From: Candidatus Omnitrophota bacterium
GTDB lineage: Bacteria; Omnitrophota; Omnitrophia; Omnitrophales; JACQLI01
Length of the DNA stretch: 64,000 nt
Reading direction: 5' to 3'
Assembly: GCA_016179745.1 (NCBI GenBank)
Contig: JACPCP010000012.1
Coordinates: forward strand, 789-64,788
Under the pieces are notes generated by a model. It did no database searches. It saw only the letters and a program-made list of their open reading frames with translations, and was not told the DNA's origin. This document shows positions 1 through 64,000 of the stretch, piece by piece; positions within the stretch are counted from its first letter, which is position 1; each line of letters opens with the position of its first letter. Position numbers and translations under genes: made by a program.

Positions 1-373
1 AACCCAAAAAGCCGTAGGTGTGAAGGTCACGCCCCTCGATCTCCTTCAGCTGTTCCTTATAAGTCGGATTTCGCTCGAGCCAGCCCAGCGGGGCGATCAT
101 TCCCAAAAGAAGCGCCATCTCGGCGTGCTCCGGGACATCCGACTGGACAAAGATCGTGCATTTCTTGGGATCGAGACCGCTTGCAAGGTAATCGATGGCC
201 ACCTCAATCACATTTTCCCGGATCTTGGTCTTCGATTCATACTCGGTCGTGAGGGCGTGCCAGTCGGCAATCATAAAGTAGGCGTCCTCGCCTTCGAGCT
301 TCTTGAAATTCTCCAGCGCCCCAAAGAGGTTCCCCAAGTGCAGCTTCCCCGTCGGCCTTGTCCCGCTCAGCAC
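1..373 (-). CDS. trpS: tryptophan--tRNA ligase, N-terminal ~124 codons (rest lies beyond window start)
   Basis: My translation of the minus strand from GTG 373..371 gives (M)LSGTRPTGKLHLGNLFGALENFKKLEGEDAYFMIADWHALTTEY...DPKKCTIFVQSDVPEHAEMALLLG...NPTYKEQLKEIEGRDLHTYGFLG. It has a class-I HIGH-type motif (HLGN) and a TrpRS-like IADxHALT block. The gene is truncated, so it is absent from the ORF track. Confidence 0.8.
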   Translation of the reverse strand, partial: MLSGTRPTGKLHLGNLFGALENFKKLEGEDAYFMIADWHALTTEYESKTKIRENVIEVAIDYLASGLDPKKCTIFVQSDVPEHAEMALLLGMIAPLGWLERNPTYKEQLKEIEGRDLHTYGFLG

Positions 374-374
374 C

Positions 375-611
375 CTAGCCACAATTCACCTTTGGAAATC
401 GAAGCCTTTTCCTTAAATCTGATCTCGAGATCATCAAGTCATTCCTGTCTCTAAGCCGATGTAAGGCAATCCGGCAATCGTCATCTTCAACCAGATAGAA
501 AAGAAGGGCTTTTTCGGCTAAAGCTGAAAGAGATGTCCTCTGTTTCAAGGCAATTTTCTTCAAGCGACTATGGAGCTTCCTATCAAGATGAACAGTGACC
601 CTTGCTGTCAT
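375..611 (-). CDS. ribbon-helix-helix (CopG/antitoxin-like) DNA-binding protein
   Basis: ORF track, 78 aa. The N-terminus VTVHLDRKLHSRLKKIALKQRTSLSALAEKALLFYL fits an RHH strand plus two helices. Its ATG overlaps the upstream toxin stop in ATGA (608..611). Confidence 0.5.
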   Translation of the reverse strand: MTARVTVHLDRKLHSRLKKIALKQRTSLSALAEKALLFYLVEDDDCRIALHRLRDRNDLMISRSDLRKRLRFPKVNCG

Positions 612-931
612 TGGGGAAGGGCTAGGGCAAACTTGAGTGCGTCTTCAACGGCTTGGAGTTTTCCATTTGAAAGAGTTGTAACCCGCTCTGTCAGTAATTT
701 TTTCGGAACCGTATTAATCACATCCAAATTAACCACACATTTCTTCGGCATCCCGTCTTCAGGGCCAAGGGGAACTTCCACGGGAATATTCCGAATCCTA
801 CTCGTCACCTCAGCTACCGTAACGGCGTCTCTGACCTGAACAGCCCGGTGCCGGGAAAGAATGACCACGGGATGTCGACCAATGGGCCTTGGTAAAGCAG
901 CCCACCAAACTTCTCCTCGTTCCATCACCAC
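608..931 (-). CDS. mazF: MazF/PemK-family mRNA interferase toxin
   Basis: ORF track, 107 aa. The sequence RGEVWWAALPRPIGRHPVVILSRH...VTVAEVTSRIRNIPVEVPL...KKCVVNLDVINTVPKKLL matches the PemK/MazF pattern (RGdiw..f.P..G.E...RPvvVls...vvvp.Ts......p.ev.l). It overlaps the upstream RHH gene by 7 nt. Confidence 0.75.
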   Translation of the reverse strand: MVMERGEVWWAALPRPIGRHPVVILSRHRAVQVRDAVTVAEVTSRIRNIPVEVPLGPEDGMPKKCVVNLDVINTVPKKLLTERVTTLSNGKLQAVEDALKFALALPQ

Positions 932-1182
932 TTCTCCCGTGTAAAGCTCACCAATCCTGCCCGGAACATTGGCTCAATGTCGGCAACACGCTCCGGTTTT
1001 CTTTGGTACCCCTTCACGTAACGCTCTTCAAGCTCCTCTTCTTCCTGTTTTTTAAGCCAAAGCTTCAATGCCTCATCGACGGCAACGCTTCGGGCAAGGC
1101 CAAGCGTATGCCTCCGGCGCTCCACACCCGCAAAAGTGCCTCTTGGCACGCTCACCGCAAATCGAGCCCTTCGTGGTTGCAT
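925..1182 (-). CDS. RHH antitoxin, MazE-like partner of the MazF-family toxin
   Basis: The ORF track lists 925..1191 with a GTG start. ATG at 1182..1180 is the likelier start because GGAGGTG lies 6 nt upstream. FAVSVPRGTFAGVERRRHTLGLARSVAVDEALKLWL is RHH-like. The acidic/aromatic C-terminal tail is typical of toxin-binding regions. Confidence 0.6.
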   Translation of the reverse strand: MQPRRARFAVSVPRGTFAGVERRRHTLGLARSVAVDEALKLWLKKQEEEELEERYVKGYQRKPERVADIEPMFRAGLVSFTREKW

Positions 1183-1218
1183 AGCTTTCACCTCCTCGTA
1201 ATACTCCAGTCTGAAAAA

Positions 1219-1247
1219 AGTATGTCTGATAGTATGCCTAAAGTCAA
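1219..1247 (-). promoter_or_regulatory. putative sigma70-type promoter of the RHH-mazF-RHH operon
   Basis: Minus strand reads TTGACT (1247..1242), a 17-nt spacer, then CATACT (1224..1219). It lies in the 62-nt gap between the stop at 1254 and the antitoxin gene. Confidence 0.4.
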
Positions 1248-1253
1248 GCTTGC

Positions 1254-3746
1254 TTACGCCGCCGATTCAAGGGAGCGGAATTCGGCGCTGAACTGGGCCA
1301 GAAGGGCCTGGTCGGCGGGCAGACTAAGAAGCTCGTTAAATTCGGCGGGCGGCTTGAGGGGATGACTTCCAAATCCGATGAACTGAATCTGAGCTTCCGG
1401 AATTCCCTTCCTTAATAAGGCAAACTCGGCCTGTTTCCGGCTGTCATAAGCCAGGAGCCGGAAAGCTCCAAGCTTCAGTGCACGATTCAACTTCTCAACG
1501 GTTTCACGCTGAACGTCCCTCTCCTCGGACTCGCCTTCGGTCACGACAGCCACCTGGAAGGAATCGCCGTATTGCTTCTTCAATAATCCAAAAAGCGGCC
1601 CCCATTTCTCAAACGCCGCCGCCTTCACAATCATCGCCCGCTTCGCATCTGCGGTCGAGGGAATCCCAGTAGCAAAGGGGACTGTCCCCTGCTTTTCTCC
1701 GGCGGAGGGGACTGTCCCCTTTGCTGCAAAAATTGATCTCCCGGAAACGGCTCTCTCCGCTTCCACAAGCGCCTCTTGCCACGCCCCCGCCTCCGGTGCC
1801 TCCCTCGCCACTGCATCGGGAATCCCGAACCGTTTAATGAAATCACGGCTGAAAATTCCGCCCAGGATCTGCAAGGCTACCCGGACTTCACTTCGATAAT
1901 TTACTCCTTGCGGATCACTTTCGCCTTCCAGCCGATCAGCAGTGAGGTGTCCGAGACTCATAAAGATTGTAAAGCTTGTGCCTTGACCCAAAGTACTATC
2001 AACCTTAATTTGACCGTCATACCCTTCAACATTTTTCTTAACTATACCCAGGCCTTCTCCCGTGCCCTTTATTCCCAACGGCTTTTTGGAAAAGTCCAGG
2101 CGCCAAATGTTTGGAAGGTCCTCCGGTGCAATCCCGTGGCCGGTATCCGAAATACGGATAAAATCACGTTCTCCCTGTCTTCCTGTTTCAATCGTAAGTT
2201 CTTTTCTCTCGCTCTCCTTCATTGCGTGAAGAGCGTTGTTAAAGAGGTTCGTCAACACTTGGATGAATATCTCTTTGTTCATTCCTGACGAAATCGGCTT
2301 GTTGGATCGGCTAACTTTTGCTGTCAAAATCAGGTTCTGCAGATCGACCCCGGCATCTTTCACTGCTATCACCGCCATAAACAAACTTTCCTGAAGAATG
2401 TTGACAAGCCGAGGATCAACTCTGCCCCAGTTGACTTCGGCAAACGTTCTGGTTTTCTTTCTAAGAATTTTATATCCAACACGAGGTTGGTTATTTCCTT
2501 CTTTGCTCCGCACCTCGGCGCGGCGGGCCTTATTGAGGTGTTGACGTATATGTATATTTGATTTATTATTCAGCATATGTTTAAGTTTTCGCCAAAGCAA
2601 CGTGAGAATACGACGAAGGTGGTCGTCAATCTGATCACCGTGGATGCCGCGACGCTTCTGGCTGGGAACCTCTTCAGCCAGAAGGGGTTTCATTTGCTCA
2701 TCTTCATCACGGGATGTATACTCCTTTTGCTTTTTTACCTTTGGGTGCTCTGGCTTGAGCCGGAATGAGGAGAAATGAGATGACGTTACAAGGGCAATGG
2801 ATGGCGATGGGTTCTCTGGTTTTCCTCGCTGCAGTAATAGGTTGCTTTGTACTTCTTGACTGGTTGAGCCGCCGACCCAAGCATTCCCACCACTAATCCT
2901 TCTTTCCATCCGCCGCACCTCGGCGCGGGACGAATCCGGTTTGCCAGTCCCCTCCAACTTTTTGCTCACCGCCGTCTTCTTTTCCTCGATGATCCCGTTC
3001 AATATTTGCGGGACACCCTCCAGCCTATGAGCTGTAACGCCGTAACCTTGAGCGATATGATGTCGTGCAAAGCTCTGTCCTTCTTCATACCATCCTTGCC
3101 CCTTCGCCAGGCGTATTGCTTCCTCCCCCATCAATCGCATGTCTCCCATCTGCTCAATCTCTCTCGCCTTGACTTTCCCAGAAATATCAGCCCTTGCTTT
3201 CAGTGCTTGCTCGACTTTCAGCAAAATTTGTAGTTCAAGCTGAGCAAAACGATCTCTTACAATTTTCTCGGCGATCTCCGGCTTTTCGCTGATAAAAGGA
3301 AGCAACAACAAAAGAAGGACCCCTTTTAGATCTGACTCCAGATTGAGATCGTTGATCACATCCGCCATCGCAAGAAGTTCTGAAACCTTTTCGTAGCGTG
3401 TCTCGTCAACCAAATGAACATGCTCTTCCGGCGTCCCTTTCCGCAACGGGAAATTCTCAATAAGCCACGCAAGGGCCGTCCCAAAATCGGTGAATTCCAA
3501 CCTCAGCTGATCCTGGGCCAGCGCCGTCGTAAGCAGCACCGTCAACTGGGCCAACATTCCCTGCTCTAAATCGCTTCGAATCGTTCCTGAATAGTTTGAA
3601 AACGCATCTTTCAGACTAAATGTCTCCGATCCCCTTTCTTTCCCTTCACTCCGCACCTCGGCGCGGCGGCCAGGGCTGGGTCGTTTGGCTAAAGCCTGCA
3701 CTTTGCCCAATAGCTGAAGTGAGAGGATGTGCGTTTCACGAAACAA
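1254..3746 (-). CDS. 830-aa multi-module protein (four punctuation motifs, HATPase_c module, conserved ...LESAA C-terminal module)
   Basis: ORF track (TTG start). The frame is actually open upstream to 3848. It has four in-frame R[SA]EVR copies. Its terminal module is paralogous to the end of ORF 4562..20122. Confidence 0.7.
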   Translation of the reverse strand: MFRETHILSLQLLGKVQALAKRPSPGRRAEVRSEGKERGSETFSLKDAFSNYSGTIRSDLEQGMLAQLTVLLTTALAQDQLRLEFTDFGTALAWLIENFPLRKGTPEEHVHLVDETRYEKVSELLAMADVINDLNLESDLKGVLLLLLLPFISEKPEIAEKIVRDRFAQLELQILLKVEQALKARADISGKVKAREIEQMGDMRLMGEEAIRLAKGQGWYEEGQSFARHHIAQGYGVTAHRLEGVPQILNGIIEEKKTAVSKKLEGTGKPDSSRAEVRRMERRISGGNAWVGGSTSQEVQSNLLLQRGKPENPSPSIALVTSSHFSSFRLKPEHPKVKKQKEYTSRDEDEQMKPLLAEEVPSQKRRGIHGDQIDDHLRRILTLLWRKLKHMLNNKSNIHIRQHLNKARRAEVRSKEGNNQPRVGYKILRKKTRTFAEVNWGRVDPRLVNILQESLFMAVIAVKDAGVDLQNLILTAKVSRSNKPISSGMNKEIFIQVLTNLFNNALHAMKESERKELTIETGRQGERDFIRISDTGHGIAPEDLPNIWRLDFSKKPLGIKGTGEGLGIVKKNVEGYDGQIKVDSTLGQGTSFTIFMSLGHLTADRLEGESDPQGVNYRSEVRVALQILGGIFSRDFIKRFGIPDAVAREAPEAGAWQEALVEAERAVSGRSIFAAKGTVPSAGEKQGTVPFATGIPSTADAKRAMIVKAAAFEKWGPLFGLLKKQYGDSFQVAVVTEGESEERDVQRETVEKLNRALKLGAFRLLAYDSRKQAEFALLRKGIPEAQIQFIGFGSHPLKPPAEFNELLSLPADQALLAQFSAEFRSLESAA
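1677..1689. repeat. GGGGAC-T-GTCCCC palindrome, copy a
   Basis: The sequence is ggggactgtcccc, with left arm extended (gcaaaggggac). It is read as K-G-T-V-P in the minus ORF. Confidence 0.85.
1707..1719. repeat. GGGGAC-T-GTCCCC palindrome, copy b
   Basis: The sequence is ggggactgtcccc, with right arm extended (gtcccctttgc). It lies 30 nt from copy a and is read as Q-G-T-V-P. Confidence 0.85.
1881..1895 (-). repeat. punctuation motif copy, peptide RSEVR, codon-diverged
   Basis: The + strand reads ccggacttcacttcg, which is cga agt gaa gtc cgg on the minus strand. It is in frame. Context NYRSEVRVAL. Confidence 0.8.
1950..2435 (-). other. HATPase_c (GHKL histidine-kinase-type ATPase) module without recognisable HisKA/H-box
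   Basis: N-box LTNLFNNALHA, G1 ISDTGHGI (D codon checked at 2147) and G2 GTGEGLGI are present. No phospho-acceptor His box is seen upstream within the module. Confidence 0.7.
2508..2522 (-). repeat. punctuation motif copy, RAEVR, canonical DNA
   Basis: The + strand reads ccgcacctcggcgcg(g). It is in frame. Context ARRAEVRSKE. Confidence 0.9.
2541..2569 (+). promoter_or_regulatory. putative +-strand promoter (cassette 3)
   Basis: TTGACG (2541..2546), a 17-nt AT-rich spacer, then TATTAT (2564..2569). It starts 18 nt after motif copy 2508. This is an AT-rich island in otherwise GC-rich DNA. Confidence 0.4.
2577..2768 (+). CDS. small (63 aa) hydrophobic-tailed protein, possibly leaderless, antisense to the 830-aa ORF
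   Basis: ORF track. The ATG lies 7 nt after the -10 box. The C-terminal HLLIFITGCILLLLFYLWVLWL looks like a TM helix. There is no homology support. Confidence 0.3.
   Translation: MFKFSPKQRENTTKVVVNLITVDAATLLAGNLFSQKGFHLLIFITGCILLLLFYLWVLWLEPE
2913..2927 (-). repeat. punctuation motif copy, RAEVR, canonical DNA
   Basis: The + strand reads ccgcacctcggcgcg(g). It is in frame. Context SSRAEVRRME. Confidence 0.9.
3651..3665 (-). repeat. punctuation motif copy, RAEVR, canonical DNA
   Basis: The + strand reads ccgcacctcggcgcg(g). The 20-mer tccgcacctcggcgcggcgg is identical to the one at 2507. Context GRRAEVRSEG. Confidence 0.9.
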
Positions 3747-4498
3747 CGTAATCTGCTTATCATAGGACTCAGACCATCTTCTCTCATTTCCGTTGGAAAA
3801 ACCATTTGAAGCGCTAAGTCCCTTGTGATGCCTGCCAATTTTTTCAGTTTATCCTTGAGAGAAACCATATCGGGCCTAAGATCCCTTTGTAACTCTTCTC
3901 TTGTTGCCTTCCGTCCGTCCATCCCTTCCTTAAAAGATTTACCAATCAAATCGACTACTCTTGTAATCTCTCTTTCCCATGCCTCTGCCATCAGCCGCTG
4001 ACGGATAATCCGCTCGCCCTGAGTCTTCAATTCCCTTCCGACCCTGAGACCCTTCCTCTCAGAAGATGAAGTTAATGTTTCTACCTGGCCGGCGGCTTCT
4101 TTGTGGGTCCTCTGCAAGAGTTTCCTCAGGAAACTCTGAACTTTTCTTTGAGAGCCACTCCGCACCTCGGCGCGGGAAAGGGAATTTTCCGGAATATTGG
4201 GAGATGCGCTTTTATCATCAAAAAGTATTTTATTTTTTATATTGACAGGGCCCCTTCTCCCCGTTAGAATCTCCCACGTTATGGATGATAATTTCACGCC
4301 CAGGGAAGTCGCAGTACTGGTGGAGGAACTCTGCAGTGAGTTTCGGACCGTTTCAGAAGTCGTGCGGCCGTTAAGGGAGGATATGGCCGATGTCAAAGAA
4401 CGGCTTACGACTCTTGAATTCAAAGTCCAATCGCTTGACGATGCGGTTCGCCTCTCAATCCCCGGCTTGAACAAGCGCGTTTCCCGCCTCGAAGTCAA
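3689..4498 (-). CDS. 269-aa open frame in phase with ORF 4562..20122 (continuation after a single TAA); N-terminal ~110 aa are the antisense image of the + gene 4281..4511
   Basis: ORF track (TTG start). It has the same codon phase as the 5,186-aa ORF and contains motif copy 4160. The part after the motif (SGSQRKVQSFLRKLL...) has normal composition. The part before it is Ser-rich low complexity. Confidence 0.3.
   Translation of the reverse strand: MTSRRETRLFKPGIERRTASSSDWTLNSRVVSRSLTSAISSLNGRTTSETVRNSLQSSSTSTATSLGVKLSSITWEILTGRRGPVNIKNKILFDDKSASPNIPENSLSRAEVRSGSQRKVQSFLRKLLQRTHKEAAGQVETLTSSSERKGLRVGRELKTQGERIIRQRLMAEAWEREITRVVDLIGKSFKEGMDGRKATREELQRDLRPDMVSLKDKLKKLAGITRDLALQMVFPTEMREDGLSPMISRLRCFVKRTSSHFSYWAKCRL
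4160..4174 (-). repeat. punctuation motif copy, RAEVR, canonical DNA
   Basis: The + strand reads ccgcacctcggcgcg(g). It is in frame. Context LSRAEVRSGS. Confidence 0.9.
4242..4270 (+). promoter_or_regulatory. +-strand sigma70-type promoter (cassette 1) with AT-rich upstream block
   Basis: TTGACA (4242..4247), a 17-nt spacer, then TAGAAT (4265..4270). The upstream block ttttatcatcaaaaagtattttattttttata matches the block at 12610..12641 at 32 of 38 positions. Confidence 0.65.
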
Positions 4499-4511
4499 AG
4501 CCGGGATCTGA
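4281..4511 (+). CDS. small (76 aa) coiled-coil protein, paralogue of 12714..13154; near-leaderless
   Basis: The ATG lies 10 nt after the -10 box. MDDNFTPREVAVLVEELCSEFRTVSEVV...LEFKVQSLDDAV aligns with MDAYTVTEVGTLLEEIRTDVKRIAEG... of the second cassette. It is convergent with the end of ORF 4562..20122. Confidence 0.55.
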   Translation: MDDNFTPREVAVLVEELCSEFRTVSEVVRPLREDMADVKERLTTLEFKVQSLDDAVRLSIPGLNKRVSRLEVKAGI

Positions 4512-4537
4512 CTTTCGTCGAACCTCTGACCTGTCCC

Positions 4538-4567
4538 CTTACGCTTCCTTACGCCGAAGTCTTACGC
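4538..4567 (-). repeat. three copies of GCGTAAG (minus strand) placing TAA in all three phases
   Basis: The + strand has cttacgc at 4538, 4548 and 4561. On the minus strand TAA falls at 4564 (phase of ORF2), 4551 and 4541, so the three stops are in three different phases within 26 nt. Confidence 0.8.
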
Positions 4568-7500
4568 CGCCGTTTCGAGGGCACGGTAGAGTTCGGCGTA
4601 GCGCTCAAGGGCGCCGGCAAGGACCTCTGAATAATAGGAAAGGTAAGCCTGGGTTTCCCGCTGGACCCTCTGCCAATCGAGATCCTGAATGATCCGCTTG
4701 AGAAGCGCTTGGTCCCCTTCAAGCCCAAGGGCCTCGATTCGGCTGAAATTTCGCAGGCGCACCGCTACTGAAGGTCCTTCGAGCACAAGAATCTGAGACC
4801 CCTCCAGTGCCTGGCTCAATTCAATCGCCACCTTTCGGGCCACGTCCGCCTCCGCTCGATCTTCCGGCGCCACCACAAAAATCTCCGGCAAAGGGGACTG
4901 TCCCCTTTGCTGCCCGAGTGCCACGAGGAACGCCCCCGCCTTTGCAAACATCTCGGGTCCGACCACAAACGCAGTCTTCGCACCCGTCTGTCGTATCGTC
5001 ATTGCGAGGAATCCCGTCGTCACCTCACGAGCAATCGTCCTAAACGCCCCCGCCTCCGGCCCCTCCGCCGCCACCGCTTCCGGAACTACGAAGAGCTCGG
5101 GGAATTTTACAAGATCTTCGGGCCGATAAATTCTCCCAAGCAGCCTCTCTGCCACACGGCGCACTGTGTCAAAGCGAACTTCCGCCCTTTTTTCCGTTTC
5201 CTCGCTACCTCTCCTCTCTTCCTTTTCTTTCTTGGCGGATTCCTGTTGCTTTTCAAGAAAGGATAGTCCCTCGTTAACAAATTTCTTCACAGTTGTTCCA
5301 GTCCCCTTTGGTGAACGCCAAATGGGGAGCTCACGGAATTGCTCACCTGTAAGTGGAGTAAGACCTTTTTGCTTTCTTACACGATTCACGAAATTAAATA
5401 TGTCCACCGGGTTGTCAAATTGTACTTTTCCTTGTTTGTTAAAATGACGCAGGAGTCTTTCCCACGCATCCTTTTTCATTCTTCGTTCACGCTCCCTTTT
5501 TTTCGCCTCCGTCTTCATCCCCGCCCGAGTCTTCACATACTCAAGGTTATTGCTAATCCTTTGCCGCCGAAACCTAAGACGATCGCCCTGCCTTGTGGGC
5601 TGGTCTTGTTGCGCATCAATAATCTGTCGGAACAATTCTTTCTGAGTTCGTTTCTTTTCGTCATCTGTGCCCCGTACCTCGGCGCGCTGGACTGCCTCAT
5701 CTAACGGTAACCTCCCGACTTGGGTGGGTCTTCTTCCAACCATCAGAAGAATCATATTCCCCGACCTCCCCGGCAACCGCTTCGGGGAAATAACGGGGAC
5801 TAGTGACAGTTCCGTAAATCCGGCCCGTCTCCGTAACTTCCCTAGTATCGTCTCACCGATAACGTTCGGGCTGAAAATTTGAGCTGCCGCCTCGGGATAA
5901 ACGTAGTGGAACGCCAGCAGGTGATCCGTAAGACGGGAAGTATTCTTAGTCCGAATCAAATTTTGAATCTCCCCATAATATCTCGGCCATGCTTCGCTCC
6001 CCTCACCTTGAACTTGATTGGGGATCTTTTGCGCCAGAAGAAGAATAGTGCTGGGCTCGCCAATTTCCCCTGTCATCTCCTCAATCACCGGATAATGCTT
6101 CCCCACTTCTTCGTAGGCGTGCCCCATGACTCCTTGGCCACCCCAAAGGGCGTCCACAGAAACCTGAAGATCGGTGATTTTCCGATCCTTCTTATTCAGG
6201 TTGGCGAAAAAATAGGCCACCGCTTCTTTCTTCTCAACCCCTGAACCGGACAAATGAAAAATTTCGACCCAGAGAATTGCTTGCGATTCATTGGTTTGAA
6301 GTCTCCGGATCTGAAATTGTTTCGTCGGCAACTCCTTGAATTCAAATTTAAAGTCTGGGAGCTCTTTTGCGACAAACTGGAACCGTTCTCCCTTCTTTGA
6401 ACTCCATTCGCTTTTGAAGACCGAAGTCGGCCCTTCCCTATTCACTAAGATCCCAAGCGCCTCGGGAGCATAAACCGTGTATGCTTGCGCCCGCACCTCG
6501 GCGCGGGAGGAAGAAGGTCTGAAAAATTTACGGTCGAGGATGCGGCGGCTGCCGTACATCCAGGTGCTGAGAAAAGCGCGGATCAGGCCCCAGCGGCGGG
6601 CGCGATCAAAATAAATTTCACGGCCGCCGACGTGAATGGCGTAATTTTTTTTCGGGACGCCGAAGTAGTCCAAGGCCGCTTCGAGTTCTGCGATCCTTTT
6701 GACACCGTCCGTCGTTCCCTCATCCCGCCCGTCCGAGGCCCCGAAAAAGACAAATTTGTCCACGCCGTTCTTCTTAAAATACTCAATGAGTCGATACAAC
6801 TGCTGCATCGAGGCGTGCACCCCGACGATCCCTTCCTGAAAAATCCCCGTCATCGGCATAAAACCGAGCCTCTTGGCAGCTTTTAAGGCACTCTGAATCG
6901 CCGGACTCCGGGATAACTCCCCGCCTTCGAAGGCCTCATCCGCAAGCACGATGTATTGGTCCACGATACGGCCGGCCCCGAAGGTCCAGAGGTTGAATTC
7001 CGTGCTTCCTTTCTGAACCGGGCTAAAATGCCGCACGACGGCCTTTCCCCGCCTGACTTCCAGATTGACGTGGCGATCGTTTAGATACGGACTTCGTCGC
7101 AGCCTCAGAAGTCCCTCCGGACGCCGGTCGACCCGCCGCTTACCGGTATCCTGATCGATGAAAACAATTTCTCGCAGGCTGCGATCCCGTTCGATTTGCC
7201 GCGTGACAATTCTCCGGCTTCTTGAGAGGGGGTACTGGGGATTTAAGTCCAGCCGGCCGCGAAGACCGGCCGGCCGTCCCGCTGCCGGCACCGTGACGTT
7301 GGGGGCTTCTTGAAGGAGACGCTGAAGCGTCGGCAGGAGGCCCGCGTCCAAGGCCTGCTGGGTGAGGTTAAACGCCGGATCATTTCCCTTTTCACCCTTC
7401 GGCGCAAATCCGTCCGTAATGAGAAAAACGCCCGGCCGGTCTCGCCGTCCCTGAACCCCATCCGGCAGAAAACTTTCTCCCGTCATTGCCTCTGGAATCT

Positions 7501-10500
7501 TAATTCCCAAAAGATGGAGGAGCGCCGGTGCGGCGTCGGCCTGCGTACCCGGGCGATCTTTGAGGGAAATTTTTCTGAAACCGCCACCCCCTTTGACATA
7601 ATCCAGGATCATGAAAGGGACATCCGAGGCGCTGTGCCCCGGCGTGTCTGCCCCATCAAGCCCCCCGTGGTCCGAAATGGCGACCAGGGCCGCACCGGTT
7701 TCCTGGGCCGCCCCGGTCACGATTTTTACGCCGCGATCCAAGGCCCTCAATGTCTCAATGCCGGAATCCCTGCCGGTCCCCTTTTTCGAAACGAGCCGGG
7801 TGACGGTAATTTCCCGTGCCGCAAAGTCCACGGCAAAAAAAACTTTCTCCCGTGCAGGATCGAAATCGGGAAACCGATTCTGAACTCCCAAGGCCGCAAT
7901 CATTTCTCCGGCCCCGACAAAGACTTCTACGCTGTTCGATGCATTCGCCTCTTGTAAAATATCAAATTGAATGTCAAAACCCGCATCCCCCCGTCGAACT
8001 CCCTTAAGTCGGCCGGTCCGCCCGAGTTCTCGAATGCGTTTCGTAAATTCCCGGCCCATAAAAACTTGATCCTCAAATTCATCATCCTGGACCCACAAGG
8101 TCGCCGATTCATCAAGATGCTGGCTCGCCACGTGGCTATTGAGGTCGGCCATGTCCAGATTGCTAATGACATCCCCGTCAGGGCCTGCCCTTTTGATAAG
8201 GTTCGCGTCCGCACGAGCTACGAAATACATACTTCCGCCGGGATAATGCCACAGATCTTTGTTCGGAAGCTGATTGTAGACTTCAGCCTCCGCAAAGGTT
8301 CCGTCTTTCGTTTTCACTTTCACGGTTTGGCGGATTCGGGGCATGGATATGCTTCCATAATCGAGGTTTTCGTGTCGGTAAGGCTTGTCTCGGCCGCGGA
8401 AGGTCTCGATAAAACCGGTTTTCTCACTCCCAAAACCCCAAAAGACTTTCCTCCCGTGCTTCCCCAGCCATTCGACCAGGCCATGACGCACGATGATATC
8501 CGGGATAACGGCTCTCCTGCTCGCCATTAACTCCTTCACATAACGGGTCATCCCGTAAATCGGCATCCCGCGCACATCCGTCGTGTCTTCATAGGCAAAT
8601 TGATTATCCCGGACGGCCCGGACCCACAATTTCTGCCGGTCTTTTCTATGATTCCAGCCGAATAGAAAGCGTCTCTTCCGAGCCTGCGGCGCCAAAATGC
8701 CAACCGGTCCAAACTCATCAATCTGCATGATGGACCGCATCGTCTCGTCAAAATGACCTGCCTTATATTCCCGGGCCATTATTTTCTTTAACTGATCCGT
8801 CGACCACACATACACAACGCCGTCGGCCAACGAATCAATGGGGACCCTCTTTCTCTTGATCTCCTCCCAGAGGGAGGGCGCTTCTTCTTTTAAGACCAGA
8901 GGGTGGTTGCTCAGGCCCTGTTGGTTTCTTGCCTCAAGCGCACGACGGCCCACAAGGCCGAGGCTCGCGGGGCCACGGATCGGCTTTTTACGGACTTCGG
9001 CGCGCTGAGGCCAGCCGTGCTTCCCGATCAGCTCCACGAACTGGACGGGCCCCAAGTTATCGTAAGACGCCCCATCGTCGGGAGTTAAGCCCCCCCGATT
9101 GAGGCCGGCCAGAATTTTCTGGACCGCCGGAAGAACAGGCTTTTCGATTTCAAACTCAGTAAAGAATATTTTCGGGGAACTTGCGTTGACCTTGGGTTCC
9201 AGAATCAAACGGACCTTCGTATTCCCAAACTGTTTTTCCGGCGTTTCGCTCCGCACCTCGGCGCGGGAGGGCGGCCGGCCCCTCCTTAACCGCCCCATCT
9301 CAACCTCACCACGGGAGATGCGGCGGCCATCCCGCCCGGCACTTTTGGAAATGGTACCGATCCGGGTACGCGGCCCCGCAAGAGCTCTGCGGGCCTCGGA
9401 GCGGAAGAAAGAAGGATCCGTTCGATCCCCAGGAAAGTTCTGTTCACTCCAGCTATCAGCAGAAGCGTCTATCACTGAAATTGCCGACCCACGGGGCATT
9501 CCTTGGGGTTCCAGATAAACGGAGCCGTCCGGTTCGACACGGTCAATTCGAAACGAAAAATCCAAGTCACCAGGCTCGCCGCCCAGTAAAAATCGGATGG
9601 ACTCATTGGACCCTACGGTCAGGTTCAGGTGAGTAGACCAATCCTGGGTCGGATCGATTGCCTGCAAAAGGGAGGGCACATCAGCCTTTTTAAAATGATC
9701 CTCGTGGGCAATTTTAACCACCCGAGGCGCATGAATCCGCACCTGAGTCAAAGCTCTTCCACCTCGACTCCTTCGTCTTTCTCTGGGTTGTATCCAAATT
9801 TTCCTCCGAGTGCCGTTGACGATCAGACCGCTGATTTCAAGTTCTTGGCCCTGCGCAACCCTGAAGATCTGCCTAAGCGCTGCGGCCGGTAACTGGGGTA
9901 AAAGCTCTATTTGAGGGTCCGTCCTTCTCAATAAAAGTCCTGGTCTGACATTAGGGGCCGGTCCTTCTGAGAGCGAAATCAAAACCCTTCTCCTGGGATT
10001 CTCTGGATCGCTCACGACCCATTCCTTCCCGGCATCCAATGGCAAGCTCTGTTCCTTCGAAGCTTCCAAGGGCGGAGCGTCCGCCCCTTTCTCATAAACC
10101 GTCACACCCCCCTGAATCATGAAGAAGTTTTGATCAAGATTATCTCCGACACGAACCGCCGCTCTGGACCCTGACGGAAAATGGATTTGGACAGTGCCGA
10201 AGTCTCCGTTTGCTTCTGCCGGATTCCACACAAACATTTCGTTGAATTCCTCTCCGCTCCGCACTTCGGAGCGGAGGGTGTCGGCGGCGGCAAAGGCACG
10301 CCCTTCCTCGAGACGCTCGACCAGAGCTTTGAAGTCGGTAAATTTCGTCTTCTGCGCCACAAGGGTATTTAAACCGAGCGCCTTGACTCCTGACAGAGTC
10401 AACTCAAAGTAACGGAGAGAGTTTGAATCTCCTGGATGTTGTTCCACTTCACGAACCCAGCCCTCTCCTATTTGATCCGGAGAGCCGGTGTGCAGGAGGA

Positions 10501-13500
10501 TCGGGGCCTGAACGCCCTCTGCTCTGAGCGCTTCGATCAAGTCACGGCCATTTAATCCAGGAAGTCCGTTATCAATAACCAAAAGGTCAATTTCCTTATC
10601 AACTCGTTTGTCTAAAAGAGACCGAAGAGCCGCTTCTCCGTCTCCAAATTCCGTAATCTTCTTCCCTTTGAAATGTGCCTTTAGAGTCTCCCTCATGCCT
10701 TCATCATCCTCGACAATAACCACGTTCTGAATCTTCCGCCCTCCCCTCAAGAGCCGGATTTGATTCGGCGCCAGCGTGAGCTCCGCCCGATTTGTTTCCT
10801 GCCGCACTTCCACTCGAGCGCCGGTCAGTTTGATGCGAAACCCGTCTGGGATCTCGATCGTGACCGTCCGGCCCGGTTCGCCGCCGAGATGGCGGATCAA
10901 GGGCTCCGAGACGAAGACCTCGATCGCATTTTCCGTTTTGGAATAGCCGAAGCCCGTAACGGCCGGAAATAACGGCGCCTCACCCACTCTTTCAATCTTG
11001 CTCAGAAGAGTCCCTTCCAGAATGACTGACTGGCCGGGCCGGTGGACAAACCTGAACAGGCTCTCCGCCCCCTTGACAGCTTCCAGCACGAAATTCAACG
11101 GATCGGCAGACCGAACATAGGTTGATCCAAAATCGTGTTCCCCGGATTTGCTGGTGCTCAGGGCCTCATGGACTTCCCAGGGAAAATGTTGAAATGTGAC
11201 CTTTGCCTCTCCAAATTGAGCGGCCGCCTGAACTGCGCTCTCCGGAACAAAGGATTCGGCTTCCTCTACGATAAAAGCATTCTTTACCAGGACGTTGTAG
11301 ATGAAGTCCCTGGACCGTGTTCCGCTCTTCCCTTCTCCGCTCCGCACCTCGGAGCGGGCCTCGTCACGACGGTGAAGCTGAGGTAAGCCCGAGAGAGAAG
11401 TGGGCTGGCTCGCTGCGGCTTGAGTCGATTTTTCCATCTTTTTCAGACGCTGATAATGCTGCTCTCGGACTTGCCAAACAGTAAGCCCTTGCTTCGAATC
11501 CAGAGGTTTTCTTAAGCGTTCGGCTTCCTGCCTTCTTAGCCGATCGAGGTCAAAACCCAGGCTCGTCCGAACCAGGTCAAGCTTGCTTAGGTCACGAACG
11601 GGTGTGTCTCCAGGCGATTGGACCCAAACATTACCAAACGGGTGGGAATGAGCGTAAATTTCGCTGCCCGTCTGGGGCACCAGAGATTGACCGAGGGCAA
11701 GAAAAGGCAGACTCTCCACCGCAATCACAATGCCCTGTTCATCCGGCTGCAAGACTTTGGCTGATTCGACGAATCCCAGTCGTGACGCAAGCTCCTGGGC
11801 TTCCTCCCTCATGGAACCATCCTTTTGTCCGTCCCGAGGTTTTCCCAGAAAAAAGTCTCCCTGATGTAAGAGAAATACCGGTCTCCATGCGAAATAGGGC
11901 TTGAAGCGGCCGACTTGACGGGGGTGGGGGGAATAAATCAAGGCGAGCTCGTAATTCCGGCTGATTGCATCCTCCAAGTTTTTAAACCCCTTGAACGGAT
12001 GGAAAAAGTGAATCCGGGGTTCTTGAGGCGAATCCCGTGAAATGACGCCCGAACTGTAGGGTCTTGCCCTTTTTTTAATTTCGTTAAAGAACAAGGGGTA
12101 GGCTTCTTTTTTCGTGAGAAGGATCAAGCTGATGGCGTAGGCGTAAAGGTTCATCGAACGCCCCGTCTCGGCATGCCCATAAAGATTGACGAGGAACTTC
12201 AGGGACTCTTCCGTCCCGTAACGGTCGACCCACTGCATCAATAATTGATCAAGCGTCTGCTGGATCTTTTGAGGCTGCTTTTTGACCTGTCTTAACCTGA
12301 GCAGCCGCTTCTGCTCACGGTTCAGCTCTAAGAAATGCTCTTGAGCCGGCAGGCCGTTTGGGTTGAATTCTCCTTCTTCACCAATGAGATCCTTCACAGT
12401 TTGAATCTCTCTTTCAATTTCCCCCAAATTCGCCGGATGATCCCGGTAATCAATAAATTCCTGGACATCGCCAAGCCAGCTAAAGAACGGTTGTGTGCTC
12501 ACCCGCACCTCGGCCCCCGGCTCGGACGGAGCCGGGGACGGAGGAGTGCTCGCCTGAGCGGGCGAGCGCACCTCGGAGCGGGCTGGCTGGCGCTTATCAA
12601 AATATGTATTTTTATCATCAGAAGATATTCCATTTTCTATATTGACAAACTCGCCGGCCGGCGCTACACTCCCTCCCCCTGTTTTAAAGAACTCATTCAC
12701 CAGGAGAATTGCGATGAAAAGAGAAAAACCAGTGAAGCCAGCTAAAAAGATGGATGCATACACGGTCACAGAAGTCGGAACGCTGCTTGAAGAGATCAGG
12801 ACCGACGTCAAGAGAATCGCTGAGGGCCACTCGGGACTTGATAAGAGATTAGAGGATATTGAAGTCTCAAACCACGGGATCCAAGATCGTCTCCAAATGG
12901 TGGAACTCAGCAACTCAATCATTAAAGGCAAAGTCTCCAGACTTGAGGATGCTACTTCAAAACTGTTGAAGGATCTCAAAGACACCCGCCTGGAACTTAA
13001 GGCCGACATCGCCCAGACAAAGGTTGAATTGAGAAACGAAATGGCTGAGATGAGGGTTGAACTCAAAGCAGAAATTGTGGGTTCCAAGACCGAGCTCAAG
13101 AATGAGATCAAAGAACTCGGCGGCCGGTTGAGCGCTGTCGAAAACCCACGCTGAGTTTTTACTCTGCGCACCTCGGAGCGGGAGAGGGAGGCGTAAAGAT
13201 CCCGGGCGCGGGAGAGGGTGTCCGGAGTAAAATTGGCGCCGGTCAAGACAATGGCGATTCTCCTGTCCCGAAGAAGAGGCCTATACTCTTCTTTTGACAT
13301 CAGAAAATAAACCACGGCCAGCGAGGCGGCGGCCGAGGGTTCAACTTTATACCCTGCCTGATTGAGATCAACGAACGCCCTGATCAGCAAGTCTTCGGGG
13401 AATTCCACAAATTCGAAAAGTTTCGATCCGAAGGCTTGAAGCGTCTCTACCGCAAGCTTCTGCGCCATTTGGATCGCAAGCCCGTCGGCCATCGAAGCAT

Positions 13501-16500
13501 CTCGAAGCATCGGAACGGCGCCGATGACCTTGGTCTTGCCGCCGTGAGCATGGGAATCGAGGGTCATTCCCACGAGCGGCCCTCCCCCGCCGGAAGGCAT
13601 CACCAGATAATCCGGATCGCCGATCGCCTCCCGAATGTCCTCCAGAATGCTCGCTCCGCCCAAAGCCATACTCTCCCCATTGGAAGCATAGACGTGAAGC
13701 ATCCCTTTCTCCTTCGCATACGCCTCCAAAACGACAAGAAGCTCATTGATATTGACGAGCCGATGCTTGATCTTGTCTTCGCTCTCCCCCGGATCGAGCA
13801 CTCCCGCCACCTGAGCGTTAAGGATAAAATCATCCAAATAAACGATTTCCACCAAATCGACCGTTGGCACACGCTTAAAATTCCTCCAAAGGTAATAAGG
13901 TTTCTCAAACTTGCGGATCTTCTTTTTCTTGGTCTCATTGAGGAAGGTGTAGGCCACCATCGTCACCTTAAAATCGGGCGGGAGTTTCCAGAGCGTGCCG
14001 TCTTTCAGAACGATCCCGTGTTTTTTCAGGTAACGCACCGTGTAGAGGAGCCCCTGAATGGCATTGCCGGAGGAATAGATTACCGCTTCTTTCAATTTTC
14101 CGGAATCGATCGCTTCCCGGTTTTCAATGAGGAGGTTGACATACTGACGCCACTTGAAAGATCCCACCGGCGACAAATATTCCCGGGCGGCGAACAGTTC
14201 GAAGCGAACGCCTGTCCGCTCTATGAATTCCCGAACAGCGGGGAGATGGGTAAGGGAAACGATCTTTGGTTTGAAAAGGCGCCGAATCAGATAGAAAATC
14301 CGGCCGAAGAAGCTGGTTTTTGCACGGATGAGCTGACGCACAAACTCTGTTCCCCGTTTGAGCCGTTCAAGGGGGAATTGATTTAAGAAGGCATTTCTTT
14401 TTGTGAGATCCCCTTCGGGCGCGGCCTCGGGAACTTTCCCTTCCGGACTTCCATTCCGTCGCCACGTGGCGTGGTAAAGCCGGAGGTATTTTTTCACAAG
14501 CAAAAGGGGACTGTCCCCTTTTTTGGGGACTGTCCCCTTTTTGTTGGGTGGGCTCTTATTCGGGCTGAACCGCTCGATATCTTCCAGGGCCGGCATAAAA
14601 TCGATTCCTTCCAGCCGTCCCAGTACACTGGCGTAATCTTTGAGCTCTGAAATCCCCTTTGAGGCTTGGATCTTTTGAAGAAGGCCCCTTTTTGCGGAAA
14701 GATTTCTCAAGTGTCTGATGAATCCCCTGTTGCCTTGGAAAAGATCGAGAACTTTGTTCACAACCCGGGCACGCTCCCGAAGCCCTGCCTGGTCTCTTCC
14801 GTCCGGCTCTGAAAGTCCCCGCCCTTTAAGTGCCTTAATCACAAAATTGGAAATGATTGTGAAATCCGGAGGGTTGGTCCCATTGACGCTTTCCCTCGCC
14901 GCAGACATCAAATCATCGGGCGCCAGCACTTCTATCATCTCCTGATAAATCTCCTCCGCCAGCTCATTGCCCCTGAGCTCGGAGCGGCGGGGGGAGGAGA
15001 TGGATTTCCGGAGAAAGGGTTCGCCATTGATCCAGAGTTCCAGCGAATCGGCCGGCGTTTCCGGCTTGAATAAATGCCGGCCTTCCGGGGTGACAAAGTA
15101 GAAGGTTACAGAACGGCGGTCGCCGTGGAGGGGCTGCGCCGCCAGAAGATAACCGGACTCCTGCAGAATCTTCCGGACTGATCGCAAAGCGATTTTTTTC
15201 TCTTCCGGTAACCGGGCAGCGTCAAGATACTGTTCGAATTGCTGCTCCAGAATCCCTTGAAGAGTCATCTGGGAAGGCATGCTCCGAGGACGATCCAGCC
15301 CGGAGGGGTCCACCTCCGCCACCAGGGGGAACTTCAATTTTGATTCCGGAAAATCCAGATGAAGGACCGGGAAATCTTCAATGACCGGGAAGGCTTCATC
15401 TTCTTTCGGGCTTCTCATCCGGAGAATCACTGTGTCTTCCGGAATTAAATTTCTCCTTCTCCAATCCAAAATGCCGTGAGTGACCCCGATTTTTTTCGCT
15501 TGAGCCGACGGAGGCCCCGGCCTTTCGGACTCCCTGGAAAGATCCAAAAGACGGCCGAGCAGCCGGTCGATTCTCTCAGCCCCTTCCTTTGTAATAGAGG
15601 TGCGCCGCTCGCCGGCGCCCACAGGAAGCCTGAAAGTCCGGGTCTTTCTTCCTGTTTCTTTCACATGGCGCCTCTGCTCCCGGACTTTTTCGAGGGCTCC
15701 GTCCTTTTCAAAAAGCTGCAGAGCAAAAATGGCGGACAAAAACTGGCTCTCCAATTCAGCCAGCCTTTCCAGAGCGGGGCTGATCTGCCGCCACGTCTTC
15801 ACCACATTTCCGGCTTGGGCCTGCCACCTTTCGCTTAAACTTTGATATTGCTCTCTCCAGGGGGACTGGGCTTCTTCGCTGGGCGCTGACACAAACGCCT
15901 GATAGGCCGTCGCCAACTGCTTTGTGGTCCGGAAAGCGGACCCCTCCTGGTGCGCCAAGGCCACGGGTGTCAATTCATCGTGGAAAGTCACTCTTACTTC
16001 AGAGCGGACGAACTCCGGCGTTGACGGAGTCGAACTCTTGGGCGGTGCGCTTCTGGCGAGAAGCCGGCCCGTAAGATCAAAGAGATGGGTAATGTCTTCA
16101 GTCCCCTCCTGTCGAAAGATGATCCGCACGCCTCCGTCGTCCGGATCCACAAAAAAATCGAAATCCCCGTGGGTCTCAAGCTCATCCTGCTTGAGCCAAA
16201 CCATGGACCCATTGCCCGTGCTCTTCGGAATCAGGAGGGGGATCGGCTTTCCGTCTTCCGCCTGAAAGAGATGGAAGTGTCCCTTGGCGTCCACAACGAC
16301 CGCCACAGCCTCCCTCAGGTGGGACGGCGCACCGGAAGAGTTGGCAACCAGGTCGAAGAAAGGCCCCTCCGGATCGCCTCCGACTCTAAAAGAAAAGGAC
16401 GACCTTCCCAGAGGGACCATCTTCAGCGTCTTTCCGCCTGTTTCAAACAGGAAGAGCGTCAGATACCGTGTCGCCGGAAACTTCGGAGAAGAGACCATGA

Positions 16501-19500
16501 CAACGATAAGCTCGGGGGATCCCCTGCCGATCGTGGTGATTCTGCTCGTCACCTTTCGCCGGTTAAAAAACCGGCCGTCCCCCTCGAATTTGATTCCCTT
16601 GAGGGGCCCCAGGCTCTGACGGATCCCCTCTTTCGAAACTCCCTTCAAACTCAGCGCTTTTTCGAGGGTCCCCCAGGGATTCCACCAGCCGTTTCCCAGG
16701 GAGAAGGACTGGGCCGGAATGCTGACCCTTTTCAACGTCTGGCTTGAGCCCTTGGAGGAGGAAGCCCCGTAGATCTTGCCCAGGCGGACATTTTTAAATA
16801 CCACAGATTTCTTTTCAACGGCCAGCTCCCAAAGGTCCATCACCCGGCCGATCTCAGCCAGCCTCGCCGCTTCACTTTGCTTCATCGTAAACCCGGAAAC
16901 ATTCATGAGGTCGGTCACCGGAGACCCCGTTTCCAAAAACTTCCCGTGCTGGACCATCGCCTTCATTAACGCCCGGAGGTGGATTCGAATTTGTGCGTCA
17001 TGGTCCCAGAGATACAGCTTGTCAATGAGGGTCCTGCGGCCGTCCGGAGCGTCAGGAAATCGAATCAGCGCCGGTGCTACCAGCTGCTGCGGGGACTTGG
17101 CTTCCGGGTCCGCTACTTTAAAAGCGCTCCTGAGCAGGTCCGTGAAACTTTCCGGAGTCGGCCTTTCCACCTTTTCCGAGCGCACCTCGGAGCGTTCGGC
17201 CGGGGCCGTCTGCGCCGGAGAGGGAAAAATTTTTCCGCTCCAGACCTCATGATTTTCATTGGCGCCGCTCAAAAGGACCACAAAGGCGTCCATCCCCTCT
17301 TTCTCCCAGAAATCCCGAAAGACGGTCGGAGCGGCGGCCGTCACCCCGGCGGTGACTTCGTAACGGCGTTCCTCTCCTTGATTCAAACCTTTGAGATCCT
17401 TCGCAACTTCCCGGACTGCAGGAATTCCATATTTCACCTCATCCACCTTGACCACGTAATCAACCACGTCCCATGCAAGTTTCCATGGAATTTCGATCCG
17501 CTCCACGGCAATCCCCTTGGAGAGCGTTCCGGGCGGGATCGCCCGGGTCACCTCCCGGCCATTTCTCATCGCCTCATAAAAGCCGTCGATCCCGGGTGTC
17601 TGGACGCCGATGACCTTGACTTCCACGTCAAGGCCCGATTCCCGAATCTGGTCTTTCAGAATCTTGGCGCCTGCGACAAGGCCTCCCGCCCCGACCGGAA
17701 CGGCCACTCCGATCCGCTTTGCCGGCAGACTCCCATTCTCCGCCGCCCTGCGAATCTGGTTGAAGATTTCATCGAAGATCGTGGCATAACCGGTCACGAC
17801 TCCCGCAAAATGATTGACCCGGATCACTTTCCCTGGCTGGTCCTTTTTAAGCCGGGAGACGGCCTCTTTGGCTTTGTCATAGGTCTTGCGAATGAGAAGC
17901 TCAAACGTGATGCCCTGTTTTTTCAAGCGCTGCTGCGCCTGTCGAAAAATCTTGATCTTCTCCGGGCCGGTCGAATCCTCTCCCACGGCAACAACAAGCC
18001 TTGTTTTCTTCCTGTCAATCTTCCCGGCCTCTGCCAGTTTCTCAAACGCCAGAAGGAGGGCGTAACCGTGGTTGAAGGTCGTCTGCGTGGCGATGGCCTC
18101 GATTTGCCGGCCTCCCGTCTTTGCCCGTTCAATCTCCTGCAGAACGAAATTCAGAACGCCGAGGATCTTGAACGAATTCCCCGGATTGCGGGTGGCGTCA
18201 TAAAGGTAGACCGGCTTCCCCGCCGCAGCGCTGATCCTCCCGGCCCTCACCCATTCCGGGTATTGAATCTCCTCAAACCCCGAGTCCCGGATCCGCTTTT
18301 GGGCCAAACCGATCGCCTCGGAATCCAAGCCCGGGAAACGCTCCAACCGCTCTGGATTCTCATTCTTAAGGATGCCCCCGCCCACTTCCCGGAATGGCGT
18401 TAAATCGTTCCGTGCTTCAGAACGAATAACGGAAAATCCGCTTTTGAGAAACTCCCGGCGGGCTTCCTTGCGGCTCTGTTGAATGGGCCTGAAATCAACG
18501 CCGTGCCAGCGGTAATCACGATAGGCCACCGGCAGGGCGGCGGCGTCTTCAATCTGCGAAAAAGGGTAAGGGGAAACCGGTTTTCCCAGAAAGGCATTGA
18601 AGTAGCTCTCTCGAGACTCCACTTCACCCTCCCCCCCGGAAACGGTCTCATCGAACCGGGGAGAGACGAGCGCATAAGAGAATCCTTTTTGATGGAAGGT
18701 TTCTCTCAAACCGTCCGTGTGGAAACCGCCCGTAATGAGGATGACGGCCCGGGCGCCGTGGCGGCGGATTTCTCTTTCGACATTCTCCGCCATCCAACGC
18801 TCCCGCTCCTTCGCCCCTTCATAAAACCCGATGGCCTTCCGAAGAAAGGAGGAAAGCGCCCCGGGAAGCCGGACACGATCCAGTCTCTTCAGGCGGGGAT
18901 AATCCTTTGCGGTGATTTCCAATTCGAAGAGGCGCCGAAGGAACCGGTAATCGAAAAATTCCTTAAGATGCCGCTTTTCTTTCGCCGTTTTGGCGAGACG
19001 GAATGAAAGAAGCCGGCCCAGGCGGTCGAGCTCTTCGGAAAGCACGTCCGGCTTGATTTCATTCCGGAAGACGAGCCACTGGAGCCAGATCTTCAGATAA
19101 GGGTAGCGGTCAAAGACGAAGTTGAGAGGCAGCCGGTCAACGGCCCTCTCAAGAAGAAATCGGATGTCACCCTCTCCCTCCCCTCTCCCCCCAAGAAGAA
19201 GAATTTCCAGTTCCTGGAAAATGGATTTTGGAAGAAACCTCCGCACGTCGTTTAGAAAACGGCCGGAGTCCTTTCGGATCGCCCGGCGGTCGAGGCGCCT
19301 TTCGATTTTGAGGAGCCGGGCGAGGCGCACGAGGGCGGGCCATTCCTTCTGGGACGAGGCAGACTGGAGATTGAGCCCCAAAATTTGGCGGGAATTTTTA
19401 TGAAGCTCACGAAACCAGGCGTCCAGGCCCAGCGTCCGGCGCTCGAAGGCCTCCTGCCGCCTCAAAAATTCCCGGAGCGGCCTTGAAAAGCCCGCTTCAA

Positions 19501-20122
19501 AATTCTTCTGCATCCTCTCATTGAATTCTTCAATGAGCCGCTTATGTTTTTCCCGATCCCGAAGGACCCGTTGAAAGGCAAGCCGGTTTTTCCGGTAGCT
19601 CCGGATGGATTCAATCCCGACCGCCTGGACCCGTTTCGCCCGGGGATCCTGAAGATTATCGAGAAGGAAAAGCCCCGCCCCGGTGGCGAGGCCCCTTTGG
19701 GTGCGGCCCTCGAGGATTTGGCGGTTCCACTCAGGATTTTGGAAATAGCGGTCGAGCTCGGGGTGCAGTTTGACGCCGGCGCCTTCCAAAAGGAGGAGAT
19801 CGATTCCGTATCGGCGGGTGAGAAATTCGAGAAGCGCCGCAATTTTTTTCTGTGCTTCGTAATCCCCGTGGGCCGTCTGGAGATGGACCACGAAGGGAGA
19901 GATTGACGGACGTCGGGCCTCCCGGCCCGAAGAAGAAATCTCCTCAACCGTCCCGAGTTCGGCAGGGACCCAAAACGGCCGGGCGTCTGCCTGTGCCGGC
20001 CGGATTCCATCGGTCTCTGCCCAAGCTTCGTGCGCTAAAAAGGGCAGACTCGTCACGGTGAAAACGAGGGCCGTGCCGAAGGCAATGATCCTCTGTTGTA
20101 GTTTCTTTTGAAACGGGCGCAT
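4562..20122 (-). CDS. 5,186-aa giant modular protein (signal peptide; 16 punctuation motifs; PLP-fold x2, receiver, permuted iPGM-like modules; ...LETAA C-terminus)
   Basis: ORF track. The ATG at 20122 lies 20 nt after the TAG of the upstream giant ORF. There are no stops in 5,186 codons. Domain signatures are in the same phase throughout. Confidence 0.85.
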   Translation of the reverse strand: MRPFQKKLQQRIIAFGTALVFTVTSLPFLAHEAWAETDGIRPAQADARPFWVPAELGTVEEISSSGREARRPSISPFVVHLQTAHGDYEAQKKIAALLEFLTRRYGIDLLLLEGAGVKLHPELDRYFQNPEWNRQILEGRTQRGLATGAGLFLLDNLQDPRAKRVQAVGIESIRSYRKNRLAFQRVLRDREKHKRLIEEFNERMQKNFEAGFSRPLREFLRRQEAFERRTLGLDAWFRELHKNSRQILGLNLQSASSQKEWPALVRLARLLKIERRLDRRAIRKDSGRFLNDVRRFLPKSIFQELEILLLGGRGEGEGDIRFLLERAVDRLPLNFVFDRYPYLKIWLQWLVFRNEIKPDVLSEELDRLGRLLSFRLAKTAKEKRHLKEFFDYRFLRRLFELEITAKDYPRLKRLDRVRLPGALSSFLRKAIGFYEGAKERERWMAENVEREIRRHGARAVILITGGFHTDGLRETFHQKGFSYALVSPRFDETVSGGEGEVESRESYFNAFLGKPVSPYPFSQIEDAAALPVAYRDYRWHGVDFRPIQQSRKEARREFLKSGFSVIRSEARNDLTPFREVGGGILKNENPERLERFPGLDSEAIGLAQKRIRDSGFEEIQYPEWVRAGRISAAAGKPVYLYDATRNPGNSFKILGVLNFVLQEIERAKTGGRQIEAIATQTTFNHGYALLLAFEKLAEAGKIDRKKTRLVVAVGEDSTGPEKIKIFRQAQQRLKKQGITFELLIRKTYDKAKEAVSRLKKDQPGKVIRVNHFAGVVTGYATIFDEIFNQIRRAAENGSLPAKRIGVAVPVGAGGLVAGAKILKDQIRESGLDVEVKVIGVQTPGIDGFYEAMRNGREVTRAIPPGTLSKGIAVERIEIPWKLAWDVVDYVVKVDEVKYGIPAVREVAKDLKGLNQGEERRYEVTAGVTAAAPTVFRDFWEKEGMDAFVVLLSGANENHEVWSGKIFPSPAQTAPAERSEVRSEKVERPTPESFTDLLRSAFKVADPEAKSPQQLVAPALIRFPDAPDGRRTLIDKLYLWDHDAQIRIHLRALMKAMVQHGKFLETGSPVTDLMNVSGFTMKQSEAARLAEIGRVMDLWELAVEKKSVVFKNVRLGKIYGASSSKGSSQTLKRVSIPAQSFSLGNGWWNPWGTLEKALSLKGVSKEGIRQSLGPLKGIKFEGDGRFFNRRKVTSRITTIGRGSPELIVVMVSSPKFPATRYLTLFLFETGGKTLKMVPLGRSSFSFRVGGDPEGPFFDLVANSSGAPSHLREAVAVVVDAKGHFHLFQAEDGKPIPLLIPKSTGNGSMVWLKQDELETHGDFDFFVDPDDGGVRIIFRQEGTEDITHLFDLTGRLLARSAPPKSSTPSTPEFVRSEVRVTFHDELTPVALAHQEGSAFRTTKQLATAYQAFVSAPSEEAQSPWREQYQSLSERWQAQAGNVVKTWRQISPALERLAELESQFLSAIFALQLFEKDGALEKVREQRRHVKETGRKTRTFRLPVGAGERRTSITKEGAERIDRLLGRLLDLSRESERPGPPSAQAKKIGVTHGILDWRRRNLIPEDTVILRMRSPKEDEAFPVIEDFPVLHLDFPESKLKFPLVAEVDPSGLDRPRSMPSQMTLQGILEQQFEQYLDAARLPEEKKIALRSVRKILQESGYLLAAQPLHGDRRSVTFYFVTPEGRHLFKPETPADSLELWINGEPFLRKSISSPRRSELRGNELAEEIYQEMIEVLAPDDLMSAARESVNGTNPPDFTIISNFVIKALKGRGLSEPDGRDQAGLRERARVVNKVLDLFQGNRGFIRHLRNLSAKRGLLQKIQASKGISELKDYASVLGRLEGIDFMPALEDIERFSPNKSPPNKKGTVPKKGDSPLLLVKKYLRLYHATWRRNGSPEGKVPEAAPEGDLTKRNAFLNQFPLERLKRGTEFVRQLIRAKTSFFGRIFYLIRRLFKPKIVSLTHLPAVREFIERTGVRFELFAAREYLSPVGSFKWRQYVNLLIENREAIDSGKLKEAVIYSSGNAIQGLLYTVRYLKKHGIVLKDGTLWKLPPDFKVTMVAYTFLNETKKKKIRKFEKPYYLWRNFKRVPTVDLVEIVYLDDFILNAQVAGVLDPGESEDKIKHRLVNINELLVVLEAYAKEKGMLHVYASNGESMALGGASILEDIREAIGDPDYLVMPSGGGGPLVGMTLDSHAHGGKTKVIGAVPMLRDASMADGLAIQMAQKLAVETLQAFGSKLFEFVEFPEDLLIRAFVDLNQAGYKVEPSAAASLAVVYFLMSKEEYRPLLRDRRIAIVLTGANFTPDTLSRARDLYASLSRSEVRRVKTQRGFSTALNRPPSSLISFLSSVLEPTISALSSTLISAISFLNSTFVWAMSALSSRRVSLRSFNSFEVASSSLETLPLMIELLSSTIWRRSWIPWFETSISSNLLSSPEWPSAILLTSVLISSSSVPTSVTVYASIFLAGFTGFSLFIAILLVNEFFKTGGGSVAPAGEFVNIENGISSDDKNTYFDKRQPARSEVRSPAQASTPPSPAPSEPGAEVRVSTQPFFSWLGDVQEFIDYRDHPANLGEIEREIQTVKDLIGEEGEFNPNGLPAQEHFLELNREQKRLLRLRQVKKQPQKIQQTLDQLLMQWVDRYGTEESLKFLVNLYGHAETGRSMNLYAYAISLILLTKKEAYPLFFNEIKKRARPYSSGVISRDSPQEPRIHFFHPFKGFKNLEDAISRNYELALIYSPHPRQVGRFKPYFAWRPVFLLHQGDFFLGKPRDGQKDGSMREEAQELASRLGFVESAKVLQPDEQGIVIAVESLPFLALGQSLVPQTGSEIYAHSHPFGNVWVQSPGDTPVRDLSKLDLVRTSLGFDLDRLRRQEAERLRKPLDSKQGLTVWQVREQHYQRLKKMEKSTQAAASQPTSLSGLPQLHRRDEARSEVRSGEGKSGTRSRDFIYNVLVKNAFIVEEAESFVPESAVQAAAQFGEAKVTFQHFPWEVHEALSTSKSGEHDFGSTYVRSADPLNFVLEAVKGAESLFRFVHRPGQSVILEGTLLSKIERVGEAPLFPAVTGFGYSKTENAIEVFVSEPLIRHLGGEPGRTVTIEIPDGFRIKLTGARVEVRQETNRAELTLAPNQIRLLRGGRKIQNVVIVEDDEGMRETLKAHFKGKKITEFGDGEAALRSLLDKRVDKEIDLLVIDNGLPGLNGRDLIEALRAEGVQAPILLHTGSPDQIGEGWVREVEQHPGDSNSLRYFELTLSGVKALGLNTLVAQKTKFTDFKALVERLEEGRAFAAADTLRSEVRSGEEFNEMFVWNPAEANGDFGTVQIHFPSGSRAAVRVGDNLDQNFFMIQGGVTVYEKGADAPPLEASKEQSLPLDAGKEWVVSDPENPRRRVLISLSEGPAPNVRPGLLLRRTDPQIELLPQLPAAALRQIFRVAQGQELEISGLIVNGTRRKIWIQPRERRRSRGGRALTQVRIHAPRVVKIAHEDHFKKADVPSLLQAIDPTQDWSTHLNLTVGSNESIRFLLGGEPGDLDFSFRIDRVEPDGSVYLEPQGMPRGSAISVIDASADSWSEQNFPGDRTDPSFFRSEARRALAGPRTRIGTISKSAGRDGRRISRGEVEMGRLRRGRPPSRAEVRSETPEKQFGNTKVRLILEPKVNASSPKIFFTEFEIEKPVLPAVQKILAGLNRGGLTPDDGASYDNLGPVQFVELIGKHGWPQRAEVRKKPIRGPASLGLVGRRALEARNQQGLSNHPLVLKEEAPSLWEEIKRKRVPIDSLADGVVYVWSTDQLKKIMAREYKAGHFDETMRSIMQIDEFGPVGILAPQARKRRFLFGWNHRKDRQKLWVRAVRDNQFAYEDTTDVRGMPIYGMTRYVKELMASRRAVIPDIIVRHGLVEWLGKHGRKVFWGFGSEKTGFIETFRGRDKPYRHENLDYGSISMPRIRQTVKVKTKDGTFAEAEVYNQLPNKDLWHYPGGSMYFVARADANLIKRAGPDGDVISNLDMADLNSHVASQHLDESATLWVQDDEFEDQVFMGREFTKRIRELGRTGRLKGVRRGDAGFDIQFDILQEANASNSVEVFVGAGEMIAALGVQNRFPDFDPAREKVFFAVDFAAREITVTRLVSKKGTGRDSGIETLRALDRGVKIVTGAAQETGAALVAISDHGGLDGADTPGHSASDVPFMILDYVKGGGGFRKISLKDRPGTQADAAPALLHLLGIKIPEAMTGESFLPDGVQGRRDRPGVFLITDGFAPKGEKGNDPAFNLTQQALDAGLLPTLQRLLQEAPNVTVPAAGRPAGLRGRLDLNPQYPLSRSRRIVTRQIERDRSLREIVFIDQDTGKRRVDRRPEGLLRLRRSPYLNDRHVNLEVRRGKAVVRHFSPVQKGSTEFNLWTFGAGRIVDQYIVLADEAFEGGELSRSPAIQSALKAAKRLGFMPMTGIFQEGIVGVHASMQQLYRLIEYFKKNGVDKFVFFGASDGRDEGTTDGVKRIAELEAALDYFGVPKKNYAIHVGGREIYFDRARRWGLIRAFLSTWMYGSRRILDRKFFRPSSSRAEVRAQAYTVYAPEALGILVNREGPTSVFKSEWSSKKGERFQFVAKELPDFKFEFKELPTKQFQIRRLQTNESQAILWVEIFHLSGSGVEKKEAVAYFFANLNKKDRKITDLQVSVDALWGGQGVMGHAYEEVGKHYPVIEEMTGEIGEPSTILLLAQKIPNQVQGEGSEAWPRYYGEIQNLIRTKNTSRLTDHLLAFHYVYPEAAAQIFSPNVIGETILGKLRRRAGFTELSLVPVISPKRLPGRSGNMILLMVGRRPTQVGRLPLDEAVQRAEVRGTDDEKKRTQKELFRQIIDAQQDQPTRQGDRLRFRRQRISNNLEYVKTRAGMKTEAKKRERERRMKKDAWERLLRHFNKQGKVQFDNPVDIFNFVNRVRKQKGLTPLTGEQFRELPIWRSPKGTGTTVKKFVNEGLSFLEKQQESAKKEKEERRGSEETEKRAEVRFDTVRRVAERLLGRIYRPEDLVKFPELFVVPEAVAAEGPEAGAFRTIAREVTTGFLAMTIRQTGAKTAFVVGPEMFAKAGAFLVALGQQRGQSPLPEIFVVAPEDRAEADVARKVAIELSQALEGSQILVLEGPSVAVRLRNFSRIEALGLEGDQALLKRIIQDLDWQRVQRETQAYLSYYSEVLAGALERYAELYRALETAA
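4565..5173 (-). other. conserved C-terminal module (paralogue of 1257..1880), ends ...YRALETAA*
   Basis: It shares with the 830-aa ORF terminus a 16-nt identical block acgcccccgcctccgg (5044..5059 and 1781..1796, encoding PEAGA[FW]). It also shares the palindrome and the tail codons gaa-(a/t)cg-gcg-gcg-taa. Confidence 0.6.
4888..4910. repeat. palindrome copy c, perfect 11-1-11 form GCAAAGGGGAC-T-GTCCCCTTTGC
   Basis: The sequence is gcaaaggggactgtcccctttgc. It is read as R-G-Q-S-P-L in the minus ORF, a different phase from copies a and b. Confidence 0.9.
5174..5188 (-). repeat. punctuation motif copy, RAEVR, codon-diverged
   Basis: The + strand reads gcgaacttccgccct, which is agg gcg gaa gtt cgc on the minus strand. 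Context EKRAEVRFDT. Confidence 0.8.
5672..5686 (-). repeat. punctuation motif copy, RAEVR, near-canonical DNA
   Basis: The + strand reads ccgtacctcggcgcg. Context VQRAEVRGTD. Confidence 0.85.
6491..6505 (-). repeat. punctuation motif copy, RAEVR, canonical DNA
   Basis: The + strand reads ccgcacctcggcgcg(g). Context SSRAEVRAQA. Confidence 0.9.
6554..7972 (-). other. cofactor-independent phosphoglycerate mutase (iPGM)-like module, apparently circularly permuted and partly degenerate
   Basis: In translation order the C-terminal-type blocks come first: AISDHGG (I codon checked at 7678; compare TADHGN), VPFMIL, ADAAPALLHLLGIKIPEAMTGESFL. The N-terminal-type blocks follow: VFLITDGFA, GSTEFNLWTFGAGRIV (compare GNSEVGHLNIGAGR), GIVGVHASMQQL (GGVHSH), FGASDGRDEG (DGRD), GGREIYFDRARRW (GRYYAMDRDKRW). 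Confidence 0.55.
8990..9004 (-). repeat. punctuation motif copy, RAEVR, partly diverged DNA
   Basis: The + strand reads acggacttcggcgcg. Context PQRAEVRKKP. Confidence 0.8.
9251..9265 (-). repeat. punctuation motif copy, RAEVR, canonical DNA
   Basis: The + strand reads ccgcacctcggcgcg(g). Context PSRAEVRSET. Confidence 0.9.
9389..9403 (-). repeat. punctuation motif variant, RSEAR
   Basis: The + strand reads gcgggcctcggagcg. Context FFRSEARRAL. Confidence 0.65.
10259..10273 (-). repeat. punctuation motif copy, RSEVR, near-canonical DNA
   Basis: The + strand reads ccgcacttcggagcg(g). Context TLRSEVRSGE. Confidence 0.9.
10352..10726 (-). other. response-regulator receiver (REC) module, no output domain
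   Basis: NVVIVEDDEGMRETLKAHF...DLLVIDNGLPGLNGRDLIEALRAEG...PILLHTG (N codon checked at 10726). The acidic pocket (EDD) and a phospho-acceptor-type D in LVID are present. It is bounded by motif copies 10802 and 10259. Confidence 0.7.
10802..10816 (-). repeat. punctuation motif variant, RVEVR
   Basis: The + strand reads ccgcacttccactcg and shares ccgcacttc with copy 10259. It is in frame. Context GARVEVRQET. It lies directly upstream of the REC module. Confidence 0.55.
11342..11356 (-). repeat. punctuation motif copy, RSEVR, canonical DNA
   Basis: The + strand reads ccgcacctcggagcg(g). Context EARSEVRSGE. Confidence 0.9.
12503..12517 (-). repeat. punctuation motif variant, GAEVR
   Basis: The + strand reads ccgcacctcggcccc. 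Context EPGAEVRVST. Confidence 0.7.
12566..12580 (-). repeat. punctuation motif copy, RSEVR; left 17-bp direct repeat of cassette 2
   Basis: The + strand reads gcgcacctcggagcggg at 12566..12582, identical to 13166..13182. Context PARSEVRSPA. Confidence 0.9.
12642..12670 (+). promoter_or_regulatory. +-strand sigma70-type promoter (cassette 2) with conserved AT-rich upstream block
   Basis: TTGACA (12642..12647), a 17-nt spacer, then TACACT (12665..12670). The upstream block ttttatcatcagaagatattccattttctata is homologous to 4210..4241. Confidence 0.65.
12714..13154 (+). CDS. small (146 aa) coiled-coil protein with ELK-type heptad repeats, fully antisense inside the 5,186-aa ORF
   Basis: ATG 12714 is preceded by AGGAGA (12702..12707) with a 6-nt spacer. 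The ORF-track start at 12642 is the -35 hexamer itself. MDAYTVTEVGTLLEEIRTDVKRIAEG...LELKADIAQTKVELRNEMAEMRVELKAEIVGSKTELKNEIKEL is a paralogue of 4281..4511. Confidence 0.6.
   Translation: MKREKPVKPAKKMDAYTVTEVGTLLEEIRTDVKRIAEGHSGLDKRLEDIEVSNHGIQDRLQMVELSNSIIKGKVSRLEDATSKLLKDLKDTRLELKADIAQTKVELRNEMAEMRVELKAEIVGSKTELKNEIKELGGRLSAVENPR
13166..13180 (-). repeat. punctuation motif copy, RSEVR; right 17-bp direct repeat of cassette 2
   Basis: The + strand reads gcgcacctcggagcggg at 13166..13182, starting 12 nt after the + gene stop. Context LSRSEVRRVK. Confidence 0.9.
13200..14260 (-). other. PLP-dependent (Trp-synthase-beta/threonine-dehydratase fold, PALP) module 2
   Basis: SPVGSFKWRQ (PLP-Lys block, compare NPTGSFKDRG), IYSSGNAIQG, MPSGGGGPLVG (Gly loop) and EPSAAASLA are present. 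Confidence 0.55.
14506..14518. repeat. GGGGAC-T-GTCCCC palindrome, copy d
   Basis: The sequence is aaaaggggactgtcccctttt. In the minus ORF the d/e pair reads KKGTVPKKGDSPL, so the two copies are in two different phases. Confidence 0.85.
14525..14537. repeat. GGGGAC-T-GTCCCC palindrome, copy e
   Basis: The sequence is ttttggggactgtccccttttt, 19 nt from copy d. Confidence 0.85.
14972..14986 (-). repeat. punctuation motif variant, RSELR
   Basis: The + strand reads cctgagctcggagcg. Context RRSELRGNE. Confidence 0.65.
15992..16006 (-). repeat. punctuation motif copy, RSEVR, codon-diverged
   Basis: The + strand reads tcttacttcagagcg, which is cgc tct gaa gta aga on the minus strand. Context FVRSEVRVTF. 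Confidence 0.8.
17180..17194 (-). repeat. punctuation motif copy, RSEVR, near-canonical DNA
   Basis: The + strand reads gcgcacctcggagcg. Context AERSEVRSEK. Confidence 0.9.
17195..18409 (-). other. PLP-dependent (PALP fold, serine/threonine dehydratase-like) module 1
   Basis: NPGNSFKILG (PLP-Lys block), TFNHGYALL and VPVGAGGLVAG (Gly loop) are present. It is bounded by motif copies 18410 and 17180. Confidence 0.6.
18410..18424 (-). repeat. punctuation motif variant, RSEAR, codon-diverged
   Basis: The + strand reads ccgtgcttcagaacg. Context VIRSEARNDL. Confidence 0.6.
20018..20122 (-). other. predicted Sec signal peptide of the 5,186-aa ORF
   Basis: MRPFQKKLQQRIIAFGTALVFTVTSLPFLAHEAWA|E has a basic n-region, a hydrophobic core and an A-x-A site. 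Confidence 0.6.
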
Positions 20123-20142
20123 CTCGGAAAAGGGCGGGGCGC

Positions 20143-23100
20143 CTATGCCGCCACCCCGAACAAGCGTTCTCTTGCGATTGCGGAAGCGTAATAACTGGCA
20201 AAATTCTCTTCCTTGCCCCGGCGGATCGACACGGAAGAGAGTTGTTCTGTCTGGACATTAATTTTCAGAATTGAATCCGGGACCTTTTGAATCAGGGTGC
20301 CGGGCCGGTTGTGCACAACCAAGTCCAGAAGAGCGGCCTGAGCCCCTTCGTGCGCCGGCGGACGAATGACAAAACCTTCACGGTGAGCTGAGCCCTGGAA
20401 CTCCTCCAGTTCTGCTTCCTGAAGCTCCTCCCCGAGAGGGCTCGGTGGCAGGATCAGAATCGGCACCGTTCCCTCCTCCTTCTCAAAAATTTCCCGCAGC
20501 CGGTTCGGCGTCAGTCCCGGCTCGTGATATGTTTCGTGAATGATTTGGACGCCCGGGATTCGAATTTTGTCATAGCGGCCAAACGCCCCCGAACCCTGAG
20601 GCAGGACGACATAGATTTTGCTCCCCGGCAGAAGCCCGAGCGGTTCCGGGTCGATTTCGGGAATCTCATTTTCAAATCCGGCAATCACGATCGTGTGGGG
20701 CGCCTCAGAAACGGGACGGCCCGGAAACGGGGGGTGAACTCGGGCCAGATTCCCGGCGGGGGCGGCCCCTTCGCCGAATCCAAGCGCCGAGCGGAAGAAG
20801 GGGGCAAACACTGGAAGGGTGAATTCCGGCCCCGCCACGCCAAAGGTTACGAACCCTACAACCCAAAGCATATCCGGCAGCCGCCGGCCCTGACTCGCCA
20901 GCAAAGCGTCCAACCTTTCTTGAATTTTCTGTGACTGCCTTGCCTCGGAACGCCCGGCCGCCAGGGCCAGTGCGCCGTTTGCCAGGACCCAAACAACATT
21001 CTGTGGTAGCCCCGGATACGGATTTTTCCCCTGTAACACCACCATATCGGCAACGGCCTTCATATAACCCTGGGCACCCGGATCACCCAAATAGGCCAGG
21101 ACCGCATTCGCAATGCCGATGGAAAGCAAAGTCTCTTTCTCCCGGTCCGCCTCAACGGCCTCATCCGGTTTAGACGAATCAGACAATTTTCTATCCTTCA
21201 AATTCGACAGCCGGTTCTTTGCCACCCTGTTCCCCCGAATCGCCAGCATTCCATTTGCAACGGCGTCGGCATACCCGCCTAACGTTGTCAAGGCCTTGAT
21301 GATGGAATGAGAATCTTTGTCCCTGAGGAGCGTCAAGACTCCATTGGCAAGCACCCATATCAGCATGGCTTTCTTTTGAAAGATTTCTACCGGGGCTTGC
21401 GATGATAGCTCCCTCAGAATCTTTTTGGCCTTCTCTACTTGTTCTTTTCTCTGTGACGAAACCTCTCCTCCGGCAGGGGCCAGGGCCATCCCGATGACGG
21501 CAAAGAACTTTTCGAACCGCTGCGTCTCCCCGTTTTTGTCAAAGGTCACTTCACCTTCCACAAGCTTCTCAAGCTCCCCAAAGGCCTCCTCATCCCCGCC
21601 CAAGGCCAGCATCAGACGGGCCAGGGCCGTCGCATATTCGGGGCCGGAAATTTTAATTTCTCCTCTGATAAATTTCCTGAGGTTCTCGGCCTCGGAATTT
21701 TCCGGCTGGCTCCCAGCCTCAGTCTCCTCCTGCACATGGGGCACAGCAGACCGCACCTCGGAGCGGGAGGGAGCGGGTTTTGCTGTGTCCGGAGGCGTGG
21801 GGTTCCTGCCCAATTCCTCTTTGACTTTTCCAACCCCCGATGCTTCCTTGGCCGCCTGCTTCTGACGCCACTTCCTGACAATCTCAGCCTCCGCTTGATC
21901 CCTCTTGACCTTTCGGTAGTAAAACCAGGTATTCAGAGCAAGGCCGGCGGCAACCGCAATGCCTAATCCGATGTAAACCATCGTTGATATTTCCATCCGG
22001 ACCTCTGAACGCAAAGCGCCGGGTTTGAGGATGATGTTGAGTTCGTCTTTGGAGACTTTCCCCTGAGTCTCGAGCCACTTCAAGATGGCAGGGGCAGGGG
22101 TGAGGAAATTTTTCGCCACGATCGTTTGAAGTTCCCGCACATCACGCTCGCTCAAACGGCCCAAAACTTCCCGAAGCTTTTGAGACGCCTCAGGAGTCGG
22201 ATTGAGCTTGCCGCTGAGGAAAGATTTTGTCTTCGCTTCCAATTCGCTGATTCGACTCTCCGGCAAACCTCCGGCAGGGGCTTTTGAAGGCTCAACCGCC
22301 TTGTCGCCCGCCGTCACCGGCAGGGCGGCCCGGCGCACGCCGCCGGACCGTTCCCGGGCGATAGCAGCCTTGAGGCCGGCCAAACTCACATTGCCTTGTT
22401 GGGCCTTGACGACGGGAAGGTCCAGAATGAATTTCTGCGTTTCCTCCATCAACTGAACCAGTCTGGCTTGATTCGGCGCTTCAAACTTCAAGCCGAATTC
22501 GTGGGTGGTCCCCGAGAAGCGGAAAAGGGCAAAGCTCCCGTCGGCAAATTTTACCCGGACCCCGTCTTTGAGTTCGCTGATCCCGATCGCCTCCGTAATG
22601 TTCTGTGAAAAAGCGCCGCCCGACTTTTTCGCCTTCTCCGTCTGAATCGCCATTTCAAAGCCGCCGATGATTTGTCGTTTGGTCCCGTCATCCGTCGGAG
22701 CTTTGTTCCCCCGAATATCCGGCGTGAAAAATTTTCTGCGGGTCGGAAGCGCATCGAAAAGGTCCTTCAGCTGATAACTTTTCTTACCCGGCTTGATCCG
22801 GAGAAACTCAAACTGGGCTTCGTATTGACCGAGCGTGTCCACAATGTCGAGAATTTCGAGGAGCGTGCGGGCGGCGTCGTCAACGAAGTAATCCGCATTT
22901 TGTGCCCCCATCCCCCGATAGAAGACGTGGCCCGAGGCCTCGGCGGAGACATAACGGTCCTCCAACCTGGCAATGTTCTTATCGAACTTTAGCTCCACGT
23001 GATCGTTTTTAAGCTTCTCAATCTTCGCCATCTGCTCTTTGAGAAACGCCTTGTGGTGGGGGTAACCGGCCGGGATGTAGCGAGTGCCCAAAACGTCCTG

Positions 23101-26100
23101 AAGCCCATAGGCCTCAATCGTCCGCTTGAGTAGTTCTTCAATGCCGGAAGAGGCCCGGGGATCCAGCGCCAATTCCAGCTTCACTCCGTAGTTGCCCCGT
23201 TTCAAAAGCTGAAAGCCTTCAAGATTTTCCAGAATAAAACGAAGGTAAAGCGCTGCAATGATTTCTTCCAGCGCAACCAGCCGTCCGTCTTCGTCGGCAA
23301 GGCCGAGCCGGTCGCTGTCGCCATCGGGCTGGGCCCCGATCCAATCCCCGCCGCCCGCATTGCGCTGTTTGAGGTGGAGGTCTTCCAGGCGCTTCTGGGA
23401 CTTCGGATTGGAGGGGTCGGCCACGAGCGACGTCTGGGGGTTGGGGATCGTGTTTTCCCGGGCGACCTTCACGCCGAGTTTTTCGAGAAGGGCGGCCGCA
23501 TAACCCCCCGTCCCTTCACCGGCCTCCACAAGGACTTGAAAGTCCCGGTTAAATCCCTTTCTGTTCCTTCTCTGATAATGATAAAAGCCGATGTCCCGCA
23601 AGTAACCGTCAAGAAGCTTTACTTCCCGGACCTGGCCCTTCTTCGTTTTGGCGGGATCCCGGTGCGTGCCCTTGATCATCTCATCCCGGAGCGCCAGCAG
23701 CCGGGCGCCCTCGACATCGGACGGCTTTCCGGAAAGGGAATAACTGCCGTTGTCGTCAAGGAAGGCGATGACCTTCAGGCCGCTCTCATTGATTTCATTG
23801 TGGGAGGCCGTGACTTGAATGACAATGCGGTAAGGTCCCCGGGCGTCGTTCGGGCGTCTGCCGGCCATCGTTCGGGAGACCCCGCTCGGGAGGATTTCAG
23901 AAGAGAAATCGACATGGAGCCCGACGGCGGCAAAGGCATTGACCAACTCATCCCGGATTCGGGGTGTGGAATAACGGTGATCGCCCGTCAGGAGGACAGG
24001 GGACCCTTCCGGAAATTTGGAGCCGAGAACGTAGGCAAATTTCTGGAGGAATTCGGGAGTGAACTTTGCCTGCGGGCCCCGACTGTCATAAGAACGGAAA
24101 AGTTCCCGGGGATAAGGTTCGGCCTTGGGGGCAGGCTTTGCTTCTCCCGTTCCCGAGGGCGGCGCCCGGCCCCGTTTTGTTCTTTTCCCGGCCTGCGGCG
24201 CAAGCGAAGTTCCTGCTTCCAAAAGTTCTTCGCCGGTTTCCGCCGTGCCGACCCAGCCTGCCACCCGGGAGGGGATCCGTCCCACCGCCCGGACCCATCT
24301 TCCAAAGGAGCCGCTTAGATTTTCTTCGAGCTGGCGGCGCTCGTCGAGAAGGTCCGACTCCACCTGTCTCAGGAAATCTTTTCGGCCCAGAATGACCCGC
24401 TCGGGCATGGGTTCTCCTTTTGCCCCCTGGGGCCACTGAAAGATCCCGTCCGGCCCCATACTATAGGAAGAGCCGTATCCGCCTTCGAAATAATCGGACA
24501 TGGCATCATCCGTGAAAATCGCTCTCGGATTCGTCAAATCCACTTTCGCCCGCTTCAAGGTGAGAAGGATGTTGTGGCCTTCCACAAATCCCCGGATCGG
24601 CCGGTGATAATTCTGGGAAACCGCCCCCAGGAATTCATCGAGGTGCGCCATCACGGCTTGCTTTGCCCGGGGCTTCACGAGGCGGGACTCATCTCCATAC
24701 CAGCTTTGCACGACATCCAGCGCCGCATTAATTTCCTTTAAGGATTTCTGCTCGTCCCGAATATCGTTTTGCAGGGCGACCATCGCCTCCAGGCCGTGAA
24801 ATCCTTTGTGAGAAACTTTCATGAGTTCGCCTGTTCGACTGTCAAAGGGGACGCCGCCGTGCCAGTGGACATAGCTGTAATCATTCACATAGAAAAGCCG
24901 GAAATGCCGGCGAAGCCATTTGGAATATTCCTGGATCCTCGGGTCCTCTGTGTAATTGCCGTAATGGACCTTCTCAAGAAGTTTCCGGCCCATCCCGGGA
25001 TGGGCTTCGTTAAAGGCCCGGACCCGGGCGTTGTAGACAAAAATACCCTTGAGCCACGTGATGTCCTCTTCTTTTTTGATCTGCCAGCGCTCGTGGTGCG
25101 CCCGGTTCCAGCCGGCGATGAAGGCCAGGGCCTCTTTTTCGGAAGCGGACGGGTCAACGTTCAAGAGCTCAACATCCTCCCTGAGGAACTGATTGAAGGC
25201 CTCGATTTCCTTATTCCGGTTTTCGAGGAGCCGCTTCATCCAGCCCCTGTGCGTGAGTGTTTCCTGGGCCCAGAATTCTTTTGATTCCCAAGCCGAATCC
25301 ATCTTGTAAGCGTCCGATTTTGTCTTGTGGACCCCCATGAGATTCAAAGATTGCGCAAGTTCGTGATTGCCTATGATCGTCACGGCGTAACCCATCTCCT
25401 CCATCTCCCGGTAGCGGTCAAAGACCCCGAGCGGGCTCGGGCCCCGGTCCACCATGTCGCCGCCCAGAATAATGAGTTCGATATTACCCGCACCCGGATA
25501 AACCCCTTGTTCGCCGTAGGGCTTCGTGCGGCCCCATTCGCCGATCGTGGGGTCAAACTCATTATCAAAATCACCCGCCTTGCCGAAGGCCCGGGCGTGA
25601 ATCTCATCCTGACGCCGGAGCGCCGAATGCGGATCGGAAGAAGTTGAGTAATGCGGAAGACCGTTGGCGAGTCCAAGCTTGGCCCGACGGACTTCGTTCA
25701 AAAGCACGTCGACCCAGGCCTGCCTCAAACGCAGGAGCGCCTCCAGGGCCCGGCGGCGAAGAACTTCGCTGGAGCTCACCGTGTGGCTCTCAATGAATTC
25801 CCGCAGGACGGGGTGAAGATCCATCCCGGTAATTTTATTCGTAATTTTATTCAACGCCTCTGTCCGGTGCCCCGAGCGGTCATCGGTCAAGAGAATCAAA
25901 ACAGCGTCCAACTGATTCATCCGTTCGTGCCAATCCACGGGGCGGCCCCTCACCTTGCTCCAGAGATCAAGATAGGTAGTCTTCGCAAAGGCATTCAGCT
26001 TCGGGTCCCGTGGAAGCGCTTGATGCCGGTAACCGTGGTCGGCGGCATCACGAATTTGGGCATCCGGACTCGTCTGCCACCAAAATCCGAGTTCCCGGAC

Positions 26101-29100
26101 CAGGTGGGTCCGGTTTTGCGGGTCAGCCGTAATCACGCCCGCCACACGAACCAGCGTCCTTTGGAGCGCAACCGCTTCTGCCTCTCTTGTCTTTGCCCGG
26201 GGCCGCTCAGCCTGCAGGCGCTCAAGAAGAATCTTCGTCACCTCTCGATGGCGGCCCCGCTTTTCAAGATAACCCGCAATCCCGAGCATGTTGTCGGCAT
26301 CGTCTTCTCCCCGGAGGGCGGCCAGGAGCCTTGTTTCTATTTCATTAAAATTAACGCCCTTCTCCGTCCCGGCGAGAAGATCCAGCGCCAGCGACAGGGC
26401 AATCTGGCGCTTCTTATAGATCGGGCGGTTCTCCTCATATTTCTTGAGAAGGTCGAGGATGGCAGCGCCCCGCATCGGAAAGACCCGCTCAAGCTGCCAG
26501 TAGGTTTTTTGATAGGCCACGTGGAAGAGGGGCGGATTCACGTATTTCGTTTCATCGGACGTTGTGCGAAGTTCGGAGCGGCTCATAAAATCAATGGCCC
26601 GGGTCAGGGCCTCAGAGGCTTCCGGGGGCAGCGCCCCGCCCTCCAGCCGGACGGACACAGCCACGGTCTCATCCCGCATCCAACGTAAGAGCCGGCTTCT
26701 CTTTTCTCCGGCTCGAATACTCTCTTTATAAAGGAAGACACCGACGTCATTCGCCGAAAGCTCGGCGAATACCTTTTTCGTTCCGGGCCGCCGGGCCGCC
26801 TGAATTTCCCAGAGCGCCTCCACCTCTCTCACAAAAACTCCGTCCGCTTCTGGGAGCCTGAGGACCTCTGCCCAGGAGCTTTCTTCCTGGATGGAACCGC
26901 CGTAGAGCGCCTTCACCGGACCCGCCACAGATTTGATCAAACGAAGGTCCTGGGCAATGGTTTCGGAATCGAGCGGCTCCTCAGGCGTGTAAATCAGGAT
27001 CGTTTGAGACCGCTCTTTTCGGCTGAGGCCCTCGAGCAGTCCTCTGATCTCTTGTTCTCTCTCCTGAACCGTGGAACTTGCGATATGCACCAAAGGAATT
27101 AGTTTTTGCCGAAGAAGGGACTTGATTTTTCGGTTCGCCCCTGGAGGTCCCACCAAGCCGGACCCCCGGCCAAAACTCGTGGCCACGTGGACAAAAGGCG
27201 TTCCGAGTTCCCGGGCCAGGGCCAGTTCCTTCGAGCCGTCCTCGGAAACCTCGGGAATCGCCGAGGCGTGGCCTTTCAACTTGAGTTCCGTGTCGCTGGC
27301 CTCAATCTGCCGAAGACTCGTGTCCCGGGCCAGGGGCGCCACGGGCAGACGCACAAATTCTCCCTCCAGGACATCTCTCGGCTCCACCACGTCGATGGAC
27401 TCAAACGGGATTTTCCGGATGAGAGAGTTCGCTTCGTAGGCGATCTCTTCGCCGTTCAGCGAGCGCCGGGCCAAGTCAAGGATTTGGTCGTATTCCTCGC
27501 TGCGGAATTTTACGAACTGTCGGCGGTTGAGTTCGGCCTCGAGCGCCTTCGCCACACCGGTCTCGCCCATCGCCTTCTGATAGGCCACGAGCCCCGGAAA
27601 GGTGTCGTCTTCGGGGGAAAACATAATTTCATTCACTAGGTATTCCTGGATCTTCTCGGGGAAGGCCATCCATCGTTTCTGAAAAGCAAGGAGGGTGTTC
27701 TTTTCATTATTCACATAGATTCGATAAAGGCCGATGAGCGAAGGCTCGTGATACTCGGCGGGCAGGAGCTCCCGGGCCCGCCTCAGGAATTCGTCCCGTT
27801 TCAAATCATAGATGGGGTAAAGCAGGGCAAACTTCTGGTCGAGATTGAGCTGGGTGAAGGCCTTTTTGATTTCTTCCAGCTTCTTCAAATCGACATTTTC
27901 GAAACCCGGGAGCGGCGTGCCGCCTTCTTCCGTGGGAATTTTTCCGTGCTTCGGGTGCCTGAAAACCCACTCCGCCATCTCCACCATAAATTGCCGGATC
28001 TGCACCCTGAGCTCTCCCGTGCCGGTCTCGGAATCCATGGCCCTTGCGAGAAGGTCACCCTCGGCCGGCTGCATCGGGTCACCCGCCAGTTTCGCCATCC
28101 CCCGATACTGGAGTTTTTGAAAGAGCGTGGCGATATTTCCCTTGCCGATATAAGACTCCCGAAGTGAAACAAAGGCCTCAAGCGGCGTTCCTGTGATGCC
28201 GTGCTGGGCAATTTCGGTCCGGATCGAAAAAATTTCGTGCGGCGCCTCCTGGCCGAGTGAACGGTAATGTTTACGGACAGACCGATTGACCTCTTCCTGG
28301 AATTTGGGGTCCCGAATGGCGTCGCCAATCCGGCGGGTCCGCTCGAGGTCCGGGAGCTCAGTCTCGACACCGTGCGAGGTCCCGTTATGAATGGCCAGCC
28401 ACTGCGGCTTGATCCCCCGCCGAGCCAGCATCCGAAGGTAGGTCAAGGCCTCGGCCACGGTCGTAATTTCCTGGACCGGACGGCCGGTCTTTGGGTCCAG
28501 AATAATTTGTCCTGTGGCGGGATCTATCCTGGGCCGGCCGACTTCTCCGACCTCAAACTCCGACGAGGGGCTCGTGCCTTTGACGTAATTCCAGATCCGA
28601 ACGGCCCGGTCCACGTTCTCCCGAAGCCCGGCCTCTGCAATGGCCGAATCGGCTTCGAAAATTTTCCGGTCAAGTTCTGCAAGGCGTGCCGCCGAAGCGC
28701 CTGCCTGGGCGGCCGCCTCCCGCTTGCTCTTCAGTTCCAAATAGGTGAGCTGTCCGCCTTCGTCTGAAATCCGGAGGGACTCCTCCACGTCCCGGGCCCG
28801 GGCCAGATTGTAAAGGTGAGAGGGGTCCATCGCATAAGAGGTGAAGTCTCCTTCGTCCCGGAGGCGGGTGATATAGTCCCGGGTCGAAAGAAGGTCGGCC
28901 GGCGTTCCGGTGCGGATCGCCACGTGATCGGCGTGAAGGATGATCGGGACTTTTGCTCCCTGACGACGGATTTCGTAATAAAGGTCCTCCGCCAGCTGGA
29001 CCGGATCATACGCATAGCCTGCCTCGGAGCGGGCAATCTCCACAATGATGGGAACACCGAGAAACTTCGCCGTTCTCACAATGGCCCGAAGAATGATTGG

Positions 29101-32100
29101 GCTTCGGGCCGTGGCCGCAATGGTAATGCCGTTCAAGCCGTGCCGCCGATAGTAAGCCCGAACCGGTGTCCCGGGCACGAGCCCATATTGCAGGTAATAT
29201 TCGCTCAGCCGTTTTAAATTGGGGTCCAGCGCCTCGAGCACCTGAAGCGCCACTTCCCGGGTAACAGGGTTAGTCTTCTGATGGCGAAGATCAAAAATCA
29301 GCCGGCCCAGATTTGAACGTTTGGAGAGGTATTCCCTGTGCTTCCTCGGGTCCTTGATCTTCACGATGTTCGTGGTTACTTCCCGGCGCCGGTCGAGATA
29401 ATCCACAACCGCCCGGCTCCCCCCCTGATAAAGCCGGTAGATCAGCCGGGTCGCATAGAGAAGGGTCCCGGCCATCGCCACTCCCTTGACGCCCGTCACG
29501 GCGTCCTTCGGAAGGAGTTTCAGGACAGCCTTGATCTTTTCCTTGAGCGCCTCATCATCCGCCTCGTCCCTCAAAGCGGCGGCCAGCTCCCGATAACGTT
29601 CCTTCAATTCGTCCGGATAACCTTTCACGGCCTCTTCCAACTGACGCCTGACACCGGGCTCATTCGGCCTCGCCTCTGCCCAGAGATACCGAATGAGCAA
29701 GAACAGGTAAGCGCCTGCTGTGGCGTAATTCGCAAGGGTGATGAGCCGGCCTGCGGTGGTGTGAGGGTCTCTGGCCCTCGGGTCGAGAAAATGGGCAAGG
29801 GCCCCGGCGGCGCCGAGCGCTGACTCTTTGGGTTCTGCCAGGACTTCTCCGACTTTTCCGCCGACAAACTTCGTCATCTCAACGGCGCTTTTCCCTCCCC
29901 AAACGGCGGTCCGGGCCGTCGTGTCCGAAAGTCTCAGGAAGAGGATGAGCCGGGTGATGGCGTGATCGGCCCGGTCAAACGGAGTCAGGGCCGTGTTTCC
30001 CTTGCGGGTAATCGTGTCATTGATAGCACTCACCGCCGTTTGAAGCTGGGTCCCGAGCTTGGGATTCACCCCCCACTCCTCCACTTTGACTTTGTCCAGG
30101 GGGTCCCGAAGCCATTCTGTTAAATCGTCAATGCGTTTGGGAAGGAACTCTGCAGCGTAGTCCTGAAAATCAAAGACCAGCCCTTGAAGCACCCCGCCGA
30201 TCATGGCCGTTCTTTGATCACCGAGGTAGCGCTCCGACAAGGCGCTCAAGACCGGAAGCGCAATTCGCACGGTCTCAAGAACGTAGCGGTAACTTTGCAG
30301 GAGCGACTGGATCCGGGCAACATTTTCTTCCGTCAGTTCGTCCTGGCGCCCGATTTTTTCCTCAAGCGCTGAGAGCTCCTTTCGAAGGGTTTCGAGTTCG
30401 CCGGCGAATTCATTCAGGCGGGCCAGCTCGTAAAGCGGCTCTTCGAGCGTATCCCGGAGAAAATCGTCCTGCTCGAGATCTCTCACCTCTCCCACGAGGG
30501 AACGGCTTCGCCACCAGAGACGGGTCGCCTCTGGGAGGTCCGGAATCCGCCGGGACACCGCCCGGCCGTGAACATAGGCCTGAAGCACGGCCTGGATTCT
30601 TGAAATCTTCGCCTGCTGCAGGGCAATTTTATAATCCACGTGCCCGGTCTGAATCACTGTGGGTTTCCCTTTGTGCACCTTGAGATCAAAACTCAAGTCC
30701 GTTCCCGGAATCTTGAACCTTCCCCCATTTTGGACAACCGTTCGTGTCTCGGGCCCCGGACCCGGCAAACCTTCGATCTGGACCCACCCCCCCTCCCTCG
30801 GCATCAGGGTCAGGGTCAGCCTGTCCCAGTTCGGAAGATCGAGAATGACCCGTGACTTGTAAAGAGGAGGCACGACCCGCCCTTCGGGGCTTGTAAAGGT
30901 CAGGGTTTGATCTTTCTTGTCAAACTTCAATTGGTAAGGCCTCGGCGTTTCGGGCGTGCCAAACTCCAGGGTGAGCGGCCCGTCCGAGACCCGGTCCGTG
31001 ACCGTAACCCCCCGGGCATTGACATAGCGGACTTCTGCCTGATCGTCAGAAATCACATTCACCACGACCTTGTGGTTTGTAATTTCTTCTCCGGGAATTG
31101 AAATCTCGTAAGTTTGGTTTGTGTCAAGGCGCCCCTCGATCGGAGGGATTGGCAGCGCCGTGCCCCGGATAAAATTAAGGGCCGCTTCTTTGATGATCCC
31201 GAGCCGGCTCGTGGGTTCGGGAGTTCCGAAAAGCGTGTCCACAAGATAGATCAAGGCCCTCGGGGCCAGATTCCAAAGCCAGCCCGTGGCCTTCTCGGCA
31301 TTTTCGACGATGCCGGCGCCGATCATTTTCACGAAGAAATCCCTGAAGCTGAGACCAAAGCTCGCCTTGAAGACATCCGCTCCCCAGTGGGCCATGGCCA
31401 TCCGGCGCTGAAAGCTCTCCAGCTCCTCCACGGCCCGGTCAATCCGGGTCTGGTCCCGCCCGGCCTCCCGCTCCTCTTCCGGTGTCAGCACCCGCCCCTG
31501 AAATTCCTCGACTTCGGCAAAATCTTTAATCTCCTCCGCCAGCGTCGTGCGGGTCTTGAGGACGCCCCTCACGTCACGCCAGCTTGTAAGCTTCTCCACC
31601 AAAAGACGCCGGAGTTCCTCAAGGTCCCGGTCCCTCAAGATGACCGCCTGGTAACGGTTGATTTCCCGGTTTGCGGCCTCCGCCGTCCCCACTGGGCCAA
31701 ACACCTGAAGGTGCGGAATGATCCCTTCAAAACCCTCCTCGTCCCGGTTCTGGATATTTTCCACAATGTCCCGCCGGACCGCCCTCGGAAGGATCCGGTT
31801 CCATTCCGACTGATACGGCTTCAAGGTATTTTTCTCATTGTCCCGATAAATGACATAAAGGGCCTGAACGACTTCGGGGCTGAACTTTCCAAGCGTTTGG
31901 ACATTTCTCTGAAAGGCCTGGGTCTCCGGATGCACATCCGGTTGAATCGTAAAGAGGGGAAAAAGAATTTCGAAAAGCCGGTCCCGGTTTTTCTCCTCCA
32001 GGCCGTCAACGCCTTGCTTCAACGTGAGCGAGCGAAACGCCAGCTTGAGCCGTTCGAGCTCGGCGGTGTTCACGACTTCGAAACCGGGTTTCGGCGTGCC

Positions 32101-35100
32101 GCTTTCCTCCGTGGGAATTTTCCCGAGTTTTTTGTCGAGCGTCACGTGGAAGAACATCCGCAGCATAAAATCCCGGAGACGGCGGCGGGTTTCGTCGGCT
32201 CTCGGACCCGTGCCGACCAACTGTTCAAAAAGGACCGGGTCGTGGATGATTTCGGCGAGGCGGCCGTATTGATTCTTCTGGAAACGGGTGGCGATATTTC
32301 CCTTCCCGATGGCGTTTTCGATGAGTTCCTCAAAGAGATCCAACGGGGTCCCGGTAATCCCGTGTTGGGCGATTTCGGTCCGCTTCTCAAGAAGCCCGGA
32401 AGGCACGGCCAGCCCCTCAGCGGCGTAATACGCTTCAACCAGACCGTTGATTTCACGAAGGAACTCTTCGTTTTGAATTGCATCCGAAATTTCTTTTGTG
32501 CGCTCAAGCTCAAGGCCCGTGAATTCCACGCCGTGCGAGGTGCCGTTGTGAATGGCGAGAAAGTCCGGTTTGACGCCGCCCCGGGCCAGCATTCGAAGGA
32601 AGGTCTTCGCTTCAGCCACGGTCGTCACCTCCTGCTCGGGTAGATTCTTCTCCGTCATCACGACCTGCCCCGTCACGGGGTCGATCTTCGGGCGGCCGAC
32701 TTCGCCGACTTCCAGTTCGAGCGAAGGGTTCCGAAGCTGGACGTAACGCAGGGCCGCAAGGCTTCGATCCACGTTCTTCTCAAGCGCCGCCTCGGCGACC
32801 TTTTCGTCCAGTTCTTCAATCTTTTTTGCCAGTTCAAGATTCCGTTTCGCCTCCTCTTCCGTAAGAAATTCTCCGTCGGCGATCTTCGTAAGATAAACCG
32901 CCCGCTCCCGCCGGAGACCGTCGAGATTCAGTTCGGCCTCCTTCGCCTTCGCCGCCTCCACGTCGTAAAGGTGGGAGGCATCTATCGCAAAAGAGGTGTA
33001 ACCCGCCTTTTGAAGCTCTTTGAGGTAGCCGATAACGGTTAGCATCTCCTTCTCGTCGCCGGTCTTGATGCTGACATGGTCGGCGTGGAGAATCACGGGG
33101 CCTTTGAACGCCTGGCGCCGGATTTCCTCATACAGATTATCCGCCAGCTGGACCGCATCGTAAGCGTAGCCGTGTTCCGAGCGGGCGATTTCGACAATGA
33201 TGGGGACATCGAATTTCTTGGCGGCGGCCACGATGGCCTCGAGGATAATCGGTGAACGGGCCGTCGCCGACATAATGATCCCCTTGTAGCCGTGGCGGCG
33301 GTAGAAACTGCGAACCGGAGTCGCAGAAACAGGCGAATAGGTCAGGTAGTGCTGGATGAGCCGGCGGACATCGGGATCAACGGCTTCAAGCTGATGATAA
33401 AGCTTCTCACGAACTTCGGGGTCACGGTGATAGATCAAATCATCAAGGATTGCGTCGAGGTGCTCCCGGACAAAATCTTTGGCCTTCGTTTCGTCCACGA
33501 CCCGGTGGGTCGAAACATAAACCGGGGCGTCCGCCGGGGGCGCCTTGTTCGCCGGCGAGGCCGGAAAGAGCATCCAATAAAGGAAGCGGCCGATCATCAC
33601 AAGGCTGGAAACAACAAATACAAGCTCTGCGGCCTCGAGACGGTCTTTCGGCAAAAGGTGTCTCAGGAACCTTAAGACATAAGCCCGGGCTTCGTCCGAG
33701 TCTCCCCGCTTCACCGCCTCCGACCAGCCCTGAAGGGCGGTTTGAATTCCTTCCACATGATGTTCCTCAATCTGCTCCCCGGTGATCGTCTCCTGGGTCA
33801 GGCCCCCCCGCCAATATTTGTAAAGGAGATAAAGTCCGCTCACCGAAGCGAGGACGACATCCGGGTGAGAGGTGACAAAATTCCCGGCACGAGTGCCACG
33901 GAAAAGGACAAAGTTCCGCTCCACATAATGGCGGATTCTCCCCTTCTCAGAGTCCTCACCCGAATCCTGCCGGACTTCAGATCTCTTAAGCGCCCCCTCC
34001 AACGTGCCCCGGGCGCCTTCTTGGACCGGGTGAAAAGCCCACTGGCCTGTCGCCCGCCCGGCAAGGAGAGAGACCGCCAGCGCCCGGTCGGCCGCCTTCA
34101 GGAAAAAGGCGGCCCGGAGTCCGCTCAAAATGATGCGGTCCGAGCTTGTCATTTCGCCCTGCCGTTCAAACCATTCGATCGCCCGCACCCCGGCCCGGGT
34201 CCCAAGCAGAAGACCGAAACTCATCTTATCACCCGCATCCGCCATAAGGTTCAGGGCCTCGTGCATTTTTTTCGACGTCCGTTCCACAAGACCCGGCGTT
34301 CCCGGGCCGCCGATCACGACCCCTTCGATTTCCCGGCCGAGGGATTCGGCCCGGCTGTAATTCTCCGGTGAAAGAATCTTTTCGCCGGCGATCCCCAGAA
34401 GCCGGGTCGAGACCTCATAGGTCTCCAGATACATCAGGAGCGTCAGGATCTCATCCACCCGCTGATCGAAGAGGGGCGGGCCCGGCTTCAAAGCCTCCTC
34501 GGCCGTGTCCCGGTTGAATTCTTCAATCGCCTTTTTCAGTTCATCAAAAGTGCGAAGGTAGCCTTGCTGCTCTTCCGAGGAAAGCGAAGGGAGGGCCTGA
34601 CCCGCTATCTTGGCCGCCGCCGACTGGGCCACGAGACGGTTGTTCAGATCATAGAAGGCCTTCAGAGGTCCCGTCCAGAAACGGTTCTTAAAAAACGAAT
34701 CGTAAAGGGACCCGGAGGCCTCGAGGCCGTGCCGGGAAAGCACCAAAAAGGCGGCGGTCCTCACCAGGTAAAGCTTGGCGAGGGCAAGCTTCCTGCCTCT
34801 CTTGCCGGGCAGCACATCCGCCGGAGGCGGGGAAAGCATCGGGTCTTCGGCATATTCCCAGGGAAGCGCTTCTTCGTTCCAGGGATAACGTCCGCTGTCT
34901 TCATCATCACCCCATTCGGTCACGGGATCCGGTTCGGCTTTTTCTGCGGCCGGCCCTTTCGGCGGGACGGGCGTCCCGGAAAAAGTTTCCCTCAGGCGCC
35001 GCATCGCACCGGAGAAATAGGAGGAGCCGGGATAATTCGATTCGACGGACCCCGTCCAATCGCCGATCAGGGCCCGCAACTTGTCAGCGAGGCCGTCCGG

Positions 35101-38100
35101 ATCGTAATCTAAAAACTTCAGACCCATCCGGGCGAGGTCGGCATAAACGGTCCAAAGCAGAATTTGGTTTGCCAGACCGTCCAGGCGGGTGCGGGCCGGC
35201 CCGAGCTCTTCGTCGGAAAGCGCTTCCATCTGATACTCGATCTCCGTGACAAAGGCCCTCTCATAGACCGAAAGATCGGGCGTTTCAGATTCCGGATCCC
35301 TCACGAATTTCTCCGGATGATTGATGAATTCGGAAAGTGACTGGAACGGGGACCTGAAACCCCGGGTCTCCGCCTCCTGATCGATCAGGTTGAAAAGCGG
35401 CGTGTCTTTGTCGAGCTTAAATTCAAACTTCCCGATCTCATCCCGGAAGTGAAAGTGCCGGGCCGGACGAAGAGATTGAATCCTGGGATGCGAATCGTAG
35501 TTCGGGTTTTTCACAAACCGCACCTCGCCATTGTCGTCCCATTCGGGGTAGTAGGCAAAACCCTGTTTTGCTTTGACCCAGTCATATTCCGACCGGGCCT
35601 CCCTCGAATTCCAGTTGACGATGGCCAGCGTGTCGTTGCCTTCGTTCACGGTAATGTGGTCGTAACCGGGGGGCACCAGCACAAATTCCCCGGCCTCGGC
35701 CCGGAGGACTCGAAAATCAACCACCTTTCCCGCTGCATTTCTTTTTTGCAGAACGAAACGTCCCCGGCCCTTTACAACGCCGTAGAGTTCAGCAGTGGCA
35801 AGCGCCGGGTAGAATTTGGCGCTTTTCTGCAGGGCCGGGTGGTCCTTTGTGAAGCGTTTGTGTCCGTGACCCACGGTCTGAGTTCGAGATGGGATCAGGG
35901 TCACATCAAAATCCAGGCCGGCCGCCTCCATCTTGGTTTGATCGTGGGTCCCCCGGCGGATCAGCCGGCGGTAGGCTTGATAAAGAAGTGTTTGCGGCGG
36001 AAGCGCCGAAACCCGCTGATGGATCCCTGAATCCGGGTGGTAGAAGGCCGCTGCTTCTCCGGCTGTTTTTGTGTATCGTGGGCCGGCCGCTTCAAGATTG
36101 TCTCCCAAGTCAAGTTCCAGACCGTAATCATCGACCATCCGGACCGAAAGGCCGATGAGCTCCTCCATGGATTTCCGGGCCGGCGCCCTCAGGCTCGCTC
36201 CAAAAACCTCGACCCCCGTTGTTTCCGGCGTCAGGTTGTCGAGAGAAAAATGGGGTTGGGGTTTTGGCACTTCGGGGAGATTGAAATCTTTCGCCGTCAA
36301 AGGTTCTGCCTCCGTTTTTTCCCCGGCCTGCGCCGAGACCGGTCCTTGCGACTCGGCGAACTCCTTGTCAAGCCCCTCGGCCTCATGCCGTCTTCGGGCG
36401 AGCGCCACTTCGATGGAAACGTCGTGGACCCGGTTGGCGTAGCCCCATTCGTTTTCATACCAAAAAGAAACCCGAATAAGGTTTCCCTCCACGGAGGTCT
36501 TTCTCGCCAGAAAGATGGAAGACCGGCGTTCGTGCAGGATGTGTCCGGAAGAAGGGATCCAGTCCGCCGAATAGCCTAGAATATCCTTGAGTTCTCCCTC
36601 GGCCGCTTTCTTCAGGATGCCGTTGATGAGTTCCTTGGTGACGTTCCCCTCCATCTCCTTCGGCATCTTGTCGATCCGGAGCGTGAGGTCGATCACCGAG
36701 CCCGTGTCGTGGGCCGCACGGATCGCCTGCACTTCGGAGACGCCCCGAAACTGAGTGAGAATTCTCCCGAGTTCCTGCCCGGCGCCGGAAGATTGAATCA
36801 CGAGATTTCTTGCGCTGTCCGCCCACTCAAAAGGCCCCCGCTGGCTGCGGGTCCGGGCGTGGATCGTGAGCCCGAGCGCCGCACCGATGGAGACGGCAAG
36901 CTGATTGAGTCCCGTGGTCAGGGCATGGGCCCCGGGAATCGTCCCATTGGAAGTGCAGGAAGAACAGGAGATGATGGCATCCAGGTCTCTTTCGGAAAGA
37001 ACGAGGTCCTCATTCACGCCCCAAAGAATGGTCGAGGTATCGTCCTTGGCCGGGTTCGTCATAATGACCGAGTAGCCCTCGTCCGTATAAGGCTTGGCCC
37101 CCTTTCGGGAATAACGTTCCTTGAGACCGCTGCCGTCGATCACCTGCTCCACTTCCATCCGGACCCGCTCCGCTTTGACCTGCCGTGCCTTCCCGTCCGG
37201 CATGAGAACCATCAGGTTTCTCAGGTGTTTTTTAATGAACTCCTCTTTAAACTTTTTCGGGTCCCGGAAGTTAAAAACAGGAATCGCAAGTCCTTTGTTC
37301 AGCGGCGCTCCCTTCCTCCACTGATGGGCCGCTTCGTCCCAAAGTTTTGCGTAGAACCGGACTAGGTAGTTTTTCTCGGTGAGCGATTCGCTGTCTTTAA
37401 TCTGTTCGAGAAGCTCCGGCTTCCCGGGTTCGAGGACCATTTCCTTTCCGGTCTTTTTGTCCACGAGCCCCACGATGAAATCGTATTCGCCCTGAACCGC
37501 ATCGGTCTGCATCTCGGTGGCCCAGTCCTTGAGATTCCGGATCCCATGCAAGGCGGCCGTCTGGACATTCGGGTCCTCGAGGTCCAGTGAAAGCACAATC
37601 TTATCGACCCGGCCGGCGGCGCCGTCCAACACGGTATTGACGGGCTCCACCGGAAGTCCCGTTTTTTCGTCAAGGCGCCTCTTGAAATGCGCCTTCAGGG
37701 GCGAGGGCGGAATGACTTCGGTCACTTGTTTGTAGCCGGGTGAGCTTCGGTTGGCCAGAAAATCCAGGTCGCCGTTCAAGCTTTCCGCAAGGGTTTCGGC
37801 CAGGTGGTCGCCATGGGCCCGTTCGTTGGTCCAGGCCAGAATTTCGACCAGGCCTTCTTTGACCCGGAGATTGTCGGCATTGATCACGATAATATTTCTT
37901 TCATCCGCATAACGGGTGGAAGGCTGCGCCTTTCCCCCGGCAACTCGCAGTAAACCCTTCAAGGGTCCTTCGGCCGCTTTTTCAAGGGCCAGGAGGACTT
38001 CCTCTTGATTGACCTCCGGGTCCCCGAGATCGACCACAAGGTTAAGAAGCGTGGCGCCGGACGGCACATCGCCTTCAAAGGTGTCTCCTCCCTCTTTCTT

Positions 38101-41100
38101 GGTCTGGATATTTTTTCGGGAAAGAGCGCTCCCCCCGTTAAAAATCTCCACGAGCCCTTTCCCGGGCCGGACATAACGGCTCACATCCACCAGTTCGCCG
38201 CCGACCTGCTGCCGGGGACGGACCACCACGGGTGCGGCCCAGTTCTTGACGCCGTCGGCCGGGGCCTTGCCTCCGGCATCCGAAAAAGCCTCATTGAGGG
38301 CCTGAAGAATAAGACCGGATCCATAAGTAACGGGTGAGGGCTGGACGACGACCCCCTCTTTCATTCCCAAATCGTCTTCGGGGCTGATGTCCTCCTCGGG
38401 GCTCACCACAAAAATCCGGCGGACTTTTCCTTCATAGCTTTGAAGCCGTTCGGCCCTCCGGGCCTCGGCAATCGCTCTTTTGGGCCGGCGGGCACGGGCG
38501 TCGGTCACATAAAGATAATCCTGCTGGAGGAAGTCCACCAGCACATCGGCCCCCAGGGTTTCAAGATCTTCCGCCGTGGCAAGATCCGGATAAAGTTTGA
38601 TTTCCCTCCCATTGATCAGAAGATTTCCAGAAGCGTTCAACTGGATCTCCGCCAGGTTGCGGGAACCTGCCACGTTGTAACGGAGATACTGCACCAGGGC
38701 CTCCCGGCCCGACTTTTCGCCCACCCCGAAGATCGCAAGCGGCGCAAGCTGCGGCACCCGGTTTCTGGAGGGATCGGCAATGAGCGCACGGAGAAAGGCA
38801 TCGAGCTGTTTATTGACTGAAAGGTCGAGGTTGGCATTCGGCTGGTCCGGGAACCCATCGATATTGAGAACGACACGGCCGACGAAGTTCTGCCCTCCGG
38901 TCAATGTCACCGTTCTTTTTCCATCCTCCGGATCCGTCTGGAATTTCCCCTGGACCCTCTGAGTGGGGACATTTTTCTTTTTGAAGAAATCGCCCGCCAG
39001 ATTCCGGTTTACTTTTTCCCGGACCCCTTTTCGGGACTGCGTCCTGACCCCGGGCTTCCGCCATCTCTCCAGAAGCTTCCGGACCCACGAAGGCCCCCGG
39101 CGTTTTTGTTGGGCCCGTTTGGCCTCCCGTTTGAGCTGACGGATTTCTTCCTCCGTCAGGGCCCGGCCCTGCCGGCCCCGCTTTGTGACCTGCTCATTCC
39201 ATTTGCGGCGCACCAGGGCCACCTGATCGGCCACATCCTCCACCCGGTTGGCGTAGCCGAATTCATTTTCATACCAGAAGTAAACCGTGATGAGGTCCCC
39301 TTCTACCCGGGTCTTCTGAGGGATGAAAATAGAAGACTCCCTTTTTCGCATGATCGTGCCGGAAGAGTCATATTCACCGGCTTCATCGACGGCGAGGATG
39401 CCTTTAAGCCGGCCCCGGGCGGCTTTTCGAAGGATCCGGTTGATCTTCTCCGCACTCAGCCTTCTTCCCTTTTTCGCCTTGAAGGTGAACTGCACAATGG
39501 AACCCGTGTCATTGGCAACCCGAGCTGCCTGGACATCCGTGAGTCCCTGCAATTCTTTAATCACGGTGCCGATCTCCCCGCTGGCTCCCGAGTGCTGCAC
39601 CGTCATCGCCCGAGACGAGTCGGCCAGACTGAAGGCGCCCTTCCCGGTCCGGGTCCTGGCATGGACGGTAAAACCCATGCCAACCATGATCTCCAGGACA
39701 CGGTGTAAGGCATGGACCCCCGGGATTAAACTATTCGAGGTGCAAGAGGAGGAAGAGGCGGCATCGAGGTCTTCCGGGCTCAAAAGAATTTCTTCATTGA
39801 CACCCATAATCAGCGATTCCGTCTCGTCTTTGGCCGGAGCTGTCATGACGACCGGAAGCCCCTCATCCAGAAACGGCTGGACATCCTCACGAGTCAGAAG
39901 CCGGCCGGTCGCTTCAATCACCTGCTCAACTCCCAGGTCCAGGAACCGGGTCGCCAGCCGGCCGAGGTCCTTTCTTTCATCGATGAGAGGAACGAGGATT
40001 TCCCTTCCTCTTTCATCCAGATTCAGGGGCTCGCCCCGAAGGTAGATCTTGTTCGCCTCGTCCCAGCGGCGTTGATAGAACTTGAGGTAAACGGGTTTTT
40101 TCTCCTTCACGTGTCTCTTCAAATCCGTGATTTCATTTCCACGGGCGTCAAACGGAACGACCATGAAGTCATACATCACATCGTGCGCCTGATCGACGCC
40201 GGCATTGAGCGAAACAAGGTATTCGGCCTCGTCCTGAAAATTTTCCGGAACGCCGTTCAGGGCCGCAAGGACCCGGTTCGGATTTTTTAGAAGGAGGCCC
40301 AGCTCGTGCCGGCCAATCCGGCCCCTCGCTCCGTTCATCCCCGTCCGGATCGGGACCTTTGTCAGTCTCCGTTTCCGGGCTTGTGCAGGACTCAGCGGAA
40401 TGAGGCCCGGCCGGCTGCTCCACCATTCCCGAAGGCCGGCAAAGGCGTAATGAATCCCCAAAGGCAGCACGGCCGCTCCAAGAAACACAAGCGATCCGTA
40501 AGGTCCGTAAATCGACGTCACAAGGGGGAAAGCGGCAAACGCCTCCTGCCAGCCCTGCACAGTGTCAAATAGAGAAGTCATCCCCAGGGTGACCGGTTTC
40601 AGGACCGGAAGGTCGCCCAGCCAGGAAAACCGGGCGAGGAAATTTGCGAACCGGGCCGCTGACTCGTTTTGGACAAAAAAGTAAAGCGAAAAACCAAGGC
40701 CGAAGAAAAGAAAGGTCCGGTGGACCAGCCGGTAAACGGCACTAAAGGCCGGCGCCGTCGGCTGCCGGACTTCGGCCCGGGACTTTGGTCCGGCCTTTTC
40801 CCTTTTCTGAATCCAATATTTGAGTTCTTTCCTCGAAATTCCTTCCCCTTCCGCCACAAGGGCCTTGTGGATGTTCGCTGCAATGAGTTCCGCCTGGGCC
40901 GACTCATTAAACCAGCCCATCACCCGGACCAGGTTGCCGCCGACCACCCGGACCTGCTCGGCATCGACCACAAGAGGCACCCGCTCGTCGAAAAATTCGG
41001 TGGAGGTCGTCTGCGCCCCTTCCTGCCTGACCACCCGGATCAACCCCGCCAAGGGACCTTGACTGGCATGCAGCAGGGCCTGGACCACTTCTTCTTTCTT

Positions 41101-44100
41101 GACCTTCGAACTCACCACGACGTCCAGCGAAAGAATGCTCGCCCCCTTCGCCACATCCCCTTCTCTCACGAGACCGCCCACCGTCTGCTTCTCAACCCGG
41201 TTGGCTTCGGCGATCTCGATTTCGGGCAGGACCTCCGACAGACCGTTTCCCGGACGGAATTCCGAGCCTCGATCCTTCAAGGCGCCGCCGGCCGTTTGAC
41301 GGTGACGGGTTACACTCGGGCTTGCCCAGTTGGTCACTTTGAAATAATCATCCAAAGTTTTCAGGACCAGGGCGGACACCTGGGTCGCCGGCGAAGCGAG
41401 GGCATGCGCCGGACGGTCTTCAAGGAGCAGCCGGTCATTCACGCCGAAGGCAATGGGGTCGGACCCGACCAGGTCATCTTCAGACCGCACCGCAAAAATC
41501 CTTTTCACTTTACCCTTCTTCCTGAAATCCTCATACCGCCTCCTGCGGTCAGAGGGATTCAGAATGCTCTGGTCATCCGCATCGATCAGGACCTCAACCT
41601 TGTTCTTCTTGAGAGAACGGGTTCCGGCAGTATCGGGTGACAGCCGGATGCGCCGGCCGTTGATCGTGATCCAGCGGCCGGATTTCCGGTCGTAGTCAAT
41701 GACCGCATCGATCACGCCCAGGGCCGCATTGCTTCGAAGGAAGCGGGCAAACCGTTCGGCGCTCTGCACGCCGTAAATGATGACCGGGAACATATCGGGC
41801 CGGCGGTCCCGCCGGAGGTCGGGGATGAGATAACGAAGGAAGGCCGTCATCAGGATATTCGTGGAGTGGTTGACATTGACCGAGGCCTGATCCAGCCAGC
41901 TCTCTTGATTGAAATTGATCGCAATCCGTTTCGGCCGCTCGAAAAATTGCGTCCGGCCGCTTTGGCGGATTTCCTCAAAGGCGGCCCGGTCTTCGGTCAT
42001 TCCGCCCCGGACGAGCGCCGCCGAGGCCCGGAGCACCGCCTCGGTCCCCGGAATCAGGCCGTCCAGTTCCAAATCATCCAGGAGGGCCCCGCCCCCGGTG
42101 GAAATATCAAATTTCACCCCGGCAAGATTCGCCAAATCTTCCGTCTCGCCGCCAGCGGCGATGACAATCTTCCCTTTTTTAAATTGTTTCTCCGCTTCCT
42201 TCATCACCGCCAGCGCCCCGGCCCTTGTCCGGGAATTCTCATACATCCCGGACGGGCCCGAGATCACAATGGCCCCGGACTTTTCAAAGGCCTCGGCAAT
42301 CCGCCCGACCGACACCGGACCGATATCCACCCCGGCCCGGTTCGCATTCTGAGCGCCAAACGGCCCGGTCACCATTTTGACTTCCCCGTCGACGTCAATG
42401 GAACGAGTTTCTACTTCCTTCCCCGTCTTTTTGTCTTTTTCCTTCTTTGCCACCGTCGGCAGGGTGACGTGATCTTCGGTGATCAGGAGATGCACTCCTT
42501 TTTCACGGCTTTGCTTGACGATCTGGAGGGCGTCCTTCAACACCTCTTTCTGGTAGAAGGAGGCACCAATGAGTTCCTTGATCTTCTGATCCGTCAGTTT
42601 GGAAGGATCGGTGTTTGTCTCGATAAGGTATTTGGCCACGATAAAGGTGTAGGCCACCGCCCCGGAAATGATCATGGAGTCTCTCGGTTTCATCTTTTCC
42701 AGGAGTTTCCGGGCCACCGTCACTTTGGAAACCACGCCGGGCGCCACCTCGATCTTTTTTCCGGCCAGAACAAAGGTTGCGGGTTCACGATGGGGCTGGG
42801 CCAAAAATTTCCGGAAGCGATTTTGATGCTTCATCTCCGTGAGATAGCTGTAGCCAAAGGCGGTCCTTCCTTCAAAATGCCCGGGAAGGGCCTTCACCGT
42901 GGGCGAATTCCGGTGGGCCTGCGGGTAATCTTCCTTGATGAGAAAGCCGGCGGGAGACCGATCGTTGACGTCTTTAAAAACACGAACCAGAGAGGCCAGG
43001 TCACGGGCGAAATCTTCATACTGGACGCCCTTCGTCATCCGCTCTTCCGGCCAGAAACGGAGGTTGTCGAGGAAAACCGCCTCGCCCGGTTTCACGTTCT
43101 TTTGGAGGTAATCCCGGGCGGCGTCGAAATACCGTTGGTAATTCTCGTAGCGCCTCCCCGTGGAATCAAAGGCCGGAATAAAGTGGACCTTGAGGCCGGA
43201 GAGTTCCTCAAACTTCTTCGCAATTTTTTCGGTGATGTAAAGCCGCTGGAGATTTTCATCCGAAAGCTTCATGTCGGGCCGGCCGGCGTAAAAAGCGAAA
43301 ATAAGATTGCGGGCCTTCCGCTTCTTGAGGAGGTATTGGGCCGTCGCCACCGGGGCCTGGATGCGGGTCGTGCTTTTGATTTCACCCGTCTTCTCGTCCA
43401 GAACGTCCATCCCCGCCCGGACAATTCCGACTTCGCCCTTCACATCCCGGGTCAGCAAATCTTCCGGACGGGGCACGTTCCAACCGTAGAGCTCCTCAAT
43501 TTTCCGGCGTTCCCGTCGGACCCGGTATTTCCTCCAGCCGCCCGCCACCCACCGGGTGACCCGGTAAGAGACGTAGACCTCGATCGGCAGACTGACCACC
43601 CCGACCAGGGCGTCGAAAGAGCGGTATCGTCTCCTGAGCTCGCCCACCCAACGGCCGGCTTGATACAAAGCGTAAACAGCCAGAAGGCTGCCGACTCCCA
43701 ATAAGATTGCCTGATAAGGATGTTCAATCTCCCAGGCCCCAAAGGTGTCCCAATAAGAGGCGAGCTTCGTCGAAATTCCCCCGGCAGTCCGTCCAAGCGC
43801 CGCCCATTGATTCTGGAAAAATGCCGGCACGGCCGCCGGAAGGAACCGGACCTCCGAACGCCCGGACCAGCGTCTTTCGATACGGTCCATTTGCACCGTA
43901 ACCCAATCATGGATCGTTTGAGGAATGGTGAGGCCCGGCGCTACACCGCCCAGGAGGCGTGCCCGGTCGTATCCCTCCGGGGCATAGGCGTCCCGCCCCT
44001 TCAGGGTGCGTTCCGCTTCACGGATATTCTTCAAATCATCCAAAACCATATACATATGGCGCCGGTCGCCGAGCCAGACCAGATCCACCGGCTTCTTCGG

Positions 44101-47100
44101 CTGGGCGGGATCGCTGTTTTTCGCCTTGAAGAGACGCTCCGCAATCGTTTCCCTTCCTTTGAATCCAAACCCGATCAGATCGGCCTCCTTGGCGGTCAAA
44201 AATAAATTCATGGGCCAAATCCGGTCCTTCGACGGTTTGGGAACACGTTTTCCCGCTTGATTGCGGACGGTATTGACCGGGGCAAATTCCCTAAAGATTG
44301 CCGCCGGAAGCAGGCCTTGAGGATGGGTGTCTCCCCTCAAAGATTTTTCGATGTGATGCTGGAGGGCGCCTGAGAGCCAGTCGGCCCATCGGCTGCCCTT
44401 CAGCCAGTGGCTGGCGAGAAAAGCCTCCGGGGCCAGCGTCATGCGGTAGGTTTCTTCGGCCAGAACGTATTCCACTCTAAATCCACGGCGGCCGTTCGGG
44501 CCTTCAGTGGCCTGGGAAATTCTTTGGAGGAGGGCAATGAACCGGTCGGGCTCACGCAGGTCCTTGGAGTCGGGAACATTGATACGGATTAAGACGTCTC
44601 GAAGAAGACTCCCCTGCCTGACTTCCTCCCAGCTTCTTCCGATCCCATTAAGAATGTGGAGAATATTTTCCACCCACGTGGGCGAGTTTGGTTCTGAGCG
44701 CCCTCTCAAAAAGAGATCGGCCAGGCGGGTAATGTCTTCTTGTTTGAAATCCAATTCAATCCCGCCCTCGGGCGACACGTGGACCCGGTGGAAAATCGCC
44801 GGGCCCTCATCGGGAGGCGCATGACTCTTTGTGACGAGCCAGGCCGCAATCTGACTCACGAAGGCCTGGAGGTGCGGCTCCCAGAAAAAGGTCCAGTTGC
44901 GGGCCCGGAGGAACCGGTCCCTCAAATCTTCAGAGCTCTCCAGTTGAAAATCCGTGTCCGCCAGAAGTTCGTCCCATTCCCTCAGGTTTTCAACCGGACG
45001 GCCTGAAATGGAGGCCTGGGCCGCCTCAAAAAAAGCTTGCTCGGCGACGACCGGAGCGCCGGAAGGCGCCAGGCGATCAAGCTCGCCCGCAATCTCACCC
45101 ACTCGGGCGATGTTGGTCCCCACCAGATGGAGATTCGCAAGATGCCGTCCGCCGGAATCCCTGATTTCAAGAACGTTATGGTCATACGTGAGCGGGCGCT
45201 TTATTCTCGTTAAATAAATCTTCTTATCCCCCAACCCGCCTCGAAGGATCCCTTCGAGTTTCGAGCCATGAGGAACCGGGTCTGCGAATATTTTCCTGCC
45301 CTGCTCATCCTTATCCGTAATCTTACCGGCCTTGAAAGACGGCCACTCGTATCTTGTGCCGTCTTCCCCGGGAAACGGCCGGGTGGTGATAAACTCCACC
45401 GTCCCGTCATTCATAACCACTCCTTCCACAGGAATATCACTTAAATCAGAGGGCAAAAATGAGACCGGGTTGTTGACCGGAATTACAGCGATCGGGTCTT
45501 CGAGGGTCCCCTCATCCTCCGGCTGAACCAAGGTCCAGAGCTTGATCATCACCCGAAGCGCCTTCCAGCGGTCCGGCATTCCGCTCAAGGGAATTCCGAG
45601 TTCCTGGATCCGGTTCCAAATATCTTCGACAATATCCGCCCGGTTTTCCCCCTCGGACCGCCGCCGGGCAATTTCATCCTGAAGGTCCGCCAAATACTCA
45701 TCGAAGGGTTTCCCGTCACCATAGACCATCGCTTCGTCATACCAGCCTTCGGGGATCAATTTTTTCCAGACCCGGTTGAGGGAGTAGGTTTCCTTCATAA
45801 AATCATAGATCGCCCGTTTCGCCTCCCGGCGGTTGCCGCTCCGGCTGGCGACGGCGGTCTCCAGGATCTCCTCCGCCGTCACCTGTGATTCCTGGAGCGC
45901 CGCCCAGTCAAAGAGACCTCGCAAGGCCCGGTCGGTCAGACGAAACCGCCTCATCGAGGCCAGCGCAATTCTCGTGAGCCGCTCCCGCCGGAACCGGGCC
46001 TTCACGGCGGCCAACAGGTCGTGGGCCCGGACCCGCTCCGCATTCCGCTGGGTGTGCTTGTATTGGAACATCTTCCGGAGGACCTGCTTGGCAAACTCCG
46101 GGTCCTTGATGAATTCCAGGAAGATCGGCGCATAATGATTTTCTCCGATAAAGGCCATCTTGTGATTTCTGGAGCCGGCGTCCTTGCGGTAATAATCAAG
46201 GGCCTCGGCTGCCGCCGTCGCCACATAAACAATTTCGGATTTGTAACGGCGGACGTCGGGATCTTTCAGCGCCTCTCTTCGCCGTCCCTTCCACTCCTTC
46301 TTGAGACGTTTTTTCTCCTGCTTAAGTTTTTTCTTTTCACTCTTGAGGCGGGCCCTTTCTTCCGGGTCTAAAGCCGGGTCGGCCAGTCTCTCCGTGATTT
46401 CATCCATTTGCCTCTCCAGTTCCTCGAGGGGCTTTTCATACTGTTGATAGACTGAATAATACGTGTTGGCCGCATCGACAATCCTGGCGATCCGGATTTT
46501 AGGAGGAAGGTTGTCCGTGGAGTGCAGGCTCAGGGTGCCGTCCTGCCAGGCCCGGTATTCTTCTCTGGCGTGAAGGTATCGGGGAGAGCGGGTGAGAATG
46601 CCTGAAGAACGGGTCAAGAGGTAAAGGAAATCCTGGTTGAGATACTCCCAAACCTTTTCTCCCAATTCTCCGAAAAGCCAGGAAAAGAAAGGCGCTCCGA
46701 TCACGAGGACCAGGGCCACGGGCGCCAGAGGAAGGACCCAGCTCATCATCGGAATCCATCCGAATTGCATCGCCAGAGGCGCCAGGATAAAGGCGAGGCC
46801 CGCCGTCCACCGGAAAAAGCCATTGAGGTAAATCCGGTTCAGGATTTTCACCGCTAGATGCCACCCCTTCACCAGAATCCATTGGGGTGCCGCAAGCAGG
46901 TAAAAAAGGGCCGCCGGGAAGAGAGGGAGAATCGAAACCGGTTGAAAAAGAAGCCAGGCCGCACCCCGCACCGGGGCCAGGAAGCGGTTCTTCCACTTCC
47001 CTTCTGAGCTTAAAAGGGCCTGAACGCCGGACCAGCGGGCCCGGAGCGCCTTAAAGTCCGAAACATTCTGGCGGGCGGTTTCCAAATTAGAAACGTAATT

Positions 47101-50100
47101 CCGAAGGATAAAGCCGGTCAGAAAGACACTCGCAACCCAGTCTAATTTGATCACCCACCACCCCATTCCGCCCGGCAATAGAAGGAAGGGGGCGATCAAG
47201 GCCCAGCCTGAAAACATCACCCAGATCAGGACAGCCAGCCGGGCCGCCCTTAAAGGAGAAAACCGGAAGATCCGGTCATAGAGGCCAAAACGGACCTGGA
47301 CAAAAATACTTTTGAACAGGAGTTTGACACGGATCCAGAAACGCACGTGCGGGAGATTGTAGCCGGTCCTCTTAACTTCCTTTTGCATTTCATGCAGGAT
47401 AAATGCTTTTGCTTCTTCCGGAACAATCGTTTCGACGCCCTGAACAAAATTGAAACCCACAATCTCTCTGAGGCGGGGGTTTTTTTCCTCATCGAGCGTC
47501 ACATCAAAACGTCTGCTGACGCCGTTCAAAAAGTAGACATCGTATTGCTCCCCGGTGAGCTGCCGGATCAGGCGGTGCACCCGTGGAAGGTAGCGTTTTT
47601 TATTTTCCAAAACAACGCCGAAGAAGCGGACCAGCGGGCCTGAGCGGGCCGGATCCGGAACGCCGATTTGCCCGGCCGGGACTTTCGTCTCACCCGGCTC
47701 CCCCACCCTCACCTCGGACCGGCGGGTCGGAGAAGGCCGCCAGGCCCGGACCCGTCTCGATTTTCCTCCTTCTTCTTCCCAGCGCTCCGTGAATCTGGAA
47801 GGGTCATTGCCGTGGGTCTCAAAATCATATTCCGGAAGGCCGATCTTTGGATCCATCCCGTAATAAGCGCCCTCTCCGGCCGGAAGCGGCCCGCCCTTTT
47901 CCCGGGCAGATTGACGACGTTTCTCTTCCTCTTCCTCAAGAAGGGTCCGGACCGCCGACTCAAGGTCCTCGTCTTCAAAGATATCCTCTGACATGTCCTT
48001 GCCCCGGGGCAAGGGACTGCCGTCCTCATTAAACTTTTTCAACAGGCCCTCCGGCGTATATTGGTCCTGGCTCTTGTAAAGCGACCACGACACTTGTGTT
48101 ATCTCTGCTTTTGTTCCAAAAATATCCTTGCGGTGATGAAGAATTTCGAAAAGGCGCATCCGCTCCCTGAAATCAGGAAGGCTCCCGGCTGAAAGGATCA
48201 GTTTCGTCAGCTCATAAGCGAGGTCGGAGCGGCGGCCTTTTGTGACGTCGATTTCCCGGTAATACCGGATCCAGAGGTTTTTCTCAAGCATCCAGGCATA
48301 GGCGGCCTTCGTCAATTGAAATCCAAATCCCAGGGGGCCGCCGTTGATCATCCGCCGGACTCGGGTCCGGAAATAAATCCGTTCGAGATGATCGTAGTAA
48401 ATCGCCTTTCGAAGAAAGAAGACCTGCCCTTTGAACAGTTTGTAATACCATTTGGTCATCAGGTATTTGAAACCCAGCCCCCAAAAGATCGAGAAGTGTT
48501 TCGATTCCATGACGTGAAAGCTGTTGATCCGGAACCGGTCTTCCTTCAAGACCCGCTTGGGAATCCGAGGGTGCCGGACATCGAAATGAAGCAGGCGATG
48601 GTGCTGGGGCCGGACCAGGATCCTGACAGTGATCGGTTTGACTTCTGCCTTTTTCCCATTCTTCTCCTTCTCTTCAACGATGTGGTCAAAGACATGCTGC
48701 CGGGCCAGAAGCGCCAGGGCGTGGACCCGCTTGGAGCGGACCGAATAGGGGCGGCTGCCGGCCTCAAAATTTTCCCGCAGCACGGGATGGACGGCGTTGG
48801 CGAGGGAAAACTCCTTCTTCACATACCACTGGTAGGCTTCATAAAGCGAGGCCCATTCGGGATTCCCCCTGAGCACCTCGCCGATCAACTCCACGGAAAG
48901 TTGAATCTTGAATCTCCCATCTTCGCCCCGGGGACCGACGCTGAAAATTTCGGGCCCTAAAAATTCGGAGAGGCGCTGAAGGGCTTCGTAAGACTTTTTT
49001 GGATTTTTTTCCGGATCCCTGAAATCCTCCCAGCGAAATCCCGTGGTGGAGCGGTCAAATGCCCTCTCAAACTCGTTGATCAGTCCGTTCGGGGCTGCCA
49101 GAAAACTCCAGAAGGGCTTCGTGTCCCGGACCGTGAACTGGATCCCGCCCTGCGGGAGAAAAACCGGCTGAGCAAGCCCGGTTTTTTTACCGACCCAATC
49201 GAGGACCTTTCCGAAGCGGCGCCCCCGGGCCCACCGAAGGACCCGGTTGTTGATAAAACGCTTCTGGCCGGCCAGGGCCCGAAGAAAGACCCTGACGACA
49301 TCCCAGCGGATTTGGGTCCGCTCCTCTTCGAGAATGTAATTTTGGACATCCCGGCGGTCGAGCGTCCGGCTGGAAGACTTGGCGCTCGCCAGCGCCTCGA
49401 GCTCGCCCATTTCTTTCACCCGTTCTTTGTAAAGGCGCCGGCCCGGCCCGCCGTCGAAAAGCCTCTCGCCGAGGTGCTCTTCGGCAATCAGAATTTCATC
49501 CGGCCCGGCCGTTTGAATTGTTTCAAGAAGGCTGTCTCCGGCGAGATGGGACTCGATTTTGAACGTCACCTCGACATTATCGATTTTAATGGCTTCCCCG
49601 TCCGGCTCCAACACCACGTCTTCCCTCAAAGGGGGCGCCTGTCTTTCGGGAACTTCAATCGTGGGGGTATGCGTCCTTCTCAAATACTCTTCCACCGCCG
49701 CTCCCACAACGTTCATCACACCATAAAGCTGGTCGTCGGAAACTTTGGCAGGATCAAGGGCTTCCCAAGGAAGCAGGCGGTAATGACCGAGCGCCCGGCG
49801 GACGTCCTCTATCTCTGGATAAGGCATGTGCATTTGAAAAAATATTTCATACAAAATCTCATAGGGATTCTTGTCTCTAAACTGGGGATGGAACCTCGAC
49901 AGGTTGGTCCGGGCCGCTGTAATCATCTGGGCCGCAAGGCGCCGGGTGCTGAGTTCCGTCTCAAACGTGGCGAGGGGGTCGGTCACCACCGCAAGCTGAG
50001 GCACGATCCGGTCGATCAGGCTCCGCACGCCCTCGACGAACTCTGAAAATTCCCGGTCAAGGGCCGTCCACCGGGCCGTATCAAGATGCGGAAACATCGC

Positions 50101-53100
50101 CGCATACCGCATTTCCTCGGGAGCGGGCCGATAGGGCCTCCAGTTAGGATTCGGAAAATCATACGGTCTCGTTTTTTTAGGTTCTGCATCCTTTTTTGAG
50201 ACCTGATCGGACTCCACCGACTCCACCGGGACCGGAATCTCAAAGATGTTCTGCCGGTCATTGAGGTAGCGGTCAATCAGCTGAGGATGCTTGAGAAACC
50301 ACCGGGTCCGCCGCCAGGCCCTCCGGTCCATCGCAAGCTCGGCATTCGGCGCCCCCCCGGTTTCCTGCAGGAGGATTCGTTTGGCCCGGATGGGATCGAT
50401 GGCCTCTTCGACCGGAATTTCCGGAACGCCCGGCGTTTCTAAAACAAAACGCTCCCGGTCGAGCGCCACGTTCCGTTCAAGCCGGGGGTCCACCACGCCC
50501 CAGTGATAAAGGTAAAAGGTGTCCCGGATTTCACTGACGGAACGGGTGGCCGGGAGAGGCAGGGTGAGAAAATAAAGAACCGCCCCCCAAAAAACTTTGA
50601 GCCGCACCCACGTTTGATACCACAGGAAATGGGGATAGACCATTTTCCGATAGGCGTAACGGTCGACCTCCTCTTCACGGTCCCGGGTTTTGTAATGCTC
50701 CCGGTTGGGTTCGGCGTCCCAATAGAAGTGTTCATAAAGATCAAACACTTTGGATTCGCCGGCCGCCTCGAAAACTTCGCCTTTCCAGCGCTCGCTCGCC
50801 AGAAGCGCCGTGTCCGGCTTTTTGGCGGCCTCCACGGCCTCTTCGAGACCGGCTTCATCCTTTTCCAGGGCGTATTCGGGAATCACGAGCCGGGCCCGGA
50901 TCTTTCTCCCCGGAAGATCCAATTCGTAAAAGGCGGGGTCCGGACGGCGGGGGTCAAAAGAACCCGCCCGTCGAACCATCCAGTCAATCGCCTCCCGGAA
51001 TTCTTTTTCCCGGCCCCTGACTTCACCTTCGAAGTCGACCAGGCCGTATTTCTCGTCAAGGAGGCGCCGGACCAAATGCTCCCAATTTGCAGCACTCTCG
51101 TAAATTTGAAGGACTCGTGCTTTCCACTCGGTTTCTCCAAAGACTTCCCGGGCCCGGGCTTCCAGCACTTTGACCAGAGGTAAAAGCTCCGTCGATTCCA
51201 AAATGCTTTTCGTATAAAGTAAAATCATTCTAATCCCGCCCACGAGCGCCAGAAGGATACCGGAGACGGTCAAAATGCCGACGAGGGCCCAGCCCCCAAC
51301 CGCCAGGAAAAAAGACACGCCCGTAAGCCCGGCAACAGGAACGGTAAAAATGGCAGCTGCATAACCGATCAGCAGGCCCAGCCACGCCACCGCCCAGACC
51401 GGGATACCGACCCAGCGCAAGACTCCGGTCAAAAAGGCCGCAGTGCCGTGGAGAAAATTTCCCGGCTCGGAAACATTCCGCCAAATCCACTCCCAGACCG
51501 GGTTCCCGACCGGCCGTTCGCCGGCGGCCCGCACCCGGGCGTGAGAAGGCACGTAATCCGGATTGGCGAGAGTTTGCTCCATCTCCTGCTGGGGCCGGGC
51601 CAGCATCACCCGGGTCGCATCAAACTCCTCCTGCCGCACAAAGACAACCGGACTTTCGCCGGCCCCGGTCCTGTCCATTACCTCTTTGGCCGTGCCGGCC
51701 CCGGCCAGGGCCCGGACCGTTTCTGCCGGAGGCCGCTCTTCTTCTCCCTGACGGACTTCGCTTCGAAACGAAGTCTCTTTTCTTAAAAGCGTGGGCAGCA
51801 TCCGGCGCCGGTCCCGGAAACCCCGGAAATAATCCTGATAACGTTCGGCGAGTCCGTCGATGAATTGTCCTCCCACGAGGAAGCGCCGGTCGAAAAGCAG
51901 GTCCGGGGTCAGGGTCAGCGTATGATTCGTGAAATCGTAACGAAAGCCTGAAAATTGGTTCAGAAAGGTCAAAAGATAGGAGAAGCCCCGGGTGATTTGT
52001 TCCCGGGCCTGTTCCGGATGGGCTTTGTCAAACTGGAATTCGAAACCGGGAAGGAGGTCCGTCCGGGCAAGCCAGCTTACAAATTCGAGGCCGGGGCCGG
52101 TCACGAGCCCGCCCATGACTTTGGCAAACTCGTCCTGGTCCCGGAATTGAATCTGGATCGCCCCCCGGGAATTGACCTGGACTCGATCCGTCAGCCCCTG
52201 GCGCTGGGCCCATTCGGTCTGGAGCGCCCGGCTCAAAAGGCCCGTGGCCACGTCTCGGAAAAATTCGCTGTGAAGCCGCCTTTGGACCACGGTCCGGAAG
52301 ATATAATCTTCCACATCACGATCGCTGACCCGCCCCCCCGTAAAAACCGGCAGGAGATCCAGATTTTCCAGAACTTCCGCCTGAAAATAATGGACCGTAA
52401 GCCCCTGGTCGGGGTCATAATCCGCCGGGATCTCAAAATGAAGCGGCTGCCGGGCGAGGCTCTCCGGCAGGACCTCCTGCGGGACCCACGCCAAAGCCTG
52501 CCTCAGAATTCCTGTCACCAGCAAATAAAATTTTTCGCCGTCTTCCTCCGTGACCGAGACACGCTTGACGGTTTGGGCCTCGCTCAAGTTTTGTGGAGTC
52601 ACTCCTGCCGCCAGGTAACGAGTCAGGACTTTGGGCTCCAGGGCCGTTTCCTGAAATCCCTGCCGGGCGCCCTGGGTCACCATCACCGGACTTCTGCCCC
52701 GGGCAAGGCCGGGGACCTGTTGCTGTAAAAAGGTCTTGCCCTCCTGATGTTCGGGAACGGCGACGAGGGTGATTTGGCGGCCGTCCCGATTAAAGGTGTC
52801 TTGAAGCACTTCATCCGAACTGCCGGAACGGGCCACGGAAAACCAGAGGCGCTCAAGGAAAGTTTCCCAGGCGTCGGGGCCCCGCTGACGGATCAAGTCG
52901 TATTCCCAGGGTTTGAGAAGCGCCCCGGAAACCCGGCTGCTCATCAGATCGCTGGCAACGACATCGTAATAAGAATTTTCGAGGATCGATTCAAGGGCCC
53001 GCCGGGCTCCGGTTCGCTCCGTGTCGCCCGGAGGGCCGTGGATCGCATTCGCCCGTTCGATCATTTCATCAATGATCCAGAAATCCTGGACCATGTTCTG

Positions 53101-56100
53101 GGAGGCATCGCCCAGTTCGCTCAGCCTGCCGGTCACCGGCGCCACACCCGGAAAATCACCCAGCCGGTGATTGAGCCCGCCCATGAAAACTTGCAGCCAC
53201 CGGTTCCCCCGCTCCACGATGCGGCGCAGGATGTCGTTTGAAATCGTGCCCGTCACATCATAAGCGACACGCCCCTCCGCTTCGCCGGTGGTGGGAAACC
53301 TCCGGGTCCTCCCGTCCGGGGCAAGGATCCTTCCACGAACCAGGGGACGAGTATAGGCCCCGGCCGCCAAAATCAGACGTTGGGGCTGGACCAGGGCCTT
53401 GATGCGGCCGGCCTGATCGCTTAATTCACTCACCCCTTCCGCAAACGCATGGGCCCGGACCACATTCAAATCATGAGGACGAATCGAATGCACACGATCG
53501 TCAGGGATCCCATACTGGCTCCGGCTTGATTCAAGCGCAGGACCGAGGTAAGCCCAATCCCGGGGAAAGAACCAGCCCCCTTCGATCCGTTTCTTGAGAA
53601 GGGAGTGATTCAGCCGAAGAAGGATTCTTCGCAGGACGGGAATCCTGCTCAAAAGGTGGAAATAAATAATTTCGAGGGCTCTCCTCCGGCGTTTTTCAGT
53701 GTCATTCACGCCGTAAGCGCTCGCTTCCCGCTGGTCCTGGATCTCGATAAACCGACCGGTTTGGCGCCACTCCTCCAGCTTGTCCCGGTGGCGAATGTCC
53801 TGCTGGGCGGCCTCCCGCCGGAGCGATTCCAAACGGGCCAGGATCCTGTTATCGGCCAGATAATTTTGTTCGGCCACTACCGTTTCACCGGCCTGAAGCC
53901 AATCGTCAATCCGGCGAATGCTCTCATCGGGATTCAGGGGGTCGAGCGACAAAAATTTTACCGGATCCTCTTCGGGCTGGGGAGCCGCAAGTTTTCGGGG
54001 CGGCGAGAGGGAAGCGATTTTTCCGTCAAACTCAACTTCAGAATACGGAACAAACTCTTTTTCGATTTTGGTGCCGGGCCGGTTTTTCTGGCCCTTCACG
54101 AATTCACGGCGGCGGTAATACTGGGCCGTCCGGCCGAGAATTCGAATGAAGCGGCGCACGTGAAGCGGTTCGCCCCCGGGACCTTCGCCGGGCCTCCGGA
54201 AATGGCGGTTGAGCCATTCATTCATCTCCCGGCTCTTCAAATCGTCCAACTGCCTGAGGCGGTCCTCTACTTCCTCGAGACTCTTCGATTCCCAGAGGAG
54301 CCTCAGGAAGGCCCGCTCTTCGTCCAACTCATTGTTTTTGGCGTAAGCTTGAATGCGGGTCAACAGCACAGTGCGGAATTGCCGCCCGAGCGCCCCCTCC
54401 TGAATGCGGCCCCAAACAAACGGCACTGTTTCCCACAAGAACCAAGCGAGAGCCAAAGGCGCCAAGATGGCTGCAGGCGCAACGAACCAGGCGGGCAAAG
54501 AAACAAGGAGAGAGATTCCAAAAAGAGCCAAAACGGTGACGGACAGGGCATAGGGCACAAGTCTCGTGAAAAAGTGACGCCAGAAGCCGAAGCCCTCAAA
54601 GTCTCCGGGGCCGGCGGGCCATCCCCCGTGAGGAGGACGGGGAGGCGCCGGCGGTTCCTGAATCTCCGGAACCGTGAGCCGTTCAATCGGGGCGTTGAGC
54701 GCTTCCCGTGATTCTCGAACCAGATTACGGCCTGCGGCCGTCCGGACCCGGTAGAGCGTCAATTCAATTTGAAGACCGCCCAGACGGTCTCGAAGAATGT
54801 CCCTGAAGTCTTCAGTCATATCCTCCCCGGTCGGCCCGGGCAGAGCGATGGATTCAAAATAAGGGGTCAGATTGACATCGGCAAAAAAATGGGTTTGGGG
54901 ATGAACTATTTCCATCACAACGGTTTCGGGGTCTCGGCCGGGCTCGGACTCCAGTGTCCCATAGACATAAAGCCAGCCGTTTCGAATTATCATTTTGGGA
55001 TCGACTTCCACGGGCAGGTATCTATCAATCCAACCCTGGACCGAATTTCGCCAGGCCTCCCTCGCCATCACCCAGGCCTGTGTCCCTGCCGGATCGAGCG
55101 GATACTTTTTCCGGATCCTGGCCGTCATTTCTTCAAGAAGGCGGGCCTTTGTTTGATTTCTTTCGAGGGCCGATAGAATATTAAGGCGCCCCTGAAGTTT
55201 TCTTTTCTCCCACCAACTGAAATACCGGTCCAACGCCACGGGCACCGTCGAGCGAAGCGACTCCTGCCAGGCCCGGTTCACCTTCTTGAGTAACTTCCCG
55301 TCCGTCCCTCCCTGCCGCACCTCGGAGCGGGGGAAATGGAGAGTGCCGCTTGCGATTTTGCGTCCTTGCGTGTCGAGGACCTTGAAAGGAATGATGTCGC
55401 CGAGCAGGCCGGCGACCCCGCTCCGGAGAGGAAAGTGGACTGAAGGCCGAACGCCGTTTGTCAACTTCAGAGGGTAGAATCTCCTCGTATCGATTTCTTT
55501 CTTGATCCCAACCGCCGGTGAAACATCGAGTGAACCAGACGCCCCCTTGAGCTGATCAAGCTGTCCTTTAAGGAGCTGCTCCACCAAATCCAACTTTCCG
55601 TTGAGGAAAATCCCTCCTTTAAAGAGCGCTGCCCCTTCATCATCGATGACGAAACGGACCCCAAGCCCGAGGTGGTCAAATCCCCGGAAGGGGGCAAGCG
55701 ACTCGAACAGGAATTCCCCCTCGTCTTGCGACAACTTGGAGGGCGCAATCACCAACTCTTCATGGGGGGATAACGCCGTCTCAATAAGGGAAGAAAATTC
55801 CTTGAACCTTACCGTAAGCCGCCCGGGATCACCGGCCGCCAGCGCAACCGAGCCGATCTTGGCAATCACGGTGAACTTCTGCTCTTCTCCGCCCCGATTC
55901 CCGGCCAACTCCGCCAAGATCCACACCTCTTCCCTTGCGTAGAATTCCAGCGCGCTCTTGAGCCCCCGAAAGAAGGACGTGGCTGTCCCCCGCACCTCGG
56001 CGCGCGAGCCGAGAGAAAGTTCTAGAGGGGCGGGCGCCCCTTCCCCCAACACCATGCGTGGAACACCACGGATGGAGGTATCGAGTCCTCTAAACTGCCC

Positions 56101-59100
56101 ACGAAGCTGCACTCCGCTTTTCGAATCACGAATCAAAATCCGGTGACGGTCGAACTCGACCTTCACGCCTGGTGGAGTTTTAACTGATTGGTAGGTTCCG
56201 TCGGTTTTGACAATCGTAAGCGGGGGGGGCCACCCTGACCAGCTCCCCTGAGGTCCGGCGACAAGAGGGCCAAACGTATTGTAAATGTCAAAAGAAGGGT
56301 CCGTTAGGCTCCGCCATTGGTTCGTCACTGCGTCGTAAAGTTGAATGGTGTCCGGCAAGAATAATTCCTCGGCGACAGGAAAGAGCTGAGGGTCCCCCAC
56401 CATATGAAGGACCAAGGGATACTTCGAATCGGGATAAATCTGAAGCGCTTGCGCCATAATCCATTCAAGAATGGTTTGTGCAACTCCGTCTTCGTGAAGT
56501 GTTTTTTGGACAGGCACTACCAGATTACTGACCCGCAACCTTTCGGGAAAGACTTCGATGGTCACACCTCCCTCGATGTTCCTGTCCGGTCCAATTAAGT
56601 GATAAAAGTGTGTGCCCTGATTGCTAGACGGATCTCGAACAAGAAGAAGGCCGGTTGGGAATACGGGGTGCGGTAAGTTCACGATCTTCTTAAAATAGCT
56701 CGGCGCAGCCTCGATCGCAGGCGTTTTCCTTGGAGCCTTATCAGGATCTTCATTCAAACGGTGATACTCGTAGTCGCTTCCAATTTTGTTGTGAGCGTCA
56801 TGCAATACGTCGACCGCTGCCTTGACGGCTCGAAACCTAAAATCCCGCTCCGCTTGCGGCACATTTCCAAGATTCTGGGCCATGTCAAACAGCTTCCTGA
56901 CCGTTCCCGAATAGCCGATGTCAGGGCCATAATCCTCGTGATAAACGACGCCGCCCTTCAAATTCCTCATTTCAAGAAAGGGCTTGGTCTTTTCCGTCCC
57001 CAGATTGATTTCAAGAGTCCCCTTGGTCCCTTCAAGGATCATATAATAGGCATTCGTGTGCACCCCCTTCCCTGCACCCAAATCGACCACGACGCTCCCC
57101 ACATTCCCCACCACACGGGCATAAGTCTCCGTCTCTCCGGGGGCGCCCCGATAACGCCAAAAGGAACTTTGATCCTTGTGAAGTTGAAACCGGCCAAAAC
57201 TAATTCCAAATTTTTCGAACAGAAATTCCCCCAACGCCACCAAGTGCACCATCATGTCCATGCCAAGCCCCCCGCCGCTCACGGCAGGATCCACAAGCCA
57301 TTCCCGTCCGTGCTCCACTTCCACATTTTCAATCATCCGTCCCCGCATGGCCCTGAGTTCCCCGAAATTTTCTTCCTTGAGCAGTTCAAACGCCTTTAGC
57401 GCTGACGGGTTGTCAAAAAAGAAGTCGATAGGAAAAATCATATTCTTTCCACGTCGATAGGTGAACTCGAAGGCATCCATATGTTCCGGGAGGCCGAGCG
57501 GCTTTTCCACAAACACCTGCATTCCATGGTTGACGGCCCAGGCCACAATATCCAGATGCGTATCGGGCCGGGTGACTACGAGCACCCCGGCAGGGTCCAG
57601 CGCCAGCACCGATTTCAAAAATGCCGTATCGGGCCCCTCAATCGGACGGTCAGGAACCTGGATATAGGCCGAATACGGGAGACTCATTCTCGCAATTTTC
57701 GCCCCGGCCGGAATTTCCCTCATCAAATCGACGGCAACAAGTTCAATATTGAAAACCTGTGCGAGCCGATTGATGTGTTCTTGGTAAAAGCGGGGAATGA
57801 CCGCGCCAAGCCCTCCATAAACGATTACTTTTTTCTTCGGCAGGGTTCCTTCGCCGGGAAGGTCGAGCTTTGCGATATCGGTAATCGGTGCGATGTGGAC
57901 TGCCGTGGGCGTAACGGGGTTGATTCGAGCGAGGGCACGCACCACGGGCCCTCGAATGGCCGGGTCTTGGACCCAGGAGGTTAAGGCAGGAATTGCGTCT
58001 GAACCGATCGCCGCCAAAACATCTTCAATTCTTTCTTCTAGTAACTTATCTTCCTCACGGAAAGCTTCAATCAAGTGCGGCACCGCAATCACACCCAGGT
58101 GCTTCAGCCCATCGGATGCAACCTCCCGGACCTTTTCATCTGGAGATTTTAGGAAATCGATTAAGACCGGAACGGCCGACACGCCTTGTCGGGTGAGCAC
58201 CCCCTGGACTTCATCACTATTTTTTGATGAGGAGATTAAATTACGAATTCTCTCGTAGGTCGGACTGCCGCGAGTCAGATCGGGAAAGGTCGGGTTCGAT
58301 GAGTGGAACCGTTTTCCTTTTTGAGAACGAAACCAAGCGTTGAGAGAACTTCTGAGCCAAGGTAATTCTTTGTTTCGCCGGTCATTAATTACAAAATCCC
58401 AGCCCTGGATTACTCCTTCTTCATCAAAAGTAATCTTAACGAAACCTTTGTACAAAACTTGATCTGTCAGCGCTTCCCTCGCCACCCCATAGGGCGTTGC
58501 CCTGACATAAAGATCATAAATATTTCCTGGATGTCCAGACGGGCCATACTTCAGAGTAATCGAGTGGTGAGTTGTCTTGCCAAGTTTGGGATCAACCCTG
58601 GCATCAAGCAGGGAGATACTTCTCAGCCTCCCATCCTCCCAATACTCCGGCTGGAGAAAAACCGGAGGCGTGGGCGTTTCGGCGGATCGGATCTCTGAAC
58701 GAGGTTTTCCTCCGCCGGGAGATTTCGCCTCGGCCACATCAATAATGACTTGCCCCCGGAAATGTTCGTCTGGTTTAAGAGTCACCGGGGCCGCTTCCGT
58801 TACACCCCTTTCAAACATCTGGAAGGCATTCGTGGAACTCGTCTGGGATTCAACACTGATATTAGGCAGGCCTGCCTCATCGGGAGGGACCCAAAAGACT
58901 ATGTGTTTGAATCCTCCGCTTTGAGAAATGGTAATCTGTTTTCCTGTTATCGGATCCTGAAGCGTGGATCGAGCAAACCCATCGGAGTCAAACCTGAGCC
59001 CCGTGTAAACATCATCATAGATGTCCCCTCCCAGCACCTTGCTTTCAGCGAGGGCGTGCCTGCCGGTCGCCTCAAGCAACTTCCCGGTAGGAATCATATC

Positions 59101-62100
59101 CTCACGAGCCTCATAAACCTTTGTAACGGGAAGGGTCGCCTTGACATGATTCCGCCAATCCAGAGGCATCCGGAAGTAGGGATGAAAACCGAAACTCATC
59201 GAAAAGTCACTTGTGCCGAGATTGACGATGTCGGTTTCAACCGTCAGCCGATTCCCTTTCAACCGGTAGATCACGGAAATCTTAGCCCGGCCAAAGTAGG
59301 TTTCAATCGGTGTTCCGGTACCGTCATAACTGCTGCGGATAAAGACCCCGTCGTTGGTCATCCCGGTTTCTTCCACGATCCAAGGAACGTGCCAAACCAT
59401 TCCGTGAATCATATGCGTATCAATCCGGTAAACCTGGTGTCCGCTTTCTAACCTCTTCCTGAAATCGGCCACACTTAATTCTTCAAGGAGATTCACGATC
59501 GTTCCGTCGGGCCTTTTAATTTTTCCGCCCTCAATCCGATTAACAAACGGCCACATGATGGGAAAACCTCCAACGGCGTTTAAATCTTCTGGGAAGTAAA
59601 AGATTTCTTCCGGGGTGTCGCCCGTGAACAGCACCTTCATTGAAACAATCGTGTTCCCCCGATCAGGCATTACGACGATCGATGAGTTCGATTGCTTATC
59701 AACTAAGCGATACAACCGGTGGTCATATCCTTTCCGGGTAAACTCTTCGATCCTGAAACTATCCGTTTCTTTAGAATTGAGAATCGATTCCTCTTCCGGC
59801 GAAGGGGCTTCCCCCGGACCCATCACCTGATGAGCAAGGGCAGAGAACTCTTTCGGATCGACACTGGCGCGGCCGACGAGGACGCCGTCAATGCCGGGTC
59901 TTGCAAGAAACAGCCCAACGTTTTCGGCGTTGACTCCCCCGCCGAAAATGATCCGCACCTTCCCCGCTGCTTCAAGTCCGTAAAGGTTGAGGAGGGCATA
60001 GCGAATCAGGCGATGCATCTTCTGGACTTCCTCCGGAGCCGGTTTGAAATGGATCGGCTCGTATTCAATAACAACCCGAGAGAGTTCTTCGGGCTTGACG
60101 CCGTTTAACCGGGCCGCCACCTGTGCCCTCATCCGATCCAGCCGATCTCTTCCGGCATGGTCTACGGCGTTCTCCGAAACCGCGAGCACCACGCCAAACC
60201 CGTTTGCCAGTGCCGCCTTGATTTTCCTGTTAATCACCTCAGGCGGCTCGCTCACCCCGGTCTCAAGCTCATCGCCGCGCACCCGCTCCGAATGTCCCGC
60301 GAGGACATAACGGACCCCGAACTCCCTGAGACTCTCCACCGGCGTCTGGCCTGTCCCCTTCCCCGGCTCGGCAGATGAAATGTCCTGGGCAAGAAGGTCA
60401 ATTGCTTTGTTCCCTTCCAAGACCTTGCTCACCGCTGAAAGGTGGGCATCAGAAGGTCCTATTAGAATCTCTCCTTTTCCGAATCCACGCGGCAGATGCG
60501 CCGAAATCGACCGGGCAAGAACTAATGCGTCTCGTTCCCTAGGTAACAAGGTCTTCCATAGACCCACGAGAACCGGCGCCCGCACTGCCTCCTCTGCCTG
60601 CTTGAGCCCCTCGATTGCTTCCAGATCCTCAAACGTTTTGACCCTCCTGCCCCTCGTTTCCGAGCGGAGGGTCAGGATCATCCGGAGCTGCTGGGCGCCT
60701 GCCAACACATCTTGTTCACTTCCTTCTGAACGCTGGATCGTGATAACGTCAATTTGCAGTAACCGGCTTCCACGGATCAAATCGGTGATGTCGACAACCC
60801 CCTCCGTTTCATGGACATCCTTCTGGAGAGAGACCGTTCGAGCCTCTTCTTCCTTTGATGACCGAGCAAACTGAACGCCGACTCGCTTTCCCCAGAAGTG
60901 CCGGGGAAGGACCAACTCGGCCTTCTCGATCCTCTCCGCCTCAATCCGGGCCGGTTGCACCAGTATAAATCTGTTGACGCCCTCACGGATCTTCTGCTGG
61001 TCTGCCGGCAGCAGGACCGGAAGGTAGGCAAAGAACTGTAACCGCTTGGATTCGGAGGCGCCCTCTCCCCGCACCTCGGCACGAGCTTCGATCGAGGGCA
61101 CCTCGGAGCGGGGGAGCTGCTCGACCCATTCGAAGCGCTTTTGAACCATCTCTTCCCTCGTGAAACGTTCTACGCCGGTCACCGACCCCCAAGTGTATTT
61201 CCTCTCCTGTCGACTCCAGCCGGCCGGCACTGCCACGAGGATTGGGCCACGGCCTTTCCTCCCCTCTTCAAGATTGGTCACGAGCAAGTAGCGTGGCAGG
61301 GTCAGGGCGCCCTGCTTTTCCCGGAAGCGCAACACGATTCCGAGTTCAGCTTTTTCCGGCGCTTGCTCCGTCACCTGCTGCCATCTGAGTCCGTCCTTAT
61401 TAAATTCCTCCTCACTCCCCCGCACCTCGGAACGGGGGAGAGAGTCAATGGCCGCCTGGATCGCGCGCCTCACGGTCGGGTGATTTTCTTCCCTTAGGGC
61501 CTCAACCAAAATCTGACGGACGATTGATACCGCCTCTTCGTTCCGTCTGGCCATCGAAGAAAGGTCTTCTGCCGCACTGACACGGTCCGACACCGCCGGG
61601 TCGTCTAGCAGCCCAGATAACCTTTTTATGACTGCTTCATCTTCTTCGCTAAGCCGCACCTCGGAGCGGGGAGTCTGCTCTCGCAGATAGTTAGCGATTT
61701 CATTCAGGATTGAATCCTGAGAGCCGCCATCCCAGCCGCGCCGGAGGGTGTCGATACCCATCGGATCGATATGAAGCGTTGTCTGCCATTGGCGGGACAT
61801 CCAAATTTGTGGGGGGTTCGGGCCCTTGGGCACTCCGAAGTAAACACGAAAGATGGGCTCTCTCGGACGCCCCTCGTCCGGCCGCCACTGCCGGGTCCCA
61901 TCGACAACGAAATATTCGGGCTCTTCGCCTGGTGCGGGCCGGACATGCCCCATAACCAGTTTTCTTCTAACGGTCTCCTCCTCCACCCGCCTGAGACTTT
62001 GAACCCGCTCCTTGAGGAACTGCAGAACGGTGGCGGCATCGGGGTTGATCGGGGGGGCATGGTTTTCTTCGAGCTGTGCCGGATCCGTGATCAGCCGCGC

Positions 62101-63924: not shown

Positions 63925-64000
63925 ATGCCCCCGCCTTTGAAACGGTTTCTTCTCGATTGACGGGGTTAGCTTATAAGGCCTTGACGAAGCGATCTGGTTC

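Follow-up and report, generated by a model that had tools for sequence, protein, structure and literature searches.

A predicted coiled-coil gene nested antisense in a giant ORF of an Omnitrophota bacterium and bracketed by two copies of a recurrent peptide motif

What is the origin and the role of two perfect 17-nt direct repeats that enclose a small gene in the genome of a Candidatus Omnitrophota bacterium (GCA_016179745.1, contig JACPCP010000012.1)? In the initial annotation of the 64,000-nt stretch analysed here (the window) it was suggested that the repeats bound a 600-bp cassette, and that the repeated motif might be a recombination or insertion site (integron-cassette-like or dif-like), or a substrate for unequal recombination, by which modules could be shuffled without loss of the reading frame. 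The observation itself was confirmed in every detail: GCGCACCTCGGAGCGGG occurs on the plus strand at 12566-12582 and again at 13166-13182, 600 nt apart start to start, and the identity does not extend beyond 17 nt. The proposed interpretation was only partly supported, since the self-contained gene unit is real but the role of the motif as a DNA recombination site is not supported.

The two copies bracket a sigma-70 promoter (TTGACA-17-TACACT, 12642-12670, plus strand), an AGGAGA Shine-Dalgarno sequence (12702-12707) 6 nt upstream of the start codon, and an ORF of 146 aa (12714-13154, plus strand; ATG at 12714, stop at 13152-13154). Both copies carry the GCGCAC variant, which is indeed the rarer one, as 3 of the 20 near-copies have it (12566, 13166 and 17180). 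Cassette 3 was also correctly described as bracketed by identical 16-mers at 2508 and 2913. The motif family is far beyond chance: 20 copies were found within 3 mismatches, all of them on the plus strand, against 0.4 expected. It had been recognized that the motif is always in phase but the consequence was not drawn: all copies sit in one phase of the minus-strand ORFs, and the whole interval lies inside a minus-strand ORF of 5,186 aa (ORF B, 4562-20122) which has no stop codon across the cassette.

The window is covered by a chain of stop-free minus-strand ORFs of at least 14,618, then 5,231, 290 and 864 open codons, which carry TIM, aldose epimerase, PGK, GAPDH, GPI, FBP aldolase, PGM, iPGM, PALP, response-regulator and HATPase domains. 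ORF B itself has a Sec-type signal peptide, two PALP-like modules, a response-regulator domain and an iPGM_N domain. Such ORFs of more than 10,000 aa, tiled by many distinct enzyme families, match the published giant genes of Omnitrophota, i.e. the multi-enzyme ORFs with glycolytic domains called 'Archaeovorins' by West-Roberts et al. 2023 (bioRxiv 10.1101/2023.11.21.568195) and the 'multi-enzyme metabolic cluster' class (bioRxiv 10.64898/2026.06.07.730766), including the presence of a signal peptide or TM segments, and the relatives retrieved are all labelled Omnitrophica/Omnitrophota, an uncultured bacterium, or Candidatus Taenariivivens. These papers state that the cleavage points are unknown and, in the text that could be searched, they mention neither a recurrent R[SA]E[VL]R motif nor genes nested on the opposite strand; no paper mentioning RSEVR or nested genes in these ORFs was found in the literature.

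In order to clarify the nature of the repeat, its copies were examined in the frame of the giant ORFs. The 17-mer is the codon string of an in-frame peptide, R-[S/A]-E-[V/L/I]-R, which occurs 34 times against 0.13 expected, usually 5-40 aa after the end of a domain and never inside a Pfam envelope, although it is absent from some junctions, for example between TIM and aldose epimerase. The upstream copy (13166-13182, minus strand) reads CC|CGC TCC GAG GTG CGC, that is (S)RSEVR, and lies about 5 aa after the native C-terminus of a serine/threonine-dehydratase-like (PALP) module and 12-26 nt past the stop of the plus-strand gene. This divergent PALP module occupies 13183-14401 (minus strand), and its alignment reaches profile position 309 of 310 just before the motif. 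The downstream copy (12566-12582, minus strand), with the identical 17-mer, reads (A)RSEVR and is followed by a Pro/Ser-rich linker. A degenerate extra copy (GAEVR, GCC GAG GTG CGG; 12503-12517, minus strand) overlaps a GC-rich hairpin at 12508-12544 and is followed by GTG and the next module (STQPFFSWLGD...).

The perfect identity of this particular pair is not beyond chance. Among the 34 in-frame copies 14 of the 561 pairs are identical 17-mers, and permuting their order gives 0.82 adjacent identical pairs on average against the 1 observed (P = 0.58). Ten related giant ORFs hold the same peptide 74 times (0.65 expected) with quite different codons and conservative V/L/I/M exchange: in the related locus L004 (related loci are numbered with the prefix L) RSELR is encoded by CGT TCA GAG CTC AGG, and L018 has 13 copies with 13 distinct 15-mers. 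Other lineages use other short peptides at the equivalent position (AGLEE or AARLA), which are also codon-diverse. Nevertheless, in this genome the motif shows a nucleotide-level bias which a pure peptide signal does not predict: 19 of 34 copies are CGC[T/G]CCGAGGTGCG[G/C], against about 0.3-0.5% expected from codon usage, EV is encoded by GAGGTG in 20 of 31 copies inside the motif against 18 of 100 outside, and the S-type and A-type copies are regionally clustered, which points to some DNA-level homogenisation or an added RNA-level role.

The bracketed unit was clearly shown to contain a conserved gene. The encoded protein has a basic N-terminus followed by one long predicted helix (residues 18-143, pLDDT 89), and it belongs to a family of well-aligned sequences (19 homologues, 42-63% identity), for which Pfam, NCBIfam and a PDB profile search gave only generic coiled-coil hits. 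Pairwise differences at codon positions 1, 2 and 3 of the plus frame are 0.365, 0.251 and 0.601, position 1 exceeded position 2 in all 500 bootstraps, and the mean BLOSUM score is 2.52 in the plus frame against 1.70 in the minus frame, so the plus frame is the frame under purifying selection; furthermore, purine skew flips inside the cassette. The promoter and the Shine-Dalgarno sequence are conserved in the 12 nested copies compared: the -35 hexamer, the 17-nt spacer and a TAnnnT-type -10 recur, 11 being perfect TTGACA-17-TAnnnT while L014 has CAGAAT. No intrinsic terminator was detected after the gene, and a search of the whole window against Rfam returned no family.

Members of this family are nested antisense in giant ORFs in about 15 distinct further loci, always in the same relative frame, which shares wobble positions with the host, and the host frame is open through the gene in every nested copy. 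Under synonymous shuffling the probability of no stop is 0.03-0.75 per copy, with a product of about 1e-12 for the coding regions, and the product for the leaders is 1e-13; the one copy outside a giant ORF (L015) does have an antisense stop. R[SA][ED][VLA]R-type motifs were found on both sides in 11 of the 19 copies with a resolved plus-strand gene, and several of the rest are cut by contig ends. At the locus studied here the minus-strand spacer between the motif copies (12583-13165) is the stop-free antisense translation of the nested unit (P = 0.0016 for being open by chance), it contains 21% Ser, and it has one TM-like stretch, SIFLAGFTGFSLFIAILLV, which is conserved, thus the spacer may not be mere junk.

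Two further units of this kind were recognized in the window. Cassette 1 (4160-4561) lies directly after the single TAA that ends ORF B and comprises a RAEVR motif (4160-4176), a TTGACA-17-TAGAAT promoter (4242-4270) and a 76-aa paralogue of the coiled-coil gene (4281-4511, plus strand); its antisense frame is open (P = 0.025). Cassette 3 (2508-2929) sits inside ORF D and comprises RAEVR motifs at 2508-2524 and 2913-2929, a TTGACG-17-TATTAT promoter (2541-2569) and two small hydrophobic plus-strand ORFs (2577-2768 and 2780-2896), which gave no family hits and had no homologues in any of the loci retrieved; the probability of its open antisense frame is 0.086. Longer plus-strand ORFs (up to 687 aa) were considered as further nested genes or recombinases but had no Pfam hits, and were therefore treated as shadow ORFs.

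Taken together, with moderate confidence, we interpret the two 17-mers as two of the 34 copies of a peptide-level punctuation motif which delimits the modules of the giant ORFs, while at this junction a small independent transcription unit sits on the opposite strand between the end of the dehydratase-like module and the start of the next one. In this view the giant ORF would be translated straight through the antisense of the unit, giving a Ser/Leu-rich nonsense spacer whose frame is kept free of stop codons by selection, one motif copy on each side would mark where the spacer ends and the real modules begin, and the motif would most likely be a proteolytic processing site that releases the modules and discards the spacer. 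The analysis demonstrated that the motif is in frame, massively enriched and conserved across genomes as a peptide, that the nested gene is under purifying selection, that the host frame is kept open by selection and that the bracket arrangement is conserved. However, the expression of both strands, the translation through the spacer, the cleavage at the motif and any biological role of the coiled-coil protein and its head-on promoter (possibly tuning or segmenting the expression of the giant gene) are inferred from sequence alone. Published proteomics on V. archaeovorus reports peptides from a giant ORF only in general terms, and no protease domain was found in the window ORFs; a clan AA aspartic protease is nested in relatives (L008, L014), without a demonstrated link to the motif.

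The alternative that the motif is a DNA recombination or insertion site (integron-attC-like, dif-like or REP/RAYT-like), or a substrate for unequal recombination, and that the direct repeats are the scar of a mobile cassette, seems unlikely, as it failed every test that was run. It should be emphasized that several observations are in line with it: self-contained units with their own promoters lie between in-phase motif copies at three places in the window, homologous units sit between non-homologous modules in other genomes with several per genome, their cargo in relatives includes toxin-antitoxin-like pairs typical of mobile cassettes (DUF433 with a partner, and an aspartic protease pair), many motif copies in this genome are identical at the nucleotide level with regionally clustered variants, and distant homologues of the upstream module lack a cassette at the same junction. 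On the other hand, besides the codon diversity and the chance expectation of an identical pair, the motif marks most module boundaries, including ordinary ones without cargo, and the DNA homology between cassette copies covers only the promoter and the gene: the match of the window to L007 spans 12641-13154, from promoter to stop, and that of L013 to L014, both from the same MAG, spans the gene plus about 26 nt, neither of them reaching the motif. There are no inverted repeats at the ends and no larger tandem duplication, no recombinase or transposase domain was found in the giant ORFs or in the six longest plus-strand ORFs of the window, and the paralogues of cassettes 1 and 2 are only 31% identical, so there is no recent movement. 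As for presence or absence of the cassette in relatives, which would be the decisive comparison, a metagenome scan with the downstream module found no relative, word-indexed protein searches with both flanking modules found nothing, and only 35-43% identical modules were detected in other giant proteins, so that no close relative of the flanking modules exists in the searched collections; occasional in-frame recombination between identical motif copies remains possible as a side effect.

The comparison with individual mobile systems led to the same direction. Like integron gene cassettes, these are small self-contained units, including toxin-antitoxin-like cargo, bounded by a recurring site and found in different neighbourhoods, but an attC site consists of imperfect inverted repeats of about 57-141 nt folding into a hairpin, while here the only repeat at the borders is a 17-nt direct one and the motif has a stem of 4 bp at most. 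Furthermore, integron cassettes are mostly promoterless and co-oriented, next to an IntI tyrosine recombinase with attI and a common promoter, whereas no integrase was found in the giant ORFs or in the six longest plus-strand ORFs of the window, and no attI or Pc in the window, each unit has its own consensus promoter and is opposite to the host gene, and the homology of the copies does not end at the supposed site. With REP/BIME elements the motif shares the short, GC-rich, partly dyad-symmetric sequence, repeated many times on one strand at gene-end-like positions and homogeneous within this genome; however, REP sequences are extragenic imperfect palindromes of 20-40 nt associated with a RAYT (Y1 transposase) gene, while all 34 copies are in frame inside ORFs, are 15-17 nt long with a 4-bp stem and are conserved as a peptide across genomes, and no RAYT gene is present in the window. 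A dif/Xer site (IMEX insertion) has 28 bp with two 11-bp arms and is present about once per replicon, but there are 20-34 copies in 64 kb and the dyad covers only CGCNCC/GGNGCG.

It is similarly doubtful that the motif acts at the RNA level, with its GAGGTG core as a Shine-Dalgarno-like element displayed in a small CCGC...GCGG hairpin loop, which would pause ribosomes at module ends or re-initiate translation of the next module, the peptide being a by-product. GAGGTG matches the Shine-Dalgarno sequence of the organism (the ordinary gene downstream of ORF D uses GAGGAGGTGA), it encodes E-V in 65% of motif copies against 18% elsewhere in the ORFs, a few copies (63477, 2927, 12503) are followed by ATG or GTG at 5-8 nt, and L017, at 45% GC, still uses GAGGTG in nearly all copies. 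However, most copies have no start codon at a usable distance in any consistent frame, in L015, L018 and L023 most copies (RSELR and similar) contain no GAGG or GGAG at all although the peptide is conserved, the AGLEE-type motif of another lineage is also codon-diverse, and the hairpin has only 4 bp. Finally, that the plus-strand ORF is merely a shadow of a functional, TM-containing minus-frame segment is very unlikely, since, although the two frames share wobble positions (the frame where shadow ORFs are commonest) and the hydrophobic stretch is conserved, codon position 2 of the plus frame is the most conserved, the expression signals recur, an ATG and a stop are conserved in all copies, a confident single long helix is predicted, and the family also occurs outside an open host frame (L015, and cassette 1 behind a stop codon).

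The arrangement can be compared with the cleavage-site motifs of viral polyproteins (e.g. picornavirus 3C or potyvirus NIa sites), where a short peptide also recurs between the folded modules of one very long ORF; here it is likewise conserved at the amino acid level with synonymous variation and is lineage-specific, but the host is a bacterium with metabolic enzymes, no cognate protease has been identified, cleavage is only inferred and some of the products would be nonsense spacers. It also resembles antisense overlapping genes and shadow ORFs of bacteria, in which two long ORFs lie on opposite strands in the frame that shares wobble positions. The difference is that here both sides have strong evidence, namely a promoter-bearing conserved gene and a host frame kept open by selection in about 15 loci across a phylum, and that the host-frame product is probably a spacer rather than a second functional protein.

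A more far-reaching hypothesis, which is possible but has to be considered tentative, is that the multi-enzyme giant ORFs of Omnitrophota may be stop-free operons. Ribosomes would translate without interruption across the module junctions, including the antisense of embedded, promoter-bearing genes, and a lineage-specific protease would then cut at R[SA]E[VL]R ([AS]G[LQV]EE or [AG]ARL[AS] in other lineages), releasing the housekeeping enzymes and discarding the nonsense spacers, while the nested head-on promoters and their coiled-coil product would tune or segment the expression of the giant gene. The motif copies would then be the long-sought cleavage points of these proteins.

The giant ORFs of Omnitrophota, up to about 147,000 aa, are a recent puzzle, and according to the published work it is unknown whether and where they are cut. 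A phylum-wide 5-residue motif, with other short peptides in other lineages, that sits just after domain ends offers concrete, testable candidate cleavage points. The nested genes with consensus promoters, through which the host frame is kept stop-free, provide strong sequence-only evidence for antisense overlap, which bears on how such ORFs grow, for example by stop loss across intergenic regions or by insertion into permissive linkers. Annotation is affected as well: gene callers systematically miss the nested genes, and some predicted TM helices, together with some of the sequence without recognisable domain in giant proteins, may be antisense read-through of small genes.

The sequence GCGCACCTCGGAGCGGG is present on the + strand at 12566-12582 and again at 13166-13182, the two copies being 600 nt apart, and their identity covers exactly 17 nt and does not extend further. 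Between the copies we found a TTGACA-17-TACACT promoter at 12642-12670, an AGGAGA SD at 12702-12707, and an ORF running from the ATG at 12714 to the TGA at 13152-13154. Near-copies of the 17-mer occur 20 times, all of them on the + strand, against 0.4 expected, and cassette 3 carries identical 16-mers at 2508 and 2913. The initial annotation, which had described a 600-bp unit between perfect direct repeats and a similar bracket around cassette 3, was correct in its observation.

The context of these repeats changes the way they should be read. The minus strand of almost the whole window is open reading frame: ORF A covers 20146-63999 with at least 14,618 codons and runs off the window, ORF B covers 4565-20257 with 5,231 open codons and has its ATG at 20122, ORF C covers 3692-4561, and ORF D covers 1257-3848. 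A Pfam search recognized ordinary enzyme domains strung along these ORFs, namely HEAT, triosephosphate isomerase, aldose 1-epimerase, GFO/IDH/MocA, PGK, GAPDH, cupin-type GPI, class II FBP aldolase, metallophosphoesterase, PGM/PMM, two PALP-type modules, a response-regulator receiver, iPGM_N and HATPase_c. This is the architecture published for Omnitrophota giant genes: West-Roberts et al. list TPI, GPI, FBA and PGM domains and state that the cleavage points are unknown, and a 2026 preprint defines a "multi-enzyme metabolic cluster" class. Four of the six related genome loci are labelled Omnitrophica/Omnitrophota MAGs, and the other two are an uncultured-bacterium MAG and Candidatus Taenariivivens.

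ORF B begins (19900-20122) with a Sec-type signal peptide (MRPFQKKLQQRIIAFGTALVFTVTSLPFLAHEAWA), and about 60 residues further on there is an N-terminal region (..VVHLQTAHGDYEAQKK..) which is shared with P0020, P0023 and P0026 (..IQDAHTN..AQ.N), three of the giant or large secreted proteins of other lineages that share the dehydratase-like module; the enzyme-like modules would therefore be exported. ORFs B and C are in the same frame and are separated by a single TAA (4562-4564). Cassette 1 lies directly behind this stop and its antisense frame is still open (P = 0.025), which could reflect stop-codon read-through, a recent nonsense mutation or an unfused precursor state. ORFs C and D overlap at 3692-3848 in different frames. 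The three giant ORFs A, B and D, whose C-termini lie at 20146, 4565 and 1257, all end in Ala-Ala (..GVAA, ..ETAA and ..ESAA before the stop), and distant homologues end similarly (..RAA, ..TAA, ..RSA, ..QSA); this may be a conserved C-terminal signal, and it resembles ssrA/Prc-type tails. Downstream of ORF D, on the minus strand at 1-1256, there are ordinary genes with a GAGGAGGTGA SD: an antitoxin-like gene, a MazF/PemK-like toxin, a ribbon-helix-helix-like gene and the start of a tryptophanyl-tRNA synthetase gene.

Every copy of the 17-mer lies in the same phase of the minus-strand ORFs and reads R-S/A-E-V-R (CGC TCC/GCC GAG GTG CGG). At the peptide level R[SA]E[VLI]R occurs 34 times in 21,003 residues, against 0.13 expected. 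None of the copies falls inside a Pfam envelope, and where a domain end could be placed the motif follows it closely: 14 aa after the aldose epimerase, about 30 aa after PALP 1, 5 aa after PALP 2 (where the NCBIfam alignment reaches position 309 of 310), about 37 aa after the response regulator and 19 aa after HATPase_c. It is thus punctuation at module ends. Furthermore, it is a peptide signal, since ten other Omnitrophota giant ORFs contain 74 copies against 0.65 expected, with V/L/I/M exchange and diverse codons; in the related locus L018 the 13 copies are 13 distinct 15-mers, and in the related locus L023 10 of 10 are distinct, only one of those being SD-like.

Distant homologues of the upstream module are found in giant proteins of other lineages (P0020-P0030), and at the equivalent position these use other recurrent short peptides, [AS]G[LQV]EE or [AG]ARL[AS], P0026 alone having more than 20 copies. 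In the one case checked, the AGLEE-type copies of locus L028 (3001-6003), these are codon-diverse as well. The punctuation peptides appear to be lineage-specific. Among the 34 copies of the window 14 of 561 pairs are identical 17-mers, and one adjacent identical pair is what permutation predicts (mean 0.82, P = 0.58); the perfect repeat therefore needs no insertion event.

The + strand ORF between the repeats encodes a 146-aa protein with 19 database homologues at 42-63% identity, which are called as separate genes of 110-169 aa. Their alignment shows the conserved blocks YTVTEVGTLLE, AEGHSGLDKRLE, HGNSRRLD and RLEDAVSKL. AlphaFold predicts a single long helix over residues 18-143 (pLDDT 89), whereas sequence searches gave only generic coiled-coil matches. 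In 12 compared copies the upstream region carries a TTGACA -35, a 17-nt spacer, a TAnnnT-type -10 (11 of them fit TAnnnT exactly) and an SD. Since the two frames share wobble positions, we compared + codon positions 1 and 2: the pairwise differences are 0.365 at position 1, 0.251 at position 2 and 0.601 at position 3, and 0 of 500 bootstraps reversed positions 1 and 2. BLOSUM scores also favour the + frame, and the purine skew flips inside the cassette. The + gene is real and it is the frame under selection.

The host frame is nevertheless kept open. In about 15 distinct related loci the homologous gene lies antisense inside a minus-strand ORF which is open across it, always in the same relative frame. 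In 11 of the 19 copies with a resolved + gene, R[SA][ED][VLA]R-type motifs lie on both sides, 26-146 nt past the + stop and 71-434 nt before the + start, and several of the remaining copies are cut by contig ends. Synonymous shuffling gave a probability of no antisense stop of 0.03-0.75 per copy, with a product of about 1e-12; the AT-rich leaders are also stop-free, with a product of 1e-13, and for the whole cassette of the window P = 0.0016. The single copy that lies just beyond the stop codon of a giant ORF (locus L015) does carry an antisense stop. The minus-frame product of the cassette is 21% Ser, against 6% in ORF B as a whole, and it has one TM-like stretch at 12637-12693, SIFLAGFTGFSLFIAILLV (KD 2.35), which is antisense to the Lys-rich N-terminus of the small protein and is conserved in relatives.

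The arrangement is not restricted to this junction. Only three strong consensus promoters exist on the + strand of the window, and they are those of the three cassettes. In 162 kb of giant ORFs from 11 loci (the window and 10 related loci) the consensus TTGAC[A/G]-N16-18-TAnnnT promoters number 17 on the antisense strand and 2 on the sense strand. Other bona fide small genes are nested antisense in open giant ORFs of relatives: a DUF433 gene (E = 3e-20) with a DUF5615-like partner (L014, 7969-8545), a small gene with a TIGR02281-type clan AA aspartic protease (L014, 1886-2496, and L008, 660-1267), and a HicB-like gene (L025, 524-748). The nested aspartic protease might be a candidate for a processing enzyme, although only a putative one on present evidence.

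The initial annotation had also raised the possibility that the motif doubles as a DNA recombination site, and this part of its interpretation was not supported. The flanking modules of homologous cassettes are unrelated between genomes and genomes hold several copies, which is compatible with shuffling. However, homology between the copies covers only the promoter and the gene, it stops at the + stop codon or within about 26 nt past it, and it falls short of the motif even for two copies in one MAG. Additionally, cassettes 1 and 2 are only 31% identical, there are no inverted repeats at the ends and no larger duplication, and no recombinase domain was detected in the giant ORFs or in the six longest + strand ORFs of the window. 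No relatives close enough for comparing presence and absence of the cassette were found in the collections searched; at 35-43% identity, homologous modules in other giant proteins have a punctuation peptide but no cassette at this junction.

There is also a residual DNA- or RNA-level signal. In this genome 19 of 34 copies share CGC[T/G]CCGAGGTGCG[G/C], against about 0.3-0.5% expected from codon usage, and E-V is encoded by GAGGTG in 20 of 31 motif copies against 18 of 100 elsewhere. The variants are regionally clustered: nine consecutive RAEVR copies (2522-9265) are followed by eleven consecutive RSE[VL]R copies (10273-33984), and the copies with canonical codons concentrate at 1-22 kb and 55-63.5 kb while those at 22-55 kb are codon-diverse. 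The clustering suggests local homogenisation or a different age of different segments. The signal as a whole suggests local homogenisation or an added SD-like pausing role in some lineages, but it is not general and no consistent downstream start codon exists. A GC-rich inverted repeat at 12508-12544 (16-nt arms, 88% complementary, 5-nt loop) lies in the Pro/Ser linker and overlaps a degenerate motif copy (GAEVR, 12503-12517), which is followed by GTG and the next module; in the giant mRNA it could occlude an SD-like GAGG.

The analysis itself shows the in-frame, peptide-level punctuation motif, the selected antisense gene with its own promoter, the selection for an open host frame and the conservation of the bracket. 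It is only inferred that ribosomes translate the giant ORF across the antisense unit, that the motif copies on each side are processing sites separating the nonsense spacer from the enzyme modules, and that the head-on promoter and its coiled-coil product modulate the giant gene. Our confidence in this explanation as a whole is moderate, being high for the anatomy, whereas cleavage at the motif remains tentative.

The class of giant ORFs is already known, nevertheless neither the motif nor the nested antisense units were mentioned in any paper that we could search. What is described here differs from known overlapping antisense genes and known polyprotein punctuation as a variant of these kinds. 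Some of the many TM helices predicted in giant proteins may arise from read-through of the antisense strand of small nested genes, and the motif makes the question of where giant proteins are cut directly testable.

Follow-up and report, generated by a model that had tools for sequence, protein, structure and literature searches.

A giant Omnitrophota gene predicted to encode a membrane-anchored chain of diverged sugar-phosphate enzymes

Giant multi-enzyme proteins of the Omnitrophota, carrying TIM, GPI, FBPase, PGM and FBA domains, have already been described in two preprints. The Archaeovorins, whose type is the 39,678-aa protein of Velamenicoccus archaeovorus LiM, are listed with HEAT, TM, TIM, GPI, FBPase, PGM/PMM and FBA domains (West-Roberts et al. 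2023, 10.1101/2023.11.21.568195). A class of 'multi-enzyme metabolic clusters', which includes PGM, receiver and HATPase domains, has also been defined (Nielsen & Lui 2026, 10.64898/2026.06.07.730766). More generally, covalent or physical linkage of glycolytic enzymes is taken to favour channelling or co-localisation (PMC3527533).

Here we analyse a 64,000-nucleotide stretch of an Omnitrophota contig (hereafter the window), which contains three co-oriented genes, g1, g2 and g3. By its sequence the product of g1 is one membrane-anchored chain of very diverged enzymes for the interconversion of hexose phosphates and 3-phosphoglycerate. We propose that g1 is a genuine giant gene of the known membrane-anchored multi-enzyme class, and that its live modules probably form a tethered array acting on sugar phosphates.

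Reading frame and module content

Translation of g1 begins at an ATG and meets zero internal stops across 14,593 codons, a run too long to be a chance product. The single uninterrupted frame reported in the initial annotation is further borne out by its cysteine codons, of which frame 0 has 3, whereas the remaining two frames on that strand have 305 and 457 (Cys 2-3%); hence the frame must have been selected along its whole length. A collinear orthologue was found in two other MAG contigs, L001 and L002, which match the C-terminal 7,800 aa of g1, with 51% identity over 7,101 aligned positions from PGK to PGM in identical order. A mis-assembly joining separate genes, or a chance or non-coding frame, might be suspected in a short-read MAG contig of which the N-terminal 6,800 aa of g1 lack independent assembly support, and the frame in L002 is indeed broken within the first aldolase unit. 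However, an identical 64,885-bp contig is present in both the NCBI and Logan sources, L001 preserves an unbroken collinear frame of 6,931 aa, and the frame-specific avoidance of cysteine and a linker motif (see below) persist throughout g1 and on into g2 and g3. We accordingly regard an artefact as extremely improbable.

Pfam searches of g1 on 1000-aa tiles recovered nearly every enzyme family named in the initial annotation, at positions agreeing within a few residues (Table 1). From N to C terminus these are a TIM-like module, an aldose epimerase, a GFO/IDH/MocA oxidoreductase, PGK, two successive pairs of a dead and a live GAPDH, a cupin-type PGI, two class II aldolases, a dead TIM-like module, a metallophosphoesterase and PGM. 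Gathering scores were exceeded in g1 and g2 by TIM, Aldose_epim, the GFO C-domain, PGK, Gp_dh_C, GPI, F_bP_aldolase, Metallophos, PGM_PMM_I/II, PALP, Response_reg and iPGM_N. At least three Gp_dh_C matches fall within aa 7331-9180. The TIM-like module also aligns to PDB 9quu (E 1.5e-31), the oxidoreductase matches PF22725 (E 1e-7), PF01408 (E 6e-5) and an iolG-like NCBIfam model (E 1.5e-6), and aldolase unit 2 is up to 62% identical to unit 1. As had been noted, TM helices and HEAT repeats are interspersed among the enzymes, with additional HEAT/ARM-like matches at aa ~763-837 and 1916-1967; the supposed unknown membrane modules correspond to aa ~2400-6800, where no Pfam family was detected at E<=1. 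Enolase, pyruvate kinase or PPDK, PFK and hexokinase, the first, second and last two of which had likewise gone unseen in the first reading, gave no Pfam match in the window, down to E<=1 in its unannotated parts.

A degenerate second TIM-like module, which the initial annotation had missed, lies between the second aldolase and the phosphoesterase. It shows a weak Pfam TIM match (E 0.068), and with a profile of three orthologues 15 of 15 PDB matches were TIM or TIM-like (best E 6.5e-5).

All modules score far below the NCBIfam equivalog cut-offs (TIM 147 against 883/293, GAPDH 133 against 367, PGM 83 against 439), and therefore their substrate specificity may have changed. The closest relatives of the aldolase unit among 1.84 billion representatives searched are themselves other fusions, namely Metallophos+FBA, FBA+PFK, TIM+GlpX-like+FBA and FBA+TIM+PGM.

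The product of g2 is identical to NCBI MBI2167125.1, from a Candidatus Omnitrophica/Omnitrophota MAG. The iPGM-like module previously reported in it was recovered in part: the substrate-binding domain is recognisable, but no metal/Ser catalytic core could be recognised in the module.

Table 1. Features of the three genes, with window coordinates (nt), strand and basis of assignment
Feature	Position	Strand	Basis
g1, giant ORF, 14,593 aa	20143..63924	(-)	ORF call and translation
R[AS]EVR, g1 aa 124	63541..63555	(-)	
R[AS]EVR, g1 aa 150, directly before TM1	63463..63477	(-)	
TM helix 1, aa 155-175, signal-anchor-like, N-side K/R-rich	63400..63462	(-)	
HEAT repeats, aa ~265-450	62575..63132	(-)	Pfam HEAT_2 E 7e-18
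R[AS]EVR, g1 aa 527	62332..62346	(-)	
R[AS]EVR, g1 aa 753	61654..61668	(-)	
R[AS]EVR, g1 aa 831	61420..61434	(-)	
R[AS]EVR, g1 aa 948	61069..61083	(-)	
TIM-like module, aa 1118-1365	59830..60573	(-)	Pfam TIM E 3e-41
Aldose 1-epimerase module, aa 1417-1727	58744..59676	(-)	Pfam Aldose_epim E about 2e-21 to 3e-21
GFO/IDH/MocA oxidoreductase module (N + C domains), aa 2110-2315	56980..57597	(-)	Pfam
Family-less region, ~4,400 aa, TM clusters inside	43525..56727	(-)	Pfam and hydrophobic segments
R[AS]EVR, g1 aa 2641	55990..56004	(-)	
R[AS]EVR, g1 aa 2866	55315..55329	(-)	
R[AS]EVR, g1 aa 4054	51751..51765	(-)	
R[AS]EVR, g1 aa 5402	47707..47721	(-)	
R[AS]EVR, g1 aa 6689, before PGK	43846..43860	(-)	
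PGK module, aa 6827-7286	42067..43446	(-)	Pfam PGK E 6.5e-45; PDB alignment
Pseudo-GAPDH 1, aa 7331-7700	40825..41934	(-)	NCBIfam TIGR01534 E 8.6e-9; alignment
R[AS]EVR, g1 aa 7716	40765..40779	(-)	RSEMR aligned in L001
TM hairpin, aa 7737-7831, between pseudo-GAPDH 1 and GAPDH 1	40432..40716	(-)	in L001 too
GAPDH 1, aa 7859-8236	39217..40350	(-)	PDB 1dbv E 2e-32; alignment
Pseudo-GAPDH 2, aa 8353-8736	37717..38868	(-)	internal repeat of pseudo-GAPDH 1; alignment
GAPDH 2, aa 8737-9179	36388..37716	(-)	alignment; AF2; Foldseek
Cupin-type PGI, aa 9312-9472	35509..35991	(-)	Pfam GPI PF06560 E 4e-19
R[AS]EVR, g1 aa 9981	33970..33984	(-)	RSEMR aligned in L001 and L002
Class II FBP-aldolase unit 1, aa 10190-10780	31585..33357	(-)	Pfam F_bP_aldolase E 9e-23
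Class II FBP-aldolase unit 2, aa 11575-12150	27475..29202	(-)	Pfam F_bP_aldolase E 1e-13
Degenerate second TIM-like module, aa ~12258-12383	26776..27153	(-)	3-orthologue profile against PDB
Metallophosphoesterase module, aa 12760-13125	24550..25647	(-)	Pfam Metallophos E 2e-5
PGM/PMM module, aa 13274-13838	22411..24105	(-)	Pfam PGM_PMM_I and II; NCBIfam E 2e-23
R[AS]EVR (RSEVR), g1 aa 13972, directly before last TM	21997..22011	(-)	
Last TM helix, aa 13979-14003, RSEVR immediately before	21916..21990	(-)	
R[AS]EVR, g1 aa 14054	21751..21765	(-)	RSEMR aligned in L002
g2, 5,186 aa, zero Cys; starts ~20 nt past g1 stop, co-oriented	4562..20122	(-)	
Sec-type signal peptide of g2, MRPFQKKLQQR-hydrophobic-AWA/E	20015..20122	(-)	read from sequence
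PLP enzyme module 1, Ser/Thr dehydratase-like, g2 aa 625-896	17435..18250	(-)	Pfam PALP E 6e-21; NCBIfam
PLP enzyme module 2, Ser/Thr dehydratase-like, g2 aa ~1970-2295	13238..14215	(-)	Pfam PALP E 1e-19
Response-regulator receiver domain, g2 aa 3134-3214	10481..10723	(-)	Pfam E 1e-9
iPGM_N substrate-binding domain, g2 aa 4396-4524	6551..6937	(-)	Pfam E 2e-17; TIGR01307 E 6e-26
11 R[AS]EVR of g2, each 15 nt; aa 977, 1373, 2315, 2515, 2923, 3284, 3620, 3707, 4540, 4813, 4979	span 5174..17194; first bases 17180, 15992, 13166, 12566, 11342, 10259, 9251, 8990, 6491, 5672, 5174	(-)	
g3, 830 aa, zero Cys; no TM or signal peptide	1254..3746	(-)	
HATPase_c of g3	1953-2267	(-)	
4 R[AS]EVR/RSEVR of g3; aa 28, 274, 409, 618	span 1881..3665; first bases 3651, 2913, 2508, 1881	(-)	

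Live and dead active sites

The four GAPDH-like modules of the initial annotation all stand as folds, but alignment indicates that only two of them look active. GAPDH 1 and GAPDH 2 keep the P-loop, Cys149, His176 and Arg231; the former shows GxGRIGR and a SSSSCTSN motif holding Cys8061 (nt 39742-39744), and the latter a SCSSCTSN motif holding Cys8987 and Cys8990 (nt 36955-36966). Both pseudo-GAPDH modules have lost the NAD P-loop and carry Pro for Cys149 and Val for His176; they are conserved in the orthologues at ~60% identity. In an AF2 model (pTM 0.57) the GAPDH 2 half has pLDDT ~85-95 and the pseudo half 30-70, and Foldseek superposes the modelled GAPDH 2 on GAPDH chains with TM 0.85-0.89; the model is uninformative as to how the pseudo and active halves pack together.

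Among the remaining modules the PGM/PMM retains 4 of 4 loops (TASHN, DGDSDR, EASGH, RFSGT), and the cupin PGI keeps its metal ligands GHGH..E..H in 3 of 3 orthologues. Aldolase unit 1 keeps LHADH, HNGTSHG, QHGITG and KGN, with the Zn, Asp and Asn motifs invariant in 5 of 5 copies. PGK preserves Arg38, Arg65, Arg122, the AHR motif, Lys219, Glu343 and the GGG hinge, these motifs being conserved in L001 too, and has Asp23, Asn25 and His62 replaced in the PDB alignment. The main TIM-like module keeps Lys12, His95 and Glu165, with Asn10 changed to Leu and loop 6 (the lid) about 5 residues shorter, while the second has Thr for His95, keeps the 'YEP' Glu and lacks the lid. The module first read as an FBPase-3-like metallophosphoesterase has all five motifs (DxH, GDxxDR, GNH[ED], HGG, GH) in 3 orthologues; it appears to be an intact metallophosphoesterase, assignable to the generic family only, and the FBPase part of that reading failed, as no FBPase of any class matched it among Pfam, NCBIfam and PDB sequences. 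Catalytic signatures are thus intact and conserved among orthologues at ~50% identity in PGM, the metallophosphoesterase, both aldolases, the cupin PGI, two GAPDHs and most of PGK. Most modules hold their catalytic residues under purifying selection, and some copies are dead.

Two readings had been put forward in the initial annotation: either a polyprotein that forms a metabolon tethered to the membrane, or scaffolds or pseudoenzymes of enzyme origin within a giant envelope protein. The intact signatures speak for the former and the dead GAPDH and TIM copies for the latter. The second reading holds that the recruited folds bind sugar phosphates, a prey surface or each other without canonical catalysis, just as glycolytic enzymes are well-known moonlighting surface adhesins (for example, PMC4009768). 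It can draw on the two clearly dead GAPDH-like modules and the one dead TIM-like module, on the defects of the main TIM and PGK, on the iPGM lacking a recognisable catalytic core and on the scores far below equivalog cut-offs. Yet cysteine has been purged from the chain except in the GAPDH active-site motif with its catalytic nucleophile, which is retained in three genomes, and the full signatures of PGM, aldolases, PGI and phosphoesterase are invariant at ~50% overall identity, while the dead copies in the same chain show how relaxed catalytic constraint looks. We therefore deem a wholly non-catalytic role unlikely.

We favour the proposal that sugar phosphates are processed by the live modules, working together as a metabolon in a tethered multi-enzyme array. 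Built-in partner subunits would then be supplied by the dead copies of GAPDH and TIM and by the duplicated aldolase, the four GAPDH folds and two aldolases mimicking the tetramer and dimers of the free enzymes. The pathway would run towards hexose phosphate, since there is a module for each step from 3-PG to glucose-1-P if the phosphoesterase serves as FBPase, and the glycolytic way lacks PFK. As the phosphoesterase matches no FBPase family, it is context that carries this gluconeogenic reading. Its weak points are the 2-PG/3-PG step, represented by a partial iPGM only, and the two TIM-like modules, both defective; the only non-degenerate TIM is separated from the rest by ~5,400 residues and several TM clusters. 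The modules follow the order of the pathway only loosely, since we count 4 inversions over 7 steps (one-sided p~0.035).

Cysteine exclusion, linker motif and topology

Together g1, g2 and g3 encode 20,609 aa with only 3 Cys, as against ~1% (4 Cys in 400 aa) in the ordinary genes next to them. All three belong to GAPDH active-site motifs, L001 and L002 retain them, and two are the catalytic Cys149 equivalents; this exclusion of cysteine outside GAPDH active sites is apparently a new detail. Giant secreted adhesins are likewise Cys-poor.

Exported proteins are known to exclude cysteine as an adaptation (Daniels et al. 2010, PMC2823432), and the restriction of this exclusion to g1-g3 raises the possibility that the enzyme modules are not cytoplasmic but periplasmic, exposed on the cell surface or turned towards a prey cell. 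There they would work on phosphorylated metabolites, NAD and ADP that prey release or that are taken out of them. Consistent with this, a Sec-type signal peptide (AWA/E site) opens g2, and g1, though devoid of a signal peptide, has a signal-anchor-like, N-in first TM helix and a last TM helix whose flank of highest positive charge is the C-terminal one. Omnitrophota are moreover epibiotic predators or parasites (Seymour 2023, PMC10066038), and glycolytic domains and HEAT repeats of such proteins were predicted, with a caveat and by a TMHMM-based approach, to be extracellular (West-Roberts et al. 2023). Against this, GAPDH, PGK and PGM need NAD+, ADP/ATP and sugar phosphates, not usually available outside cells, and the K/R-rich flanks on both sides of the conserved hairpin within the enzyme block suggest that this block is cytoplasmic. 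Further TM clusters lie at aa 3122-3164, 4171-4231 and 5563-5752 (hydrophobic segments), but helix counts within clusters are ambiguous, with roughly ten or more in g1 overall. A TM-only topology was assigned to 46% of long proteins and read as putting most of the chain on the cytoplasmic side (Nielsen & Lui 2026). As g3 is without TM helix or signal peptide yet equally Cys-free, cysteine exclusion need not mean export, and we consider an exported array possible but rather doubtful.

A further apparently new detail is a conserved linker motif, R-[AS]-E-V-R, which occurs 30 times in g1-g3 against 0.13 expected (maximum 3 in 2,000 shuffles). It is confined to linkers and conserved at several positions: RSEMR or RSEVR stands at aligned linker positions of L001 and L002 despite diverged flanks, and 0 of 19 relaxed-motif sites in g1 fall inside recognised modules, which make up 36% of its length (p~2e-4). 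Different synonymous codons are used at 11 of the 30 sites, which indicates a constraint at the peptide level; the 19 sites with CCGAGGTGCG in common include an SD-like GAGGTG, and for these a role at the mRNA level is possible.

These features make R-[SA]-E-[VM]-R a candidate processing site. On this hypothesis a dedicated protease would cut g1, g2 and g3 at the motif, freeing module groups (TIM+epimerase; GFO; PGK+pseudo-GAPDH; GAPDH/pseudo/GAPDH/PGI; the two aldolases; phosphoesterase+PGM; and TM-containing pieces) that would work as ordinary proteins. Cleavage has been raised as a question for the Archaeovorins (West-Roberts et al. 2023), and such processing would be compatible with the tethered array rather than exclude it. 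However, no protease domain was found by Pfam anywhere in the window, the motif matches no known protease specificity and a literature search for it returned nothing relevant, and its sites fail to separate individual enzymes. Two sites lie immediately N-terminal to TM helices, a placement equally expected of a sorting or docking signal, and the motif could also be a modification site or a binding site, for instance for HEAT repeats. We hence advance the polyprotein tentatively, leaning against it. Under the tethered-array proposal, cysteine exclusion and the motif would reflect shared handling of g1-g3, by export or processing.

Relationship to described systems

Megaenzymes whose domains follow the pathway, such as fungal AROM and type I FAS/PKS, carry several steps of one pathway per chain, and mammalian FAS holds inactive structural pseudo-KR and pseudo-ME domains. 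The g1 product resembles them in both respects, but they are roughly ten times smaller and soluble, and FAS/PKS substrates are carrier-bound. The bifunctional PGK-TIM of the Thermotoga type (NCBIfam NF010569) is a natural fusion of two of these enzymes, and no other NCBIfam model fits the TIM-like (E 7e-43) or the PGK (E 1e-29) module better; it is a soluble protein of ~650 aa with adjoining domains, whereas in g1 these lie ~5,400 residues apart and score 147 and 103 against a cut-off of 883. Consecutive glycolytic enzymes are also linked in glycolytic metabolons and in the TPI-GAPDH fusions of stramenopile mitochondria (PMC3527533), but the latter are eukaryotic, join two canonical enzymes and are neither TM-anchored nor giant, with no dead copies.

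In aerobic Firmicutes a proteome-scale pattern has been described in which long exported proteins are nearly free of Cys, an adaptation to compartments that are not reducing (Daniels et al. 2010, PMC2823432). The pattern described here is instead confined to a single cluster of three genes in a probably anaerobic bacterium of Gram-negative type, for which export is no more than a possibility.

The Archaeovorins come from the same phylum and share many TM helices, HEAT repeats and TIM, GPI, PGM/PMM and class II aldolase in one chain; g1 has a phosphatase where FBPase is listed for them, and HATPase_c is common in their set. Unlike them, g1 measures 14.6 kaa rather than at least 30 kaa, and the window lacks Pfam matches to SecA_DEAD, C39/S8 peptidase, GT5/GT1, methyltransferase, NUDIX, TPR and PPDK. 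The text of West-Roberts et al. (2023) does not mention PGK, GAPDH or PLP-dehydratase modules, nor discuss Cys content or linker motifs. Similarly, the text of Nielsen & Lui (2026) does not report TIM, PGK, GAPDH and FBA Pfams, catalytic-residue status, pseudoenzyme copies, Cys content or cleavage. Nevertheless, the locus shares with their class a length of at least 10 kAA, many distinct Pfams tiling the chain with none dominant, TM helices, a sugar-metabolism module with PGM/PMM, receiver and HATPase domains, and internally duplicated domains whose nucleotide sequences show the duplications to be old.

Architecture of the giant ORF and its homologs

The giant ORF g1 and two co-oriented downstream ORFs, g2 and g3, are followed by four ordinary genes on the same strand (see table). 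The g2 product is identical to GenBank MBI2167125.1, a protein from a Candidatus Omnitrophica/Omnitrophota MAG encoded on a contig of 64,885 bp, the Omnitrophota assignment being NCBI's label. The long plus-strand ORFs sit within these ORFs and were taken as shadow frames. In frame 0 g1 contains only 3 Cys codons, against 305 and 457 in its other two frames; the corresponding counts are 0, 107 and 150 for g2 and 0, 22 and 28 for g3. Any frame shift would result in a burst of Cys codons along the frame, and as none is seen the g1 frame is no accident. The single stop-free frame reported in the initial annotation is upheld, and it is highly improbable that g1 is an artefact rather than a genuine gene. 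Avoidance of Cys codons furnishes an assembly-independent test of frame integrity in such giant genes. No RNA family was matched when the whole window was searched against Rfam, so neither introns nor ribozymes are indicated within the ORF. Filling the gap from g2 to g3 is a 269-aa ORF (3689..4498, -) with one RAEVR motif, which is Cys-free except for its final 25 residues that overlap the start of g3; g3 itself probably extends further, interrupted near nt 3700-3750 by a frameshift that is either real or due to a sequencing error.

Coordinates of the ORFs and of the modules recognized by Pfam in g1
Feature	Position (nt)	Strand	Position in g1 (aa)	Remarks
g1	20143..63924	-		single open frame of 43.8 kb, 14,593 aa, ATG start
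g2	4562..20122	-		5,186 aa, 20 nt downstream of g1
g3	1254..3746	-		830 aa, third ORF, after g2
PemK/MazF-type toxin	611..931	-		downstream of g1-g3 cluster
RHH antitoxin-like protein	378..611	-		downstream of g1-g3 cluster
88-aa ORF	within 2..1191	-		downstream of g1-g3 cluster
Class I Trp/Tyr-tRNA synthetase N-terminus	2..382	-		runs off window
HEAT_2		-	~265-450	E 7e-18
TIM	59830..60573	-	1118-1365	E 3e-41
Aldose_epim		-	1417-1727	E ~2e-21
GFO/IDH/MocA		-	2110-2315	E 1e-7 / 6e-5
PGK	42067..43446	-	6827-7286	E 6.5e-45
Gp_dh_C, repeated		-	within 7331-9180	E 2e-19 to 1e-14
Cupin-type GPI		-	9312-9472	E 4e-19
F_bP_aldolase unit 1		-	from ~10227	E 9e-23
F_bP_aldolase unit 2		-	from ~11611	E 1e-13
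Metallophos		-	~12812-12947	E 2e-5
PGM_PMM_I and II		-	13274-13547	E 1.5e-10 / 6e-9

Scanning g1 against Pfam in tiles of 1000 aa with 280-aa overlaps recovered nearly every item in the series of glycolysis/gluconeogenesis enzyme homologs that had been proposed from the sequence by eye. Enolase, pyruvate kinase, PFK and hexokinase, which had not been recognized by eye, were likewise not found in the window. The g2 protein contains two PALP modules (Ser/Thr-dehydratase-like in NCBIfam), a receiver domain and an iPGM_N domain, and g3 a histidine-kinase ATPase domain. All modules are strongly diverged, with every NCBIfam equivalog score far under its cut-off. Their copy numbers result from internal duplications: g1 aa 7338-8241 is related to aa 8353-9179, each comprising a GAPDH-like region of ~400-500 aa followed by a clear GAPDH, and aa 10031-10771 is related to aa 11407-12148, which represent the pair of aldolase units and share up to 62% identity. 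The ~170 aa preceding the aldolase units (33355..33850 and 29200..29700, -) are also mutually homologous and finish in HEAT-like 'DPxVR...AL' helices, implying that helical-repeat linkers are part of the duplicated unit.

The remaining, unannotated stretches, including g1 aa ~2400-6800 (43525..56727), had zero Pfam matches even at E<=1, and profiles built from three orthologs for two inter-module stretches matched nothing among PDB sequences. The ~4,400 residues of aa ~2400-6800, for which no family is detectable, are divided into pieces by sites of the linker pentapeptide RSEVR; the three largest pieces span ~1.2-1.35 kaa with one TM-helix cluster apiece, and BLAST comparisons among the pieces found no mutual similarity.

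A pattern scan with both aldolase units across 185,579 species genomes recovered two loci only, L001 and L002, in two other MAGs. The L001 locus encodes an uninterrupted frame of 6,931 aa collinear with g1 aa 6808-13725 at 51% identity, and L002 spans the part of g1 from aa 8204 up to its C-terminal end, split over two frames. Identity to these orthologs is 55-80% in the enzyme modules and 25-45% in the linkers. The L002 ORF switches frame in the first aldolase unit (L002 ~6533..6759; g1 aa ~10480) and that of L001 stops at g1 aa ~13725, within PGM; assembly errors, genuine splits or truncations may account for these interruptions. An exhaustive search of 1.84 billion representatives with an aldolase-unit profile recovered 121 relatives, of which the long ones are glycolytic fusions (Metallophos+FBA, FBA+PFK, TIM+GlpX-like+FBA and FBA+TIM+PGM). 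Two scans of metagenome contigs with the aldolase and GAPDH patterns gave zero relatives; the clade is rare. A homolog search returned nothing for a 1,427-aa PGK+GAPDH query or the phosphoesterase module, and a 396-aa GAPDH query retrieved only canonical GAPDHs of ~335 aa, no giants and not even g1 itself, so that the index seems to be devoid of giant proteins.

Catalytic state of the embedded enzymes

Comparison residue by residue suggests that some of the embedded enzymes have been kept catalytically intact and others as dead partner copies. The four GAPDH-like modules recognized in the initial annotation do exist, but in alignments with canonical GAPDHs only two of them look active. GAPDH 1 and 2 retain the GxGRIGR/K NAD loop, the S-C-T-S-N nucleophile motif, His176 and Arg231, with a remodeled phosphate-site (Pi) region after His176. 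In the two modules upstream of these the glycine loop is gone, Pro stands in for the catalytic Cys and Val for His176, changes that are common to the orthologs. The type I GAPDH residues (P-loop, Cys149, His176 and Arg231) are thus present in two of the four modules; against NCBIfam TIGR01534 a GAPDH module scores 133 (cut-off 367). An AF2 model of pseudo-GAPDH-2 together with GAPDH-2, built as a test for an intramolecular GAPDH-like dimer, reached a pTM of 0.57, the active half being confident and the pseudo half not; superposition of the active half on experimental GAPDH structures gave TM scores of 0.85-0.89.

The TIM-like module (aa 1118-1365) has Lys12, His95 and Glu165, with Asn10 replaced by Leu and loop 6, the catalytic lid, shortened by ~5 residues. 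It scores 141.9 in Pfam (cut-off 20.1), and 147, 90 and 77 against NCBIfam equivalogs with cut-offs of 883, 293 and 131. A second TIM-like module, missed previously, separates aldolase 2 from the metallophosphoesterase (26776..27153, -; g1 aa ~12258-12383). It is degenerate, lacking both His95 and the lid, and is seen only with a three-ortholog profile, whose PDB hits are all triosephosphate isomerases apart from a single TIM-like isomerase (best E 6.5e-5). Neither module thus has the full TIM catalytic set (Asn10, Lys12, His95, Glu165 and the loop-6 lid). PGK (Pfam score 154, threshold 27) retains most substrate-binding and hinge residues, with Asp23, Asn25 and His62 replaced. The Thermotoga-type bifunctional PGK/TIM fusion NF010569 is the top NCBIfam model for both the TIM-like and the PGK modules, which are ~5,400 residues apart in g1.

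In the aldolase units, which score under the NCBIfam cut-offs, the equivalents of Asp109/His110, His226, His264 and Asn286 do not vary among five copies taken from three genomes. The His-His-Glu-His metal site of the cupin-type PGI (PF06560; GHGH...E...H) is retained in three orthologs, along with an insertion of ~20 aa, and all four PGM/PMM signature loops, for phosphoserine (TASHN(E/P/S)), Mg (DGDSDR), sugar (EASGH) and phosphate (RFSGT), are present. The metallophosphoesterase displays all five motifs of its superfamily. Its earlier designation as FBPase-3-like found no profile support, as no FBPase family, whether class III (PF06874) or another, matched in Pfam, NCBIfam or PDB sequences; the matches were to generic Metallophos and to ApaH/Pnkp-like motifs only. 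A single-sequence AF2 model of this module was unusable (pLDDT 38.8). For the iPGM-like module of g2 the iPGM_N substrate domain was recognized but not the catalytic core: no DGWG or metal-site motifs were found, and Thr occupies the Ser62 position by manual motif register rather than tool alignment.

A single membrane-anchored chain thus combines conserved, mostly intact modules for PGK, GAPDH, aldolase, PGI, phosphatase and PGM with GAPDH and TIM copies that are dead yet conserved. Of the two readings offered at the outset, a metabolon made as a polyprotein and a scaffold of pseudoenzymes, each is therefore partly right, the former for the intact catalytic modules and the latter for the conserved dead copies. 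We favor, with moderate confidence, a tethered multi-enzyme giant protein of Omnitrophota. A purely non-catalytic scaffold would accommodate the dead copies but not the intact modules, and we regard it as quite unlikely.

Cysteine exclusion and a linker pentapeptide

In the 20,609 aa of g1, g2 and g3 combined (1254..63924, -) there are 3 Cys in total (g1 aa 8061, 8987 and 8990), all within the active-site motif S-x-x-S-C-T-S-N that both live GAPDH modules carry, with Cys8061 and Cys8990 being the equivalents of Cys149. The orthologs retain the same GAPDH-motif Cys, L001 having one extra in the GAPDH-1 motif. Off-frames of the three ORFs have 2-3% Cys codons. Proteome-wide Cys poverty is ruled out, since the four ordinary genes at 2..1191 (-) encode 4 Cys in 400 aa (1.0%), so cysteine use in the organism is normal. 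Long relatives besides these are Cys-poor as well (0-0.8%), though seldom to this extent. This pattern is the strongest single argument both for catalytic GAPDH modules and for an unusual constraint on the whole cluster, and it is apparently new to the literature. The only Cys outside the GAPDH motifs in L001 and L002 are a CxxC pair before aldolase unit 2, aligned to g1 aa 11433 and 11436, where g1 has V and Y.

Exported proteins are known to adapt by excluding Cys (Daniels et al. 2010, PMC2823432). Hydropathy and the positive-inside rule give conflicting signals of topology, and helix counts are ambiguous in three TM clusters. Cofactor needs and the K/R-rich flanks of a conserved internal TM hairpin indicate the cytoplasm; the outside is indicated by the exclusion of Cys, by the Sec-type signal peptide on g2 and by g1's N-in anchor. 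The signal peptide (g2 aa 1-36; 20015..20122, -) is of a textbook type, with a basic n-region, a 19-aa hydrophobic core and AWA|E, and implies that the two PLP-enzyme modules of g2 would be exported unless a TM segment was missed. An exported enzyme array is a variant that is possible rather than probable, and one compatible with a tethered multi-enzyme protein.

The second signature is the pentapeptide R-[AS]-E-V-R, with 15 occurrences in g1, 11 in g2 and 4 in g3, i.e. 30 observed versus 0.13 expected (~200-fold); the maximum in 2,000 shuffles was 3. None of the 19 sites of a relaxed motif in g1 falls inside a recognized module, the pentapeptide being confined to linkers, and 2 R-[AS]-E-V-R sites are immediately N-terminal to TM helices. 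In the orthologs RSEMR or RSEVR is found at aligned linker positions with diverged flanks (RSEMR in L002: 5 observed versus 0.004 expected). In 40 further long proteins related to the aldolase unit the motif is absent save for one RSELR, pointing to its specificity to this clade, and a literature search found no relevant match. It is apparently unreported before, and we propose it as a candidate processing, docking or sorting signal.

Identical codons, CCGAGGTGCG, are used at 19 of the 30 sites (e.g. 62332..62346), and GAG and GTG usage at motif sites is 63% versus ~18% expected from codon usage; CCGAGGTGCG also holds an in-frame Shine-Dalgarno-like hexamer, GAGGTG. A DNA- or mRNA-level element was rejected as the main explanation, because 11 sites have other codons with the peptide kept, near-miss peptides are rare, and the RSEMR variant of the orthologs cannot hold GAGGTG as Met is encoded solely by ATG. 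A secondary role at the mRNA level, such as ribosome pausing between domains, may exist.

Whether giant chains are cut is a question left open by West-Roberts et al. (2023, 10.1101/2023.11.21.568195), and the motif gives exact candidate cleavage or docking sites that can be searched for in existing metaproteomes. A polyprotein whose chain is cut is again compatible with the tethered multi-enzyme protein, and is possible rather than probable.

Potential function and relationship to known giant proteins

As a tethered multi-enzyme protein, g1 would present its modules as an array acting on sugar phosphates, with four GAPDH folds and two aldolase folds potentially replacing the tetramer and dimer into which the free enzymes assemble. 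Should the phosphatase prove to be an FBPase, there would be one module per step from 3-PG to glucose-1-P, except that both TIM-like modules are defective and that the 2-PG/3-PG step has only a partial iPGM. Glycolysis would have to operate without PFK, which makes net flux towards hexose phosphate the more economical reading; the module order agrees with that pathway only in rough outline. A feed from amino acids to pyruvate would suit the Ser/Thr-dehydratase-like modules of g2, and the window has no module for the steps from pyruvate to 2-PG.

A more radical proposal is that g1-g3 constitute an exported prey-facing machine, cut or docked after its export at R-[SA]-E-[VM]-R, which performs sugar-phosphate chemistry outside the predator cytoplasm. 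Its substrates would be metabolites, NAD and ADP taken from the prey cell, and its chemistry would include substrate-level phosphorylation by GAPDH/PGK and Ser/Thr deamination; Cys would have been purged for export, with the GAPDH active-site motifs keeping theirs, including the catalytic thiol. We consider this unlikely, though if true it would define a new mode of bacterial predation and energy parasitism.

Giant ORFs occur across the whole Omnitrophota phylum (Seymour et al. 2023, PMC10066038), and those with HEAT repeats and many TM helices were named "Archaeovorins" (West-Roberts et al. 2023). Their less common domains include TIM, glucose-phosphate isomerase, FBPase, PGM/PMM and FBP aldolase, which were predicted to be extracellular with an explicit caveat. 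Among 916 Omnitrophota proteins of at least 10 kAA, Nielsen & Lui (2026, 10.64898/2026.06.07.730766) described "multi-enzyme metabolic clusters" with a sugar-metabolism co-occurrence module containing PGM/PMM, receiver and histidine-kinase ATPase domains. The headline phenomenon is hence already in these preprints, whose main text is silent on embedded PGK/GAPDH, the status of catalytic residues, pseudoenzyme copies, cysteine content and a linker motif; g1 is an unusually complete and compact example. The giants of Omnitrophota are among the largest proteins known, and at 14.6 kaa g1 is of a size that can be studied, with a sequence that is unusually easy to interpret. Cys exclusion sparing the GAPDH active-site motifs and the conserved linker pentapeptide can both be tested across the class, and bear on the questions raised in the literature as to whether giant proteins are exported and whether they are cut.

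The Archaeovorins differ from g1 in their size (>90 kb and at least 30,000 aa, versus 43.8 kb and 14,593 aa), and their SecA_DEAD, N-terminal C39/S8 peptidase, glycosyl transferase and NUDIX domains have no Pfam match in g1, g2 or g3. The TIM, GPI, PGM/PMM and FBA domains are shared with g1, but not a recognizable FBPase; the Omnitrophota host, numerous TM helices and HEAT repeats are likewise common to both. With respect to the class of Nielsen & Lui, g1 falls within the size range of at least 10 kAA, has ~12 distinct Pfam families in 2-4 copies at most with none dominating; TM helices or a signal peptide, a further feature of the class, are found here too.

Follow-up and report, generated by a model that had tools for sequence, protein, structure and literature searches.

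Cysteine-type and cysteine-less GAPDH-like units alternate in a giant multi-enzyme protein of Candidatus Omnitrophota

Introduction

The window analysed here is a 64,000-nucleotide stretch of DNA from a Candidatus Omnitrophota bacterium. Within it, four GAPDH-like units, named A to D in reading order, follow one another in a single chain. B and D contain the catalytic cysteine, and A and C do not. Why do the two types alternate, and what might the cysteine-less units do?

Results

One giant ORF contains four GAPDH-like units

The initial annotation had placed four GAPDH-like units in a row between a PGK-like and a cupin PGI-like module. This was borne out, and all of them belong to one minus-strand ORF (Table 1). 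Pfam analysis gave the same order: PGK, unit A, the RAEVR motif with two hydrophobic segments, units B, C and D, and the cupin PGI. The four active-site motifs were found where they had been reported; only the unit boundaries needed slight refinement. The ORF also encodes HEAT repeats, TIM, aldose epimerase, GFO/IDH/MocA, two class II FBP aldolases, a metallophosphatase and PGM/PMM. PGM, PGI, FBA, TIM, GAPDH and PGK make a near-continuous glycolytic series, and iPGM is encoded in the next ORF. No dockerin was found in the giant protein.

Table 1. Positions of the giant ORF and its features in the window
Feature	Nucleotides	Strand	Residues	Remarks
Giant ORF	20143..63924	-		14,593 aa; includes all four GAPDH-like units
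Phosphoglycerate kinase module	42067..43446	-	6827-7286	Pfam PF00162, E 4.4e-44; directly upstream of unit A
Unit A, predicted dead GAPDH-fold module	40825..41934	-	7331-7700	No GxGxxG loop, no cysteine
LASPATQVSAL (unit A)	41368-41400	-	7509-7519
Pro7512 (unit A)	41389-41391	-	7512	In place of catalytic Cys
RAEVR pentapeptide	40765..40779	-	7716-7720	Between units A and B
Two hydrophobic segments, basic flanks	40432..40716	-	7737-7753, 7808-7831	Kyte-Doolittle scans
Unit B, Cys-type GAPDH module	39199..40404	-	7841-8242	WYENEFGY
SSSSCTSNSL (unit B)	39727-39756	-	8057-8066
Cys8061 (unit B)	39742-39744	-	8061	Putative catalytic Cys
His8088 (unit B)	39661-39663	-	8088
Lys/Arg-rich linker	38893..39198	-		102 residues, unit B to unit C
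Unit C, predicted dead GAPDH-fold module	37744..38892	-	8345-8727	No cysteine
QPSPVTYGSGL (unit C)	38311-38343	-	8528-8538
Pro8531 (unit C)	38332-38334	-	8531	In place of catalytic Cys
Unit D, Cys-type GAPDH module	36385..37716	-	8737-9180	WYENEWGY
SCSSCTSNGT (unit D)	36940-36969	-	8986-8995
Cys8990 (unit D)	36955-36957	-	8990	Putative catalytic Cys; second Cys is Cys8987
His9022 (unit D)	36859-36861	-	9022
Cupin-type glucose-6-phosphate isomerase module	35509..35991	-	9312-9472	Pfam PF06560, E 2.5e-18; downstream of unit D

The giant protein has three cysteines in 14,593 residues, every one in the active site of B or D. Eight relatives had only two cysteines in 1,400–4,700 residues, namely the GAPDH catalytic Cys and one located 3–4 residues upstream. 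The Cys content of ordinary neighbouring genes was 0.6–2.2%. As Cys is nearly absent except in these active sites, the catalytic nucleophile has been retained despite a strong purge.

Units B and D keep the catalytic residues of GAPDH

B and D matched solved GAPDHs with E-values of 1.5e-34 and 1.4e-27, respectively. Both retain the catalytic Cys and His, Thr179 and Arg231. The intact WY(D/E)NE(W/F)GY block, which had been assigned to the Cys-type units, was indeed present only there; the Cys-less units carry WFNESAQ and WTNERAH instead. In 12 of 12 live partner units, Cys, His, Thr179, Arg231, Tyr311 and Asn313-Glu314 were all kept. From these residues, we infer that B and D function as catalytic GAPDH modules. 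Their activity is less than certain, since Pfam Gp_dh_N had no match in B or D, their NCBIfam scores are low, and the Gly-rich loop and Asp32 are altered (see below). All four units fell far short of the NCBIfam equivalog cut-offs; B and D scored 133 and 129 bits for GAPDH-I, for which the cut-off is 367 bits.

Type I (phosphorylating) GAPDHs (E. coli GapA; Geobacillus stearothermophilus, PDB 1gd1 and 1dbv) were used for comparison. All four units are collinear with them and have the same two-domain fold, and B and D share Cys149, His176, Thr179, Arg231 and the WY(D/E)NE block. Unlike these enzymes, the units are parts of a 14,593-aa chain. In B and D, the N-domain contains insertions of 45–75 residues, and the Gly-rich loop is longer by one inserted residue; the final Gly of this loop is Asp in D. 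NAD-specificity Asp32 is replaced by Gly in both. A second Cys is present in D only, at −3 instead of +4. In A and C, by contrast, none of the catalytic and cofactor-binding hallmarks is left.

Units A and C are GAPDH homologues predicted to be dead

Unit A matched GAPDH with an E-value of 2.4e-6 (residues 46–344 aligned to GAPDH 27–318), and unit C with 3.5e-6 in two collinear pieces. The profile of the Cys-less family (12 members) was aligned to the GAPDH profile by HHalign over 307 columns, with a probability of 99.75% and an E-value of 3e-27. The AlphaFold model of unit A had a pLDDT of 83.8 and a pTM of 0.88. Foldseek was used to compare it with the PDB, and the best 50 matches were all GAPDH or E4PDH (E ~1e-23, TM 0.7–0.8). 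Profile and predicted fold thus place the Cys-less units in the GAPDH family, as the initial annotation had assumed. It had also considered that a catalytic Cys shifted by a few residues might have been missed. Since neither A nor C contains a single cysteine, no displaced catalytic Cys was overlooked.

In the dead family, the Cys149 column had Cys in 0 of 12 members and Pro in 10, and the His176 column never had His. Arg231 was missing in 12/12 (gap or non-Arg in the MAFFT site table), and HHalign paired a mostly acidic column with it. Where GAPDH has the GxGxxG loop, the family had a conserved N-R-[IV]-x-D-A-[FY]-L-R...GDPN motif, about nine residues were deleted in the S-loop region according to HHalign, and nine of the 12 members had no cysteine. 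A and C were confirmed, at the level of sequence and model, as full-length GAPDH homologues that are catalytically dead by four independent criteria.

The dead–live pair recurs in relatives

A profile of A and C was searched against 1.84 billion representative proteins, and a genome scan was added. The search returned 40 matches. Ten were large multi-enzyme proteins and two were rich in repeats; the others were ordinary GAPDHs or fragments of them. Four more long ORFs with the dead unit came from the genome scan, making 14 other large proteins. An organism label was available for four, and in each case it read Candidatus Omnitrophota; these are P0011 and three MAG loci, one of which is identical to P0004.

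All 14 chains had a live unit C-terminal to the dead one, ~20–150 residues away in 13. In P0011, two additional Cys-less GAPDH-like units stand between them. The sequences of these proteins have diverged to 21–36% identity. The distances between dead units tracked those between the partner units (Mantel r 0.94, p ~2e-4), and the dead units evolved only a little faster (mean distance 0.82 vs 0.76). Other neighbours of the pair differ: PGK here, PPDK upstream in P0009, and a cupin PGI upstream with TIM–PGK downstream in P0002. Live GAPDH was the sole invariant neighbour, whereas PGK, TIM and PGI varied. The constant order and the co-divergence agree with the earlier proposal that the Cys-less units are pseudoenzyme partners. 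With a dead unit followed by a live one in no fewer than 14 related large proteins, the dead copy is probably an integral partner rather than debris.

The alternation reflects a block duplication

A phylogeny of the four units, suggested in the initial annotation, placed A as sister to C (35% identity, E 1.5e-53) and B as sister to D (39% identity, E 6e-88). No DNA-level repeat remained between the A–B and C–D blocks. Given this sisterhood, the dead–live pairing in relatives and the co-divergence, the alternation is, as read from the sequences, a lineage-specific block duplication in which an old dead–live module was duplicated once to give A–B and C–D. A designed A-B-A-B pattern was considered and rejected, as the sister pairs point to block duplication.

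The giant ORF has 17 R[SA]E[VIL]R sites, among them the RAEVR motif in the A–B linker. The two hydrophobic segments of this linker probably form a transmembrane hairpin, and their basic flanks suggest that both units are on the cytoplasmic side. The motif and the probable hairpin were inserted after the module duplication. Cleavage at R[SA]EVR, should it occur, would leave A and B on separate polypeptides, and an odd helix count would put them on opposite sides of the membrane; either would count against a pairing of A with B.

Discussion

As a rule, GAPDH is obligately homotetrameric and built as a dimer of dimers. For a single GAPDH in each giant, membrane-tethered chain, three identical partners would be hard to find, and a tandem copy within the same chain would provide a partner in cis. 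A copy needed for its interface alone would be free to lose the cofactor site and the catalytic residues. We therefore favour, with moderate confidence, an old dead–live GAPDH module, duplicated here, whose dead unit is an oligomer partner in cis; the dead and live units would then pair physically. A single pair would amount to a pseudo-dimer, and a pseudo-tetramer of two live and two dead units might arise from the two pairs of the giant protein. The canonical S-loop contributes to inter-subunit contact and to the NAD pocket of the neighbour. With the deletion in this region, a heteromer could not simply reproduce the homotetramer. An AlphaFold prediction of the C–D pair from a two-sequence alignment had a pLDDT of 35.6, too low for the model to be interpreted. 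The signal-peptide-like N-termini of seven relatives also weigh against the favoured reading, as no source of NAD(P) is known beyond the cytoplasm.

Live and dead halves in one chain are known from 100-kDa hexokinase I (inactive N-half), eukaryotic PFK and the JAK pseudokinase–kinase. D1/D2 of receptor tyrosine phosphatases is another such tandem (PMC7320164). These likewise combine a catalytic and a conserved non-catalytic half by internal duplication; here, in contrast, the dead half precedes the live one, and the pair itself was duplicated. We found no published description of such a tandem for GAPDH in the literature searched. The chloroplast GapA/GapB A2B2 heterotetramer (PDB 2pkq, 7q53) also assembles two diverged GAPDH paralogues 2:2, but both subunits are active and on separate polypeptides, whereas here one type appears dead and the chain is single, at least initially. 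Glycolytic fusions include PGK–TIM of Thermotoga maritima and TPI–GAPDH of stramenopile mitochondria. Like the giant protein, they join successive glycolytic enzymes, but they have two active domains, are not known to include a dead GAPDH paralogue and come nowhere near its size.

Two preprints have already introduced giant Omnitrophota-type multi-enzyme proteins, as 'Archaeovorins' (West-Roberts et al. 2023, bioRxiv 10.1101/2023.11.21.568195) and as 'multi-enzyme metabolic clusters' (Nielsen & Lui 2026, bioRxiv 10.64898/2026.06.07.730766). These proteins share with the one studied here an ORF of >10 kaa, HEAT repeats, numerous TM helices and tiled domains of sugar metabolism (TIM, PGI, FBA and PGM/PMM), and the relatives of the latter occur in Omnitrophota MAGs. 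The main text of the West-Roberts preprint does not mention GAPDH, PGK or cysteine. In Nielsen & Lui, GAPDH and PGK appear solely as genome-wide KO calls, and there is no mention of Gp_dh or PGK Pfam domains in the giants, of pseudoenzymes or of cysteine.

The dead units may instead have been neofunctionalised into a ligand-binding, regulatory or channelling module, a GAPDH fold with a rebuilt pocket that senses or holds triose phosphate or a nucleotide, or docks another glycolytic module. Their own conserved motifs at the old cofactor loop and active site (N-R-x-x-D-A-F-L-R and S-P-x-T), an invariant Gly-Ala following an inserted loop and a constraint nearly as strong as that of the live partner are consistent with this, and the dead halves of hexokinase I and eukaryotic PFK are regulatory. 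However, the phosphate-binding Arg231 and the dinucleotide loop are both lost, so the old ligands are unlikely, and it is live GAPDH, not PGK, TIM or PGI, that is constant beside the dead unit. We regard this reading as unlikely.

It is still less probable that the protein performs no glycolytic chemistry and is an exported surface or 'coat' protein. Its GAPDH-like modules would then be adhesins or scaffolds, comparable to surface GAPDH in some bacteria, and the live-looking residues of B and D would be kept for a non-catalytic, Cys-dependent role. The near-total exclusion of cysteine, which resembles that of exported proteins in some bacteria, and the signal-peptide-like N-termini of seven relatives fit an exported protein. 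It has been suggested that giant Omnitrophota proteins are extracellular and function in prey attachment (PMC10066038; West-Roberts preprint), and the West-Roberts preprint predicts extracellular glycolytic domains. However, the whole catalytic set, beyond Cys, is conserved in 12/12 live units, the other modules form the series from PGM to PGK, and the flanks of the A–B hairpin point to the cytoplasm.

Decay of functionless duplicates, tolerated in a huge and loosely constrained protein, is disfavoured and very improbable: although giant Omnitrophota ORFs are reported to be poorly conserved with many repeated domains and Pfam detects just 4/12 dead units, the dead unit has been kept upstream of the live one across the 14 diverged proteins and directly adjoins it in 13, its full fold is still confidently predicted, its family-specific motifs are conserved, and its rate is almost equal to that of its live partner.

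Four GAPDH-like units in a giant multi-enzyme protein

The four GAPDH-like units are carried by one giant ORF in the order A, B, C, D, between a phosphoglycerate kinase (PGK) module and a cupin-type glucose-6-phosphate isomerase (PGI) module. A and C are Cys-less ("dead") units, and B and D are Cys-type ("live") units. Along the chain, Pfam detected HEAT repeats, TIM, aldose 1-epimerase, a GFO/IDH/MocA oxidoreductase, PGK, the GAPDH-like region, the cupin-type PGI, two class II FBP aldolase blocks, a metallophosphatase, and PGM/PMM. The protein contained at least 12 distinct Pfam families besides about 12–14 hydrophobic, TM-like segments. It has the features that define giant multi-enzyme proteins of Omnitrophota (10,000 aa or more, tiled enzyme Pfams, HEAT repeats, and multiple TM helices). 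The GAPDH finding thus sits inside a giant multi-enzyme, largely glycolytic protein.

Features of the locus, in window positions and in residues of the giant chain
Feature	Window position	Strand	Giant chain (aa)	Remark
Giant ORF	20143-63924	(-)		14,593 codons; encloses the whole interval of the initial annotation
TIM module			1118-1365	Pfam
PGK module			6827-7286	Pfam
Unit A			7331-7700	Cys-less
Hydrophobic segments			7737-7753, 7808-7831	A-B linker
Unit B			7841-8242	Cys-type
Unit C			8345-8727	Cys-less
Unit D			8737-9180	Cys-type
Cupin-type glucose-6-phosphate isomerase			9312-9472	Pfam
FBP aldolase block, first copy	31612-33834	(-)	10031-10771
FBP aldolase block, second copy	27481-29706	(-)	11407-12148
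R[SA]E[VIL]R example site	40765-40779			RAEVR of the A-B linker
R[SA]E[VIL]R example site	43846-43860
R[SA]E[VIL]R example site	33970-33984
Second very long ORF	4562-20122	(-)		5,186 aa
269-aa ORF	3689-4498	(-)
830-aa ORF	1254-3746	(-)		histidine-kinase-like
PemK/MazF-type toxin gene	608-931	(-)
Antisense ORF, example	41866-43704	(+)

All four units belong to the GAPDH family

The initial annotation had called all four units GAPDH-like. Every motif that it quoted was found in place, and matches from PDB sequences, NCBIfam, HHalign, and Foldseek agreed with it. Units B and D matched solved GAPDHs with E values of 1.5e-34 and 1.4e-27, respectively, and NCBIfam GAPDH-I with E values of 1.5e-38 and 3e-37, respectively. 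Residues 46–344 of unit A were aligned to GAPDH residues 27–318 (E 2.4e-6), and unit C was aligned to GAPDH in two collinear pieces (E 3.5e-6). A and C shared 35 % identity over their full length (E 1.5e-53) and B and D shared 39 % (E 6e-88), whereas A/C and B/D showed marginal similarity only, indicating two paralogue types.

An alignment of 12 Cys-less units (A, C, and 10 others) was compared with a GAPDH profile. HHalign returned a probability of 99.75 % (E 3e-27) over 307 columns, so the profile test placed the Cys-less units in the GAPDH family. An AlphaFold2 model of unit A made from this alignment had a pLDDT of 83.8 and a pTM of 0.88. In a Foldseek search with this model, the best 50 PDB matches were all GAPDH or erythrose-4-phosphate dehydrogenase (E4PDH), with E values of about 1e-23 and TM scores of 0.7–0.8. 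A and C are thus predicted to be full-length two-domain GAPDH folds collinear with GAPDH, the fold being modelled for A and extended to C via its identity to A. Another family of the same superfold was ruled out, as all significant NCBIfam, PDB, and Foldseek matches were GAPDH or E4PDH. With Pfam Gp_dh_C (gathering score 24.4 bits), A scored above the threshold (28.6 bits) and C below it (16.9 bits). Pfam detected 4 of the 12 members of the Cys-less family and missed the other 8.

Units A and C have lost the active site

Residues were numbered by the E. coli GapA precursor in the site table, in which Cys150 corresponds to Cys149, His177 to His176, and so on. In the 12 Cys-less units, the Cys150 column never contained Cys; it was Pro in 10 of them, including A and C, in an S-P-x-T or E-P-V-T context. 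His177 and Arg232 were also absent from all 12, the latter being a gap or a non-Arg residue in the site alignment, and HHalign paired the Arg231 position with a mostly acidic column. Thr180 was variable and unconserved. Tyr312 was lost in 11 of 12; for Asn314 the count was 7 of 12, and position 315 was Glu or Asp in all. The Gly-rich loop was replaced by a conserved N-R-[IV]-x-D-A-[FY]-L-R...GDPN segment, and about nine residues were deleted in the S-loop region. A and C therefore have none of the features by which an active GAPDH is recognized (Cys149, His176, the GxGxxG loop, and Arg231).

Neither A nor C contained a cysteine anywhere, which confirmed their description as Cys-less and ruled out a catalytic Cys lying slightly off its usual position. 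Cysteine was likewise absent from 9 of the 12 family members, counting A and C.

Units B and D keep the catalytic residues

The catalytic Cys and His contexts were SSSSCTSN and TVHART in B, and SCSSCTSN and TIHART in D. These motifs were aligned with Cys149 and His176 of solved GAPDHs. Thr179 and Arg231 of the substrate phosphate site and the nicotinamide-positioning Asn313-Glu314 (WYDNE block) were also present in both. Cys150, His177, Thr180, Arg232, Tyr312, Asn314, and Glu315 were kept in all 12 Cys-type units (B, D, and 10 partners).

The N-terminal domain departed from the canonical form. The Gly-rich dinucleotide loop of the Cys-type units was a variant, NGARGRIGR in B and DGAAGRVDK in D versus the canonical NGFGRIGR; it had one extra residue in both, and its final Gly was Asp in D. 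The NAD-specificity residue Asp32 was Gly in the live units. Insertions of 45–75 residues were present in the N domains of B and D. Pfam Gp_dh_N was not reported in either unit even at E<=10, and phmmer matched the N terminus of B weakly (8.9 bits). For NCBIfam TIGR01534, B (132.8 bits) and D (128.6 bits) both scored far under the equivalog cut-off of 367.2 bits. As judged from their sequences, B and D are GAPDH homologues below equivalog level that depart from the textbook enzyme.

A second Cys was found 3–4 residues before the nucleophile in 11 of 16 Cys-type units examined, a sample that excluded the related protein P0011. It was recorded for unit D of the window (Cys8987, 36964-36966), the related proteins P0002, P0005, P0007, P0009, P0010, P0013, and P0026, and the related loci L002-L005. 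It was absent from unit B, P0003, and P0004 (identical to L006). The contexts were C-A-S-C-TTN or F-C-S-[DA]-A-S-C-TTT. Canonical GAPDH differs in having its extra Cys at +4 instead of upstream. The second Cys may form a protective disulfide or a redox switch.

Cysteine is nearly excluded from the locus

The 14,593-residue giant protein contained three cysteines: Cys8061 and Cys8990, the nucleophiles of B and D, respectively, and Cys8987, three residues before the latter. No cysteine was found in the 5,186-residue neighbour or in the 830-residue histidine-kinase-like ORF. Translation of the same DNA in the other two frames would yield 305 and 457 cysteines. Ordinary neighbouring genes had 0.6–2.2 % Cys; among these were a tRNA synthetase adjacent to the locus as assembled in Logan, and genes flanking the related MAG loci, of which three are labelled Omnitrophota. 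Related multi-enzyme proteins were likewise Cys-poor (0.04–0.15 %). In eight of them, the only two cysteines in 1,400–4,700 residues were the GAPDH nucleophile and the Cys 3–4 residues upstream.

If the Cys of B and D were not used, survival of the nucleophile despite such a purge would be difficult to account for. Cysteine retention is the strongest evidence, though indirect, that B and D would be catalytically used.

The dead-live pair is conserved in relatives

HMMER was used to compare the A and C profile with 1.84 billion representative proteins (E<=1e-3). Forty proteins were found, of which 10 were large multi-enzyme proteins (1,423–3,921 aa); the remaining matches were ordinary GAPDHs, fragments of GAPDH, and two repeat-rich proteins. 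In all 10 large proteins, the Cys-less unit was followed within its own chain by a Cys-type unit, about 20–150 residues away except in P0011. A pattern scan of GTDB representative genomes gave five loci, all with the dead-then-live order within a long ORF. Three were titled Candidatus Omnitrophota MAGs, one of which was identical to P0004. Where dead-unit relatives carried organism labels, these were all Omnitrophota MAGs (L004, L005, L006, and P0011).

In total, the dead-then-live order was observed in 14 other proteins or loci besides the two pairs of the window, and the two units were directly adjacent in 13 of the 14. The exception was P0011 (GenBank MFH1395151.1, annotated only as 'triose-phosphate isomerase [Candidatus Omnitrophota bacterium]'), in which two further dead units lay between the dead unit and the live unit. 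Its residues 1420–3197 held four GAPDH-like units, three Cys-less and one Cys-type. This 3+1 arrangement indicated that the copy number of dead units varies and that the expansion was independent of the 2+2 arrangement of the window. Other neighbours of the pair differed: PGK preceded it in the window, P0002 had cupin PGI upstream and TIM-PGK downstream, and P0009 had PPDK upstream. The live GAPDH is the sole constant companion of the dead unit.

A neighbour-joining tree placed the dead units in one clade and 11 of 12 live units in another, and the two subtrees shared internal topology; the live unit of P0011 was grouped with ordinary GAPDHs. Pairwise distances of dead units and of their partners were strongly correlated (Mantel r 0.94, p ~2e-4), with a slightly higher mean among the dead units (0.82 vs 0.76). 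The phylogeny of the four window units, proposed as a check in the initial annotation, gave A as sister to C and B as sister to D. These relationships in both subtrees indicated that the window lineage duplicated the whole dead-live block. A recent tandem DNA duplication was ruled out, as the window contained no tandem DNA repeat and protein identity was only 35–39 %. Judged by these alignments and the tree, the dead-live GAPDH pair is an old, conserved tandem module.

Other searches gave no relatives. A word-index homologue search with the 1,850-aa region, unit A, or the 12-sequence alignment had no match, its prefilter being evidently blind to this family. Alignment A1 found no relative in contigs of GTDB representative genomes, nor did A1 and A6 (B and D) in JGI metagenome contigs. 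The window's own genome is thus absent from both collections.

Linkers and predicted topology

The C-D linker was short and had no hydrophobic segment, and the B-C linker was a Lys/Arg-rich stretch of 102 residues. The A-B linker contained a RAEVR pentapeptide and two hydrophobic segments, which are later acquisitions of this linker. The outer flanks of both segments were basic. By the positive-inside rule, a hydropathy scan, as distinct from a topology predictor, suggests a hairpin that would leave both A and B on the cytoplasmic side.

The R[SA]E[VIL]R pentapeptide, usually RSEVR or RAEVR, was strongly over-represented in the giant ORF (17 observed vs 0.3 expected) and in the second very long ORF (13 vs 0.1). 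It also occurred in the 830-aa and 269-aa ORFs, and in related large ORFs of L002 (5 sites) and L003 (7 sites). Its codons varied synonymously. The sites fell at the borders of modules, in many cases immediately ahead of a TM helix, and two sites in L004 bracketed exactly one dead-live GAPDH pair. The pentapeptide may be a processing or sorting site. A literature search on the RSEVR peptide gave nothing relevant.

Seven of 10 related multi-enzyme proteins (P0002, P0003, P0005, P0009, P0011, P0013, and P0026) had signal-peptide-like N-termini, made up of basic residues, about 20 hydrophobic residues, and an A-x-A-like end. Such N-termini would place the glycolytic modules outside the cytoplasmic membrane. 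This putative placement agrees with both the cysteine exclusion and the West-Roberts remark 'predicted extracellular'.

A probable role as in-cis oligomer partner

Phosphorylating GAPDH forms a homotetramer composed of two dimers, and single subunits are neither stable nor fully active. If a giant, membrane-anchored chain carried a single GAPDH, that GAPDH would need a partner. A tandem copy would supply this partner in cis, whatever the concentration, and would then be free to lose catalysis. Two pairs, as in the window, could close a 2+2 pseudo-tetramer. This in-cis partnership is the most likely explanation; it agrees with the co-divergence and near-equal constraint of the two units, with their invariant adjacency, and with the full fold kept in the dead unit. 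The reading of A and C as pseudoenzyme partners, put forward in the initial annotation, is well supported by the dead sites, the constant live neighbour, and the co-divergence; the heteromer that it envisaged is so far a hypothesis. The S-loop deletion of the dead family suggests that the geometry may differ from that of the canonical tetramer. AlphaFold gave no usable model of the C-D pair (pLDDT 35.6) from an alignment of the window's two pairs only.

Alternatively, the dead unit could be a rebuilt ligand-binding or regulatory module. The conserved new motifs of the dead family speak for some specific role, and we regard this alternative as possible. A surface or adhesin role with all four units wholly non-catalytic is disfavoured by the complete catalytic set conserved in the live units. 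Functionless decay of the dead units is disfavoured by their conservation across proteins only 21–36 % identical.

Extending the in-cis partner reading to the whole protein gives a picture that we propose tentatively and consider rather doubtful in its entirety. In it, the giant protein would act as an assembly line for glycolysis made of one chain, membrane-tethered, possibly extracytoplasmic or prey-directed, and under a near-absolute ban on cysteine. GAPDH, the one step that needs a Cys and does not work as a monomer, would be accommodated by keeping only active-site Cys and by using dead paralogues as in-cis oligomer partners, giving a pseudo-tetramer of two live and two dead units in one polypeptide. 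R[SA]EVR would mark module limits or cuts.

Relation to known giant proteins

Giant Omnitrophota ORFs are already known (PMC10066038). West-Roberts (10.1101/2023.11.21.568195) reported TIM, PGI, FBPase, PGM/PMM, and FBA domains in 'Archaeovorins' and predicted them to be extracellular, a prediction doubted by its authors. Nielsen & Lui (10.64898/2026.06.07.730766) defined a 'multi-enzyme metabolic cluster' class. The giant ORF resembles this class 1 and the 'Archaeovorin' in length, tiled enzymes, HEAT repeats, and TM segments. GAPDH, PGK, and cysteine are not mentioned in the main text of West-Roberts; Nielsen & Lui list GAPDH and PGK as genome-wide KO calls only and mention neither pseudoenzymes nor cysteine. 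Cysteine avoidance is thus in neither preprint, as far as the main text of the former goes. Literature searches on GAPDH pseudoenzymes or tandems gave nothing pertinent, and no report was found in which a dead but conserved GAPDH copy precedes a live one in a fusion. By its architecture, the giant protein belongs to a known class, and the dead-live GAPDH module within it appears to be a new form of a known evolutionary pattern.

The module resembles the live/dead tandems of hexokinase I, PFK, RPTP D1/D2, and JAK. GAPDH, among the best-studied enzymes, would join this short list. An in-cis partner would be a concrete answer to how an obligate homo-oligomer is built into a giant single-chain multi-enzyme protein. 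For annotators, the dead-unit profile identifies segments some 370 residues long, most of which (8 of 12) escape Pfam, and so explains part of the 'dark' sequence in Omnitrophota giant proteins. About 20,000 residues of the locus with Cys in GAPDH active sites only would be unusually direct sequence evidence for catalytic use of embedded glycolytic modules. It bears on the function of the giant proteins, and on the place where they act, in these ultra-small predatory or episymbiotic bacteria.

Other features of the locus

The second very long ORF begins 20 nt past the giant ORF. It carries a PLP-dependent enzyme, a response-regulator receiver, and an iPGM N-domain, prolonging the glycolytic series of the locus. 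The giant ORF contains a second internal block duplication, in which each copy of about 740 residues has one class II FBP aldolase. The copies are 43–51 % identical across most of their length, dropping to 26–33 % at both ends.

Long (+) ORFs of up to 612 aa run antisense to the giant gene over 33000-46000; they most likely arise as by-products of the GC-rich coding sequence opposite them. No Rfam family was found within the window, ruling out an RNA element of this kind in the GAPDH region.

Logan assemblies of SRR121134xx contained the window locus. In the window, the 269-aa and 830-aa ORFs have 58 nt in common, and the same locus in a Logan assembly (L007, 275-3532) has a single 1,085-aa HATPase_c gene instead, indicating a probable frameshift in the window, either a sequencing error or a real variant. 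The PemK/MazF-type toxin gene has a small partner ORF upstream, and the sample series of the window's organism is identified by the exact protein, found on contigs of runs SRR12113390, SRR12113426, SRR12113429, SRR12113432, and SRR12113433.
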